From an uncultured Candidatus Saccharibacteria bacterium (GTDB lineage Bacteria; Patescibacteriota; Minisyncoccia; CAZCIQ01): a DNA stretch of 25,277 nt. How positions within the stretch are numbered: the first letter of the stretch is position 1; every line of letters starts with the position of its first letter. Positions 1 through 25,277 of the stretch are shown piece by piece. A program made the position numbers and the translations under genes. The notes under the pieces were generated by a model that was given only the letters and a program-made list of their open reading frames with translations, was not told the DNA's origin and did no database searches. Location of the stretch: the NCBI GenBank assembly GCA_964499175.1, contig CAZCIQ010000005.1, positions 12,331 through 37,607 of the forward strand. The letters run 5' to 3'.

Positions 1-4
1 TAAC

Positions 5-32
5 CCCCGCGGCGAGACCGCTAGGGTTTTTA
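5..32 (+). terminator. Possible GC-rich stem (ccgcggcgagaccgc) followed by gggttttta, just after a TAA at 1-3. Possible terminator of an upstream gene outside the window.
   Basis: Imperfect GC stem plus T-run read directly from sequence. Weak. Confidence 0.2.
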
Positions 33-120
33 TACGCGCATGTGGAAAACTTTTTTCTTTATTTAATTTTTAAATGTTAAAATAAAATAGAATGCTTGAG
101 ATTAATTTAGGCATCACATT

Positions 121-1119
121 TTGCATTACTTACCAAGCAAAAAATTTATTTTAGCGATTGTGGCATTAGCCGTAATATTTACGGCTGGTTTTACGTACTA
201 CAAATACAAAAATAGCCCGCTAAAAAAAGAATTGGCTTATGAAAAAAAGGCTGTTGTCGAGCCGAAAAAATTAAACGAATTTTTAGACAAAGACACGGAT
301 AATGACGGTTTAAAAGATTGGGAAGAGGCATTGTGGAAAACAGACCCGAATAATCCGGATACGGATAAGGACGGTATCTTGGATGGAGCAGAAGTAAAAT
401 TAAACAGAGACCCCGTTAAGGCGGGGCCGAATGACCAACTTGAAACGGAAAAAGGTTCAAACGACGCAAGCTCCGACACTCTTACGGATCGCATAGGCAA
501 AGAATTTTTAATAGATTATCTGGCAAGAAAAGGAAAAGATAATCTTACAGACAGCCAGAAAAAAACCATTGTAAATTCAATGATTACTAAATTGATAAAT
601 CCGAGCGAAGAACAAACTTCGGTTGCTTACGAGCTAAAAGATATAAAAACATCAGACGATAATTCAAAAGAGGCCGTGAAAAAATACGCGAACGAAATGG
701 GTGTCGCGTTTCAAAATTTTAATTCAATTGAAACGGCGGAGATGGCAATTCTTTCCGAAATATTATTTAACGAAGAAGAAGAGTTTCCCGAGAAAATAGA
801 AGAGCTTAAAGCAAACAGGCTTGTTTATGAAAAAACGGTAAAAGATACGCTGAAAATAATCGCTCCGAAAAAATATGAAAATGTGAGCCTTGATATAACA
901 AATACCCTAAACGAAACCGCTAAAAATATTGCTAAAATGGAAATAATTTATACTGACCCGGCACAGACAACCATTGCCATTCAAAATTATTTTGACGAAT
1001 CAAAAAATACCATACAAATACTTAAAAATTTTAAAGACAGCCTAAATAAAGACAAAATCTTTTTAAAGCCTGACGAACCGGGATATATGTTCACGACAAG
1101 TTACATTTCATCATTATGA
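121..1119 (+). CDS. Membrane-anchored hypothetical protein with acidic DxDxDG calcium-binding-like repeats (thrombospondin type 3 / dockerin-like). Start uncertain: TTG at 121 or GTG at 160.
   Basis: 332-aa ORF with an N-terminal hydrophobic helix FILAIVALAVIFTAGF. Motifs DTDNDGLKDWEE and DTDKDGILDGAE. No in-frame ATG near the 5' end. Overlaps the next ORF by 4 bp (ATGA). Confidence 0.5.
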   Translation: MHYLPSKKFILAIVALAVIFTAGFTYYKYKNSPLKKELAYEKKAVVEPKKLNEFLDKDTDNDGLKDWEEALWKTDPNNPDTDKDGILDGAEVKLNRDPVKAGPNDQLETEKGSNDASSDTLTDRIGKEFLIDYLARKGKDNLTDSQKKTIVNSMITKLINPSEEQTSVAYELKDIKTSDDNSKEAVKKYANEMGVAFQNFNSIETAEMAILSEILFNEEEEFPEKIEELKANRLVYEKTVKDTLKIIAPKKYENVSLDITNTLNETAKNIAKMEIIYTDPAQTTIAIQNYFDESKNTIQILKNFKDSLNKDKIFLKPDEPGYMFTTSYISSL

Positions 1120-3281
1120 ATTTTAATTTTAAAAAAACCGCGATAGTTTTTCTTCTAGCTATTTTTATAATAACCAATATTTTGGTTTACCCATTTGAAG
1201 CTATTGCCCTTTCTACCTCCGGCGGTGTTAAAGCTTTCGCGACCGCGGTAGGTTGTTATGGAAAAAGCGGAATACTAAGCAAAGCAAAAGGTTACGCGGA
1301 AAAACTTGTTGGGAAAAAAGTGTCAGGCGCCATAGGTAAAGCAAAAAGCGCGGTTGTAAACAAGGGAAAAGAAATCTTCAACAAAGTCTTTAAAAACAAA
1401 GCAAAAGACGCGGCGGAAAAAGTGTTAGGGAAAGCTCTTCCTCCTAGCATTTTAGGCGGAGGAGCGAGAGTGCCCACACGAACTCTCGGAGATGAAAGCG
1501 AAGGAGGAATTTATAATGAAACAAAAAAAGGATTTGATACTTTAAATAATTATAAAAAGGACGAAAAAAAGAAAGAAAGATGCGAAGATTCTATTGTGAG
1601 TCAAATGGCTAAATTTCTTATAAGAAAAATGGTGGACGATTTGGCTAAGTGGATTAGAGGAGGAGCGCAAGGCAAACCAAGATTCATACAAGATTTTGGA
1701 AAATATTTAAGCGAAGCAGGAGATGTTGCCGGAGGGCTTTTTTTGGAACAATTAATGGGAGACGCGAGTCCGCTTTGCGAGCCCTGGAAACTTGACATAG
1801 CTTTAAACCTTCCAAAAAGAAAAGGTTTTAGTTTTGACGCCCAATGCAAAATTTCCGAAATCGTGAACGCCTACAATCTATCAGGTATAAATGTGGATAT
1901 AAACGGCAATCCGGTGAATATTACTATTGAAGATAGTTTTAATGACTTTTCAAAAACAGGCTGGGCCGGATATTTTACAATGATTTTTAATAATCCTATT
2001 GGAGATACGCTGGACGCTTTGCAAGAATTAGAAAACCGAAAAAATCTAGCAAAAGAAAAAGCTAAGCTTGAAGCCCAAGTAAATCAAGGATTGCTTATAA
2101 GCTCCTGTACTAAAGAATTTAATGGATTAGGCGGTAAAAAATGCTCAAAATGGGAAATAACAACGCCAGGCGTGGCAATTGCTTCAGCCGTAGGAAAATT
2201 GTTTCCGTCCAATATTGACGAATTGTTTCTTGCGGATGAAATCAATGAACTGGTTGCCGCGACAATAGACGGAATTAAATCAAGAAGGCTCTGGAGCGAT
2301 GAAGGAGTGTCGGGATTTAGTTCGTCCGGCGGAAGAGGAGGCTGGCTTTCGGACGACGACCCTCTAAACACCGGGGAAGACATTTTTAATCCGCCTAATA
2401 TCATATTAGACTCAACGGAAGAATCTTTAATTTCAGCTCTTGACGATTTTATTTTTGAAGAAACGGATTATCTCACTTTAAAACAAGAATCTTTAAAAGT
2501 TATTAACACGGAAATTCTAGTGATGATGGACGATTTAATAGCAAAAACAAAAAAGAAAAAAGATAAAAAAGATCTGGAAAAACAAAAAAAAGATTTTGAA
2601 AAACAAATTATTGTCATTGACCGACAAATAACAGAATCGAAATCACTAGTTTATGAAAAAGACGGCGACCCGATTGAAAAACTTTTGACTATCAAATATC
2701 CAAACTGGGTATTTGACACGGAACAAAGAGAAGATTTTTGCGCCGAGCCAACCGCGAATTCAAACGAGCTAAGGCTTTTGCCAATGACTAAAGCTGAAGT
2801 AATATGCGCTGTGGACCAAGATAAAATTAACGAACTCGCGGACTTCATAAATAATGATTTATATTTAATGCTTGGCTCGGCAAGCGACGCCGCGAGCGAA
2901 TATGAAAACATAACATCCGTAAGAAGCGACTTAAGGGACCGTCTGAATCTTAATCCGCCTCTTGGAAGTCACGAAAGCAACGACAATGCGACTTGCTCCA
3001 TAAAAGGCTGGGCTTATGACACAGACACGCCCGGCGCAAGAGTGAATATAAGGGCTTTGCTAAACGAAGACGAATCAAGCGCTATTTCCGGCGTAGCGAA
3101 TATTGAAAGAAACGAGATAGCCGTTTGCACTCCGGAAAAATTCTGCGGCTTTGAAATATCTTTAATCGGCGCGGTTGCAAGCAGCACTCCAACTTCAATA
3201 ACAGTCCAAGCTCAAGACACGAGCGATGAAGAAAGCTGGAGCGATTTGGAAGATACGCCAAAAGAGATAACCTGCGTGTAA
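1116..3281 (+). CDS. Large secreted or membrane-anchored hypothetical protein (721 aa) with an N-terminal signal/TM segment and several cysteines.
   Basis: Long ORF. N-terminus KKTAIVFLLAIFIITNILVYPFEAIA is signal-peptide-like, followed by a lysine-rich region. Translationally coupled to the upstream ORF. First gene of the T4SS-like block. Confidence 0.5.
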   Translation: MNFNFKKTAIVFLLAIFIITNILVYPFEAIALSTSGGVKAFATAVGCYGKSGILSKAKGYAEKLVGKKVSGAIGKAKSAVVNKGKEIFNKVFKNKAKDAAEKVLGKALPPSILGGGARVPTRTLGDESEGGIYNETKKGFDTLNNYKKDEKKKERCEDSIVSQMAKFLIRKMVDDLAKWIRGGAQGKPRFIQDFGKYLSEAGDVAGGLFLEQLMGDASPLCEPWKLDIALNLPKRKGFSFDAQCKISEIVNAYNLSGINVDINGNPVNITIEDSFNDFSKTGWAGYFTMIFNNPIGDTLDALQELENRKNLAKEKAKLEAQVNQGLLISSCTKEFNGLGGKKCSKWEITTPGVAIASAVGKLFPSNIDELFLADEINELVAATIDGIKSRRLWSDEGVSGFSSSGGRGGWLSDDDPLNTGEDIFNPPNIILDSTEESLISALDDFIFEETDYLTLKQESLKVINTEILVMMDDLIAKTKKKKDKKDLEKQKKDFEKQIIVIDRQITESKSLVYEKDGDPIEKLLTIKYPNWVFDTEQREDFCAEPTANSNELRLLPMTKAEVICAVDQDKINELADFINNDLYLMLGSASDAASEYENITSVRSDLRDRLNLNPPLGSHESNDNATCSIKGWAYDTDTPGARVNIRALLNEDESSAISGVANIERNEIAVCTPEKFCGFEISLIGAVASSTPTSITVQAQDTSDEESWSDLEDTPKEITCV

Positions 3282-3285
3282 GTTT

Positions 3286-3353
3286 TTAAGGTTTGACCTT
3301 AAAGAGGAACCCCGCTAAAGCGGAACAAAGGGAAAAGGTCAAACCTTAAAGAG
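3286..3353 (+). promoter_or_regulatory. Structured intergenic element. Palindromic unit aaggtttgacctt (3288-3300) and its reverse complement aaggtcaaacctt (3335-3347) flank a small ccgc-taaa-gcgg hairpin. A direct repeat accttaaagag occurs at 3296-3306 and 3343-3353.
   Basis: Read directly. Each 13-mer is self-complementary and the two are mutual reverse complements. Lies between the 721-aa ORF stop (3279-3281) and the VirB6-like start (3366). Confidence 0.4.
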
Positions 3354-3365
3354 CGAAAATAATTT

Positions 3366-6300
3366 ATGAAAAAAAATTGTAAAACAAAAAATAAAATTAA
3401 TTTTAAAATAAAAAATTATTTTTTAATATTTGTAATTCTTCAAATTACAATTTCGCCTTTAATATCGTTTGCGGCACCGGCAGCAGCGCCTGTAAATGAT
3501 TTTAAAAATTTTGAAAAAACCATAGGAGACGTGCCCTGTGATTTAAAAGTAAGCTGCTGGGTGGTGTCGGTGATGGCTTGGATTGGTTATAGAATACTTC
3601 AAATAGTAAATGTCTTTTTTTATGTGTCTGTCCAAATTTTTAACCTAAGCGCTAATTTATCTCTTAATTATGCCGCTTACAGCAAAAATACCGCCGTTGC
3701 CGTATATAACGGCTGGAAATTAGCCCGCGACTTTATGAATCTGTTTTTCATATTCGTAATTCTTTTCATAGCCATATCAATAATACTCCAGCTTCATACT
3801 TATGGTTCTCAAAAAGTTCTTTTTAGGCTGATTGGAGTCGCGATTTTCATAAATTTCAGCTTTTTTGTAACCCAGCAAGTTATAGTCGCTTCAAATTCAA
3901 TGGCTTTGTTTTTTGCGAAATCCAATGACGTAAGCGTGTTTTCTTCTCCTATCGTAACGGCTCTTAATCCTCAAAACACTTTAAAAGGCTATCATATAAC
4001 AGTTAAATCAATAGCCGAATCAACTAAAAAAATGGACGTGGAACAACGAAAGAAAGTCTGTGAAGATGTATATACTGACGCAAAAATTACAAGCATAGAT
4101 ATAAAAAATTGCGACCCATTAGTACCAAATTGTGGATTCGGTAAGGCGGAAAAAGATCGTTGTTTGGCCGGAGCGGAAAATAAATTAGACGCTAAAAACA
4201 CGGAAGCTATGCTTAAAGATTTAGAGGATAGCTTAAATCCGGAAACCGCTTTGTTGCCTGTCATTATTACCACAATAGGAGGTATTGCCGTGATTCTAAC
4301 TGCTTGTTTTATATTTTTAGCAGGAGCGATTATGTTTGTGCTTAGAACCGTGGTTTTATGGATTCTGCTAATTTTATCTCCAATAGCTTTTATGTCGTTC
4401 GCCTTGCCTAGCGGGGAAAGTTTTATGAGAAAATGGTGGAGCAGACTTTTTAAAGAAGCGTTTTTCGCTCCGGCAATGATGTTTATGCTTTTTATTGTCT
4501 TTAAAATAATTACTTATAAAGACCCAGCAACCAACCTGACTTTTCTTGAAAGATTCGTTCTTCAAAATAATCAAACCGGCATAGGCGAATCATTTGTTTT
4601 TAATTTTTATTTAGTTTTACAATATATATTTCTATTAATCTTGCTTGGAAGCAGTCTAGTGGTGGCCCGAAGTCTTGGAGCAAAAGGATCAAGCGTGGCG
4701 GTAAGCTGGGGTTCCAAAGCCGCTTATTTCGCGGGCGGAGCCGCGGCCGGAGCGCTTATCACAAGACCAGCCAGGCGCTATGCCGCCGGAGCGGCTGAAA
4801 AAATAGCAACTGCCAAACCTGAAGGCCGAGTGGGCAAAGCGTTATCCGGCCTTGCCGGGCTCACCGGCATAACGGCCGCAAGCCGCTTAATTGCCGGTGG
4901 TGAAAAGAAACGAATAGAAGATGTGGAAAAACAATGGAGCAAATATTCTCCCAAAGAAACGGCGGCGTCTATTGGAAGCGGGAAGTTTCTTACGAGAGAA
5001 GGGTTGGTGGGCAGAGTCGGCGCCTTGGCTAAAGAAAATAAACTTGACTTGCTTAAACCCGAACAATTGCGACAGGCTCATAAATATATGAGCCAGCTCG
5101 GAATGGATACTTCTAAAATAGAAACATATATGCCGTCCTTAGCTAAAGATGACGCGGCAAGAGAAAAAGCGATTCAAAGTCAAAGTCCGGATAAAGTCGG
5201 CGGGATTCTTAAAAACACTGAAGAATTCGCTCAAAAAAGAGACGCCGCAGGAAATGTTGTCGGGCCAAACGATAATCAAAAACATCTTGAAAAATATTGG
5301 GGAGAGGGCCACCTTGAAGAAGCCGACAAAGCGGCGCAGACCGACAAAACAGGCAAGACCAAAGAATCTCTTAAAGAATTTTTTGACGCAATGGCGCGCG
5401 AATATAAAACCACAAACTCAGATGATGTTATAAAAGGACTAGAAAGTGAGGGCAAAAAAGCTCTGGCAGATGCCATCCGTAACAAGAGTAAAGGTCTTGG
5501 CGGAACAAAAGATATGGATAAAATTATTCCAGAACTCAATACCACCTTAACACCGCAAGGAAAAATGGATCTAAAAGCCGCCAATCAAAAATACAATCCT
5601 TCAAAAATGGATGACATTACCTCAGGACTTGAAGCTAGAGGAAACTTTAAGTTGGCAAAAGCCTTAAAAACCGAGGAAGGAGAAACGATATTTAAAAAGA
5701 ACGCCACAGGCGGGAAAGACTTTGAAACCGGTTCGCAACTTACGGCGCAAAAAGCAAAACAAACATTACAGCTAAACGACGCGGGCGTGGCGAATATTAT
5801 AAAGGCGGCAATACCGGCGCCGGGAAAAACGGTTTCAGAAGAAGACAAGAAAAAAACCGTTGACACCCTAAATGCCGCGGACACTAAGAGAATGGTTGCT
5901 CTGCTTGAAGAATTAAGCGCGACCGAAAGAAGAGAGTTGCGGCAAATGCTTAAATCCCGAGACGCAAAACTTGAACAAAAAGTCGGAACGGCTGAAAGAG
6001 AAAGAACGGAACAAACTTTGAAATTAGAAGACCAAGAAATCGCGGATAGGATGAAAAAAGTAACGGCAACGTCTTCTGAAGAAGAAAGAAAAGAAGTCGC
6101 GAACATAGGAATAACGGCAAATGACAAAAAACTATTAGAAATTCTGGAAAAATTAAGCCCAAGCGAAAGAAAAGAGCTTAAAAATGTAGCCGATACGACT
6201 GATGTAAAGTTGGCTGAGAGACTAGTGAAATCGTACCCAGAACTTGCGACGCAAAAAACAATAACAATGCCAAACGGCACCACAAAACCTGAAAGCCCTG

Positions 6301-6674
6301 AAGCAGAGCGTCAAAAAGTTTTTGGAAGTATGAAAAAAGAAGATATCCAAAACTTTGATTACGCAGGATTAAAAACCAGAACAACGCCAATTGATTTGGC
6401 GAAAATTATAGACGATATGATAAAATCATTTAATATCGGACATCTTAAAGCATTATATGAAAAAGAAGGCCAAATGCGGGAAGATTTTGTAAACAGATTA
6501 AAAGTAAATGTTGAAAAAGATCTTGGCAAAACACCTTCTTTAGGTGAAGCTCCCGGAAGCACGGTTAACGCCAATGAAATAGCCGATTATATGGCAAAAA
6601 AATTAAAAAGACCTGAAATGGCAAATTCCATAAGAACAGGTCCTAGTGTGCGTGAAATATTAGGCTTACCATAA
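3366..6674 (+). CDS. virB6: VirB6/TrbL-like polytopic T4SS inner-membrane protein, 1102 aa. Signal peptide, about 7-8 TM helices and a large loop in the first ~430 aa. An Ala/Gly-rich linker is followed by a ~650-aa lysine/glutamate-rich hydrophilic C-terminal extension with internal repeats.
   Basis: The hydrophobicity pattern (FLIFVILQITISPLISFAAPAAAP signal, multiple TM blocks, cysteine-rich loop CEDVYTD...NCDPLVPNCGFG) fits VirB6/TrbL topology. Position is upstream of the VirB3-like and VirB4 genes. Family call made by eye. Confidence 0.5.
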   Translation: MKKNCKTKNKINFKIKNYFLIFVILQITISPLISFAAPAAAPVNDFKNFEKTIGDVPCDLKVSCWVVSVMAWIGYRILQIVNVFFYVSVQIFNLSANLSLNYAAYSKNTAVAVYNGWKLARDFMNLFFIFVILFIAISIILQLHTYGSQKVLFRLIGVAIFINFSFFVTQQVIVASNSMALFFAKSNDVSVFSSPIVTALNPQNTLKGYHITVKSIAESTKKMDVEQRKKVCEDVYTDAKITSIDIKNCDPLVPNCGFGKAEKDRCLAGAENKLDAKNTEAMLKDLEDSLNPETALLPVIITTIGGIAVILTACFIFLAGAIMFVLRTVVLWILLILSPIAFMSFALPSGESFMRKWWSRLFKEAFFAPAMMFMLFIVFKIITYKDPATNLTFLERFVLQNNQTGIGESFVFNFYLVLQYIFLLILLGSSLVVARSLGAKGSSVAVSWGSKAAYFAGGAAAGALITRPARRYAAGAAEKIATAKPEGRVGKALSGLAGLTGITAASRLIAGGEKKRIEDVEKQWSKYSPKETAASIGSGKFLTREGLVGRVGALAKENKLDLLKPEQLRQAHKYMSQLGMDTSKIETYMPSLAKDDAAREKAIQSQSPDKVGGILKNTEEFAQKRDAAGNVVGPNDNQKHLEKYWGEGHLEEADKAAQTDKTGKTKESLKEFFDAMAREYKTTNSDDVIKGLESEGKKALADAIRNKSKGLGGTKDMDKIIPELNTTLTPQGKMDLKAANQKYNPSKMDDITSGLEARGNFKLAKALKTEEGETIFKKNATGGKDFETGSQLTAQKAKQTLQLNDAGVANIIKAAIPAPGKTVSEEDKKKTVDTLNAADTKRMVALLEELSATERRELRQMLKSRDAKLEQKVGTAERERTEQTLKLEDQEIADRMKKVTATSSEEERKEVANIGITANDKKLLEILEKLSPSERKELKNVADTTDVKLAERLVKSYPELATQKTITMPNGTTKPESPEAERQKVFGSMKKEDIQNFDYAGLKTRTTPIDLAKIIDDMIKSFNIGHLKALYEKEGQMREDFVNRLKVNVEKDLGKTPSLGEAPGSTVNANEIADYMAKKLKRPEMANSIRTGPSVREILGLP

Positions 6675-6713
6675 GTATAAAAAATTAGAAATAACTAAAA
6701 GCTAAAATTAATT

Positions 6714-7604
6714 ATGCAATATACAACAAAACAACTGCAAGAAAAATACAAGTCTTTACCTGAAGATTTAAAAGACGCGATATGGAGCACCGCGTCCGCC
6801 GAAATCATTCAATCCATAGGAAAAAAATACGGTTTAAATGTGGAACAAGTAGGAAAACTGGCTTCGGAAACAGGTCTTGTGCTTTTAGGCTTATCTCATC
6901 CAAAGGATTATATTAAAAGCCTGTCGGCAAACATAACGATTGAGATTGACACAGCAAGAAAAATTGCCGAAGAAGTTAATAATGGAATCTTTTCAAAAGT
7001 TAAAGAACACTTAAAAAAATTACATGGAATAGATACGGGAATTCCCCAACCAATAGCGCCGGAAAAAAAACAAGAATTTCAAAAACCAATATCACCCTCT
7101 CCGATTTCACCACTACCTCCGCATTCTCCGTCTCCGCTTTCATCTTCTCCGCCTAAAAATCCTTTAGAGCTTTTTCAAAAACACGAACTGGAAAAACAAA
7201 ATTCCCCTATAAATCCCGTATCAGAAATACAGCCGAAAAAAGAAGTTAGCTTTTTCCCAAAACAAGCAGAACCGCCCGCGTTAATTCTTAAACAAACAGA
7301 GTTGCCGGCGCCAAAATCTGCCGAACCGCCTGCGACAACATCAGCGCCCACTCCCGCGTCAACGCCCCCACCTTTGCAAACACCGAAACCAATTGAGCCG
7401 CCTGCTCCAATAATACCAACGCCGCCAAATAATGTTGTAAAAACATTAGAACCAAATCCGATAAAACAAACGGAAAATCCTTTAATTTTCACTGAAAAAA
7501 TAAGAGAAGAACCGCACAGAGACCAAAGTCAAACAATTGAAATTAAACCGGACGCTTTAAAAATTTACGAAAAAGGAAGCGACCCTTACAGGGAACCGAT
7601 ATAA
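6714..7604 (+). CDS. Hypothetical protein. A ~115-aa N-terminal globular region is followed by a proline/serine-rich low-complexity C-terminal region (PSPISPLPPHSPSPLSSSPP...).
   Basis: 296-aa ORF in the T4SS block. The low-complexity Pro-rich tail is reminiscent of wall-spanning or surface linker regions. Confidence 0.45.
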   Translation: MQYTTKQLQEKYKSLPEDLKDAIWSTASAEIIQSIGKKYGLNVEQVGKLASETGLVLLGLSHPKDYIKSLSANITIEIDTARKIAEEVNNGIFSKVKEHLKKLHGIDTGIPQPIAPEKKQEFQKPISPSPISPLPPHSPSPLSSSPPKNPLELFQKHELEKQNSPINPVSEIQPKKEVSFFPKQAEPPALILKQTELPAPKSAEPPATTSAPTPASTPPPLQTPKPIEPPAPIIPTPPNNVVKTLEPNPIKQTENPLIFTEKIREEPHRDQSQTIEIKPDALKIYEKGSDPYREPI

Positions 7605-7618
7605 ATAATTAATTATGT

Positions 7619-8032
7619 ATGCAATTTCACGTTCCACAATTTATAGAAGTAGAAAATAAAATTTTCGGACCGCTCACCTTCAAACAATTCGCTTATCTTA
7701 TTGGCGGAGCTGGATTAATATTTTTAATTTACACGCAACTCCCTTTATGGCTCACTGTTTTGCTCGCGATTCCGGCGGGCGGTATGTCGTTCGCCTTGGC
7801 GTTTTTAAAAATACACGGAAAACCTTTTATTGAGGTGGTTGAAAAAGCGATAAAATATTTTTCCGGAGCGCGGCTTTATATATGGAAAAAGCCCACGGCA
7901 GGCAGGCAAAAAGAAAATATTATTCAAAAAATCGGAACTGAAATGAAATCAGGACAAACAATACCCAAGCTTACGCGAAACAAACTTCAAGACCTCGCTT
8001 GGAGCTTGGATGTTAAAGAAAAAGTCAAATAG
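7619..8032 (+). CDS. PrgI-family / VirB3-like small membrane protein. In this family a conserved N-terminal motif is followed by two TM helices.
   Basis: 137 aa. N-terminus FHVPQFIEVENKIFGPLTFKQFAYLIGGAGLIFLIY matches the PrgI/VirB3-like pattern, followed by LWLTVLLAIPAGGMSFALAFL. Lies immediately upstream of the VirB4 N-terminal fragment, which is the canonical VirB3-VirB4 order. Confidence 0.5.
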   Translation: MQFHVPQFIEVENKIFGPLTFKQFAYLIGGAGLIFLIYTQLPLWLTVLLAIPAGGMSFALAFLKIHGKPFIEVVEKAIKYFSGARLYIWKKPTAGRQKENIIQKIGTEMKSGQTIPKLTRNKLQDLAWSLDVKEKVK

Positions 8033-8037
8033 CTTTT

Positions 8038-8100
8038 TATAAGCTTTTGGCTTATAGCTTTTAGAAGTTTAAAATACCTAAAAGCTAACAGCTATAAGCT
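8038..8100 (+). promoter_or_regulatory. Cluster of short hairpins and repeats upstream of the VirB4 N-fragment. These are tataagc-ttttg-gcttata (8038-8056) and agcttttag ... ctaaaagct (8056-8064 / 8078-8086), with a repeated tataagct motif at 8038-8045 and 8093-8100.
   Basis: Inverted and direct repeats read directly from sequence. Candidate operator or attenuator between the PrgI-like and VirB4-N ORFs. Confidence 0.3.
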
Positions 8101-8107
8101 GAATCAA

Positions 8108-8716
8108 ATGCCCCAAACATCATCAAAATCAAGCCAGGAATTCGTGCCTATAAAAGAAGTTCGCGACGGCATAGTAGTTCTGAAAAACGGATCTTTCCGC
8201 GCCATACTTATGGCGTCTTCTTTGAATTTTGCTTTAAAATCGCAAGATGAACAAACGGCAATAATTGACCAATATCAAAATTTTTTAAATTCATTGGATT
8301 TTTCTCTGCAAATTTTTGTCCGTTCGCGCCCAATAAACATAAATTCTTACATTGATTATTTAAAAGAACTTGAAAAAGCCCAAATGAACGAACTTTTAAA
8401 AATACAGGCGAGAGAATATATGGAATTTATAAAAACTTTGGTTGAAACGACAAACATCGTTTCAAAAAATTTTTACATATCAATACCCTTTAATCCTCCC
8501 GTATTAGAGCTTAAAAGCGCTGAAAACGTTTTTTCAAAAATAAGCGGCATTTTCACTAAATCCAAATCAAGCCCGGAGCAGCAAAAAGAAATGAAATTTG
8601 ACGAATACAAAGAACAGCTGATCCAAAGAGGGGCGGTGGTGAGCCAAGAGCTGGCGCGCCTCGGCGTGCGGACAGTGCCGCTTGACACCGAAGATGTTGT
8701 TGAATTATTTTACTAG
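8108..8716 (+). CDS. virB4: VirB4/TrbE/CagE-family T4SS ATPase, N-terminal fragment (202 aa) only. It ends in ...RLGVRTVPLDTEDVVELFY and then a stop codon.
   Basis: VPIKEVRDGIVVLKNGSFRAILMASSLNFALKSQDEQTAIIDQYQNFLNSLDFSLQIFVRS is the characteristic N-terminal region of Gram-positive-type VirB4 ATPases (PrgJ/TcpF/Tn916 Orf16-like). The rest of the protein is encoded 4.9 kb downstream at 13598-15403. Confidence 0.55.
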   Translation: MPQTSSKSSQEFVPIKEVRDGIVVLKNGSFRAILMASSLNFALKSQDEQTAIIDQYQNFLNSLDFSLQIFVRSRPININSYIDYLKELEKAQMNELLKIQAREYMEFIKTLVETTNIVSKNFYISIPFNPPVLELKSAENVFSKISGIFTKSKSSPEQQKEMKFDEYKEQLIQRGAVVSQELARLGVRTVPLDTEDVVELFY

Positions 8717-8795
8717 CGTTATAACCCAGGAGAAGAAGAAAAAAGCAAAATACCGACTTTAAATCAGTAAAACGCGCGAATTACGAAATTTCGGA

Positions 8796-8830
8796 TAAAA
8801 TAAAATCCCGTGAACATTCACGGGATATAA
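8796..8830. terminator. Bidirectional rho-independent terminator between convergent genes. Stem atcccgtga / tcacgggat has T/A-rich runs on both sides.
   Basis: Perfect 9-bp inverted repeat at 8796-8804 / 8809-8817 with a 4-nt loop. Plus-strand downstream is ataatttttatt. The minus-strand reading is followed by ttttatttta. Confidence 0.55.
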
Positions 8831-8848
8831 TTTTTATTCTACACTTTT

Positions 8849-10132
8849 TTATTCTTTGTCTTTGAAGCTTTTTATCGCTTCTTGAATGATTTTAACAATA
8901 CCAGCCGTGCCGTCAAACACGGTCAAGTTATCTATATTTTTAAATGCCTCCGTTATCATTTTTTCTGTTAAATCATACTTTACAGCTTCTTCTCCTTTGC
9001 TTATACCCAAAGCCTCTATTCTCGCCTTTTGCCGCAATTCTACTTCTTTTGCATCAATAGCAGCTTGAGTAAAGCCTTCTTTTTCTTGAGCAACTGCCAA
9101 TTTTATTCTTTGCTCTTTTTGAGCCTCAGCATCAATTAAGGTTTTTTCAGCTTGAGCTTCAGCGTTTACAATAGTTTTCACTTTATTGTAAACTGCCGCG
9201 GCGGCATCTTTCATCTCTTGCTTAATTAATACTATCGGGTCCAAATCAATAATTCTTGGATCCCCGACTCCTTCAATACCCCAATCAACAAAAAGAGGGG
9301 TTAAATCATTAATAATTTCTATAGGCAATTCTTTTTTGCCATTTTCCAAAATTGGCTCCATTTCATGACTGCCGCAATATTTTCTAACGGCGGCAATCAT
9401 AAATCCTTTTATAGTGACTCCGTCTTCAACAATTATTTTATTTATAAGATACTTTAACGGATCAACAACCCTCCAAACCAGTTCCATTTTAATAACAATG
9501 TATTTTCTGTCTTTTGTATAAATGTCTAGTGTTGGCCCCTCTTCGTCTTCAGCAGAGCCCACAAGCTCTTTTCTAGACTCTAATGAAAAACGAACCATTT
9601 TATCTATAAAACCATACATCAACATTGGCCCTCTTTTAACTATTCTTATGGGCTTGCCCAAACGAACAAGCACCGCGATTTCCGTTTCACCAACCTTACT
9701 TACGAAAAAAACCCAAAACCAAAAAATCGGGCTTATGAGAAGCGTAAGAGCGCTGTAAGGCCGCGCCTGCGGAACATAAACGATAAACAAAATCGGCGGG
9801 ACAAAACTAAAGGCGCCATATAACAATAAAACAAACGCGCGCGCGATCCACAATATCAGCTTTTGAGAATTATCATCCGAGTCCGGCGAGGTTAAATCAG
9901 GCGGTTCCAAATCAGGCGGTTCCAAATCTGAAATTTCAGGTTCATCCATTTTTCTTCTCCTTTTTGTTAAAATTCTTTTCAATAAGCCGTAAAAGAATTT
10001 TAAAACATCATAAAATGTTTTAAAAAGAAATAACAAAACTACAAGCATCATCTTCACCACAAAACTCAGAACGCTGTAAATTCCATAAGGCAACTTTTTC
10101 AAAAGCCGCGCCACCCAAAGTAAAACATTCAT
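8849..10132 (-). CDS. SPFH / band-7 (stomatin/prohibitin/flotillin-like) membrane protein, 427 aa. N-terminal TM helices, an acidic proline-rich linker, an SPFH domain and a C-terminal coiled-coil.
   Basis: SPFH-like core GETEIAVLVRLGKPIRIVKRGPMLMYGFIDKMVRFSLESRKE...IVIKMELVWRVVDPLKYL. Hydrophobic N-terminal segments. Ala/Glu/Lys-rich C-terminal coiled-coil. Perfect SD AAGGAGG lies 6 nt upstream of the ATG (minus strand). Confidence 0.65.
   Translation of the reverse strand: MNVLLWVARLLKKLPYGIYSVLSFVVKMMLVVLLFLFKTFYDVLKFFYGLLKRILTKRRRKMDEPEISDLEPPDLEPPDLTSPDSDDNSQKLILWIARAFVLLLYGAFSFVPPILFIVYVPQARPYSALTLLISPIFWFWVFFVSKVGETEIAVLVRLGKPIRIVKRGPMLMYGFIDKMVRFSLESRKELVGSAEDEEGPTLDIYTKDRKYIVIKMELVWRVVDPLKYLINKIIVEDGVTIKGFMIAAVRKYCGSHEMEPILENGKKELPIEIINDLTPLFVDWGIEGVGDPRIIDLDPIVLIKQEMKDAAAAVYNKVKTIVNAEAQAEKTLIDAEAQKEQRIKLAVAQEKEGFTQAAIDAKEVELRQKARIEALGISKGEEAVKYDLTEKMITEAFKNIDNLTVFDGTAGIVKIIQEAIKSFKDKE
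9895..9924 (-). repeat. Perfect 15-bp tandem duplication (aaatcaggcggttcc x2), in frame within the SPFH gene. It encodes the EPPDL-EPPDL repeat of the acidic linker.
   Basis: Read directly from sequence. The protein shows SDLEPPDLEPPDLTSPD. Confidence 0.6.
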
Positions 10133-10149
10133 CTATTCCTCCTTTTCTT

Positions 10150-10429
10150 TCCTTTCTTTATTATTAGGATTTTTCTTAAACTACAGGAGTCCGACTCCCG
10201 CAGTTTATCCAAAGTTATCAAAAAACTATTGCTTATATTTCTATACCATAAATAATATTAAAAAGCAATAGTTGACCCCGTTAGAAATATCCAATTACAG
10301 GTTTTGTCAAAAGCATATTTTAAAAAAATTCAATAGCGAGATTTCTAACGGGGTTGACCCAAAATTATTTATTTGTTATTTTGTTATTAGAAGCTGAACA
10401 AAAAATCTTACGCATAAGGAGTTTAAAAA
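10150..10429. promoter_or_regulatory. Divergent promoter region with nested inverted repeats. These are ctattgctt / aagcaatag (10216-10224 / 10253-10261) and ccccgttagaaat / atttctaacgggg (10267-10279 / 10331-10343, 13 bp perfect). Both repeat units are flanked by gTTGACC. A ggagtc-c-gactcc palindrome sits at 10187-10199.
   Basis: Read directly. Lies between the divergently transcribed SPFH gene (minus) and the TM coiled-coil gene (plus). TTGACC at 10344-10349 and tgtcaa at 10293-10298 (TTGACA on minus) are -35-like. Confidence 0.4.
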
Positions 10430-11110
10430 ATGTTGTTTAAAAAATTGTTGTTGGGACTCGCGATTTTTATTTATATTGGAGCAGTGTTGTTAATTTTTGA
10501 TTCATTAAACAAAAAAAATCCAAACGCCGCAGAAAAAACAGAAAAACAAAAAATTACAGCGAAAAAAAATGGTAAAGAACACTCTAAGACAAAAATAAAT
10601 CCAATAGATCTAAAAATAAACAAACTTTTTAGAAAAATCAACAATCGGCTTTCAAGATTGGAAAGAAGCGATAAAAACAAAAAGGAAGATATAAAAAGAA
10701 TAAAACAGTCTTTAGAAGAAATTAAAAATTTTACTTATAATCTAAGCGCTGTAATGGAAGACTTGAATAAGAAAATCAAAGACGACGAAAGCAAGATAGA
10801 AGCCGCGCAAAGAACGGCGGATGACGCTCTTGAAACCATAGAAAATATAATATCAGATTTAGAGACGCTTAATTCACGAATGGAAGAAAATAGAAAAACA
10901 ACCGAAGAAATAAAAAAAAATTCGGACGCAACAACAAAACTGGCTTTAAAAGCCGAAACAACATCTAAAAATGCTGAACTGGTAGCCGAGCAAGCGAAAT
11001 CCTTATCAAGGAAATCAATGGAATCGCTGCGCCAGCACGCCGGCAAAACGTTCTTTGGACATATTCATGACGAAAAAATCATGAAAGACACCAACAATAA
11101 TTTAAAATAA
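10430..11110 (+). CDS. Membrane-anchored coiled-coil protein, 226 aa. One N-terminal TM helix, then a long K/E-rich alpha-helical region.
   Basis: N-terminus LLLGLAIFIYIGAVLLIFD. Remainder has heptad-like charged repeats. SD aaggag lies 9 nt upstream. Followed by a canonical terminator. Confidence 0.5.
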   Translation: MLFKKLLLGLAIFIYIGAVLLIFDSLNKKNPNAAEKTEKQKITAKKNGKEHSKTKINPIDLKINKLFRKINNRLSRLERSDKNKKEDIKRIKQSLEEIKNFTYNLSAVMEDLNKKIKDDESKIEAAQRTADDALETIENIISDLETLNSRMEENRKTTEEIKKNSDATTKLALKAETTSKNAELVAEQAKSLSRKSMESLRQHAGKTFFGHIHDEKIMKDTNNNLK

Positions 11111-11737
11111 ATCTGCTAGCCCCGAGTACTCGGGGCTTTTTTGTTTTAAAAATTCAATCTTTTTATTTATTTCTGAAAAAATCGGCGCGTTTTTCGCTAA
11201 AACATTTATTTTCTCAAGCCTCTTTTTTAAAACAATAAGCGTTTCCTTATATTGTCCGCGGAAAGCGTTTGTAAGTTTCATTATCTCATTTTCCCAATGA
11301 GAATTATTAAAAGAATTGATAAAAGTAGCGAGAAACTCTTCTTCATCTTCTTCGCTGTGGCCGCCATAAGTATGCAGAAATTTCCTTTCGTCTAAATATT
11401 CAAAAAGATATTTGAATGCCAAGAATTTAAAAGTGTTTTTTTCATCTGAAACTTCAATCGGCGTCCATTTATTTTTCAAATCAAGAAAATTAGTTTTAAA
11501 TTCACCTTGGCTTATTTTGTATTCATAATCAAATAAATGCATTGACTCGTGAAACGCGGTTTCAAATAAATCAAACGAAAGATCCTTTTCGCTATCTTTA
11601 AGCTTTGCGTAATGAAAAGCAACGGCGCTTCTGTCTTTTTTGTTAAAAAAGGCGTTATTGGTTGTTGAATCAACCACATATAACTGCTTTGTTTTTTCTC
11701 CCTTTTTAAATCCGAATAGATTTTCCGCTTTTTGCAT
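11102..11737 (-). CDS. Putative zinc metallopeptidase-like protein with an HExxH motif (FHESMHLF), 211 aa.
   Basis: HESMH motif plus downstream acidic/His residues (HTYGGHSEEDEEE). No other family signature recognised. Last gene of a three-gene minus-strand operon. Confidence 0.4.
   Translation of the reverse strand: MQKAENLFGFKKGEKTKQLYVVDSTTNNAFFNKKDRSAVAFHYAKLKDSEKDLSFDLFETAFHESMHLFDYEYKISQGEFKTNFLDLKNKWTPIEVSDEKNTFKFLAFKYLFEYLDERKFLHTYGGHSEEDEEEFLATFINSFNNSHWENEIMKLTNAFRGQYKETLIVLKKRLEKINVLAKNAPIFSEINKKIEFLKQKSPEYSGLADLF
11113..11147 (+). terminator. Rho-independent terminator gccccgagtactcggggc + ttttttgtttt. It is embedded in the 3' coding end of the convergent minus-strand gene.
   Basis: Perfect 7-bp GC stem with a 4-nt loop, followed by a T-run. 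The same bases encode ...SPEYSGL... of the 211-aa minus-strand ORF. Confidence 0.7.
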
Positions 11738-11767
11738 TCCACGCTCTATATGAGGAAAAAGACGGCT

Positions 11768-13231
11768 TCACTTTTTTTTTTCATTATGATTCAAATTTCC
11801 GTAAACTCCGTATTCATTATTGCTTCCCAAAAAAAATATCGGCTTCTCTTCTCTGGCAAAGAACAAATCTTTTAGTTCACCGGCTCCCAAAAACTCCGTT
11901 TCAATATTAAGCGGCTCCACAAACTCTTTAGAATCTTTATTCTTCTTAAACTTAATTGGAGGCCAAATCGTAATAGTTTTATCTATTTTACTTTTATCAT
12001 AATTATTTTGCGCGATATATTTTGTTATGTAATTTCCAAATTTATCAAAACGCGACGAGAAGCTCGGCTTTTCGGAAGAGGAAAGCGAATACTTTTCAAA
12101 TTTAATTTCTTCTATTTGACCGTTTATATTTAAAGGATATTCAATTTTTTTAAAATCTTCGCTGTTTAAAGTTAAATCTATTTCTTCTTCCGCGGGGCGG
12201 CCTTCAAAAGCCAATTTTACGCTAACCGCGTCAAAATTATTTGAAAGATTAATAATCGCTTCTTTTTGTTCTTCATTTAATTTCTTTGTTTTAATTGCCC
12301 TAATAAATACATCGGATTCATTTAAAGTCTTGGGATTTATTTCATCCAAAGAATGTTGAAGGTTTTCCATTTTTTCAAACCCTTCTTTTAAAATTATTTT
12401 TATTTCTTGAACGGCTTGATCAAGTTTATCCGTTTTTACCGCCTTATAATAAAGAAATGGGTTTTGTAAATCCAGCCAGTTTTTTAATATTATTAAAAAA
12501 TCGTTGTTTATATTTTTAATTTCCAGAGAAAACGGCGATATTTTAATATTTTTTTCCAATGGCATTATTTCCGCGGAAAAATAACGCTTAGAATCCATGT
12601 CAAGATAATCAAGAACATCTTCGGATATTATGCTATTTACTATAAGTTCTTTTCCCCCTAAAATACTTTTAGACAATTTATTAAAAATTTCCTCTTCTGT
12701 TTCTTCATTTTGAAATTCAATATTAGCGCTTATACCACTCTCAATTTCAAATTTATGTCCAAGCGCTTTATATAAAGCTATATTATTTTTTAATTTAAGA
12801 TTATCTTCTTTGGCTTTAAGTTCCAATGTAAAATATAATTTTTCCTCAAACGAGCTTCTGCCTATTTTTTCAACCATTATAGGCCTTGCTCTCGCTTGAG
12901 GCAAAGAACTGCTTACCAAAGCATTGCTTAATCTGCAAAAATATAAAAGCCCCGCTAAAACTAACGCCTTATTTACCATTCTTTCGTTTATTTTTCTGCC
13001 TATCTTTGTCAAAAATCCTTCAGAATCTTTGCGAAGCCCGCTTTCTTTAACTTCCCACATTTTTAACAATTCTTCCTCGGTGGTTTTGTCTTCAATTATA
13101 GCATCGGAAATGCCCTCTTCAGATTGTTCTTCATTTCCACCCCCTTTTTCCAAAAATTCTGATTCGTCTTTTTCTTCAAGATTTTCCTTAAACTTTAAAC
13201 CCGCCTTGTCGGCGGACAAATTATTTTTCAT
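11768..13231 (-). CDS. Hypothetical 487-aa protein with an acidic N-terminal region. No recognisable domain.
   Basis: Long uninterrupted ORF. Overlaps the upstream 85-aa ORF by 11 bp and lies 30 bp upstream of the HExxH gene, giving an operon arrangement. Confidence 0.45.
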   Translation of the reverse strand: MKNNLSADKAGLKFKENLEEKDESEFLEKGGGNEEQSEEGISDAIIEDKTTEEELLKMWEVKESGLRKDSEGFLTKIGRKINERMVNKALVLAGLLYFCRLSNALVSSSLPQARARPIMVEKIGRSSFEEKLYFTLELKAKEDNLKLKNNIALYKALGHKFEIESGISANIEFQNEETEEEIFNKLSKSILGGKELIVNSIISEDVLDYLDMDSKRYFSAEIMPLEKNIKISPFSLEIKNINNDFLIILKNWLDLQNPFLYYKAVKTDKLDQAVQEIKIILKEGFEKMENLQHSLDEINPKTLNESDVFIRAIKTKKLNEEQKEAIINLSNNFDAVSVKLAFEGRPAEEEIDLTLNSEDFKKIEYPLNINGQIEEIKFEKYSLSSSEKPSFSSRFDKFGNYITKYIAQNNYDKSKIDKTITIWPPIKFKKNKDSKEFVEPLNIETEFLGAGELKDLFFAREEKPIFFLGSNNEYGVYGNLNHNEKKK

Positions 13232-13478
13232 AGCTTTCTTTTATTAACTCCGCTAAAATTTTATTTACTTGTTCTTTTTCGTATTCATAAACATCCAAAA
13301 CCGCGCGTTTGTCTTTTTTCTTTAGCGCTTCAATTTTTTTATAAAAAAGCTTTTCCAAATAAGAAAAAGTTTCGGGATTTTTGCTGAAAAATTCGCTTAA
13401 AACAAACTTTTCCCGCAACGGCAGTTTAGAAAAAGCTCCTAAAAAGAGATTGCTTTGTGTTTGTTTGGTTTTTAACAT
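13221..13478 (-). CDS. Small hypothetical protein (85 aa). First gene of the minus-strand operon.
   Basis: ORF translationally overlapped with the 487-aa ORF. Charged and helical in character. Confidence 0.3.
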   Translation of the reverse strand: MLKTKQTQSNLFLGAFSKLPLREKFVLSEFFSKNPETFSYLEKLFYKKIEALKKKDKRAVLDVYEYEKEQVNKILAELIKESYEK

Positions 13479-13560
13479 AATTCAAAATTGCTTATTACTA
13501 TTTTAAATATAACAAAGAAAATAGCCGATACGCAAATTAAGCTGGTGCTTTGAATTTCCG

Positions 13561-13592
13561 TTGTAAAGATATTCGCCTTTTGGTATTATTAA
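13561..13592 (+). promoter_or_regulatory. Candidate sigma70-type promoter for the VirB4 C-fragment. -35 TTGTAA (13561-13566), 17-bp spacer, extended -10 TGgTATTAT (13581-13589). The -10 ends ~8 nt before the ATG at 13598, so the transcript may be leaderless or nearly so.
   Basis: Motif spacing read directly. No SD upstream of the ATG. Confidence 0.3.
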
Positions 13593-13597
13593 ATAAA

Positions 13598-15403
13598 ATG
13601 TCTTTATTTCAAAAAACAAAAATTGAAAAAAACGAAGATGACAAAATAATACCGGTATTTCCCGAGGAAATTTATAAAGAAGCCGTTTTGGAATTGCAGG
13701 ATATAATCGCTCCCTCGGCTCTTGAAATAAGTTCAAATCACATAAGACTCGGTGAAAAATATTGCAGAACGATATTTATATTTTCTTATCCGCGGTTTGT
13801 TTCAACCGGCTGGCTTTCGCCAATTATAAACCTTGATAAAATTTTTGACATATCAATATTCATTCATCCCATAAGCACCTCTTCCATATTAAGAAAGCTG
13901 CAAAACAAAACCGCCGCGGTGCAGGCGCAAATAAGCGAAAGGGAAGACAAAGGATTCGTCCGCGATCCAATGCTTGACACCGCCTATCAAGACTTGGAAG
14001 ACTTAAGAGATAAACTAATGCAGGCAACGGAAAAAATATTTGACGTAGGGCTTTACATTACGGTCTACGCCGATTCGCTGGAAGACTTAAATAAAGCCGA
14101 AACAGAAATAAGATCAATACTTGAAGCGCGTCTTGTCTACGCCAAACCGGCTCTTTTTGAACAAAAAGAAGGGCTTGAGAGCGTGTTTCCTCTTTCAACC
14201 GATTCGCTTGGCATAAGTTCAAAACTTAACACCGCTCCTCTTTCAAGCATTTTTCCTTTTGTGTCTTTTGACTTAACTTCTAATAAAGGGATTCTCTACG
14301 GCATAAACCGCCACAACAGCAGTTTAATTTTGTTTGACAGATATTCAATGGAAAATTACAATTCCGTTGTTTTTGCCAAAGCCGGCGCCGGAAAAAGTTA
14401 TTTCAGCAAACTGGAAATATTGCGCTCATTAATGATTGGCGCCGAAGTGATAGTCATAGACCCTGAAAGAGAATACGAACACTTGGCGGAAACTGTCGGC
14501 GGAAGTTTTTTTAAAATATCCCTGACTTCGGAGCACCACATAAATCCTTTTGACTTGCCGCCTCCAAGAGAAGACGAATCGCCATCGGATATTTTACGAA
14601 GCAACATCATAAACTTAATCGGCATCTTAAGAATTATGCTGGGAAGCATCACTCCCGAGGAAGACTCCATACTTGATAAAGCGATAACGGAAACTTACGC
14701 CTCGCGCGACATAACTCCTGACGCCGATTTTTCAAACAGGCCCGTACCGATTTTATCGGATTTGGAAATGATTCTGGCAGGAATGGCGGGCGGAGAAGAT
14801 TTAGCTCAGCGCCTTAAAAAATTTACGACAGGCACGTGGGCCGGATTTATAAACCAGCCGACAAATGTTGAAATAAATAAAAAATTAACCGTTTTTTCAA
14901 TAAGAGATATGGAAGACGAATTACGTCCTGTCGCTATGTATCTCATAATACACCACATCTGGAATGAAGTGCGGAGAGAAATTAAAAAAAGACTTTTGGT
15001 GGTGGACGAGGCTTGGTGGATGATGAAATCAGAGGACGGAGCTTCGTTTCTTTACGGCTTGGCGAAAAGAGCGAGAAAATATTTTTTAGGGCTTTCCACG
15101 ATTACCCAAGATGTCGGCGACTTTTTAAGTTCGCCCTACGGCAAACCTATAATAACAAACTCCTCAATACAAATCCTTCTAAAGCAGTCTCCCGCCACGA
15201 TAGAAACTCTTAAAGAAGTTTTTAATTTGACGGACGAAGAAAAATTCATACTTTTGGAATCTGATGTGGGAGAAGGAATATTTTTTGCCGGGCTAAAACA
15301 CGCGGCAATAAAAGTAGTGGCGTCTTACACCGAAGACCAAATTATCACAACCGATCCGGCTCAACTTTTAGAGATTAAAAAAGCGAGAGAGGAGTTGAGT
15401 TAA
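13598..15403 (+). CDS. virB4: VirB4/TrbE/CagE-family T4SS ATPase, C-terminal ~600 aa (CagE_TrbE_VirB region plus AAA ATPase). The probable start is ATG 13598. The ORF track's TTG start at 13550 lies upstream of the putative promoter.
   Basis: IAPSALEISSNHIRLGEKYCRTIFIFSYPRFVSTGWLSPIINLD...DISIFIHPI is the conserved VirB4 middle region. Walker A is VVFAKAGAGKSYFSK and Walker B is RLLVVDEAWWMM. It lacks the ~200-aa N-terminal region that is encoded at 8108-8716. Confidence 0.8.
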   Translation: MSLFQKTKIEKNEDDKIIPVFPEEIYKEAVLELQDIIAPSALEISSNHIRLGEKYCRTIFIFSYPRFVSTGWLSPIINLDKIFDISIFIHPISTSSILRKLQNKTAAVQAQISEREDKGFVRDPMLDTAYQDLEDLRDKLMQATEKIFDVGLYITVYADSLEDLNKAETEIRSILEARLVYAKPALFEQKEGLESVFPLSTDSLGISSKLNTAPLSSIFPFVSFDLTSNKGILYGINRHNSSLILFDRYSMENYNSVVFAKAGAGKSYFSKLEILRSLMIGAEVIVIDPEREYEHLAETVGGSFFKISLTSEHHINPFDLPPPREDESPSDILRSNIINLIGILRIMLGSITPEEDSILDKAITETYASRDITPDADFSNRPVPILSDLEMILAGMAGGEDLAQRLKKFTTGTWAGFINQPTNVEINKKLTVFSIRDMEDELRPVAMYLIIHHIWNEVRREIKKRLLVVDEAWWMMKSEDGASFLYGLAKRARKYFLGLSTITQDVGDFLSSPYGKPIITNSSIQILLKQSPATIETLKEVFNLTDEEKFILLESDVGEGIFFAGLKHAAIKVVASYTEDQIITTDPAQLLEIKKAREELS

Positions 15404-15425
15404 GTTAATTAAAACATTAATTTCT

Positions 15426-15968
15426 ATGCAACAAATAGAAGAACAAAGACTGGCAAGATTAAATGAAAATTTAAACGCGAAAAAAACAAACGACAACAAG
15501 CAATACAACCGATTTCACGAAGAATTTGAAAAAGACGAAGACTATAGAGATACGGAAATTTCACCTGAAGAATTTAAAGAAATAAGGGCCCAAACACCGG
15601 AAATACCTCATTTTCCTTTACTGATTTTTACGATCGCCATGCTTAAAGATTTTATTGATATTATGGTTGTTTTTATAACAGTAACAACAGCGGGAATGGG
15701 ACTTGTATTAACGGTTATAGTCTGGATTATAACCGCGATTATGGCGGCGGTGATATGGCTTTGGATATTTAATAAATCAACATTCATAAGAAAATGGATT
15801 ATAAAAAAAGCCGCAAGAAGAATTGCCTTGTTTTTCTTAATAAAAATAACTCCTCTTTTATATGTGGCGCCAACCGCTTCTTTAACCGTATATCTTGTTT
15901 ATAAAAGCGAGTCGGGTTTTATTGGAAAAATAATTGACGCTGTGGAAAAAGTGGAAAAAATTGTTTAA
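15426..15968 (+). CDS. Small polytopic membrane protein, 180 aa with 3-4 TM helices. A T4SS-associated hypothetical.
   Basis: Hydrophobic blocks LLIFTIAML, VVFITVTTAGMGLVLTVIVWIITAIMAAVIWLWIF and ALFFLIKITPLLYVAPTASLTVYLV. Lies immediately downstream of VirB4. Confidence 0.45.
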   Translation: MQQIEEQRLARLNENLNAKKTNDNKQYNRFHEEFEKDEDYRDTEISPEEFKEIRAQTPEIPHFPLLIFTIAMLKDFIDIMVVFITVTTAGMGLVLTVIVWIITAIMAAVIWLWIFNKSTFIRKWIIKKAARRIALFFLIKITPLLYVAPTASLTVYLVYKSESGFIGKIIDAVEKVEKIV

Positions 15969-15991
15969 CAGCCAAAAAATATGGTATAATA
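15961..15991 (+). promoter_or_regulatory. Promoter with a perfect extended -10 TGgTATAAT (15982-15990) and a weak -35 TTGTTT (15961-15966).
   Basis: Read directly. Overlaps the stop of the upstream ORF. Confidence 0.4.
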
Positions 15992-15999
15992 AAATCATT

Positions 16000-16135
16000 G
16001 AAGAACGTTAAAATTTAATTTGGGAAATTGTGTTGTAAAATTGAAATCCTGCAATAAGTGGAGAAAGTCTTGAGAAAATGCGGAAATTTACGCCAGGTCC
16101 TTTGGGATTTAATTTTACAACACAATTTCCCTTTT
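16000..16135 (+). ncRNA. Candidate small structured RNA or 5' leader. A near-perfect 27-bp inverted repeat (gggaaattgtgttgtaaaattgaaatcc / ggatttaattttacaacacaatttccc, 16021-16048 / 16101-16127) encloses a ~52-nt loop. It is followed by ttttaaaa.
   Basis: Long inverted repeat read directly. An extended -10 promoter lies ~10 nt upstream. The ORF at 16165 starts ~30 nt after the structure. Confidence 0.3.
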
Positions 16136-16164
16136 AAAACCTATAGCTTTAAAGATGTTTTTCA

Positions 16165-17172
16165 GTGATTTTGTATCCAAACAAAACTATGAAAAAAATA
16201 TTAAAATTTGCCGTAGCGCCGCTTCTTGTTTATATTTTTTATTTTAGTTCAACTTTCGCGGCAATGAATTTTCCAAGCTCAAACGACTTCAATATTTCTC
16301 CTTCAAACAGATTTCCATACCCAAACGAAGAAATAGAGGCCAAAATAAGAGACGCCACCTTTGACATTAACCGCTCTTACATAAACTGGTATTTAAACGA
16401 GAAACTGATAAGTGAAGGGAGGGGAAACGATAAAATAAATTTTAAAGCGGGGGATACGGGTTCTAAAATAAATCTTTCCGCCATAATCCAAACCCCGAAC
16501 GGAACAGCCGCGAAAAAATCCGTTGTTTTAAATGTTTCAGATATTGATTTGCTCTGGAGCGCGAACACCTACGCTCCTTATTTTTATAAAGGAAAAAACA
16601 TGGCAACCCCGATGTCAGAAGTAAGGGTCGGCGCCATTCCTTATTTCAACTCTCCAAACAAAAAAACGGCTTCGGAAAATTTATTTTTCAAATGGTTTTT
16701 AAACGATAATTTGGAAAATCAAGGACAAGGAAAAGACGCGCACACCTTTAAAACCGGAGTTTTTAGCGATGATGATTATAATGTCAAAGTGGAAATCGCG
16801 AGTGCCGACAACAGACTTTTCCAACAAAAATCAATAACCGTGAAAACGGAAAAACCAGAAATACTATTTTACGAATACTCTCCGCTTCTCGGAGTAAAAA
16901 GTCAGGAAACTGTTTCGCAATTTAAAACTTTTGCGGGCGATTATAAGCAATTTGTAGCCGAACCTTTTTATGTTCCTTACGACAAAAAAGAGGAATTAAA
17001 TTACGAATGGAGCGTGAACGGCCAAAAACTAAAAAATTTAAACGCGCCCTTAAACATAATCAACTTTGCGTCGGAAAAAGGCCAAGAAGGTCTGTATAAT
17101 ATGAATTTAACAGTATCATATAAAAATTTATTAGAAAAAATCAGCAATAGTTTTTCAGTGAATTTAGAGTAA
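16165..17172 (+). CDS. Secreted hypothetical protein (335 aa) with an N-terminal signal peptide.
   Basis: KKILKFAVAPLLVYIFYFSSTFAA is signal-like. Rich in N/K/S. No recognised domain. Confidence 0.5.
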   Translation: MILYPNKTMKKILKFAVAPLLVYIFYFSSTFAAMNFPSSNDFNISPSNRFPYPNEEIEAKIRDATFDINRSYINWYLNEKLISEGRGNDKINFKAGDTGSKINLSAIIQTPNGTAAKKSVVLNVSDIDLLWSANTYAPYFYKGKNMATPMSEVRVGAIPYFNSPNKKTASENLFFKWFLNDNLENQGQGKDAHTFKTGVFSDDDYNVKVEIASADNRLFQQKSITVKTEKPEILFYEYSPLLGVKSQETVSQFKTFAGDYKQFVAEPFYVPYDKKEELNYEWSVNGQKLKNLNAPLNIINFASEKGQEGLYNMNLTVSYKNLLEKISNSFSVNLE

Positions 17173-17183
17173 AGCAATAGACG

Positions 17184-17216
17184 ACTTTTACAGAACATGC
17201 GACGTCCTGTAAAAGT
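17184..17216 (+). promoter_or_regulatory. Stem-loop acttttacag-(13 nt)-ctgtaaaagt overlapping the annotated start of the pilin-like gene. It may be an intercistronic terminator or stabiliser.
   Basis: Perfect 10-bp inverted repeat. The loop contains a gacgtc palindrome. Confidence 0.35.
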
Positions 17217-17652
17217 AAAAAATATGGAAAAAATTGGCAGAATAACTTTTTATACATCATTTTTACTTATAAATTTATTTTATATTTCTTTTGTGTCTTT
17301 TGCAGCGGATATAAACCTTACCCCTCCCGGCATAGGAGGAGCTATAGATCCCTCAACAGGAAACCCGATACCGGGCACACCGGCAACCACGCCAGATTTT
17401 ATAGAATACTTAGACTGGCTTTATAAAATACTACTCGGGTCAACCGGAATTTTAGCTTTAATTATAATAGTGGCCGGAGGTATTATGTATGTGTTAGCGG
17501 GAGCGTCAGGCAAACCTCAAGATATAACACAAGCCAGAACAATGATACTGTCCGCCATAGCCGGTCTGCTTCTCGCCCTAGGCTCTTGGATAATATTAAA
17601 CACTATAAACCCCGACTTATTAAAAAAAGGTTTAGACTTAAACAAATATTAA
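17197..17652 (+). CDS. VirB2/TrbC-like T4SS pilin candidate. Signal peptide, then two hydrophobic helices separated by a short polar loop. The true start is probably ATG 17224 (MEKIG...).
   Basis: Signal sequence SFLLINLFYISFVSFAAD. Helix 1 is LGSTGILALIIIVAGGIMYVLAGASG. Loop is KPQDITQAR. Helix 2 is TMILSAIAGLLLALGSWIILNTI. This is the typical VirB2/TrbC architecture. Confidence 0.5.
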   Translation: MRRPVKVKNMEKIGRITFYTSFLLINLFYISFVSFAADINLTPPGIGGAIDPSTGNPIPGTPATTPDFIEYLDWLYKILLGSTGILALIIIVAGGIMYVLAGASGKPQDITQARTMILSAIAGLLLALGSWIILNTINPDLLKKGLDLNKY

Positions 17653-17653
17653 T

Positions 17654-18832
17654 ATGGATCGCAAAAAAATATTTTTAATAACCGCAATAATAATTTTAAT
17701 AATTTTAGGAATAATTTTTTATTTCGCTTTAACGAAAAAAGATGGATCTAATATCCCGATTATTTCCAACCTATTTCCTGAAACAGGAAATATAAAAAAA
17801 GAAAACGGCGAAGACGGTTTAGACAAAGAAACAAACACAATTAATATTGAAGGGGGTAAAGAACAAGAGATAACAAAAATTTCGGATAAATCCGTCGTTG
17901 GAGCCGTATACGACCAAAAAATAAATAAAATAAAATACGCGGATAAAGCGAACGGACACATTTACGTAACCGAATCTGACGGAAAAAATACGGAAAGGAT
18001 TTCAAACACGACAATTTTAAATGTTTTTAATGTCGCCTGGTCGTTTGACAAAAATAAAGCCATACTTCAATTTCTTAAAGAAGGCGAAATAAATAATTTT
18101 TCAGCTTCATTTACAAGCTCAAGCACGGAAGGACTTTTTCTGTCAAAAAACATTAAATCTCTCGCGCCATCCTTAACTGAAAATAAATTGGCTTATATTG
18201 AAGATATAAACGGAAGAGGAGTGGTTTTTATTTCCGATTTTGAAAATAAAAACAAACAGCAAACTACCTCTTTACCGATAAGCGATTTTAACTTGGATTG
18301 GAAAAATAAAGACTCTTTAAGCCTTGTTTCAAAACCGGCGTTTTCTGTTTTAGGATATTTGTATTCACTGAATTTAAAAGATAAGACTGTGCAAAAATTA
18401 ATTGAAGAAGAAAGTTTAAACGCGCTATGGTCAAAAGACGGAAAAAATATTTATATAACTAAAAACACGGAAAGCGGCATAGAAAATAAGGTCATTGAAT
18501 CGCAAACAAAAAAGGAATATCCGTTAAGTGTCAAAACTTTTGTTGAAAAATGCGCGTGGAGCGCGCTTCAAAAAGAAATTATTTTCTGCGCCGCGCCACT
18601 TAATTTCGCTTATGAGAAATATCCGGACGACTGGTACAAAGGAAAAAAAGTTTTTAACGACGCGCTATATAAAATCAACTATACAACCGGCGCAAATGAA
18701 ATTTTACTGGAAAAAGAAATGAAAAATCGCGATTTTGATATGACAAATTTATTTTTCAGCCCCGAAGAAAAATATCTCTTTTTTATAAATAAAAAAGATT
18801 CTTCTTTATGGAGCGTAAAATTAAAGAATTAA
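17654..18832 (+). CDS. Membrane-anchored hypothetical protein, 392 aa. Has an N-terminal TM helix and a possible beta-propeller-like extracytoplasmic domain.
   Basis: N-terminus KIFLITAIIILIILGIIFYFAL. Repeated segments such as GHIYVTESDGKN and KDGKNIYITKNTESG are loosely PD40/TolB-like. Low confidence on the fold. Confidence 0.4.
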   Translation: MDRKKIFLITAIIILIILGIIFYFALTKKDGSNIPIISNLFPETGNIKKENGEDGLDKETNTINIEGGKEQEITKISDKSVVGAVYDQKINKIKYADKANGHIYVTESDGKNTERISNTTILNVFNVAWSFDKNKAILQFLKEGEINNFSASFTSSSTEGLFLSKNIKSLAPSLTENKLAYIEDINGRGVVFISDFENKNKQQTTSLPISDFNLDWKNKDSLSLVSKPAFSVLGYLYSLNLKDKTVQKLIEEESLNALWSKDGKNIYITKNTESGIENKVIESQTKKEYPLSVKTFVEKCAWSALQKEIIFCAAPLNFAYEKYPDDWYKGKKVFNDALYKINYTTGANEILLEKEMKNRDFDMTNLFFSPEEKYLFFINKKDSSLWSVKLKN

Positions 18833-18841
18833 ATCCATTTT

Positions 18842-19303
18842 TTAAACCGGTTTTATCACAACCTTTCTGTTTTCCCCGTCTCCCATACTTTCCGTTTTAA
18901 TATCCGGATATTCGCTTAAAACGGTGTGAATTATTCTTCTTTCAAAAGAGTTCATCGGTTCAAATTCAACTTCTTTTTTAAAAAATCTTACCCTCTGCGC
19001 GTTCATCTTGGCGACTTCTTTCAAATTATTAATTTTCTTGGAGTAATAACCGTTAACATCCAAAGAAAACGGAGGCATTTCTTTATTTTTGTCCTTAAAA
19101 ATTTTATAAGCCATCTTTTTTAAAATATGAGAAAAAGAGAAAAGATTCTGGCCGTTCTCTCCTATTAAAATTCCGGCTTCGTTTGTGGTTATCGTGAAAA
19201 CAGGATAATCAACACCGGACACAATTTCTATGGTGCCATTTATTCCCATCTTTTCCAAGAAAGACTCGGTTATATTTTTAATTGCATCGTAATCTTTTGA
19301 CAT
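18842..19303 (-). CDS. jag: Jag/KhpB-type RNA-binding protein (KH-like plus R3H domain).
   Basis: R3H signature ...FERRIIHTVLSEYPDIKTESMGDGENRKVVI. Position downstream of yidC fits the conserved rnpA-yidC-jag operon. Confidence 0.7.
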   Translation of the reverse strand: MSKDYDAIKNITESFLEKMGINGTIEIVSGVDYPVFTITTNEAGILIGENGQNLFSFSHILKKMAYKIFKDKNKEMPPFSLDVNGYYSKKINNLKEVAKMNAQRVRFFKKEVEFEPMNSFERRIIHTVLSEYPDIKTESMGDGENRKVVIKPV

Positions 19304-19314
19304 ATTATTGATAA

Positions 19315-20049
19315 TTAAGACTGGTTGGATAAATATTTTCTTCTTATAAAATTCTCTTGCACTATAGCAAAGAAATTCATTGTTGTCCAGTATAAAGAAA
19401 CCGCGGCCGGAAATCTAAGAGCGATAAAAAAAATAAATGCCGGCATTATATACTTCATCTGAAATGACAAAGAACGTTTTAATACATCTTCAAAACTATC
19501 TGACTTGCCGCTTGAAGCGGTTTGAGGGGTTTTTAATGGAGAACTTAAATACATCTGGAGAAATTGGGACGCACCGGTTAAAACCGCCAAAAACAAACTT
19601 TTTCCCGTAATATCAAGAATTCCCAAAAAAAGAAAGTTCGGATTTTGAGGCTCCATTAAAAAAGAATATAAACTATGATCAACGGCCAAGCCTTTCCAAA
19701 AAACCTGATAAAGAGCTATAAGAATCGGCAGTTGTATTAAAATAGATAAAAAACCGGAATAAGGACTGATTCCGTTTCTCTTATATATGTTTAATATTTC
19801 TTGCGTTTGCTTATGTCTATCAGCACTATTTTCGCGCGCTTTTTTTATATCCGGCTCTATTTTTTGAATCTTAACCTGTGTTTTGATTGAATGTTGGGTT
19901 AAGGGAAAAATAATAATTCTTGTTAAAATAGTAAGAAGTATTATTGCCAAACCGACATCATTCCCCGGAATAATGTTTATCAAAAAAACCAATCCGTTAA
20001 ACAGCGGGCGGTAAAAAATTTCGTTATATAAAAAAAATAAAATACTCAT
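19315..20049 (-). CDS. yidC: Membrane protein insertase YidC (short form).
   Basis: 244 aa with multiple TM helices. PLF...IILLTILTRIIIFPLT and ...ILIQLPILIALYQVF are typical of the YidC/Oxa1 core. Sits between rnpA and jag. Confidence 0.8.
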   Translation of the reverse strand: MSILFFLYNEIFYRPLFNGLVFLINIIPGNDVGLAIILLTILTRIIIFPLTQHSIKTQVKIQKIEPDIKKARENSADRHKQTQEILNIYKRNGISPYSGFLSILIQLPILIALYQVFWKGLAVDHSLYSFLMEPQNPNFLFLGILDITGKSLFLAVLTGASQFLQMYLSSPLKTPQTASSGKSDSFEDVLKRSLSFQMKYIMPAFIFFIALRFPAAVSLYWTTMNFFAIVQENFIRRKYLSNQS

Positions 20050-20381
20050 TTTATTAATTTCACCTCTCTTAAGGCGCTAACAATTTCTTCTTTAAGCTTA
20101 TTAAAATTAGCTTTTAACACCTCTTTTTTAAATAAAAAAATCATCAAACACGGCGCGTTAAACTCATGAAGCAATCCAAGAACAACATTTCTCGCCCTTC
20201 TCTTAATCCTGTTCCTATGCGCGGCATGCTTTGAAACCGAAGAAGAAACAACAAAACCCGCCTTTATTCCTTCGCCGCTTTCTTTGTAAATCAAGTTGAA
20301 ATCAGCGTAGGAATTTTTCTTCCCTTTTAAGAACAATGGCTTAAAATGCTTTTTTTCTAAACGGTTTTTTAAAGGAAGCAC
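20046..20381 (-). CDS. rnpA: Ribonuclease P protein component RnpA (GTG start).
   Basis: Basic 111-aa protein with the RNR motif ...AAHRNRIKRRARNVV. Immediately downstream of rpmH. Overlaps yidC by 4 bp. Confidence 0.75.
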   Translation of the reverse strand: MLPLKNRLEKKHFKPLFLKGKKNSYADFNLIYKESGEGIKAGFVVSSSVSKHAAHRNRIKRRARNVVLGLLHEFNAPCLMIFLFKKEVLKANFNKLKEEIVSALREVKLIK

Positions 20382-20384
20382 GGT

Positions 20385-20519
20385 TTAAATTGTTATTTTT
20401 TTTCTTCCCTTTATCCTTCTTCTTTTAATTATTCTTTTTCCGGCCGCATTCCTTGTTCTTTTTAAAAATCCATGCTTTCTCGCTCTTTTTTTCTTTTTGG
20501 GCTTGTAAGTTGTGGACAT
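20385..20519 (-). CDS. rpmH: 50S ribosomal protein L34 (44 aa). Not in the supplied ORF track because it is under 60 aa.
   Basis: Hand translation of the minus strand gives MSTTYKPKKKKRARKHGFLKRTRNAAGKRIIKRRRIKGRKKITI*. This matches the L34 consensus (M..TYQPS...RKRRHGFR.RM.T..GR.VL..RR.KGRK.L). Confidence 0.85.
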   Translation of the reverse strand: MSTTYKPKKKKRARKHGFLKRTRNAAGKRIIKRRRIKGRKKITI

Positions 20520-20733
20520 AAAACAATTCTACAACATAAATATCTATTTTCAATGTTTTAAAAAAAATATGTTAATTCATAATTGTATTAGATTGATAAA
20601 AACAAAGTTATCCACAAGCAATCCACAGTATTTAAAAAGTTGTCCGAAATTAATTTTTGCTTGTTTAATTTAAGTTCATATAATTAATAATTGTTAAGCC
20701 GAATTATTTAAACCGTGCGTTAATTTTAAAACC
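20520..20733. promoter_or_regulatory. rpmH-dnaA intergenic region and likely oriC part 1. A perfect DnaA box TTATCCACA is at 20608-20616 and a near-box cAATCCACA at 20619-20627. Divergent rpmH and dnaA promoters are expected here.
   Basis: Consensus 9-mer read directly. Conserved rpmH | dnaA synteny. Confidence 0.55.
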
Positions 20734-22092
20734 ATGAATGAAATTAATTACAATGAGTTGTGGCAAATTGTCTTAAGCGAGATGGAGCTTTCCGTTTCAA
20801 AGGCTAATTATGCCACTTGGTTTAGAAATACGGCGATAAAAGATTTCAAAGAAGGAGTTGTGTCGGTTGGCGTCCCCAATAGTTTTGTTAAAGAATGGCT
20901 TGAAAATAAATTTCATAAAACAATTTTAAAAATTCTTCGTTCTTACTGCGAGAATATAAGAAATATAGAATATTCCATAGTGCCGACAATAAATCTTATG
21001 GCTAATAATTTTTTAAAAGAAAAAGACGATATTTCTCCGGGCTTGCAATTAAAATTAAAAGAATTTCAGGTTGATAAAAAGACAAACCTTAACCCAAATT
21101 ATACTTTTAAATCGTTTATTGTCGGTTCGTTCAATGAACTTGCCCATGCCGCCGCCTTAAATGTGGTTGATAAACCGGGAATTCTTTACAATCCGCTCTA
21201 TATTTACGGAGGAGTCGGTTTGGGTAAAACACACCTTTTGCAAGCTATTGGAAACGAGCTTAAAAACAGAAATCCGGAATTAAAAATAATTTATATGCCG
21301 TCAAGCACTTTTTTAAACGAGTATGTGGATAATGTCCGCGCCGGAACAATGCATTTCTTTAACAAAAAATACAAAGTTTTTGACGTTTTAATTATTGACG
21401 ATGTGCAATTTTTAAGTGGAAAGGACAGGACTCAAGAAGAACTGTTTCATATATTTAACGCATTCCAAGCCGCGAATAAACAAGTAGTTTTTTCTTCCGA
21501 TTGCCCGCCAAAGCTCATCCTCGACCTTGAAGACAGACTGAGATCGCGTTTTGAAGGCGGTATGATGGCAGATATCTCAAAACCAGATTTTGAATCAAGA
21601 ATGGCCGTGCTTAAATCAAAAACGGCAAACGCGCCTTTTAATATCACGAATAAAGCCCTGGAATGCATTGCTTTGCATGTCACGGAAAATATAAGAGAGC
21701 TTGAAGGAAACTTGAATTTAATACTTGCCGAGATGAAATTAAAAAGAGAGCTGAACGACAATCAAATAAAAGAAATACTTAGTAAAAATAAAAAATCAAT
21801 GAAAATTTTAACGCCAAACCAGATAATCAAGAAAGTTGCCGGTTTTTACGCGGTAAACGAAAAAGATTTGTTTGAAAAAACAAGAAAAAAAGAAATTGTA
21901 AAAGCCCGCCAAGTCGCGATGTATATTTTAAGGGAAGACTACAATAATTCTTATCCCGACATAGGAAGAAGGTTTGGAGGAAAAGATCACACGACCGCCA
22001 TGCATTCTTACGAAAAAATTTCAAAAGAATTAAAAATCAATCAAATATTAAACGAAGAAGTGAACGTTCTTAGAAAAATTTTTTACGAATAG
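20734..22092 (+). CDS. dnaA: Chromosomal replication initiator DnaA.
   Basis: 452 aa. N-terminus ELWQIVLSEMELSVSKANYATWF. AAA+ Walker A GGVGLGKTHLL. C-terminal DnaA-box-binding helix-turn-helix ...VAMYILREDYNNSYPDIGRRFGGKDHTTAMHSYEKI. Confidence 0.9.
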   Translation: MNEINYNELWQIVLSEMELSVSKANYATWFRNTAIKDFKEGVVSVGVPNSFVKEWLENKFHKTILKILRSYCENIRNIEYSIVPTINLMANNFLKEKDDISPGLQLKLKEFQVDKKTNLNPNYTFKSFIVGSFNELAHAAALNVVDKPGILYNPLYIYGGVGLGKTHLLQAIGNELKNRNPELKIIYMPSSTFLNEYVDNVRAGTMHFFNKKYKVFDVLIIDDVQFLSGKDRTQEELFHIFNAFQAANKQVVFSSDCPPKLILDLEDRLRSRFEGGMMADISKPDFESRMAVLKSKTANAPFNITNKALECIALHVTENIRELEGNLNLILAEMKLKRELNDNQIKEILSKNKKSMKILTPNQIIKKVAGFYAVNEKDLFEKTRKKEIVKARQVAMYILREDYNNSYPDIGRRFGGKDHTTAMHSYEKISKELKINQILNEEVNVLRKIFYE

Positions 22093-22365
22093 TTTTATTT
22101 TTTTAATATTTAACCCTGCGGAAAAAGAGGGGATAAGTATTTAAAAACTGTGAATAAAAATTTTTTGAAAAGCAAAATTTATTTTTTAAAAAACTAACAC
22201 ACAGTTTTTAAAAAAGTTTTCAGTAAGTTTTACCCAAACATTAAATAAAAATAATTTTAAATCGCAATATTATTTTTAGTTTTAAACACTTTCCACAGGG
22301 TTTATTACTATTATTAATATAATATTAATTAAATTATTTATTAATAAATAATAAAATGAATTTAT
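22093..22365. promoter_or_regulatory. dnaA-dnaN intergenic region. 273 bp, extremely AT-rich. Candidate DNA-unwinding element and second oriC segment. Degenerate DnaA boxes tgtgaataa (22149-22157) and tttccaca (22289-22296).
   Basis: AT-rich runs such as attattaatataatattaattaaattatttattaataaataataaa. One-mismatch and two-mismatch DnaA boxes read directly. Confidence 0.4.
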
Positions 22366-23499
22366 ATGGAAGTAAAAATTTCAAAAACTAATTTATTTAA
22401 AATAACGGCACTAGCTGAAAAAATAAGTGGTAAAAATTTAAATTTGCCTATTTTAAATTCTTTTCTTATTTCGGCACAAAAAGGAAAAATAAAAATCAGC
22501 AGCACTAATCTTGAAATTGGTTTTGAAATATGCGCGCCGGCCCAAATAATTCAGGAAGGAAAAATAGTGGTTCCGGCCAAAATAATGAATAATTTGGTAT
22601 CCAACATAAAAGACGATGTAATACAATTAAAACAAGAAGGGTTAAACTTAAAAATCATCACAGGCGGTGCTTCGATTATTTTAAAAACCAATTCTTTAGA
22701 TGATTTTCCGATAATGCCGCAAATAAAAAAAGATTCTTTTTTTAAAATGAAAATATCCGACCTATTATCGGGAATAAAATCAGCGCTTTTCGCCGCTTCT
22801 ATTTCTAATTTCAAGCCGGAATTGGCAAGCGTTTATTTTTATAACACAAAAGAAGAACATGTGTTTGTGGCGACCGACTCTTTTAGATTAATGGAAAAAA
22901 AAATTCCAAATAAAGAAAATAAAAATCAGCAAGAATTTTCTCTGCTTTTGCCTATAAAAACATCTTTTGAACTCGCGCGAATTTTGGAAGATTTAAATAA
23001 AGAAGAAGAAAGTAATTTAGAAGTATGTTATAATAAAAATGAATTTCAGGTTTCAAACGACAATTTCATTTTTTTCTCGCGCCTTACCGACGGAGCTTTC
23101 GTAAATTATACAGAGTTTATGCCAAAAGAGTTTTTAGGAGAAATTGTCGTTGATAACAAAGAATTAACAAGTGTTTTAAAAACAGCGAATATTTTTCTAA
23201 GCAGATTAAATGATGTTGTTTTAGAAATAAATTTAAAAAATAATGTTTTTAAGTTGAAAACGTCAAACCCAGAGCTAGGAGAATTTTCATCAATTTTAAA
23301 AATGACAAAAAGAGGATTTGGCAATACAAAGCAGGAAAAAATAAAATTGACTTTTAACCTTAAATATTTACTTGAAGGAATAAATCAAATCAATTCCGCG
23401 TTTTCAATTTTAAAATTTAGCGGAGAAGGAAAACCATTGGTAATCCAAGGAGATGACAACAAAAACAGCTCTTACCTGGTTATGCCCATGAAAATATGA
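22366..23499 (+). CDS. dnaN: DNA polymerase III beta sliding clamp DnaN.
   Basis: 377 aa. MEVKISKTNLFKITALAEKISGKNLNLPILNSFLISAQKGKIKISSTNLEIG fits the DnaN N-terminal pattern. Directly downstream of dnaA. Confidence 0.85.
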   Translation: MEVKISKTNLFKITALAEKISGKNLNLPILNSFLISAQKGKIKISSTNLEIGFEICAPAQIIQEGKIVVPAKIMNNLVSNIKDDVIQLKQEGLNLKIITGGASIILKTNSLDDFPIMPQIKKDSFFKMKISDLLSGIKSALFAASISNFKPELASVYFYNTKEEHVFVATDSFRLMEKKIPNKENKNQQEFSLLLPIKTSFELARILEDLNKEEESNLEVCYNKNEFQVSNDNFIFFSRLTDGAFVNYTEFMPKEFLGEIVVDNKELTSVLKTANIFLSRLNDVVLEINLKNNVFKLKTSNPELGEFSSILKMTKRGFGNTKQEKIKLTFNLKYLLEGINQINSAFSILKFSGEGKPLVIQGDDNKNSSYLVMPMKI

Positions 23500-24074
23500 A
23501 ACCATCGCCACATTATCACTTAAAATATAAAATATGCGTATCCGGAGCAGCTGAAACGGATTGCTGTTCTGTGGATGCCTTAGACAAAGCAAAAGAGCTT
23601 GGCAGAGAAATTGCCAGAAGAAATTTAATTTTGGTAAATGGCGCCACAACTGGCTTTCCTTTTTGGTCTGCGATAGGCGCAAAAGAAGAAAATGGCTGGG
23701 TTATAGGAATTTCTCCGGCTTTTTCAGAGAAAGATCATATTTTAAATTATAATCTCCCGATAGATTACACGGATATGATTGTTTATACAGGGTCCGGCTA
23801 TTCAGGAAGAAATTTAATACTTACAAGAGCTTCTGATGCAATGGTGGTTGGATGTGGAAGAATGGGAACTTTAAATGAATTTACGATAGCTTTTGAAGAC
23901 AAAAAGCCTATTGGAGTTCTTTTGGGGCTGGGTGGCACCACAGACTTAATAAAAGAAATAATAGAAAAGTCGCATCGCGGAGGAGAAACAAATGTTGTTT
24001 ATGATTCTGATCCAAAAGTTCTATTGGACAAATTAATTCCACTCATTAAAAACGAAAAAATAATAGAAGCTTAA
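23496..24074 (+). CDS. LOG / TIGR00725-family Rossmann-fold protein (SLOG-type, cytokinin-riboside-phosphate phosphoribohydrolase-like).
   Basis: 192 aa. KICVSGAAE... is Rossmann-like. The GCGRMGTLNEFT motif resembles the LOG-family GGxGTxxE motif. Overlaps the dnaN stop by 4 bp. Confidence 0.55.
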   Translation: MKPSPHYHLKYKICVSGAAETDCCSVDALDKAKELGREIARRNLILVNGATTGFPFWSAIGAKEENGWVIGISPAFSEKDHILNYNLPIDYTDMIVYTGSGYSGRNLILTRASDAMVVGCGRMGTLNEFTIAFEDKKPIGVLLGLGGTTDLIKEIIEKSHRGGETNVVYDSDPKVLLDKLIPLIKNEKIIEA

Positions 24075-24088
24075 CGCGATTTTTTTTC

Positions 24089-25237
24089 ATGAAAACCACA
24101 ATTGCCGCTCTAATGTTAATAGGAATGATAATTGGAGCCGGAATTTTTAGTTTGCCTTATAGTGTGGGTAAAGCGGGAATAATCTGGGGTTCTATTCATT
24201 TTTTAATCGCTTTTTTTGTTATTTTAAAACTTCATATTTTATACGGCAATGTGATTTATAATTTGCCAAAAAACCGTTTTTTGGGATATGTTAAAGTTTT
24301 ATTAAACAAGAAAATGGAGAGAATTTCTTTGGTTAATATTCTCTTTTCTTATTATGGCAGTTTGTTAATTTACGCTATTTTAGGAGGATTTTTTTTGTTT
24401 AACATTTTTCCTTTCTTAAATTCTTTTTATTGGTCTTTTATTTTTTTGGCGATTGGAGGGGTTTTTGTTTTGTTTAACTTTGAAAATATAAGCAAAATAA
24501 ATTTTTATTTGACAATACCGCTTATAATTTTAATGATTTTAATATCTTTTTTGTTTTTAACCAAAATTGATTTTAATAATTTTTATAAATTAAATCGCTT
24601 TTTTTCCTCGTCATGGTTTTTGCCTTACGGTATTTTTATTTTTAGTTTTAGCGGGTTCGCGGTATTGCCGGATATCTCGGATTTTTTAAAAAACAAAAAA
24701 GAAAGTTATCCTTTTAACCAGTTGCGAAAAACTATTTTAATAAGTCAAATAGCCGTTGCCGCCGTGTACTTTTTGTTTATATTTTCTGTTTTAGGATTGT
24801 TTGGAGAAGAGGTGAAAGAAAATATCTTTTCAGCCGTGTCTCAGATTTTAGGCGCGAAAGGAATGTATATTATGTCGTTTACCGGAATGCTCGCGGTCTT
24901 AACTTCCTTTCTGGCGTTATCGCAAGATTTTAAATATATTTATCTTGTTGATTTAAACTTTAGCTTGTTGAAATCGTTTTTATTAATAATAAGCCCGCTG
25001 GTCGTTTTTTTGTTTTTGGCAAATCAAAGATTCGTGGAAATTATGTCTTTTGTGGGAGGACTGTCTTTTGGCGTATTTGGTTTAATTGTGCTTGCAATGA
25101 ATAGGAAAATTGAAGATAAAAAAAATACGGAAGGAGGATTTTTTAAAAATATTATTTTGCGCGGCATGACTATAATCCTGACCATTTTTATTATTTTGAC
25201 TATTTTATATACTATTTTTGATTTTCCTACATACTAA
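24089..25237 (+). CDS. Polytopic membrane transporter, 382 aa with about 10-11 TM helices. Amino acid permease-like (aromatic/hydroxy amino acid permease family-like N-terminus).
   Basis: N-terminus AALMLIGMIIGAGIFSLPYSVGKAGIIWGS resembles TyrP/Mtr/TnaB-type permeases. Hydrophobic throughout. Confidence 0.45.
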   Translation: MKTTIAALMLIGMIIGAGIFSLPYSVGKAGIIWGSIHFLIAFFVILKLHILYGNVIYNLPKNRFLGYVKVLLNKKMERISLVNILFSYYGSLLIYAILGGFFLFNIFPFLNSFYWSFIFLAIGGVFVLFNFENISKINFYLTIPLIILMILISFLFLTKIDFNNFYKLNRFFSSSWFLPYGIFIFSFSGFAVLPDISDFLKNKKESYPFNQLRKTILISQIAVAAVYFLFIFSVLGLFGEEVKENIFSAVSQILGAKGMYIMSFTGMLAVLTSFLALSQDFKYIYLVDLNFSLLKSFLLIISPLVVFLFLANQRFVEIMSFVGGLSFGVFGLIVLAMNRKIEDKKNTEGGFFKNIILRGMTIILTIFIILTILYTIFDFPTY

Positions 25238-25277
25238 CCTGAACCGCACCAGTCATCTTTCCTAAAACAAAAACTTC

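What the first reader, a model, noticed from the sequence alone, without database searches (positions are those of the whole stretch)
121..20519. T4SS-like cluster lacking relaxase and coupling protein, placed directly beside the chromosomal origin
Genes for VirB6-like, PrgI/VirB3-like, VirB4 and VirB2-like pilin proteins, plus several secreted and anchored proteins, run up to the rpmH-rnpA-yidC-jag / dnaA-dnaN origin cassette. No VirD4-type coupling ATPase, relaxase or oriT-like region was found in 25 kb. This fits a chromosomally fixed, non-conjugative T4SS of the kind proposed for host interaction in episymbiotic Patescibacteria, rather than an integrative conjugative element.
Basis: inference. 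Interest (0 to 1): 0.55.

Follow-up and report, generated by a model that had tools for sequence, protein, structure and literature searches.

The report
Known Patescibacteria secretion locus beside origin
This is the standard chromosomal type IV secretion gene cluster of Paceibacteria (ultra-small "candidate phyla radiation" bacteria), sitting next to the replication origin as in its relatives; a 2025 paper already described the arrangement, and only a 4.9-kb insert of unrelated genes inside it is unusual.

Summary
Window 121-18832 carries a monoderm-type (MPF_FATA-like) T4SS cluster: an extended VirB6-like protein, PrgI/VirB3, a VirB4 ATPase, a VirB2-like pilin and several surface proteins. 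It abuts jag-yidC-rnpA-rpmH | dnaA-dnaN. No coupling protein, relaxase, integrase or tRNA lies in the window or within 10 kb of virB4 in 83 related loci.

Gene order and strand are conserved across 80 Patescibacteria species genomes. dnaA is present in 58 of the 60 loci long enough to show it. Close relatives have housekeeping genes (frr, ksgA) upstream. The locus is therefore vertically inherited, not an ICE.

Quinonero-Coronel et al. 2025 (PMC12102498) report the same system, the missing relaxase and the dnaA proximity. Wang et al. 2023 showed the system is essential for epibiotic growth in a Saccharimonadia strain.

- VirB4 is naturally split into a TrsD-like N-domain gene (8108-8716) and the ATPase gene (13598-15403).
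- These are normally 1-16 nt apart, but here a lineage-specific 4.9-kb block separates them. It holds an SPFH gene, a coiled-coil gene, a ~700-aa HExxH-domain gene broken by an in-frame TGA, and an 85-aa ORF.

Absence of a coupling protein genome-wide cannot be claimed from 25 kb. Interest is low.

The parts
121..1119 (+). g01: membrane-anchored or secreted protein with bacterial TSP3 (calcium-binding) repeats. It is the first gene of the conserved cluster.
   Evidence: PF18884, 40 bits. Positional orthologues are present in L081, L085 and L086 with faint TSP3 hits. tblastn finds it in 26 of 80 loci at a conserved offset.
1116..3281 (+). g02: secreted protein with a conserved ~400-aa N-terminal domain and a variable C-terminal part. 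The N-domain has 4 invariant Cys and W/G-rich motifs.
   Evidence: The window protein has no family hit. The 32-member family alignment A4 shows the invariant Cys. Individual members carry Ig-like, fn3, F5/8-C or InlB-B-repeat modules. No PDB sequence relative was found.
3366..6674 (+). g03: extended VirB6-like polytopic membrane protein. It has a ~480-aa TM core and a ~620-aa hydrophilic C-terminal extension.
   Evidence: NF046089, 21.7 bits, colinear match. The family profile's top PDB match is TrwI/VirB6 7o3v_F, E=0.0097. Seven of 61 family members hit PF04610. Present in 60 of 80 loci at a conserved offset.
6714..7604 (+). g04: conserved small protein with a helical N-domain and a proline-rich middle. 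Function unknown.
   Evidence: No family hit. tblastn finds it in 41 of 80 loci at a conserved position.
7619..8032 (+). g05: PrgI / VirB3-like membrane protein.
   Evidence: PF12666, 39.2 bits against a cut-off of 27. Present in 75 of 80 loci.
8108..8716 (+). g06: TrsD-like protein, a stand-alone VirB4 N-terminal domain. Here it ends 18 codons early at a TAG.
   Evidence: It matches N-terminal positions of the VirB4 profiles NF045971 (2-137) and NF045975, and matches TrsD NF041427, all at E about 1e-8. Relatives are 219-239 aa with PF26593 TraC-like. Present in 79 of 80 loci and never fused to virB4. The window has TAG where L081 has GAG. dN/dS is 0.12.
8805..8826 (.). Bidirectional hairpin terminator between the convergent trsD-like and SPFH genes.
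   Evidence: 9-bp stem with T-runs on both strands.
8849..10132 (-). g07: SPFH/Band-7 membrane protein. It is the first gene of the accessory insert and is shared with the closest relative, L081.
   Evidence: PF01145, 52.6 bits. Absent from all 80 species loci. Present at the same place in L081.
10430..11110 (+). g08: membrane-anchored coiled-coil protein in the insert, followed by a strong terminator at 11118-11137.
   Evidence: Only coiled-coil-type weak hits. Terminator. No homologue in the 80 loci.
11102..13231 (-). g10 plus g09: one ancestral ~700-aa gene broken by an in-frame TGA at 11768-11770. It encodes an N-terminal TM anchor and a C-terminal HExxH-motif domain.
   Evidence: g09 matches the C-terminal ~200 aa of 650-720-aa proteins. 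g10 aligns to residues 39-497 of the same protein, P0127. The in-frame TGA follows an A10 run. No Pfam family for the homologues.
13221..13478 (-). g11: 85-aa ORF at the head of the minus-strand g11-g10-g09 unit in the insert.
   Evidence: ORF list. No significant family hit. Absent from the 80 loci.
13598..15403 (+). g12: VirB4 ATPase of the Patescibacteria clade. It lacks the N-terminal domain carried by g06.
   Evidence: NF045971, 355 bits against a cut-off of 325, matching profile positions 183-728. PF19044, PF12846 and PF03135 hit. The 601-aa form P0001 is 100% identical, and 72-85% identical homologues occur across Paceibacteria. It aligns to PrgJ residues 228-772. dN/dS is 0.03.
15426..15968 (+). 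g13: small polytopic membrane protein that is always found just after virB4. Function unknown.
   Evidence: Positional ORFs of 109-299 aa in 47 loci and in L081-L087. No profile similarity to the pilin family (hhalign probability 1%).
16189..17172 (+). g14: secreted or anchored protein made of Ig-like repeats.
   Evidence: The family profile A3 matches phage T4 Hoc (3shs), E=2.4e-5, and other Ig domains. Present in 78 of 80 loci.
17197..17652 (+). g15: VirB2-like T4SS pilin.
   Evidence: PF18895, 24.1 bits against a cut-off of 26.6. NF045849, 29 bits. Orthologues in relatives carry unmarked PF18895 hits.
17654..18832 (+). g16: N-terminally anchored TolB-like beta-propeller protein. It is the last gene of the cluster.
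   Evidence: TIGR02800, weak, residues 85-311. Present in 68 of 80 loci at a conserved offset.
18842..20519 (-). jag/khpB (18842-19303), yidC (19315-20049), rnpA (20046-20381) and rpmH (20388-20519).
   Evidence: PF01424, PF02096, PF00825 and PF00468, all above cut-off.
20520..23499 (+). Origin region: rpmH-dnaA spacer with a perfect DnaA box (20608-20616), dnaA (20734-22092), an AT-rich dnaA-dnaN spacer (22093-22365) and dnaN (22366-23499).
   Evidence: DnaA and DnaN Pfam hits. Box counts and GC of the spacers. The cumulative GC-skew minimum falls at 20-21 kb.

Best explanation
**Identity (shown).** This is the canonical, vertically inherited chromosomal T4SS locus of a Paceibacteria-class Patescibacterium. 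It is derived from the monoderm MPF_FATA conjugation machinery.

**Core parts.**
- An extended VirB6-like polytopic membrane protein.
- A PrgI/VirB3-like protein.
- A VirB4 ATPase naturally split into a TrsD-like N-domain protein and a ~600-aa ATPase.
- A VirB2-like pilin.

**Conserved accessory parts.** These are surface proteins: a TSP3-repeat protein, a Cys-rich protein with variable adhesin-type modules, an Ig-repeat protein, a beta-propeller protein and a small membrane protein.

**Location (shown).** The operon lies immediately beside jag-yidC-rnpA-rpmH | dnaA-dnaN, as in most Paceibacteria.

**Mechanism (inferred).** There is no local coupling protein or relaxase, so it most likely does not conjugate. 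It most likely works as a VirB4-powered envelope machine. That machine would build a VirB2-type pilus or channel and mediate contact-dependent exchange with a host cell. This role matches the one shown to be essential for epibiotic growth in Saccharimonadia.

**Peculiarity of this genome.** A 4.9-kb block of unrelated accessory genes sits in the normally 1-16-nt trsD|virB4 junction. virB4 and the genes downstream must therefore be transcribed from their own promoter. The system is still under purifying selection.
For: - **Family assignments:**
- **VirB4 relatives:** the homologues that carry source names are all Patescibacteria, 72-85% identical, and all ~600 aa.
- **Synteny in 80 species genomes:** TrsD-like 79, PrgI 75, VirB6-like 60, Ig-repeat gene 78, propeller 68, yidC 62 and dnaA 60, all in the same order and on the same strands. 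dnaA is present in 58 of the 60 loci long enough to show it.
- **Split VirB4:** none of 79 loci has trsD fused to virB4, and the usual gap is 1-16 nt.
- **Conjugation genes:** no T4CP, relaxase or integrase was found by family scans. tblastn over 1.5 Mb also found none, while the PrgJ control hit 84 of 84 sequences.
- **tRNA:** none in the window or the five close-relative loci scanned.
- **Flanks in close relatives:** housekeeping genes.
- **Selection:** dN/dS against the nearest relative is 0.03 for VirB4 and 0.12-0.29 for the rest.
- **Insert:** its genes are absent from all 80 loci. It is only partly shared with L081.
- **Literature:** the same system, its lack of a relaxase and its dnaA proximity are described in PMC12102498. 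Essentiality in S. epibionticum is reported via PMC12857230.
Against: - Function is inferred from a different class (Saccharimonadia). No Paceibacteria T4SS has been tested.
- Neither the substrate nor the direction of transport is known.
- A VirD4-type homologue may exist elsewhere in this genome; such homologues are common in Patescibacteria. Only 25 kb was available, and the 37.6-kb source contig could not be fetched.
- The window's own pilin and VirB6-like proteins score below curated cut-offs. Their assignment rests on family-level evidence.
- No VirB8- or VirB1-like component was identified.
- The insert and the premature TAG in the trsD-like gene could impair expression.
Confidence: 0.85

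Rival explanations
1. DNA- or nucleotide-uptake machine. On this reading the T4CP- and relaxase-less T4SS imports DNA from the host or the environment. It would work like the Helicobacter ComB system or the archaeal Ced system, supplying nucleotides to an organism that cannot make them.
For: ComB and Ced also lack relaxases (established knowledge). VirB4 gives weak hits to CedB (39 bits) and CedD (20 bits). In the ABY1 class the T4SS co-localises with comF, recG and radA.
Against: In S. epibionticum, loss of comEC abolishes competence but not viability, while the T4SS is essential. Its essential role is therefore not natural transformation. No competence or recombination gene is adjacent here or in the Paceibacteria loci viewed. 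The CedB and CedD scores are far below the CD1110 conjugation-type score of 355 bits.
Confidence: 0.12
2. Remnant of an integrative conjugative element that landed next to the origin and lost its relaxase, coupling protein and integrase.
For: The components are homologous to the MPF_FATA conjugation genes of plasmids and ICEs. The published view is that the system was originally acquired from monoderm conjugative elements.
Against: The acquisition would be ancient, not a property of this locus. Order, strand and origin junction are identical in 80 species genomes. VirB4 is 67-85% identical across orders. Published trees show class-congruent VirB4 clades. Flanks are housekeeping, and no integrase, tRNA or att-like repeats were found.
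Confidence: 0.03
3. A decaying, non-functional copy. On this reading the 4.9-kb insert uncouples the trsD-like gene from virB4, the trsD-like gene has a premature TAG, and the system is being lost in this lineage.
For: The junction is 1-16 nt in most relatives but 4,881 nt here, with a terminator after the trsD-like gene. The TAG shortens the TrsD-like protein by 18 residues. A gene inside the insert carries an in-frame TGA.
Against: All cluster ORFs are intact and full length. dN/dS is 0.03-0.29 against L081, which also carries an insertion at this site. The lost tail is a short, poorly conserved C-terminus. The 48 nt upstream of virB4 are conserved with L081, and that stretch contains a promoter-like site (13561-13589).
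Confidence: 0.05

Closest known systems
Patescibacteria-clade T4SS (Quinonero-Coronel et al. 2025, PMC12102498; S. epibionticum ML1 T4SS, Wang et al. 2023)
   Same: It has a VirB4 of the CD1110/MPF_FATA type with a separate TrsD-like partner. It also has PrgI/VirB3, VirB6-like and VirB2-like pilin genes near virB4. There is no relaxase or T4CP nearby. It is chromosomal and lies next to dnaA, dnaN, rnpA and rpmH, as reported for Paceibacteria.
   Different: This genome has one pilin gene rather than the 6-gene pilin array of ML1. No VirB1-like hydrolase or VirB8-like gene was recognised. A 4.9-kb accessory insert separates the trsD-like gene from virB4, an arrangement seen in none of 79 species-level relatives. 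The VirB6-like protein is unusually long (1102 aa against a median of 780).
MPF_FATA conjugative T4SS of Gram-positive plasmids (pGO1/pSK41 TrsC-TrsD-TrsE; pCF10 PrgH-PrgI-PrgJ)
   Same: The VirB4 is the same family: it aligns to PrgJ residues 228-772 at 24% identity. It has a PrgI-type VirB3. The split into TrsD and VirB4 matches the pGO1 subclass.
   Different: There is no T4CP (PcfC/TrsK), relaxase (PcfG/Nes), PrgK-type hydrolase, PrgL-type VirB8 or PrgB-type adhesin. A VirB2-like pilin is present, which Gram-positive conjugation systems lack. It is chromosomal and vertically inherited rather than on a mobile element.
T4CP-less effector-secreting T4SSs (Bordetella Ptl, Brucella VirB)
   Same: These work without a coupling protein or relaxase and are chromosomal machines dedicated to host interaction.
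   Different: They are diderm MPF_T systems with VirB7, VirB9 and VirB10 outer-membrane cores and a VirB11. None of these is present here.
DNA-uptake T4SS-like systems (Helicobacter ComB; archaeal Ced)
   Same: They have a VirB4-type ATPase and a VirB6-like channel protein without a relaxase.
   Different: Sequence similarity to CedB and CedD is marginal. No competence genes are adjacent. Genetics in Saccharimonadia separates the essential T4SS role from transformation.

Membership tests
Patescibacteria-clade / MPF_FATA-type T4SS | VirB4 ATPase of the CD1110 / MPF_FATA type with intact Walker motifs | tested here: met
   NF045971 scores 355 bits against a cut-off of 325. PF19044, PF12846 and PF03135 are above cut-off. 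Walker A (AGAGKS) and Walker B (VVDEAW) are in the translation. The nearest homologues that carry source names are all Patescibacteria.
Patescibacteria-clade / MPF_FATA-type T4SS | TrsD-like (VirB4 N-domain) protein encoded next to virB4 | tested here: met
   g06 matches the N-terminal positions of VirB4 profiles and TrsD at E about 1e-8, though below full-length cut-offs. Orthologues carry PF26593. It is adjacent to virB4 in 79 of 80 relatives. In this window a 4.9-kb insert separates the two genes.
Patescibacteria-clade / MPF_FATA-type T4SS | VirB3-like (PrgI) membrane protein | tested here: met
   PF12666, 39.2 bits against a cut-off of 27.
Patescibacteria-clade / MPF_FATA-type T4SS | VirB6-like polytopic membrane protein | tested here: inconclusive
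   The window protein alone has no Pfam hit and scores 21.7 bits against NF046089 (cut-off 120). At family level, the top PDB match is TrwI/VirB6 at E=0.0097, 7 of 61 members hit PF04610, and relatives have weak TrbL or TrbL_3 hits. This is consistent but not above any curated threshold for this protein.
Patescibacteria-clade / MPF_FATA-type T4SS | VirB2-like pilin near virB4 (a peculiarity of Patescibacteria) | tested here: inconclusive
   PF18895 scores 24.1 bits against a cut-off of 26.6, and NF045849 scores 29 against 40. Positional orthologues carry unmarked PF18895 hits on record.
Patescibacteria-clade / MPF_FATA-type T4SS | Placement of VirB4 inside the monophyletic Patescibacteria clade | not tested
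   No tree was built. The 120 hits listed (8,000 scored at E<=1e-10) are ~600-aa proteins, and those that carry source names are Patescibacteria. Identity to PrgJ is 24%. This is indirect support only.
Conjugative T4SS / integrative conjugative element | Relaxase (MOB) and oriT | tested here: not met
   No relaxase family hit any window ORF. tblastn with PcfG (MOBP) and MobT found nothing in the window or 83 loci. oriT cannot be tested without a relaxase. The rest of the genome was not available.
Conjugative T4SS / integrative conjugative element | Type IV coupling protein (VirD4- or TcpA/FtsK-type) | tested here: not met
   No T4CP family hit. tblastn with PcfC and Tn916 Orf21 found none in 1.5 Mb, while the VirB4 control hit 84 of 84 sequences. 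A distant locus in the genome cannot be excluded.
Conjugative T4SS / integrative conjugative element | Integrase or recombinase, attachment repeats, and insertion at a tRNA or other target | tested here: not met
   No integrase hit. No tRNA in the window or in five close loci. Flanks in relatives are frr or ksgA and dnaA-dnaN. No convincing flanking repeats.
Chromosomal origin region (rpmH-rnpA-yidC-jag | dnaA-dnaN) | The six marker genes in canonical order, with DnaA boxes in AT-rich spacers | tested here: met
   All six genes are above Pfam cut-offs. A perfect box lies at 20608-20616. The dnaA-dnaN spacer has 16.8% GC and 5 box-like sites, about 18 per kb against 3.9 per kb window-wide. Origin firing itself is inferred.

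The most novel reading that the evidence does not exclude
The trsD|virB4 junction may be a recurrent landing site for accessory genes in Paceibacteria.

What occupies the site:
- Three of 79 species genomes hold a small four-helix-bundle gene there.
- L082 and L083 hold a DOT1-like methyltransferase.
- L081 holds an SPFH gene.
- This window holds the SPFH gene plus a coiled-coil gene and a ~700-aa membrane-anchored HExxH-domain gene.

The most novel reading not excluded is that this cargo is functionally tied to the T4SS. For example, the SPFH protein could act as a membrane scaffold for the machine. The HExxH protein could be a lineage-specific substrate or surface effector used on the host. 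The alternative is that these are neutral passengers.
Probability: 0.1. Interest if true: 0.45.

Novelty: already known. Interest (0 to 1): 0.2.

Why it matters
The Patescibacteria T4SS is of real interest. It is nearly universal in a huge uncultured radiation, it is the first T4SS shown to be essential for its owner's growth, and its substrate is unknown.

This window adds no new kind of system. It is one more Paceibacteria example of a locus whose composition, lack of a relaxase and position near the origin were catalogued across 3,035 genomes in 2025.

Its small added value has three parts:
- An independent synteny count: 58 of 60 loci have dnaA adjacent, and none of 79 has trsD fused to virB4.
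- The finding that the tightly coupled trsD|virB4 junction can tolerate a 4.9-kb insert while the genes stay under purifying selection.
- A list of conserved but unnamed cluster members (g02, g04, g13, g14, g16). These are candidates for the missing VirB8, VirB1 or adhesin roles.

Tried and rejected
- **Fetching the source contig to see beyond the window.** Exact-protein look-ups for ORF1, DnaA and the 100%-identical VirB4 (P0001) found nothing. The cluster look-up gave no name or accession. The remaining 12 kb of the 37.6-kb contig stayed unseen.
- **g14 as the missing VirB8.** Rejected. Its family profile matches Ig-like domains (T4 Hoc), not an NTF2-like fold.
- **g13 as a second VirB2-like pilin.** Rejected. 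hhalign against the pilin family gave a probability of 1%.
- **g02 as a VirB1-like hydrolase.** No hydrolase domain appeared in 32 family members, only adhesin-type modules. There was no PDB sequence relative.
- **The insert as a defence island, prophage fragment or mobile element.** PADLOC and PHROGs gave only coiled-coil noise. No integrase or transposase was found. There were no convincing terminal repeats.
- **g10 homologues by k-mer search.** Only the query itself was found. The full HMMER scan with g09 revealed the ~700-aa family, which has no Pfam domain.
- **Structure prediction from a locus-derived alignment.** Single-sequence predictions were judged uninformative and were not run.
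- **Rfam scan of the window.** No RNA family reached its gathering score.
- **Window-wide DnaA-box enrichment.** At up to 1 mismatch it is not significant: 11 observed against 5.2 expected, and 4 of 100 shuffles reached 11. The origin call therefore rests on gene content and the spacers.

Full report
**What is in the window**

The ORF list and translations and family scans give the following map.

- Plus-strand run, first part:
  - g01, 121-1119: TSP3-repeat anchored protein.
  - g02, 1116-3281: 721-aa secreted protein with no family hit.
  - g03, 3366-6674: 1102-aa polytopic membrane protein.
  - g04, 6714-7604: proline-rich protein.
  - g05, 7619-8032: PrgI/VirB3, PF12666, 39 bits.
  - g06, 8108-8716: 202 aa.
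- A block at 8849-13478, mostly on the minus strand.
- Plus-strand run, second part:
  - g12, 13598-15403: VirB4.
  - g13, 15426-15968: small membrane protein.
  - g14, 16189-17172.
  - g15, 17197-17652: T4SS pilin-like protein.
  - g16, 17654-18832: TolB-like propeller.
- Convergent with this run, on the minus strand: jag, yidC, rnpA and rpmH (18842-20519).
- Then on the plus strand: dnaA, dnaN, a SLOG-cluster4 protein and an amino-acid permease.

There is no tRNA and no Rfam family.

**Checking the observation**

- VirB4 passes the curated NCBIfam equivalog cut-off for the CD1110 conjugation family (355 bits against 325).
- The pilin is just under the Pfam threshold (24.1 against 26.6). Its positional orthologues in relatives carry unmarked PF18895 hits.
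- The VirB6-like call needed family-level evidence:
  - A 61-member alignment (A2) has R388 TrwI/VirB6 as its best PDB sequence match. That match has E=0.0097 and covers TrwI residues 99-331.
  - Seven members hit PF04610 TrbL/VirB6.
- The origin cassette is complete.
  - The rpmH-dnaA spacer holds a perfect DnaA box.
  - The 273-nt dnaA-dnaN spacer has 16.8% GC and five box-like sites.
  - The cumulative GC-skew minimum falls at 20-21 kb.

No ORF hits a coupling-protein, relaxase or integrase family.

- g06 matches positions 2-137 of the CD1110 VirB4 profile and the TrsD/TraD profile.
- g12 matches positions 183-728 of the CD1110 profile and PrgJ residues 228-772.

This is the natural TrsD + VirB4 arrangement of the pGO1 subclass, not a broken gene. 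In 79 related loci the two are always separate ORFs, none is fused, and the usual gap is 1-16 nt.

**Relatives and synteny**

- A word-indexed protein search returned 8,000 hits at E<=1e-10. The top 120 are ~600-aa proteins, 72-85% identical. Those that carry source names come from Tagabacteria, Giovannonibacteria, Niyogibacteria and other Parcubacteria/Paceibacteria.
- A scan of GTDB species genomes gave 80 Patescibacteria loci with 10-kb flanks.
- tblastn with every window protein shows the same order and strands throughout. Counts out of 80 loci:

| Gene | Loci with a hit |
|---|---|
| TrsD-like | 79 |
| g14 | 78 |
| PrgI | 75 |
| g16 | 68 |
| yidC | 62 |
| VirB6-like | 60 |
| dnaA | 60 |
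| dnaN | 57 |

- Of the 60 loci with at least 7 kb downstream of virB4, 58 contain dnaA.
- Relatives at 80-82% VirB4 identity (L085-L087) show the complete 11-gene cluster. It is bounded upstream by frr or ksgA and downstream by the origin cassette. None has a tRNA.
- tblastn with pCF10 PcfC (VirD4-type T4CP), PcfG (MOBP), Tn916 Orf21 (FtsK-type T4CP), MobT and Int found nothing in 1.5 Mb of window plus 83 loci. PrgJ found VirB4 in 84 of 84 sequences.

The cluster is therefore a vertically inherited chromosomal locus, not an ICE.

**The insert**

- None of the genes at 8849-13478 has a homologue in the 80 loci.
- The nearest relative, L081 (VirB4 96% identical), has only the SPFH gene between the trsD-like gene and virB4. 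The window carries about 3.55 kb more, at 9998-13549.
- The 85%-identity relatives have a DOT1-like methyltransferase at the same site.
- Three species genomes have a ~125-aa ORF there, whose sequence I recognise as the four-helix-bundle (23S-rRNA intervening-sequence protein) type; this was not tested against a family library.
- GC content is lower in the extra segment (0.30-0.33).
- g09 (211 aa, HESMH motif) matches the C-terminal domain of 650-720-aa proteins. g10 matches residues 39-497 of the same protein. The two are separated by an in-frame TGA after an A10 run. Together they are one broken, or mis-sequenced, ~700-aa gene of an unannotated family.
- No mobile-element, defence or phage signature was found.
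- A hairpin terminator follows the trsD-like gene. A promoter-like site lies just upstream of virB4, within 48 nt that are conserved with L081.
- The trsD-like gene ends at a TAG where L081 has GAG, which removes 18 residues.
- Despite this, dN/dS against L081 is 0.03 for VirB4, 0.12 for the TrsD-like protein and 0.13-0.29 for the other cluster genes. The system is being maintained.

**Other cluster members**

- g14 is an Ig-repeat protein: its family profile matches T4 Hoc at E=2.4e-5.
- g02 has a conserved Cys-stabilised N-domain. Its relatives carry variable Ig, fn3, F5/8-C or InlB-B-repeat C-terminal modules.
- g13 is a positionally conserved small membrane protein that is not demonstrably pilin-like.
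- No VirB8- or VirB1-like protein was recognised.

**Comparison with what is known**

Quinonero-Coronel et al. 2025 (PMC12102498) analysed 3,035 Patescibacteria genomes and report the following.

- A monophyletic VirB4 clade nested in MPF_FATA is present in 2,407 assemblies.
- TrsD is the most abundant partner.
- PrgI/VirB3, VirB6 and VirB2-like pilins lie near virB4.
- Relaxases are almost absent: 109 in total, 15 near virB4.
- VirD4 homologues are common, but only 148 of 5,713 lie near virB4.
- dnaA, dnaN, rnpA, rpmH and ksgA are abundant near virB4 in Paceibacteria and Microgenomatia. The authors interpret this as a possible gene-dosage effect.

A 2025 review (PMC12857230) summarises Wang et al. 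2023:

- The T4SS and its pilin array are essential for S. epibionticum growth on its host.
- The comEC deletion shows that this is not because of natural transformation.

**Mechanism**

- Shown: the identity of the parts, their conservation, chromosomal fixation next to the origin, and local absence of conjugation-specific genes.
- Inferred: that VirB4 (with TrsD-like and VirB3-like partners) energises assembly of a VirB6-based channel and a VirB2-type pilus. The machine would work with the conserved surface proteins to mediate contact-dependent exchange with a host cell.
- Unknown: the direction of transport and the substrate.

DNA uptake is the main rival reading (confidence 0.12). A recent ICE remnant (0.03) and a decaying system (0.05) are unlikely.

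**Verdict**

The only local peculiarity is the accessory insert in the trsD|virB4 junction. Interest is 0.2.

Noticed in passing
window 8717-13597: A 4.9-kb block of unrelated genes sits in the trsD-like|virB4 junction, which is 1-16 nt in most relatives. The block holds an SPFH gene, a coiled-coil gene, a broken ~700-aa HExxH-domain gene and an 85-aa ORF. The same site holds different cargo elsewhere: SPFH only in L081, a DOT1-like methyltransferase in L082 and L083, and a ~125-aa ORF that looks like a four-helix-bundle (23S-rRNA IVS) gene in L007, L008 and L027. That identification is by eye and was not tested against a family library.
   Followed up: yes
window 8714-8716: The TrsD-like gene ends at a TAG where the closest relative (L081) has GAG. 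This shortens the protein by 18 residues (202 aa against 220). It could be a real nonsense mutation or a base-call error.
   Followed up: partly
window 11768-11770 (minus strand): An in-frame TGA directly after an A10 homopolymer splits a ~700-aa gene into g10 (487 aa) and g09 (211 aa). Full-length homologues (for example P0127, 724 aa) cover both parts. The family has about 115 representative clusters and no Pfam domain.
   Followed up: partly
window 121-18832 versus 18842-20519 and dnaA at 20734: The whole T4SS operon is transcribed towards the origin and converges on jag-yidC-rnpA-rpmH. If oriC is at the rpmH/dnaA/dnaN spacers, the operon is head-on to the replication fork. The orientation is the same in all 60 related loci that include dnaA. 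The published gene-dosage idea does not mention this.
   Followed up: partly
window 22093-22365 and 20520-20733: The oriC-like layout is bipartite. The rpmH-dnaA spacer (21.5% GC) holds a perfect DnaA box (20608-20616) and a nearby 2-mismatch box. The dnaA-dnaN spacer (16.8% GC) holds five box-like sites.
   Followed up: partly
window 3366-6674 (residues ~480-1102): The VirB6-like protein carries a ~620-aa charged, repeat-containing hydrophilic C-terminal extension. It is much longer than in relatives (median 780 aa in total), which makes it an 'extended VirB6'.
   Followed up: no
window 13598-15403 compared with its neighbours: VirB4 is far more conserved than the rest of the cluster. Against L081 it is 96% identical in protein and 88% in DNA, while the neighbouring genes are 57-87% identical in protein. 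Its dN/dS is 0.03.
   Followed up: yes
window 23496-24074: A SLOG cluster-4 (LOG/lysine-decarboxylase-like) protein is encoded immediately after dnaN and overlaps its stop codon. None of the 80 related loci has a homologue within 10 kb of virB4.
   Followed up: no
L081 15621-16127 and L082 9132-9704: Small DOT1/CMAS-like methyltransferase genes occur at different edges of the T4SS cluster in two close relatives. In L081 the gene lies after the propeller gene. In L082 it lies in the trsD|virB4 junction.
   Followed up: no

What the first reader, a model, noticed from the sequence alone, without database searches (positions are those of the whole stretch)
8108..15403. VirB4 T4SS ATPase encoded as two separate ORFs, interrupted by a 4.9-kb five-gene module
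The characteristic N-terminal ~200 aa of a Gram-positive-type VirB4 (PrgJ/TcpF-like: ...DGIVVLKNGSFRAILMASSLNFALKSQDEQTAIIDQYQNFLNSLDF...) ends with a stop at 8716. The conserved middle and ATPase regions (IAPSALEI...YPRFVSTGWLSPIINLD..., Walker A AGAGKSY, Walker B VVDEAWW) resume at ~13598. The sizes 202 aa and ~600 aa sum to a normal VirB4 length of about 800 aa. The intervening DNA carries five genes, four of them on the opposite strand, with their own promoters, SD sequences and terminators. The C-fragment has its own extended -10 promoter. This is therefore either a functional split VirB4 made as two polypeptides or a T4SS inactivated by an insertion. Either outcome is unusual, and the intervening module is uncharacterised.
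Basis: partly seen in the sequence, partly recalled or inferred. Interest (0 to 1): 0.85.

Follow-up and report, generated by a model that had tools for sequence, protein, structure and literature searches.

The report
Normal two-gene VirB4 with intergenic insertion
The two "halves" of the secretion ATPase VirB4 are separate genes in essentially all relatives of this ultra-small (Patescibacteria) bacterium, a published arrangement, and here a few extra genes have landed in the gap between them without breaking a gene.

Summary
ORF 8108-8716 corresponds to about residues 21-198 of a contiguous 797-aa VirB4, and ORF 13598-15403 (601 aa) to residues 203-757. Five ORFs lie between them, four on the minus strand.

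The "interrupted gene" reading is wrong. In 85 related Patescibacteria loci the N-part is always its own 211-232-aa ORF with its own stop. The 601-aa ATPase ORF usually starts about 5 bp downstream, mostly in another frame, and the two are never fused. This is the TrsD-like + VirB4 pair already described for Patescibacteria T4SS (PMC12102498).

What is special here is an insertion into the intergenic spacer:
- A Band_7/SPFH gene is shared with the closest relative (L001).
- A window-specific 3.3-kb segment follows it. It carries a coiled-coil membrane protein and a conserved two-gene module: a small protein plus a ~709-aa HExxH protein that is broken by an in-frame TGA.

Since the Band_7 insertion, virB4 (dN/dS 0.03) and the trsD-like gene (0.12) have stayed under purifying selection, so the insertion did not kill the system.

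The trsD-like gene has a GAG→TAG change that removes 18 conserved C-terminal residues. This could be a recent mutation or a sequence error.

Overall this is ordinary and low in interest.

The parts
7619..8032 (+). PrgI/VirB3-like gene immediately upstream of the trsD-like gene
   Evidence: Pfam PrgI E=1.1e-9, 39.2 bits against a cut-off of 27. The PrgI gene sits directly upstream of the trsD-like gene in all five gene-annotated related loci, and 84 of 86 loci hold a tblastn match to it.
8108..8716 (+). trsD-like gene, a stand-alone homologue of the first ~200 residues of VirB4. Here it is 202 aa because of a premature TAG at 8714-8716.
   Evidence: Homologues are 202-249 aa and carry a precomputed PF26593 'TraC-like' hit. 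It maps to VirB4 model positions 4-210 of 792. Its fold matches TrwK/VirB4. dN/dS against L001 is 0.117.
8717..8770 (+). Remnant of the ancestral trsD-like C-terminus: 17 in-frame codons (RYNPGEEEKSKIPTLNQ) plus the original TAA stop
   Evidence: It aligns with the conserved LYNPGE.EKGK tail of the 220-aa homologues. L001 has GAG where the window has TAG.
8805..8826 (.). Bidirectional terminator-like hairpin between the trsD-like and Band_7 genes
   Evidence: Found on both strands by the terminator scan. An equivalent hairpin is present in L001.
8849..10132 (-). Band_7/SPFH (HflK-like) membrane protein gene, the older insertion shared with L001
   Evidence: Pfam Band_7 E=7.5e-14, 52.6 bits against a cut-off of 23.6. 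L001 has a 370-aa orthologue in the same place. dN/dS is 0.145. It is absent from the other 84 loci.
10278..13549 (.). Window-specific 3.3-kb segment, absent from L001. Its genes have GC 0.30-0.32.
   Evidence: The blastn synteny breaks between window 10277 and 13550, which correspond to L001 11481 and 11476. None of its four ORFs is found in the other 86 loci.
10276..10353 (.). Inverted repeat with 13-nt perfect arms (CCCCGTTAGAAAT), flanked by two TTGACC copies, at the left junction of the 3.3-kb segment
   Evidence: Read directly from the sequence. Only these two exact copies exist in the window. Its significance is unknown.
10430..11110 (+). 226-aa protein with a hydrophobic N-terminal segment (probable membrane anchor) and coiled-coil character, function unknown
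   Evidence: Only coiled-coil-type weak hits. The hydrophobic segment is read from the translation. A terminator-like hairpin lies at 11118-11137.
11768..13231 (-). N-terminal 487 codons of a ~709-aa gene, ending at an in-frame TGA (11768-11770)
   Evidence: Colinear with residues 10-497 of the 724-aa P0123 and with other 650-890-aa proteins. It is in the same frame as 11102-11737. Homologues have F, Y or L at the TGA position.
11102..11737 (-). C-terminal 211 codons of the same gene, with invariant HExxH..D, GGH and other residues (a putative metal-binding or zincin-like domain)
13221..13478 (-). 85-aa partner gene that precedes the HExxH gene with an 11-bp overlap
   Evidence: 31% identical (E=9e-13) to the 78-aa gene upstream of P0123 in L087. 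L088 has an 83-aa gene with the same 11-bp overlap.
13561..13589 (+). Promoter-like site for virB4: TTGTAA, 17 nt, TATTAT with an upstream TG. The -10 box ends 8 nt before the ATG.
   Evidence: Consensus scan. The same motif is at the same position in L001. Function is inferred, not shown.
13598..15403 (+). virB4 gene of the Patescibacteria type: 601 aa, comprising the second half of the VirB4 N-domain plus the P-loop ATPase C-domain
   Evidence: NCBIfam CD1110-type VirB4 scores 355.4 bits against a cut-off of 325. 4AG5 matches at E=3.7e-41. 96% aa identity to L001 with dN/dS 0.030. Homologues are 601-603 aa.

Best explanation
This is the chromosomal, origin-proximal type IV secretion locus typical of Patescibacteria (Paceibacteria/Parcubacteria-like).

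In this lineage the VirB4 motor is normally made from two genes. A ~220-aa TrsD-like protein is equivalent to VirB4 residues ~1-200. A 601-aa protein supplies the rest of the N-domain plus the ATPase domain. The two genes are usually adjacent and probably translationally coupled. By inference, the two proteins assemble into a VirB4-like unit at the membrane with PrgI/VirB3.

In this genome the short spacer between the two genes has taken up foreign DNA in at least two steps:
1. A Band_7/SPFH gene on the opposite strand, with a bidirectional terminator. This is shared with the closest relative, L001.
2. A 3.3-kb low-GC segment carrying a coiled-coil membrane protein and a small-protein + ~709-aa HExxH-protein module.

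virB4 is now transcribed from its own promoter, which lies so close to the ATG that the mRNA may be nearly leaderless (inferred). No gene was split by the insertion.

Two point nonsense changes are present. One is a TAG that truncates the TrsD-like protein by 18 conserved residues. The other is a TGA that cuts the HExxH gene. They are recent mutations or consensus errors.
For: - Complementary mapping of the two ORFs to VirB4 models and to a contiguous VirB4, and a fold match of the N-part to TrwK/VirB4.
- The N-part is a stand-alone ORF in all 85 related loci. The ATPase ORF starts a median of ~5 bp downstream, mostly in a different frame. The top 120 of more than 7,500 homologues are 202-249 aa. 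Gene calls in relatives show PrgI, then a 218-220-aa gene, then a 601-603-aa gene.
- Literature: TrsD homologues, remotely homologous to the VirB4 N-terminus, are the most abundant T4SS component in Patescibacteria. Of 2,272, 1,664 sit next to virB4. The one in S. epibionticum is listed as essential, and the locus lies near dnaA.
- L001 has only Band_7 between the two genes, and the synteny breakpoints define the extra 3.3 kb.
- Purifying selection since the shared insertion: virB4 dN/dS 0.030, trsD-like 0.117, Band_7 0.145.
- The promoter-like site is conserved with L001.
- TAG and TGA both end other genes in this window. TAG ends PrgI and DnaA, whose lengths match their homologues.
Against: - The TrsD-like ORF lacks its conserved LYNPGE.EKGK tail because of the TAG, so this particular copy may be impaired.
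- With the TGA in the HExxH gene, that makes two nonsense codons within 5 kb, which could indicate local decay.
- Physical assembly of the two polypeptides, transcription from the proposed promoter, and leaderless translation are all inferred and not shown.
- No insertion mechanism was identified: no transposase or integrase, and no convincing terminal repeats or target duplication.
Confidence: 0.85

Rival explanations
1. The T4SS of this genome is being inactivated. The insertion uncoupled the trsD-like gene from virB4, the trsD-like gene then acquired a nonsense mutation, and the locus is decaying.
For: - A premature TAG removes 18 residues, including nearly invariant L204, N206, P207 and E209.
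- A second nonsense codon lies in the neighbouring HExxH gene.
- Insertions of this size between the two genes are rare: 2 of 86 loci.
Against: - virB4 is intact, 96% identical to L001, with dN/dS 0.03. The trsD-like gene has dN/dS 0.117 over the same period, and all other T4SS ORFs in the window are intact.
- The codons after the TAG are still in frame and conserved, so the change is very recent or is an error or variant in a metagenome-assembled consensus.
- The T4SS is essential in the one Patescibacterium tested.
Confidence: 0.1
2. The inserted genes have been recruited as accessory components or cargo of the T4SS. For example, the SPFH protein could scaffold the machine in the membrane, or the membrane and HExxH proteins could be secreted or surface effectors.
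For: - They lie inside the T4SS operon.
- Band_7 is retained in two lineages under purifying selection, dN/dS 0.145.
- The translations of three inserted products (the Band_7 protein, the 226-aa protein and the 487-aa piece) contain hydrophobic stretches that look like membrane segments. This was read by eye; no transmembrane predictor was run.
Against: - Band_7 and the other inserted genes are absent from the other 84 T4SS loci.
- Elsewhere the small + HExxH module sits among housekeeping genes with no T4SS nearby.
- The HExxH gene is broken here.
- The same spacer hosts unrelated selfish-looking four-helix-bundle ORFs in three other genomes. This points to a permissive site rather than functional linkage.
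Confidence: 0.1
3. The split is a recent gene fission caused by the insertion.
For: On the window alone, 202 + 601 aa sum to a VirB4 length, with foreign-looking DNA in between.
Against: - All 85 relatives without the insertion already have two ORFs with a stop, a new ATG and usually a frame change.
- A Bacillales plasmid has the same split.
- The split is published.
Confidence: 0.01

Closest known systems
TrsD-like + VirB4 gene pair of the Patescibacteria chromosomal T4SS (Quinonero-Coronel et al. 2025, PMC12102498; essential locus SEML1_0006-0019 in Ca. Southlakia epibionticum, Wang et al. 2023, PMC10633639)
   Same: - Gene order PrgI/VirB3, then the TrsD-like gene, then virB4, with pilin-like and large membrane proteins around them.
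- Chromosomal location next to rnpA-yidC and dnaA.
- No relaxase domain hit in the ORFs scanned.
- The TrsD-like protein is homologous to the VirB4 N-terminus.

   Different: Here 4.9 kb (five ORFs, representing four genes) separates the TrsD-like gene from virB4, against ~5 bp in most genomes. The TrsD-like ORF is also truncated by a TAG.
TrsD/TraD + TrsE/TraE of staphylococcal pGO1/pSK41-type conjugative plasmids (the MPF_FATA subclass with TrsD; NCBIfam NF041427)
   Same: A small separate protein related to the VirB4 N-terminus is encoded upstream of a shortened VirB4 ATPase. The NF041427 hit has E=1.4e-6. A Pontibacillus plasmid has a 274-aa ORF overlapping a 621-aa CD1110-type VirB4 by 11 bp.
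   Different: The match is only remote: 28 bits against a family cut-off of 200. Those systems are plasmid-borne conjugation machines with relaxase and coupling protein, whereas this one is chromosomal.
Contiguous Gram-positive VirB4 (CD1110 family / PrgJ / TcpF type), e.g. the 797-aa VirB4 of C. botulinum pCDC3875
   Same: The N-part plus the C-part are colinear with residues 21-198 and 203-757. The C-part passes the CD1110 family cut-off.
   Different: That protein is one polypeptide. Here, and in all sampled Patescibacteria relatives, there are two.

Membership tests
VirB4 / CD1110-type T4SS ATPase (applied to 13598-15403) | Score above the curated family cut-off | tested here: met
   NF045971 conju_CD1110 scores 355.4 bits against a cut-off of 325, covering model positions 183-728 of 752.
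VirB4 / CD1110-type T4SS ATPase (applied to 13598-15403) | P-loop ATPase C-terminal domain with Walker A and Walker B motifs | tested here: met
   The 4AG5 VirB4 C-terminal domain matches at E=3.7e-41, and the alignment includes AGAGKS and LVVDEAW. Pfam P-loop_TraG, AAA_10 and DUF87 also hit.
VirB4 / CD1110-type T4SS ATPase (applied to 13598-15403) | Complete N-terminal domain (model positions ~1-200) in the same polypeptide | tested here: not met
   The match begins at model position 183 (CD1110) or 238 (TIGR00929) and at residue 203 of a contiguous VirB4. The missing part is encoded by 8108-8716.
TrsD-like / PF26593 'TraC-like' stand-alone VirB4 N-domain protein (applied to 8108-8716) | Homology to the VirB4 N-terminal ~200 residues | tested here: met
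   TIGR00929 positions 4-210, CD1110 positions 2-121, and BLASTP to VirB4 residues 21-198 at E=2e-11. Foldseek's top 13 hits are all TrwK/VirB4. PF26593 is precomputed on all homologues.
TrsD-like / PF26593 'TraC-like' stand-alone VirB4 N-domain protein (applied to 8108-8716) | Separate ~210-230-aa ORF directly upstream of virB4 | tested here: inconclusive
   It is a separate ORF, but it is 202 aa because of a premature TAG and lies 4.9 kb from virB4. Relatives are 211-232 aa with a median gap of 5 bp.
NCBIfam NF041427 TrsD/TraD (staphylococcal type) | Score above the curated cut-off | tested here: not met
   28.3 bits against a cut-off of 200. It is a remote relative only.
Patescibacteria chromosomal T4SS locus | PrgI/VirB3 next to the trsD-like gene and virB4, a VirB2-like pilin nearby, and proximity to dnaA/rnpA | tested here: met
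   PrgI. T4SS_pilin is weak at 24.1 bits against a cut-off of 26.6. R3H/Jag and DnaA are in the window. There is synteny with the loci. The cumulative GC-skew minimum is at about 20.5-21 kb.
Patescibacteria chromosomal T4SS locus | Absence of relaxase and coupling protein in the cluster | tested here: inconclusive
   20 of the 23 main ORFs were scanned against Pfam and none gave a relaxase or VirD4 domain hit. Several large ORFs have no hits at all, so absence is not proven.
Mobile element (IS, transposon or integrative island) as the origin of the insert | Transposase or integrase gene, terminal inverted repeats, target-site duplication | tested here: not met
   There is no such domain in the five ORFs. 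No convincing terminal repeats or duplication were found. The only candidates are a TTGACC duplicate and a 13-nt-arm hairpin at one junction.
SPFH/Band_7 (applied to 8849-10132) | Band_7 domain above the Pfam gathering score | tested here: met
   PF01145 scores 52.6 bits against a cut-off of 23.6. TIGR01933 HflK scores only 49.6 against 159.4, so it is not an HflK equivalog.

The most novel reading that the evidence does not exclude
The rare uncoupling of the trsD-like gene from virB4, with virB4 on its own possibly leaderless promoter, together with retention of an SPFH/Band_7 gene between them in two lineages, could reflect a functional remodelling. The SPFH scaffold and perhaps the membrane or HExxH proteins might have become lineage-specific accessory parts or substrates of the Patescibacteria T4SS, and the two VirB4 pieces might be regulated independently.
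Probability: 0.08. Interest if true: 0.45.

Novelty: new member of a known kind. Interest (0 to 1): 0.2.

Why it matters
It matters mainly as a correction. A VirB4 that looks "split" in CPR/Patescibacteria genomes should not be scored as a pseudogene or an insertion event, because the TrsD-like + VirB4 pair is the native form of the motor.

The locus also gives a small natural experiment. The two genes can be separated by ~1.3-4.9 kb and opposite-strand genes while both stay under purifying selection. Tight translational coupling is therefore not obligatory.

The trsD-virB4 spacer appears to be a permissive landing site: there are 5 independent-looking insertions among 86 loci.

The small-protein + ~720-aa HExxH-protein module is an uncharacterised conserved pair that may be worth a separate look.

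Tried and rejected
- The local Pfam copy gave no hit for the N-part, because PF26593 is not in that copy.
- A profile of the N-part against PDB sequences found nothing meaningful. Homology was shown instead with NCBIfam, BLASTP to a contiguous VirB4, and a fold search.
- I considered TAG or TGA recoding as an explanation for the in-frame stops and rejected it. TAG ends PrgI and DnaA at lengths that match their homologues, and TGA ends three other ORFs.
- I considered a transposon or integrative-element origin for the insert. There is no transposase or integrase and no terminal repeats or target duplication.
- PADLOC and PHROGs gave only coiled-coil noise, so no defence-system or phage assignment is possible.
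- Rfam and tRNA scans of the window were empty.
- Word-indexed searches made the 487-aa and 211-aa ORFs look like ORFans. The exhaustive HMMER search overturned that.
- The window's own contig could not be retrieved by exact protein look-up.
- The first metagenome scan query failed because no conserved stretch was available. The second returned only one locus.
Full report
**Observation**

The window (GC about 0.35) carries a plus-strand T4SS-like gene cluster from about 121 to 18832. It is followed by a minus-strand block of an R3H/Jag-like gene and two further ORFs that match the yidC and rnpA positions of related loci, and then by dnaA. The cumulative GC-skew minimum lies at about 20.5-21 kb, so this is an origin-proximal chromosomal region.

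Within it, ORF 8108-8716 (202 aa) follows a PrgI/VirB3-like gene at 7619-8032. ORF 13550-15403 contains a VirB4-type ATPase. Between them lie five ORFs, four on the minus strand.

The true start of the ATPase ORF is ATG 13598. That gives 601 aa, the length of the orthologues.

**Are the two ORFs complementary parts of VirB4?**

Yes.

- NCBIfam places the N-part (tested with its 87%-identical full-length homologue P0002) on positions 4-210 of 792 in TIGR00929 VirB4 and 2-121 of 752 in the CD1110-type model. The C-part covers 238-724 and 183-728 and passes the CD1110 family cut-off at 355 bits against 325.
- Against a contiguous 797-aa VirB4 from C. botulinum plasmid pCDC3875, the N-part aligns to residues 21-198 and the C-part to 203-757.
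- C-part residues 228-584 match the crystal structure of a VirB4 C-terminal domain (4AG5, E=3.7e-41).
- An AlphaFold model of the N-part (pLDDT 77.7) finds the R388 TrwK/VirB4 chains as its only credible structural neighbours: the top 13 hits, with probability 0.99-1.00.

**Is the split caused by the insertion, or is it unusual?**

No to both.

- A database search with the N-part returned more than 7,500 significant hits. The best 120 are all stand-alone proteins of 202-249 aa from Patescibacteria, annotated with PF26593 "TraC-like".
- Gene calls in relatives show PrgI, then a 218-220-aa gene, then a 601-603-aa gene, in direct succession.
- I fetched 80 GTDB species representatives and analysed them together with six loci obtained by protein look-up. 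In all 85 loci where both parts are present, the N-part is an ORF of 211-232 aa with its own stop. The ATPase ORF begins with ATG (TTG in one locus) a median of ~5 bp downstream, with a range from -17 to about +100 bp in most. It is mostly in a different reading frame, and in several cases the genes overlap as ATGA. None is fused.
- The arrangement is published. Quinonero-Coronel et al. [quoted passage not shown] They found 2,272 homologues, of which 1,664 are associated with virB4. The one in Ca. S. epibionticum ML1 is listed as essential, and the T4SS is often near dnaA (Wang et al. 2023).
- The same split exists on a Pontibacillus plasmid, where a 274-aa ORF overlaps a 621-aa CD1110-type VirB4 by 11 bp.
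- The N-part also weakly matches the staphylococcal TrsD/TraD model.

**What is specific to this window?**

The spacer between the two genes has been invaded.

The closest relative found is L001 (trsD-like 87% and VirB4 96% aa identity). It has only a minus-strand Band_7/SPFH gene between them, giving a 1.3-kb gap. Nucleotide synteny between the window and L001 runs through PrgI, the trsD-like gene and Band_7 (7462-9997), then a short block (10225-10277), and resumes at 13550.

The window therefore carries two layers of insertion:
- An older Band_7 insertion shared with L001, including a bidirectional terminator hairpin at 8805-8826.
- A lineage-specific 3.3-kb segment (about 10278-13549) whose genes have GC 0.30-0.32 and are absent from the other 86 loci.

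No transposase, integrase, terminal repeats or clear target duplication were found. The only feature at the left junction is a 13-nt-arm hairpin flanked by two TTGACC copies.

In three other genomes (L014, L061, L063) the same spacer holds a ~125-133-aa ORF. By its sequence motifs, which I recognised rather than tested, it looks like the four-helix-bundle "23S rRNA intervening sequence" type. This suggests the site simply tolerates insertions.

**Contents of the 3.3-kb segment**

- ORF 10430-11110 encodes a 226-aa protein with a hydrophobic N-terminal segment and only coiled-coil-type weak hits.
- The 487-aa and 211-aa minus-strand ORFs looked like ORFans in word-indexed searches. An exhaustive HMMER search found ~650-890-aa relatives in which the 487-aa ORF aligns to residues ~10-497, and the 211-aa ORF aligns to residues 518-714 of the same protein at 40% identity.
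- The two ORFs are in the same frame, separated by a single TGA (11768-11770) where homologues have F, Y or L. They are one ~709-aa gene with a nonsense codon.
- The upstream 85-aa gene (13221-13478) is homologous to the small gene that precedes the large one elsewhere, with the same 11-bp overlap. This is a conserved two-gene module of unknown function. Elsewhere it sits among housekeeping genes, not at T4SS loci.

**State of the T4SS genes**

Between the window and L001, dS is about 0.65-0.72. Over that divergence virB4 has dN/dS 0.030, the trsD-like gene 0.117, PrgI 0.178 and Band_7 0.145. The Band_7 insertion predates this divergence, so separating the two VirB4 pieces did not release them from selection. 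This argues against inactivation by insertion.

virB4 has a promoter-like site (TTGTAA, 17 nt, TATTAT with an upstream TG, at 13561-13589) that is conserved in L001. Its -10 box ends 8 nt before the ATG, so the transcript may be nearly leaderless. That is inference only.

However, the window's trsD-like ORF ends at a TAG where L001 has GAG. Seventeen in-frame codons then follow, still encoding the conserved ...YNPGEEEK... tail, up to the ancestral TAA. The lost tail contains nearly invariant residues L204, N206, P207 and E209. TAG and TGA are ordinary stops in this genome. The change is therefore a very recent nonsense mutation, a population variant, or a consensus error. I cannot distinguish these without the reads.

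**Mechanism**

Shown:
- There are two complementary ORFs.
- The two-gene organisation is lineage-wide.
- The insertion lies in the spacer.
- Both genes are under purifying selection.

Inferred from established T4SS biology (in the R388 structures, 7O41/8RTB, the VirB4 N-domain contacts VirB3 and VirB8 at the membrane):
- The TrsD-like protein and the 601-aa protein associate to rebuild a VirB4-like protomer that docks on PrgI/VirB3 and powers the Patescibacteria T4SS.
- Here the two are expressed from separate transcription units.

**Verdict**

The locus is a new member of a known kind, with a rare (2 of 86) multi-gene insertion in the trsD-virB4 spacer and two local nonsense codons. Interest is low.

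Noticed in passing
window 11102-13231 (minus strand); in-frame TGA at 11768-11770: The 487-aa and 211-aa ORFs are one ~709-aa gene cut by a single in-frame TGA. It is homologous to 650-890-aa proteins with invariant HExxH..D and GGH motifs. Together with the 85-aa gene at 13221-13478 it forms a conserved two-gene module of unknown function that is found elsewhere outside T4SS loci.
   Followed up: yes
window 8714-8770: A GAG→TAG change truncates the TrsD-like protein by 18 conserved residues. The remaining codons and the original TAA are still intact downstream. This is a recent mutation or a consensus error.
   Followed up: partly
L014 2158-2644; L061 10639-11099; L063 4314-4757: In three other Patescibacteria genomes the trsD-virB4 spacer contains a ~125-133-aa ORF. 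By its motifs it resembles the four-helix-bundle / 23S rRNA intervening-sequence protein family (recognised from memory, not tested). The spacer seems to be a recurrent insertion site.
   Followed up: partly
window 10271-10359: A perfect 13-nt inverted repeat (CCCCGTTAGAAAT ... ATTTCTAACGGGG, 52 nt apart) is bracketed by two TTGACC hexamers. It lies exactly at the left edge of the window-specific 3.3-kb segment. The second TTGACC doubles as a -35-like box for the gene at 10430.
   Followed up: partly
window 13584-13600 and L001 11508-11528: The virB4 -10-like box (TATTAT with an upstream TG) ends only 8 nt (window) or 10 nt (L001) before the ATG, and no Shine-Dalgarno sequence is visible. The virB4 mRNA may be leaderless or nearly so.
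   Followed up: no
window 18842-23499: The T4SS cluster abuts the replication-origin region. An R3H/Jag-like gene (Pfam R3H) and two further minus-strand ORFs match the yidC and rnpA positions of related loci. They are followed by dnaA (20734-22092) and a probable dnaN (22366-23499, not domain-tested). The cumulative GC-skew minimum is at ~20.5-21 kb.
   Followed up: partly
window 9998-10224: About 228 nt have no counterpart in L001. They encode a 57-61-aa hydrophobic N-terminal extension of the Band_7 protein (427 aa against 370 aa) plus its upstream region. It is unclear whether the true start is the upstream ATG (10132) or the internal Met near 9949.
   Followed up: no
window 3366-7604: The 1102-aa ORF has no domain hits. 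It shows locally raised GC (up to 0.45) and strong AT skew. It is only 47% identical to its L001 counterpart, although the flanking genes are 65-85% identical. The next ORF (6714-7604) is very proline-rich and low-complexity. Both may be fast-evolving surface or channel components of the T4SS.
   Followed up: no
L091 (Pontibacillus plasmid NZ_CP062975.1) 3384-6063; L090 (C. botulinum pCDC3875) 3441-5834: Firmicutes plasmids show both states of the gene. One has a split 274-aa + 621-aa pair overlapping by 11 bp. The other has a contiguous 797-aa VirB4. These would be useful for dating the fission.
   Followed up: partly

What the first reader, a model, noticed from the sequence alone, without database searches (positions are those of the whole stretch)
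8717..13597. Candidate undescribed membrane-associated gene module nested inside the T4SS locus (SPFH protein, TM coiled-coil, HExxH protein, 487-aa acidic protein, 85-aa protein)
The 4.9-kb block between the VirB4 halves forms a self-contained unit. An SPFH/band-7 protein (minus) and a TM-anchored coiled-coil protein (plus) are divergently transcribed from a structured intergenic region. A three-gene minus-strand operon (85 aa -> 487 aa -> 211-aa HExxH putative metallopeptidase) converges on them. The module has bidirectional terminators at both convergent junctions. The SPFH and coiled-coil genes carry perfect AAGGAGG/AAGGAG Shine-Dalgarno sequences, whereas most surrounding genes (dnaA, dnaN, the virB4 pieces, the VirB6-like gene) have no obvious SD. 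This suggests a different evolutionary origin. Pairing an SPFH scaffold with a membrane protease is a known theme (HflK/C-FtsH, stomatin-NfeD), but this gene set (HExxH, a large acidic protein and a coiled-coil protein, with no NfeD) is not a described system. Its placement inside a secretion ATPase gene suggests a mobile or conflict-related cargo.
Basis: partly seen in the sequence, partly recalled or inferred. Interest (0 to 1): 0.7.

Follow-up and report, generated by a model that had tools for sequence, protein, structure and literature searches.

The report
Accessory genes inserted between trsD and virB4
The five genes are real, but they are not one module cut into a secretion ATPase gene: they are a patchwork of accessory membrane-protein genes sitting in the spacer between two normally separate secretion-system genes of an ultra-small (Patescibacteria) bacterium, and one of them is a broken copy of a rare, unnamed zinc-protease-like gene.

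Summary
The interpretation mostly fails.

- **The "VirB4 halves" are two normal genes.** They are trsD (VirB4-N-like, about 220 aa) and virB4. This is the standard gene pair of the origin-proximal Patescibacteria type IV secretion locus. The 120 best of more than 7,500 homologues are all stand-alone proteins of 202-249 aa.
- **The block is composite.** Six of eight distinct relatives have trsD directly followed by virB4. The closest relative (87% TrsD identity) has only the SPFH gene at this site. That gene is under purifying selection (dN/dS 0.14).
- **The remaining 3.27 kb (10278-13549) is specific to this genome.** It holds an orphan membrane coiled-coil gene and a two-gene cassette.
- **The "487-aa" and "211-aa HExxH" ORFs are one gene of about 709 codons.** A single in-frame TGA splits it, and TGA is a normal stop codon in this window. 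Intact homologues of 650-890 aa follow a homologous small ORF in other genomes. None of those loci has a T4SS, SPFH or coiled-coil neighbour.
- **The large protein is a new zincin-like family.** HExxH is invariant, there is no Pfam match, and fold similarity to M1 aminopeptidases and YbeY is weak.
- **There is no sign of mobility or defence.** I found no recombinase, terminal repeats, clear target duplication or defence-system hits.

Verdict: ordinary lineage-specific accessory insertions, with a modestly interesting rare protease-like cassette.

The parts
8108..8716 (+). trsD (stand-alone VirB4 N-domain-like, 'TraC-like' PF26593 protein). It is truncated to 202 aa by a TAG at 8714-8716. The old reading frame continues as RYNPGEEEKSKIPTLNQ to the ancestral stop at 8768-8770.
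   Evidence: NCBIfam profiles conju_CD1110 (positions 2-137), VirB4_plasma and TrsD match. The 120 best homologues are all 202-249 aa stand-alone proteins. L001 and L010 have GAG/GAA (Glu) where the window has TAG.
8805..8826 (.). Bidirectional intrinsic-terminator hairpin between trsD and the SPFH gene.
   Evidence: The scan scored it on both strands. A hairpin at the same position in L001 has compensatory stem changes (CCCGTGAAC.. against CCCGTCCAC..).
8849..10132 (-). HflK/C-like SPFH (Band 7) membrane protein, 427 aa. The start equivalent to the L001 gene is Met62 (ATG 9947-9949), which has its own AAGGAG.
   Evidence: PF01145 scores 52.6 bits. HflK TIGR01933 gives E 3.6e-13 but is below its cutoff. 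PDB sequence matches are HflK and QmcA. It is 71% identical to the L001 gene at the same site, with dN/dS 0.14. TM-like segments lie at residues 18-47, 93-118 and 127-145.
9998..10224 (-). A 227-bp stretch absent from L001. It supplies a second SD plus ATG and a 61-aa N-terminal extension with an extra TM segment for the SPFH ORF. It looks like a partial duplication of the gene's 5' part.
   Evidence: blastn breakpoints. Residues 3-32 resemble residues 92-118 (score 49 against 26.6 +/- 5.0; 3 of 2000 shuffles reach it).
10271..10358 (.). Long hairpin (14-bp perfect inverted repeat ACCCCGTTAGAAAT; 18 pairs as RNA) in the SPFH/coiled-coil divergent spacer. Its left arm starts at the junction of the window-specific DNA.
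   Evidence: Folding gives -29.3 kcal/mol, z = -5.4. The repeat is unique in the window and absent from all fetched loci.
10278..13549 (.). 3,272 bp present in the window but absent from the closest relative L001. Junctions read TTGACC|... and ...|TTGAAT, against a single TTGACC in L001.
   Evidence: blastn of L001 against the window, read directly and aligned. The junction repeat is not significant.
10430..11110 (+). Orphan bitopic membrane coiled-coil protein, 226 aa, with an N-terminal TM at residues 6-24, SD TAAGGAG and its own terminator.
   Evidence: Only sub-threshold coiled-coil-type matches were found (DUF3450, SMC/Rad50, IcmG/DotF 24.9 bits against a cutoff of 200). There is no relative in any fetched locus or in viral contigs. 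Hydropathy is and the SD.
11118..11137 (+). Terminator-like hairpin AGCCCCGAGTACTCGGGGCT followed by a T-run, after the coiled-coil gene. It lies within the last codons of the convergent minus-strand gene.
11102..13231 (-). One gene of about 709 codons for a membrane-anchored zincin-like protein. It has an acidic N-terminal tail, a TM-like segment at residues 89-107, a mixed alpha/beta and beta-rich middle region, and a C-terminal HExxH domain. An in-frame TGA at 11768-11770 splits it into the '487-aa' and '211-aa' ORFs.
13221..13478 (-). Small helical 85-aa protein, the first gene of the cassette. It overlaps the start of the large gene by 11 nt.
   Evidence: Homologous small ORFs lie directly upstream of the large homologue in L009 (48% identity, E 1e-19), L007/L008 (42%) and L006 (31%, E 8e-13). 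It has no Pfam or PDB relatives.
13598..15403 (+). virB4 (T4SS ATPase, 601 aa). It is complete as in relatives and 96% identical to the L001 gene.
   Evidence: conju_CD1110 scores 355 bits against a cutoff of 325, covering profile positions 183-728. Relatives are 597-603 aa.

Best explanation
**What the interval is.** The 4.9-kb interval is a patchwork of lineage-specific accessory genes. It sits in the short spacer between trsD and virB4, two adjacent and normally separate genes of the conserved, origin-proximal type IV secretion locus of Patescibacteria.

**Layer 1 (shown).** An HflK/C-like SPFH membrane-scaffold gene lies on the opposite strand. The closest relative has it at the same site, and it is kept by purifying selection.

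**Layer 2 (shown).** A further 3.27 kb is found only in this genome. It carries:
- an orphan bitopic coiled-coil membrane protein gene;
- a two-gene cassette made of a small helical protein and a membrane-anchored zincin-like protein of about 709 aa.

The large cassette gene is interrupted by one nonsense codon. That codon produces the apparent 487-aa and 211-aa HExxH ORFs.

**How the parts probably work (inferred).**
- The SPFH protein probably oligomerises in the membrane as other SPFH proteins do. It may organise or quality-control membrane complexes, possibly including the T4SS it is encoded within.
- In intact homologues of the cassette, the positively charged stretch before the single TM segment suggests that the acidic N-terminal tail stays in the cytoplasm, where it could meet the small partner protein. 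The HExxH domain would then lie outside the cell as a surface metalloprotease.
- In this genome the catalytic fragment would lack its membrane anchor. The gene is therefore most likely recently inactivated.

The five genes do not form one functional or mobile system.
For: **trsD and virB4 are separate genes in the clade**
- The two pieces match successive parts of VirB4 profiles (positions 2-137 and 183-728 of conju_CD1110) and the stand-alone TrsD model.
- More than 7,500 homologues were found, and the best 120 are all stand-alone proteins of 202-249 aa.
- In L002-L005, L010, L011/L012 and L018, trsD is followed directly by virB4, next to jag-yidC-rnpA-dnaA where the locus reaches that far.
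- The literature reports 2,272 TrsD homologues in Patescibacteria, 1,664 of them next to virB4, with the T4SS near dnaA (PMC12102498).

**The block is composite**
- L001 has trsD, then Band_7 on the minus strand, then virB4, and nothing else.
- blastn breakpoints place the window-specific DNA at 10278-13549.
- SPFH has dN/dS 0.14, similar to its neighbours at 0.12-0.28.

**The 487-aa and 211-aa ORFs are one gene**
- They share a frame, separated by a single TGA.
- Fused homologues exist.
- TGA terminates dnaN and rnpA in the window.

**The cassette is independent of the rest**
- In L006, L007/L008 and L009, a homologous small ORF plus the large gene sit in non-T4SS contexts with no SPFH or coiled-coil neighbour.

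**The large protein is zincin-like**
- HExxH is invariant in 13 of 13 homologues, along with further conserved acidic and His residues.
- The best fold matches in three libraries are M1 aminopeptidases and YbeY.
Against: - **Polarity is unresolved.** One gain of the whole block followed by a 3.27-kb loss in L001 needs as many events as two successive gains. SPFH and the coiled-coil gene share strong SD sites and a divergent spacer, which could mean they arrived together.
- **Sampling is thin.** Only one close relative with SPFH was found.
- **SPFH searches came back empty.** Two scans of genome contigs and one of viral contigs found no further SPFH relatives. I do not know where this SPFH gene came from, or whether it is linked to a T4SS elsewhere.
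- **The in-frame stops could be sequencing errors.** Both the TGA and the TAG in trsD come from a metagenome-assembled contig. In both cases the sequence downstream of the stop is still perfectly open and conserved.
- **All functional statements are inferences from family membership.**
Confidence: 0.75

Rival explanations
1. One reading: the five genes form one self-contained module, possibly mobile or conflict-related. In it an SPFH scaffold partners with an HExxH protease, and the module was inserted into the virB4 gene and split it.
For: - The block is absent from most relatives.
- It is bounded by terminators and has distinctive SD usage.
- SPFH-protease pairings are an established theme (HflK/C-FtsH, stomatin-NfeD; general knowledge).
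Against: - virB4 is not split by the block. trsD and virB4 are separate genes clade-wide (PMC12102498).
- L001 keeps SPFH alone under purifying selection.
- Cassette homologues elsewhere lack SPFH and the coiled-coil gene.
- The protease-like gene is broken by a stop codon here.
- There is no recombinase, no terminal inverted repeats, no significant flanking direct repeat, and no PADLOC, PHROG, plasmid or phage matches.
Confidence: 0.05
2. This is the same patchwork with a different history. The whole 4.9-kb block, or at least the SPFH plus coiled-coil divergent pair, entered the trsD-virB4 spacer in one event in the common ancestor of the window genome and L001. L001 later deleted 3.27 kb.
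For: - The number of events equals that of two successive gains.
- SPFH and the coiled-coil gene are the only genes in the block with strong SD sites, and they share a divergent promoter region.
- Both window junctions resemble the single L001 spacer. That pattern is what a deletion between short repeats would leave.
Against: - GC of SPFH (37.4%) matches the T4SS genes. The other four genes are at 29.5-32%.
- The left and right junction copies are not significantly similar to each other (355 of 2000 shuffles reach the score).
- Part of the similarity is a motif that also occurs upstream of dnaN.
- L001 holds no remnant of the other genes.
Confidence: 0.3
3. The in-frame TGA in the zincin-like gene and the TAG in trsD are assembly or sequencing errors, or they are read through. 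Both genes would then be intact and functional in the organism.
For: - In both cases the downstream reading frame is fully open and still conserved at the protein level. That covers 221 codons after the TGA, and 17 codons ending at the ancestral stop after the TAG.
- The source is a metagenome-derived contig whose proteins are singletons in the database.
Against: - Both are clean base substitutions and not homopolymer frameshifts.
- TGA and TAG are used as normal stops in the window.
- Two independent errors of this kind within 3 kb would be unusual in a consensus assembly.
- A recent nonsense mutation predicts the same pattern.
Confidence: 0.25
4. The SPFH gene is a genuine accessory component of this lineage's T4SS, acting as a membrane-microdomain scaffold for machine assembly. 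On this view it was recruited into the operon and is not a neutral insertion.
For: - It is encoded inside the T4SS locus in two diverged genomes (dS about 0.5-1.5) and kept by purifying selection at the same rate as other T4SS structural genes.
- Flotillin scaffolds T7SS assembly in S. aureus (PMC5718613).
- The A. tumefaciens T4SS and T6SS sit in SPFH-containing detergent-resistant membranes (PMC8656257; title and abstract seen).
Against: - It is on the opposite strand, with its own promoter and terminator, so it is not co-transcribed with the T4SS genes.
- It is absent from six of eight relatives with the same T4SS.
- SPFH is not mentioned in the main text of the published Patescibacteria T4SS survey, nor in its two supplementary files held as text.
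Confidence: 0.2

Closest known systems
Patescibacteria origin-proximal T4SS (MPF-FATA-like; trsD-virB4-prgI/virB3-virB6-pilin), as surveyed in PMC12102498
   Same: - The gene set and order match: PrgI, TrsD, VirB4, a VirB6-like large membrane protein and a T4SS pilin.
- There is no relaxase in the window.
- The locus lies next to jag-yidC-rnpA-dnaA-dnaN.
   Different: This genome and one relative carry extra non-T4SS genes in the trsD-virB4 spacer. trsD also has a premature TAG that removes its last 18 residues.
TrsD/TrsE of staphylococcal plasmids pGO1/pSK41 (stand-alone VirB4 N-domain protein plus VirB4)
   Same: A separate protein of about 200 aa, homologous to the VirB4 N-terminus, is encoded next to the ATPase (NF041427 match).
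   Different: The score (33.8 bits) is far below the family cutoff of 200. This system is chromosomal and has no relaxase.
HflK/HflC and other prokaryotic SPFH proteins (QmcA, flotillins)
   Same: It has N-terminal membrane segments, an SPFH domain and an Ala/Glu/Gln-rich C-terminal helix. The best sequence matches are HflK (TIGR01933 E 3.6e-13; PDB 7vhq, 7vhp) and QmcA.
   Different: - It scores below the HflK equivalog cutoffs.
- It is a single gene with no HflC-like partner and no NfeD.
- It has an acidic Pro/Asp/Ser-rich N-terminal stretch.
- In the window it has an extra duplicated N-terminal TM segment.
Zincin metallopeptidases, in particular M1 aminopeptidases (ERAP1, LTA4H, PepN) and the minimal zincin-like hydrolase YbeY
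   Same: HExxH sits on a helix, preceded by a beta-rich region. These are the best structural matches in three libraries.
   Different: - There is no GxMEN motif and no Glu 18 residues after HExxH.
- The motif here is HExxHxxD, with conserved E615, G624-H625 and E632 lying 50-67 residues downstream.
- No Pfam, NCBIfam or PDB sequence match was found.
- The protein is membrane-anchored and has a small upstream partner gene.

Membership tests
VirB4 (CD1110-type conjugal-transfer ATPase) and its stand-alone N-domain partner TrsD | The ATPase protein reaches the curated family score. | tested here: met
   NF045971 conju_CD1110 scores 355.4 bits against a cutoff of 325 for 13598-15403.
VirB4 (CD1110-type conjugal-transfer ATPase) and its stand-alone N-domain partner TrsD | The N-domain protein is a separate gene in relatives, not a fragment produced by the insertion. 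| tested here: met
   The top 120 homologues are all 202-249 aa. Eight distinct syntenic loci all have separate trsD and virB4 ORFs. PMC12102498 reports the same.
VirB4 (CD1110-type conjugal-transfer ATPase) and its stand-alone N-domain partner TrsD | The TrsD curated model cutoff is reached. | tested here: not met
   NF041427 scores 33.8 bits against a cutoff of 200 (E 2.8e-8). This is a homologue, but not a member of the staphylococcal subfamily.
SPFH / Band 7 | The SPFH domain scores above Pfam's gathering threshold. | tested here: met
   PF01145 scores 52.6 bits against 23.6, covering residues 146-328 and the whole profile.
HflK/HflC-FtsH system | The HflK equivalog score is reached, and an adjacent paired HflC gene is present. 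| tested here: not met
   TIGR01933 scores 49.6 bits against a cutoff of 159.4, and NF008181 scores 36.3 against 660. The window and L001 each hold only one SPFH gene at this site.
Stomatin-NfeD operon | An NfeD-family gene lies adjacent to the SPFH gene. | tested here: not met
   No neighbouring ORF has an NfeD match in Pfam or NCBIfam.
Zincin metallopeptidases (clan MA-like) | An HExxH motif is conserved across the family. | tested here: met
   H561, E562 and H565 are invariant in 14 aligned sequences.
Zincin metallopeptidases (clan MA-like) | A third metal ligand is identified and the fold is zincin-like. | tested here: inconclusive
M1 aminopeptidases | A GxMEN exopeptidase motif and the HExxH-x18-E spacing are present. 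| tested here: not met
   There is no GxMEN. The column 19 residues after the second His is not conserved and is Asp in the window. There is no PF01433 hit.
Mobile element (IS, transposon or integrative element) | A recombinase or transposase gene, terminal inverted repeats and a target-site duplication are present. | tested here: not met
   - None of the five ORFs has a recombinase family match.
- There are no terminal repeats at 8717/13597 or 10278/13549.
- The junctions share only TTGA. The similarity between the junctions is not significant.
Known anti-phage defence systems | PADLOC models match. | tested here: not met
   The only hits are sub-threshold coiled-coil matches (JetC, SngA and similar) for the coiled-coil protein. 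The other four proteins have none.

The most novel reading that the evidence does not exclude
The cassette of an 85-aa protein plus a membrane-anchored zincin-like protein of about 700 aa may be a new, rare two-gene system of ultra-small bacteria. It could be a surface protease for host interaction that is controlled or chaperoned from the cytoplasm by its small partner. On this reading it moves between genomes without its own recombinase. The trsD-virB4 spacer would then be a site where this lineage's T4SS collects accessory envelope proteins, including an SPFH scaffold that works with the machine.
Probability: 0.12. Interest if true: 0.5.

Novelty: new member of a known kind. Interest (0 to 1): 0.25.

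Why it matters
Its main value is as a correction. A stand-alone VirB4-N-like gene next to virB4 is the normal state in Patescibacteria and should not be read as a gene split by an insertion.

Three smaller points remain of interest:
- The essential, origin-proximal T4SS locus of these reduced genomes tolerates lineage-specific insertions between its genes: SPFH here, a PIN toxin-antitoxin pair in L018, and HicAB at the locus edge in L001.
- An SPFH gene kept under selection inside a T4SS locus is a cheap lead for asking whether SPFH scaffolds assist T4SS assembly in epibiotic bacteria.
- The large protein defines an unnamed zincin-like family with a conserved small partner. Only about 14 cluster representatives exist among 1.8 billion, so it is a candidate for a new peptidase family entry.

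Tried and rejected
- **Exact look-ups.** Four look-ups for the TrsD piece and the 487-aa ORF (by window coordinates and as P0001) were not on record.
- **Word-indexed homology searches.** The 487-aa and 211-aa ORFs found only themselves. The full HMMER scan was needed to find the family.
- **AF2 of the 211-aa ORF alone.** The model was useless (pLDDT 38).
- **Further SPFH relatives.** Two scans of genome contigs and one of viral contigs found nothing. The origin of the SPFH gene is therefore unknown.
- **Coiled-coil protein.** There were no relatives in viral contigs or in any fetched locus. I rejected the IcmG/DotF match (24.9 bits against 200) as coiled-coil bias.
- **UGA recoding.** Rejected, because dnaN, rnpA and the first ORF end in TGA.
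- **Compositional foreignness.** GC3 of the block lies within the spread of the core genes.
- **Flanking duplication or att site.** Each junction resembles the L001 spacer, but the two junctions do not resemble each other significantly. Part of the signal is a motif also found upstream of dnaN.
- **Other negatives.** Rfam and tRNA scans of the window were empty. Plasmid and phage collections gave no match. The afdb50 fold library was unavailable. PDB and Pfam searches for the small protein were uninformative.

Full report
**Setting.** The window is a low-GC (35%) chromosomal segment. It carries jag-yidC-rnpA on the minus strand, followed by dnaA, dnaN and a SLOG protein. Upstream lies a monoderm-type T4SS locus: a TSP3-repeat protein, two large membrane or surface proteins, PrgI/VirB3, a VirB4-N-like protein, VirB4, and a T4SS pilin. 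The closest named homologues come from Giovannonibacteria and other Parcubacteria. A T4SS beside dnaA is the published arrangement for Paceibacteria and Microgenomatia (PMC12102498).

**Checking the observation.** All five ORFs exist at the stated coordinates.
- The SPFH call is sound. PF01145 scores 52.6 bits against a cutoff of 23.6, and the best sequence relatives are HflK and QmcA.
- The 226-aa protein has one N-terminal TM segment and gives only coiled-coil-type sub-threshold matches.
- The 211-aa ORF carries HESMH.
- The Shine-Dalgarno observation holds. Of 23 genes, only SPFH, the coiled-coil gene and yidC have a strong site.
- The divergent spacer contains a stable hairpin (z = -5.4).
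- Terminator-like hairpins lie at 8805-8826 (scored on both strands) and at 11118-11137. The first is conserved in the relative L001 with compensatory stem changes.

**The "VirB4 halves".** The 202-aa protein matches positions 2-137 of the CD1110 VirB4 profile, and also the stand-alone TrsD model. The 601-aa protein matches positions 183-728 and passes that family's cutoff.
- A search with the 202-aa protein found more than 7,500 homologues. The best 120 are all stand-alone proteins of 202-249 aa.
- In every syntenic locus I fetched, trsD and virB4 are separate ORFs.
- In six of eight distinct relatives they are directly adjacent, 5-120 nt apart: L002-L004, L005, L010, L011/L012 and L018.
- The literature reports 2,272 TrsD homologues in Patescibacteria, mostly next to virB4, and one that is essential in Southlakia.
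- So nothing split virB4. The block sits in an intergenic spacer.

**The block is composite.** The closest relative, L001 (TrsD 87% and VirB4 96% identical), has trsD, then a minus-strand Band_7 gene, then virB4, and nothing else.
- blastn places the breakpoints precisely. L001 11428-11481 equals window 10225-10277, and L001 11476-13324 equals window 13550-15396. Hence 10278-13549 (3,272 bp) is specific to the window.
- The next relative, L010 (80%), lacks even SPFH.
- SPFH is a working gene. Between the window and L001 its dN/dS is 0.14, similar to neighbouring T4SS genes at 0.12-0.28.
- Upstream of the L001-equivalent start (Met62), the window has an extra 227 bp. This adds a second SD and a 61-aa extension resembling the protein's own first TM region.

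**The "487-aa" and "211-aa HExxH" ORFs are one gene.** Word-indexed searches found no homologues. A full HMMER scan found 14, and 11 of the 13 genuine ones are 650-890 aa long.
- Their C-termini align with the 211-aa ORF.
- In the window the two ORFs share a frame. One TGA (11768-11770) and ten sense codons separate them.
- TGA terminates dnaN, rnpA and the first ORF, so it is not recoded.
- The gene therefore carries a nonsense mutation, or possibly a sequencing error.
- trsD has a comparable lesion. A TAG sits where L001 and L010 have Glu, and the ancestral tail and stop still follow in frame.

**The cassette.** In L006, L007/L008 and L009 the large homologue is immediately preceded by a small ORF of 76-83 aa that is homologous to the window's 85-aa protein (31-48% identity).
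- The contexts are unrelated. L006 sits between hrcA-grpE and corA-cysS, and L009 sits near a SHOCT protein.
- None has a T4SS, SPFH or coiled-coil neighbour.
- More distant homologues of the HExxH domain (L013-L017) lack the small ORF. Two of them lie near type IV pilus genes.

**What the large protein is.** HExxH is invariant in all 13 homologues, as are D568, E615, G624-H625, E632 and W646.
- No Pfam, NCBIfam or PDB sequence match exists.
- An AF2 model built on the 14-sequence alignment reached pLDDT 75.6 and pTM 0.65.
- These matches are weak but consistent with a zincin-like catalytic domain behind a beta-rich region.
- The M1 signatures (GxMEN, and Glu at +18) are absent.
- A single weakly hydrophobic TM-like segment (residues 89-107), preceded by a positively charged stretch, suggests a cytoplasmic N-tail and an external catalytic domain. 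This topology is an inference.

**Mobility and defence.**
- None of the five ORFs matches a recombinase or any other mobile-element family.
- There are no terminal repeats.
- The junctions share only TTGA(CC/AT). Each junction resembles the L001 spacer, but the two do not resemble each other significantly. Part of the signal is a motif that is also exact upstream of dnaN.
- PADLOC, PHROGs, plasmid and phage searches were negative.
- Composition is unremarkable.

**Limits.**
- With only two genomes carrying SPFH, I cannot tell stepwise gain from a single gain followed by loss in L001.
- SPFH relatives could not be retrieved from the genome or viral collections.
- All functions are inferred.

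**Verdict.** The "module inside a split ATPase gene" reading is not supported. What is there is a set of lineage-specific accessory membrane-protein genes in the trsD-virB4 spacer, one of them a nonsense-interrupted member of a rare, unnamed zincin-like family with a conserved small partner.

Noticed in passing
window 8714-8770: trsD ends at a TAG where the relatives L001 and L010 have Glu (GAG/GAA). The ancestral last 17 codons and the ancestral stop (8768-8770) follow in frame. This is either a very recent nonsense mutation in a gene reported as essential in Southlakia, or a sequencing error.
   Followed up: partly
window 9998-10224: A 227-bp stretch absent from L001 gives the SPFH ORF a second SD (AAGGAGG) and a 61-aa extension with an extra TM segment. 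The extension resembles residues 92-118 of the same protein, so it looks like a partial 5' duplication. An extra TM segment would invert the topology if translated.
   Followed up: partly
window 13493-13512 and 22303-22322: The motif TATTACTATTnnnAATATAA occurs exactly upstream of virB4 and of dnaN. Diverged copies lie in the SPFH/virB4 spacer of L001 and at window 10227-10246. It may be a promoter element of this lineage.
   Followed up: partly
L018 3847-4495; L001 131-614: Other relatives carry toxin-antitoxin pairs in or beside the same T4SS locus. L018 has a 78-aa ORF plus a PIN protein between the VirB6-like gene and the next T4SS gene. L001 has HicB/HicA at the locus edge. The locus seems to tolerate small accessory insertions.
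   Followed up: no
L015 9101-13210; L014 12629-13540: Distant homologues of the HExxH domain lie next to type IV pilus genes. In L015 these are pilN, pilO, pilC and pilins directly downstream. In L014 pilM lies 4 kb away. This may be coincidence or a link to surface machinery.
   Followed up: no
window 3366-6674 and 6714-7604: The 1102-aa VirB6-like protein has a long Lys/Glu-rich, repeat-like C-terminal half with strong AT skew. It is 115 aa longer than in L001. The following 296-aa protein has a Pro-rich low-complexity centre. Neither matches a Pfam family.
   Followed up: no
window 23496-24074: A SLOG cluster4 (LDcluster4) protein is encoded directly after dnaN, overlapping its stop codon.
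   Followed up: no

What the first reader, a model, noticed from the sequence alone, without database searches (positions are those of the whole stretch)
15961..16135. Candidate small RNA: extended -10 promoter followed by a 27-bp perfect inverted repeat enclosing a 52-nt loop
TGgTATAAT (15982-15990) is a textbook extended -10. About 30 nt downstream there is an almost perfect 27/28-bp inverted repeat (16021-16048 / 16101-16127) that ends in ttttaaaa. This is far longer than a normal terminator stem. It would form a very stable hairpin RNA of roughly 130 nt upstream of the secreted-protein gene at 16165. It could be an sRNA, a processed leader, a protein-binding structure or a tiny MITE-like palindromic element.
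Basis: seen in the sequence. Interest (0 to 1): 0.55.

Follow-up and report, generated by a model that had tools for sequence, protein, structure and literature searches.

The report
Palindromic repeat element in mRNA leader
The long hairpin is real and conserved, but it is a copy of a small palindromic repeat element that sits inside the leader of a secretion-system gene's messenger RNA in an ultra-small (Patescibacteria) bacterium, so it is not a free-standing small RNA.

Summary
TGGTATAAT lies at 15982-15990. A 27-bp stem with one bulged G (16022-16049 / 16104-16131) encloses a 54-nt loop. It is the longest inverted repeat in the window and does not arise in shuffles.

The window comes from a Paceibacteria-type chromosome near dnaA. 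The hairpin lies in the type IV secretion (T4SS) cluster, between a 180-aa membrane protein gene and a secreted-protein gene whose start is ATG 16189, not 16165.

Two relatives (L001, L002) keep the promoter and hairpin at this site. The arms are 77-88% identical, against about 58% at four-fold sites, and two pairs changed on both sides. The loop has diverged. The run of T after the stem is not conserved. In both relatives the gene reads through the hairpin from an upstream ATG, so the hairpin is part of the mRNA.

A fourth relative (L089) has the same promoter and start codon but no hairpin there. It carries the same element upstream of the neighbouring gene instead. L001 has an extra half copy in front of the pilin gene.

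Other Paceibacteria T4SS operons carry their own intercistronic palindromes of unrelated sequence, in several copies (L021 three, L005 five).

Best reading: a MITE/REP-like palindromic element of about 183 nt (15991-16173) in an mRNA leader. It is probably a double-stranded RNA processing or stability signal, but that function is untested.

The parts
15961..15966 (+). -35-like hexamer TTGTTT, overlapping the stop codon (TAA 15966-15968) of the upstream 180-aa membrane protein gene
   Evidence: Read from the sequence. The hexamer is conserved in L001 and L002, and as TTGCTT in L089.
15982..15990 (+). Extended -10 element TGGTATAAT, 18 nt downstream of the -35-like hexamer. It is the presumed promoter of the secreted-protein, pilin and 392-aa genes. 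The promoter is older than the hairpin element.
   Evidence: Identical in L001, L002 and L088, and TGCTATAAT in L089, which lacks the hairpin at this site.
15991..16173 (+). Approximate full extent of the palindromic element (about 183 nt). It consists of an outer imperfect stem (15991-16009 / 16155-16173), an internal loop and the 27-bp core hairpin. The boundaries are approximate.
   Evidence: An outer inverted repeat of 16 nt at 88% complementarity is reported (I4). The minimum-energy fold of the leader pairs 15991-16009 with 16155-16173. Homology with the L089 copy runs about 40 nt past the 3' arm. L089 lacks roughly 165 nt at this site.
16022..16049 (+). 5' arm of the core hairpin: GGGAAATTGTGTTGTAAAATTGAAATCC, with G16043 bulged
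16050..16103 (+). 54-nt loop, which is poorly conserved. It contains an ATG at 16078 that opens a 19-codon ORF ending just after the 3' arm. That ATG is not aligned with the loop ATG of L001 and is absent from L002.
   Evidence: Loop identity is 37/56 between window and L001, and 13/56 between window and L002. Translations are and the alignment.
16104..16131 (+). 3' arm of the core hairpin: GGGATTTAATTTTACAACACAATTTCCC
   Evidence: L089:9-36 carries the same arm at another site.
16189..17172 (+). Secreted protein gene of the T4SS cluster (327 aa, with an N-terminal signal peptide). Its leader carries the element.
   Evidence: Translation, homologues, and the start codon shared with L089.

Best explanation
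The hairpin is the core of a palindromic repeat element of about 183 nt, of MITE/REP type. The element is confined to a narrow Paceibacteria (Patescibacteria) lineage. It lies immediately downstream of the -10 box of an older, conserved sigma-70-type promoter, so it is transcribed as the 5' leader of the mRNA for a secreted T4SS-associated protein and the genes after it (a VirB2-like pilin and a 392-aa protein). It is not an independent RNA gene.

Shown:
- The stem is real and kept at the same site in three genomes.
- Its arms are far better conserved than neutral sites, and its loop is not.
- The promoter exists without the element in a relative.
- The element occupies other intercistronic sites of the same operon in relatives, always in the direction of transcription.
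- In two relatives the gene is translated through it.

Inferred:
- In the mRNA the 27-bp perfect helix acts as a cis signal. Most likely it is a substrate for the double-strand-specific RNase III and/or a 5' structure that sets transcript stability, and so tunes expression of the secreted-protein and pilin genes relative to the upstream ATPase genes. Correia elements in Neisseria and the intercistronic RNase III sites of phage T7 work this way.
- A purely selfish, functionally neutral element remains a serious sub-option.
For: Context: The cluster holds PrgI, a VirB4-like ATPase and a T4SS pilin next to yidC, jag, dnaA and dnaN. This is the arrangement described for Patescibacteria T4SS (PMC12102498).

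Same site in relatives: L001 and L002 keep the promoter and hairpin.

Arm conservation:
- Arms are identical at 49/56 positions (window-L001), 43/56 (window-L002) and 44/56 (L001-L002).
- Four-fold degenerate sites of the flanking genes are about 58% identical. The binomial P values are 2e-6, 3e-3 and 1e-3.
- The window-L002 loop is identical at only 13/56 positions.

Pairing: 91% of cells are paired, against 30-56% when the partners are slid. Two pairs changed on both sides, U-A to C-G.

Part of the mRNA:
- No conserved U-tract follows the stem.
- L001 and L002 have 58 open codons running from an upstream ATG through the hairpin into the signal peptide. The chance of this is 1.4% and 4.3% in shuffles. 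The reading frames over the arms differ between the two.
- L089 has the same promoter and the same MKK.LK start with a leader of about 35 nt and no hairpin.

Repeat-element behaviour:
- L089:1-42 carries the 3' arm (26/28 identical to L002) plus about 40 nt of shared 3' flank, upstream of the neighbouring 185-aa gene.
- L001 has a 77-nt, 78%-identical half copy directly upstream of the pilin ATG. L002 lacks it at that place.
- All copies point in the direction of transcription.
- The distance from the 3' arm to the ATG is 57 nt in the window and 55 nt in L089.

Analogous families:
- L021 has 3 copies (one at the very same junction), L005 has 5 and L074 has 2. All are in one orientation, and the L021 and L005 copies end within about 20 nt upstream of a start codon.
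- L090 has a different 31-bp palindrome at the same junction, and L094 has none.

RNase III cleavage of Correia elements in mRNA leaders is documented (PMC10969869; PMC2649163).
Against: - Only one full copy is present in the 25-kb window, and at most 1.5 copies in any one genome fragment.
- Genome-wide multiplicity could not be measured.
- The exact arm 21-mer was absent from the GTDB species-representative genome contigs and from the JGI metagenome contigs. A degenerate arm pattern gave only three chance hits inside coding sequence in the JGI metagenomes and nothing in the viral contigs.
- No target-site duplication or sharp ends could be defined.
- Covariation rests on three sequences and two events on one branch, and 53/500 shuffles reach it.
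- Wobble pairs give no strand asymmetry. L001 has 1 G-U and 2 A-C on the + strand and the reverse on the - strand, and fold energies favour + in two genomes and - in one. Selection at the RNA level is therefore not demonstrated. Arm conservation could reflect transposase recognition or recent spread of the element rather than host function.
- No transcript data exist.
- The presence of RNase III in this organism was not checked.
Confidence: 0.62

Rival explanations
1. Stand-alone small RNA. A transcript of about 130-140 nt starts about 7 nt after the -10 box, ends at the long hairpin, and acts in trans.
For: The promoter is strong-looking and conserved. The stem is very stable, with z about -4.6. 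In the window the stem is followed by TTTT.
Against: - The T run is absent in L001 and L002.
- The stem is AT-rich with a 54-nt loop and is not called as a terminator.
- The ORF of the downstream protein runs through the hairpin in L001 and L002.
- The promoter serves the downstream gene directly in L089.
- The loop, where an sRNA seed would be expected, is not conserved.
- There is no Rfam match.
Confidence: 0.05
2. Transcription attenuator or terminator. The hairpin stops or reduces transcription between the ATPase part and the pilin part of the operon.
For: The hairpin sits between operon segments. The window has four T residues after the stem. Many other intercistronic hairpins occur in these operons.
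Against: It lies downstream of the internal promoter, so it would terminate the very transcript that promoter starts. The U-tract is not conserved. It is translated through in two relatives. It does not fit the intrinsic-terminator pattern.
Confidence: 0.07
3. DNA-level signal. A cruciform or symmetric protein-binding site would serve, for example, as an operator for a regulator of the T4SS genes, a recombination site or an oriT-like site.
For: Both arms are conserved symmetrically, and wobble pairs show no strand bias. The element abuts the -10 box. The cluster is a T4SS near oriC.
Against: - Arms of 27 bp separated by 54 nt are far larger than known operators.
- No relaxase is present in the window's cluster, and relaxases are absent from most of these clusters (PMC12102498).
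- The same junction carries unrelated palindromes, or none, in close relatives.
- All copies of the element share one orientation relative to transcription, which a symmetric DNA site would not require.
Confidence: 0.08
4. Neutral selfish palindrome with no host function. The element merely persists in a tolerant spot: an untranslated leader, or the disposable N-terminal region ahead of a cleaved signal peptide.
For: - The element is present or absent between relatives, and different palindromes occupy the same junction.
- The frames through it differ in L001 and L002, so its peptide is not conserved.
- The window version is closed in all frames.
- There is no RNA-specific signature.
Against: The arms are much better conserved than synonymous sites at an orthologous position. 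Orientation is uniform and the distance to start codons is similar across independent sites and across unrelated families.
Confidence: 0.18

Closest known systems
Correia repeat-enclosed elements (CREE/NEMIS) of Neisseria, which are MITEs of about 100-160 bp
   Same: Both are short non-coding palindromic elements with inverted repeats of about 26 bp, found mostly just upstream of genes. Both are co-transcribed into mRNA leaders, where the paired repeats form a long hairpin. In Correia elements that hairpin is an RNase III substrate and changes expression (PMC10969869; PMC2649163). Presence or absence varies between related genomes.
   Different: There is no sequence similarity. Correia elements occur in 100 or more copies, have a TA target duplication and carry their own promoters and an IHF site. 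Here only 1-1.5 copies per fragment were seen, no target duplication was found, and the promoter belongs to the host site (it is present without the element in L089). The long repeat is internal to the element rather than terminal.
Rickettsia palindromic elements (RPE), which are coding palindromes
   Same: Both are palindromic elements of about 100-150 bp that can sit inside an open reading frame and be translated as an extra peptide segment (PMC10969869). In L001 and L002 the secreted protein is read through the hairpin as an N-terminal extension of about 60 aa.
   Different: RPEs encode a conserved peptide in a fixed frame. Here the frames over the arms differ between L001 and L002, the peptide is not conserved, and in the window the element is untranslated leader. 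Here the inserted segment lies ahead of the signal peptide rather than inside a folded domain.
Intercistronic RNase III processing hairpins of phage T7 and lambda, and REP/BIME or ERIC elements in enterobacterial operons
   Same: These are repeated hairpin-forming sequences placed between cistrons in the orientation of transcription. They act on mRNA cutting and stability. This comparison rests on established knowledge and on ERIC as described.
   Different: Their function is demonstrated, and here it is not. The window element has a much longer perfect stem with a large loop. REP stems are shorter (REPs are 20-40 bp; PMC3733652 abstract), and T7 sites have internal loops at the cleavage site.

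Membership tests
MITE (miniature inverted-repeat transposable element) | Terminal inverted repeats at the ends of a short (<300 bp) non-coding element | tested here: inconclusive
   The element is about 183 nt and encodes no transposase. A 27-bp inverted repeat is present but lies inside the element. The ends show only an imperfect 16-19-nt inverted repeat at 15991-16009 / 16155-16173.
MITE (miniature inverted-repeat transposable element) | Target-site duplication flanking the insertion | tested here: inconclusive
   Filled sites (window, L001, L002) were compared with the empty site (L089), and L001 with L002 at the pilin junction. The AT-rich flanks have diverged too far to define ends or a duplication.
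MITE (miniature inverted-repeat transposable element) | Several dispersed copies in one genome, and insertion polymorphism between genomes | tested here: inconclusive
   Polymorphism is met: three different sites were seen across four genomes. Copy number within a genome is unknown. There is one copy in the 25-kb window and 1.5 in the 13.4 kb of L001 read here. The exact arm was absent from the species-representative genome contigs and the JGI metagenomes, and a degenerate arm pattern gave no true hit in the JGI metagenomes or viral contigs.
MITE (miniature inverted-repeat transposable element) | A parent insertion sequence with matching inverted repeats | not testable with these tools
   No whole genome of this lineage was available, and no transposase lies in the window.
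Stand-alone bacterial sRNA | Own promoter and own terminator delimiting a short transcript | tested here: not met
   A promoter is present. The terminator requirement fails: the U-tract is not conserved, no terminator is called, and the ORF reads through in L001 and L002.
Any Rfam family | Score at or above the family gathering threshold | tested here: not met
   There were 0 matches at the gathering threshold in the window. The best sub-threshold hit was a plant miRNA precursor at 24.6 bits against a threshold of 90, which only reflects a generic long hairpin.
Rickettsia-type coding palindrome (RPE) | In-frame insertion in a protein-coding gene that encodes a conserved peptide | tested here: not met
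   The read-through is in frame in L001 and L002 but in different frames over the arms. Only the first 9 residues are alike. The window copy has stops in all three frames.
RNase III processing site | About two turns (20 bp or more) of uninterrupted double-stranded RNA within a transcript | tested here: met
   The stem has 21 contiguous perfect pairs and 27 in total, and lies downstream of a conserved promoter and upstream of the gene it serves.
RNase III processing site | Staggered cleavage of the stem by RNase III in vivo or in vitro | not testable with these tools
   There are no transcript data, and the rnc gene of this organism was not in the window.

The most novel reading that the evidence does not exclude
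Intercistronic long-stem palindromes may be a general, previously undescribed part of how Patescibacteria (class Paceibacteria) T4SS operons are expressed. The families are unrelated in sequence. Their copies point along transcription, lie a short distance upstream of start codons and turn over quickly between lineages. They would work as double-strand RNase processing or stability modules that set the ratio of pilin and secreted proteins to the ATPase machinery. The window hairpin would be one member of this system rather than a selfish insertion.
Probability: 0.2. Interest if true: 0.6.

Novelty: new member of a known kind. Interest (0 to 1): 0.38.

Why it matters
Patescibacteria are uncultured, genome-reduced epibionts. 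Their chromosomal T4SS next to oriC is thought to be central to their lifestyle (PMC12102498), and nothing is known about how it is regulated.

This analysis shows three things:
1. A conserved internal promoter lies in front of the secreted-protein and pilin genes.
2. The operon's intercistronic gaps are repeatedly colonised by long palindromes.
3. Such an element can be absorbed into a gene as a translated N-terminal extension.

These points give concrete, testable handles (RNase III mapping, reporter assays) on gene expression in these organisms. A full-text search of the paper library for 'Candidate Phyla Radiation' together with 'miniature inverted-repeat' returned one unrelated paper.

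For genome annotation, the result warns against calling this hairpin an sRNA. It also shows that start codons of the downstream gene are mis-set: GTG 16165 in the window, and the loop ATG called in L001.

Tried and rejected
- Rfam at the gathering threshold on the whole window, and at E <= 10 on 15700-16400: nothing meaningful.
- tRNA/tmRNA scan: none.
- Exact arm 21-mer in genome contigs and metagenome contigs: 0 hits.
- Degenerate arm pattern TGTRTYGTAAAATTGAAATCC: 0 hits in viral contigs. The 3 metagenome hits were inspected. All lie inside coding sequence with no partner arm, so they are chance matches.
- Exact look-up of the window's own flanking proteins gave no contig, so the rest of the source genome (a 37.6-kb NCBI contig) could not be reached.
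- nhmmer and covariance-model searches over about 1 Mb of related T4SS loci found the element only in window, L001, L002 and L089. The L021 hits to the model are structural only, with little sequence similarity, so homology was not claimed.
- The short ORFs in the leader (TTG 15999, 6 codons; ATG 16078, 19 codons) were considered as a leader peptide or a toxin. They were rejected because neither is conserved in position or frame.
- The AAGGTnnnACCTT mini-palindrome was considered as a shared operator. It has 2 sites in the window plus one in L002, which is not above chance.
- Wobble-pair asymmetry was used to ask whether selection acts on the + strand RNA. The test was uninformative.

Full report
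**1. The observation**

The sequence shows TGGTATAAT at 15982-15990. A TTGTTT hexamer lies 18 nt upstream at 15961-15966 and overlaps the TAA stop of the preceding ORF.

- The 5' arm is 16022-16049 and the 3' arm is 16104-16131.
- There are 27 base pairs, 21 of them contiguous and perfect, with one bulged G at 16043.
- The loop is 54 nt, and TTTTAAAA follows the stem.

The repeat finder gives 24 nt at 96% complementarity. This is the best inverted repeat of the whole window. The 21-nt arm occurs only as these two arms, against an expected 0.00. Exact inverted seeds of 18 nt or more never arose in 100 dinucleotide shuffles of the window. Folded as RNA, the region has z = -4.6 on the + strand and -5.0 on the - strand. 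The feature also appears in three independent assemblies (see section 3), so it is not an assembly artefact.

**2. Context**

Pfam scans show a chromosome region with yidC, jag (KH/R3H), dnaA and dnaN. Next to it is a type IV secretion cluster:
- PrgI/VirB3-like, 7619-8032;
- a VirB4-like ATPase, 13550-15403;
- a 180-aa membrane protein, 15426-15968;
- the hairpin;
- a 327-aa secreted protein;
- a T4SS-pilin-like protein, 17197-17652;
- a 392-aa protein.

The 80 best VirB4 matches among species-representative genomes are all Patescibacteria, mostly Paceibacteria/Parcubacteria. A T4SS next to dnaA is the arrangement described for this phylum (PMC12102498). All genes from 13550 to 18832 are on the + strand.

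The downstream gene starts at ATG 16189 (MKKILKFAVAPLL..., a signal peptide), not at GTG 16165.

**3. Relatives**

The secreted protein is rare: only 6 homologues were found among 5.8 billion proteins. Two homologues (about 71-72% identical in that search) lie on Logan contigs L001 and L002. L001 is fully syntenic, with VirB4 96% identical.

Both carry the same promoter block and the same hairpin at the same junction. Across the three sequences:
- 91% of stem cells are paired, against 30-56% when the 3' partners are slid by 1-3 columns.
- Two pairs changed on both sides, U-A to C-G.
- Arm identity is 49/56, 43/56 and 44/56.
- Four-fold degenerate sites in the flanking genes are only about 58% identical. 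The binomial P values are 2e-6, 3e-3 and 1e-3.
- The loop is 37/56 identical between window and L001 and only 13/56 between window and L002.

So the arms are constrained and the loop is not.

The covariation evidence itself is thin. It rests on two events on a single branch, and 53/500 shuffles reach it. Wobble pairs also do not favour either strand. L001 has one G-U and two A-C oppositions on the + strand, which would be the reverse on the - strand.

**4. Not an sRNA, not a terminator**

- The T run after the stem is specific to the window. L001 has CCCCTAAAAA and L002 has CCGAAACT.
- The scanner calls no terminator here.
- In L001 and L002 the signal-peptide region has no ATG, GTG or TTG of its own. 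The frame is instead open for 58 codons from an ATG (MKTLKNIFK / MKITKNIFK) that lies 20-30 nt after the -10 box, through both arms, into the protein. The chance of such an open frame is 1.4% and 4.3% in dinucleotide shuffles.
- The reading frames over the arms differ between L001 and L002, so the nucleotide sequence is conserved and the peptide is not.
- In the window the same stretch has stops in all three frames.
- A further relative, L089, has the same promoter (TGCTATAAT with TTGCTT) and the same start (MKKRLKL...) joined by a leader of about 35 nt with no hairpin. Its 185-aa protein is 56% identical and its secreted protein 67% identical to the window's.
- More distant homologues (L083, L084, L094) also lack the hairpin.

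The promoter therefore belongs to the gene, and the hairpin is an insertion of about 165-185 nt into its leader. Transcripts must run through it.

**5. It behaves as a repeat element**

A covariance model of the three hairpins was searched over 87 sources, about 1 Mb. It found one more place besides the three known copies: the first 42 nt of the L089 contig. That contig begins inside the element.
- L089:9-36 is the 3' arm, 26/28 identical to L002.
- Homology continues about 40 nt beyond the arm.
- This copy lies upstream of the 185-aa gene, at a junction that is only 22 nt long in the window.

L001 also has a 77-nt, 78%-identical copy of the 5' flank, 5' arm and half of the loop, directly in front of the pilin ATG. 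L002 lacks it at that place.

The family therefore occupies three different intercistronic sites in four genomes, always pointing along transcription. The distance from the 3' arm to the next ATG is 57 nt in the window and 55 nt in L089.

The homology beyond the arms and the outer imperfect stem (15991-16009 / 16155-16173) put the full element at about 15991-16173, starting right after the -10 box.

**6. The wider pattern**

An inverted-repeat scan of all fetched loci shows that other Paceibacteria T4SS operons carry palindromes of their own, unrelated in sequence and present in several copies.
- L021 (a Campbellbacteria MAG) has three copies with 24-34-bp arms and a 56-nt loop. One of them lies at the very same junction as in the window.
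- L005 has five copies.
- L074 has two copies.

Within each family all copies share one orientation. The L021 and L005 copies end within about 20 nt upstream of a start codon.

Among the closest VirB4 relatives outside the hairpin clade, the junction varies:
- L090 (85% identical) has a different 31-bp palindrome at this junction.
- L094 (82% identical) has a plain 54-nt gap.

The window itself holds three other intergenic hairpins. One of them is conserved in L001.

**7. Mechanism**

These points are shown:
- The element lies in a transcribed leader.
- Its long stem is maintained.
- Transcription and, in two genomes, translation pass through it.

These points are inferred:
- A 27-bp perfect RNA helix is above the roughly two-turn minimum for RNase III. 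This rests on established knowledge. Correia elements in Neisseria leaders are cleaved by RNase III at their paired repeats and change expression of the downstream operon (PMC10969869; PMC2649163).
- I therefore favour a role as a processing or stability signal that tunes the secreted-protein and pilin genes.
- The uniform orientation and the fixed distance to start codons argue for an RNA-level effect. The lack of strand-specific wobble evidence and the rapid gain and loss keep a neutral, selfish element as a strong sub-option.

**8. Comparison and novelty**

The element works like a Correia/ERIC-type MITE in an mRNA leader. In L001 and L002 it is also superficially like a Rickettsia coding palindrome. 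Membership in the MITE class is not proven: terminal repeats, target duplication and genome-wide copy number are all inconclusive, and a parent insertion sequence could not be sought. It is not an RPE, because no conserved peptide is encoded. It matches no Rfam family. I rate it a new member of a known kind.

**9. Verdict**

The sRNA reading is rejected. The leader and MITE-like readings are supported. Interest is moderate, and it lies mainly in the operon-wide pattern of intercistronic palindromes in Patescibacteria T4SS clusters.

Noticed in passing
L001:9896-10130 and L002:293-520: In both relatives the secreted-protein gene has lost its own start codon. It is read from an ATG upstream of the hairpin, which gives a basic N-terminal extension of about 60 aa ahead of the signal peptide. 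The two genomes use different frames over the hairpin arms. The gene caller started L001 at an ATG inside the hairpin loop (10001).
   Followed up: partly
L021:3174-3277, 3650-3773, 5418-5517: Three copies of a palindromic element (24-34-bp arms, 56-nt loop) sit in successive intercistronic gaps of a Campbellbacteria T4SS operon. All share one orientation, and each ends 0-20 nt before a start codon. One copy occupies the same junction as the window hairpin. The sequence is unrelated to the window element.
   Followed up: partly
L005:1343-1423, 3881-3961, 4293-4373, 5902-5982, 7827-7901; L074:4421-4519, 4994-5074: Further multi-copy AT-rich palindromic repeats lie between T4SS genes. L005 has five copies, each followed within about 15-20 nt by an ATG. 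L074 has two copies.
   Followed up: no
window 8042-8100 (also L001:5190-5257; L093:8220-8299 and 10103-10165): A 23-bp hairpin between the PrgI-like gene and the next gene (202 aa, TraC-like in L001) is conserved in L001. Its arms are built of short tandem units (GCTTATAGCTTTTAG). L093 has similar AGCTTGT-repeat hairpins at two other junctions. Arms made of 6-7-nt tandem repeats also occur in L007, L028, L032, L049 and L080.
   Followed up: partly
window 10275-10354 (also L007:7973-8078, L005:8115-8149): A 17-bp hairpin with a 46-nt loop lies in the divergent intergenic region between the Band_7 gene and the 226-aa gene. Its arms, ACCCCGTTAGAAA / TTTCTAACGGGGT, recur in two distant Patescibacteria loci next to VirB4.
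   Followed up: partly
window 3285-3350: A perfect 16-bp inverted repeat with a 34-nt loop lies between the 721-aa and 1102-aa genes. Each arm contains the mini-palindrome AAGGTnnnACCTT, which also occurs right after the -10 box in L002 (264-276). In L001 the equivalent gap is only 18 nt. The motif count is not above chance.
   Followed up: partly
window 17184-17216: A small perfect 10-bp hairpin (ACTTTTACAG / CTGTAAAAGT) encloses the ATG called as the start of the pilin-like gene (17197).
   Followed up: no
L090:12334-12526: In the closest VirB4 relative outside the hairpin clade (85% identical), the same gene junction holds a different palindrome with 31-nt arms and a 131-nt spacer. Both arms include a TATAAT.
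   Followed up: no
L025:13049-13149, L028:12741-12849, L032:12373-12489, L033:12705-12824, L043:12458-12559: GC-rich long hairpins (20-31 bp, loop 53-70 nt) lie immediately before TTATCCACA DnaA boxes. L025, L028 and L043 share a loop motif (GTTCGCAGCGCGACGGCGCGAGA...). This may be a conserved structured element at the replication origin or rpmH-dnaA region of Paceibacteria.
   Followed up: no
L001:9143-9282: By eye, there is another palindromic insertion (arms about GGAATATTGACTTAAAAGAC / GTCTTTTAAGCCAGATATTTCC) in the 222-nt gap between VirB4 and the 183-aa gene. A promoter-like TTGGTA...TATAAT lies in its loop. The window has only 22 nt at this junction.
   Followed up: no
window 13550-13597: The mechanical ORF for the VirB4-like ATPase starts at TTG 13550 (617 aa). 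The database protein from the same contig is 601 aa, so the true start is probably 16 codons downstream.
   Followed up: no
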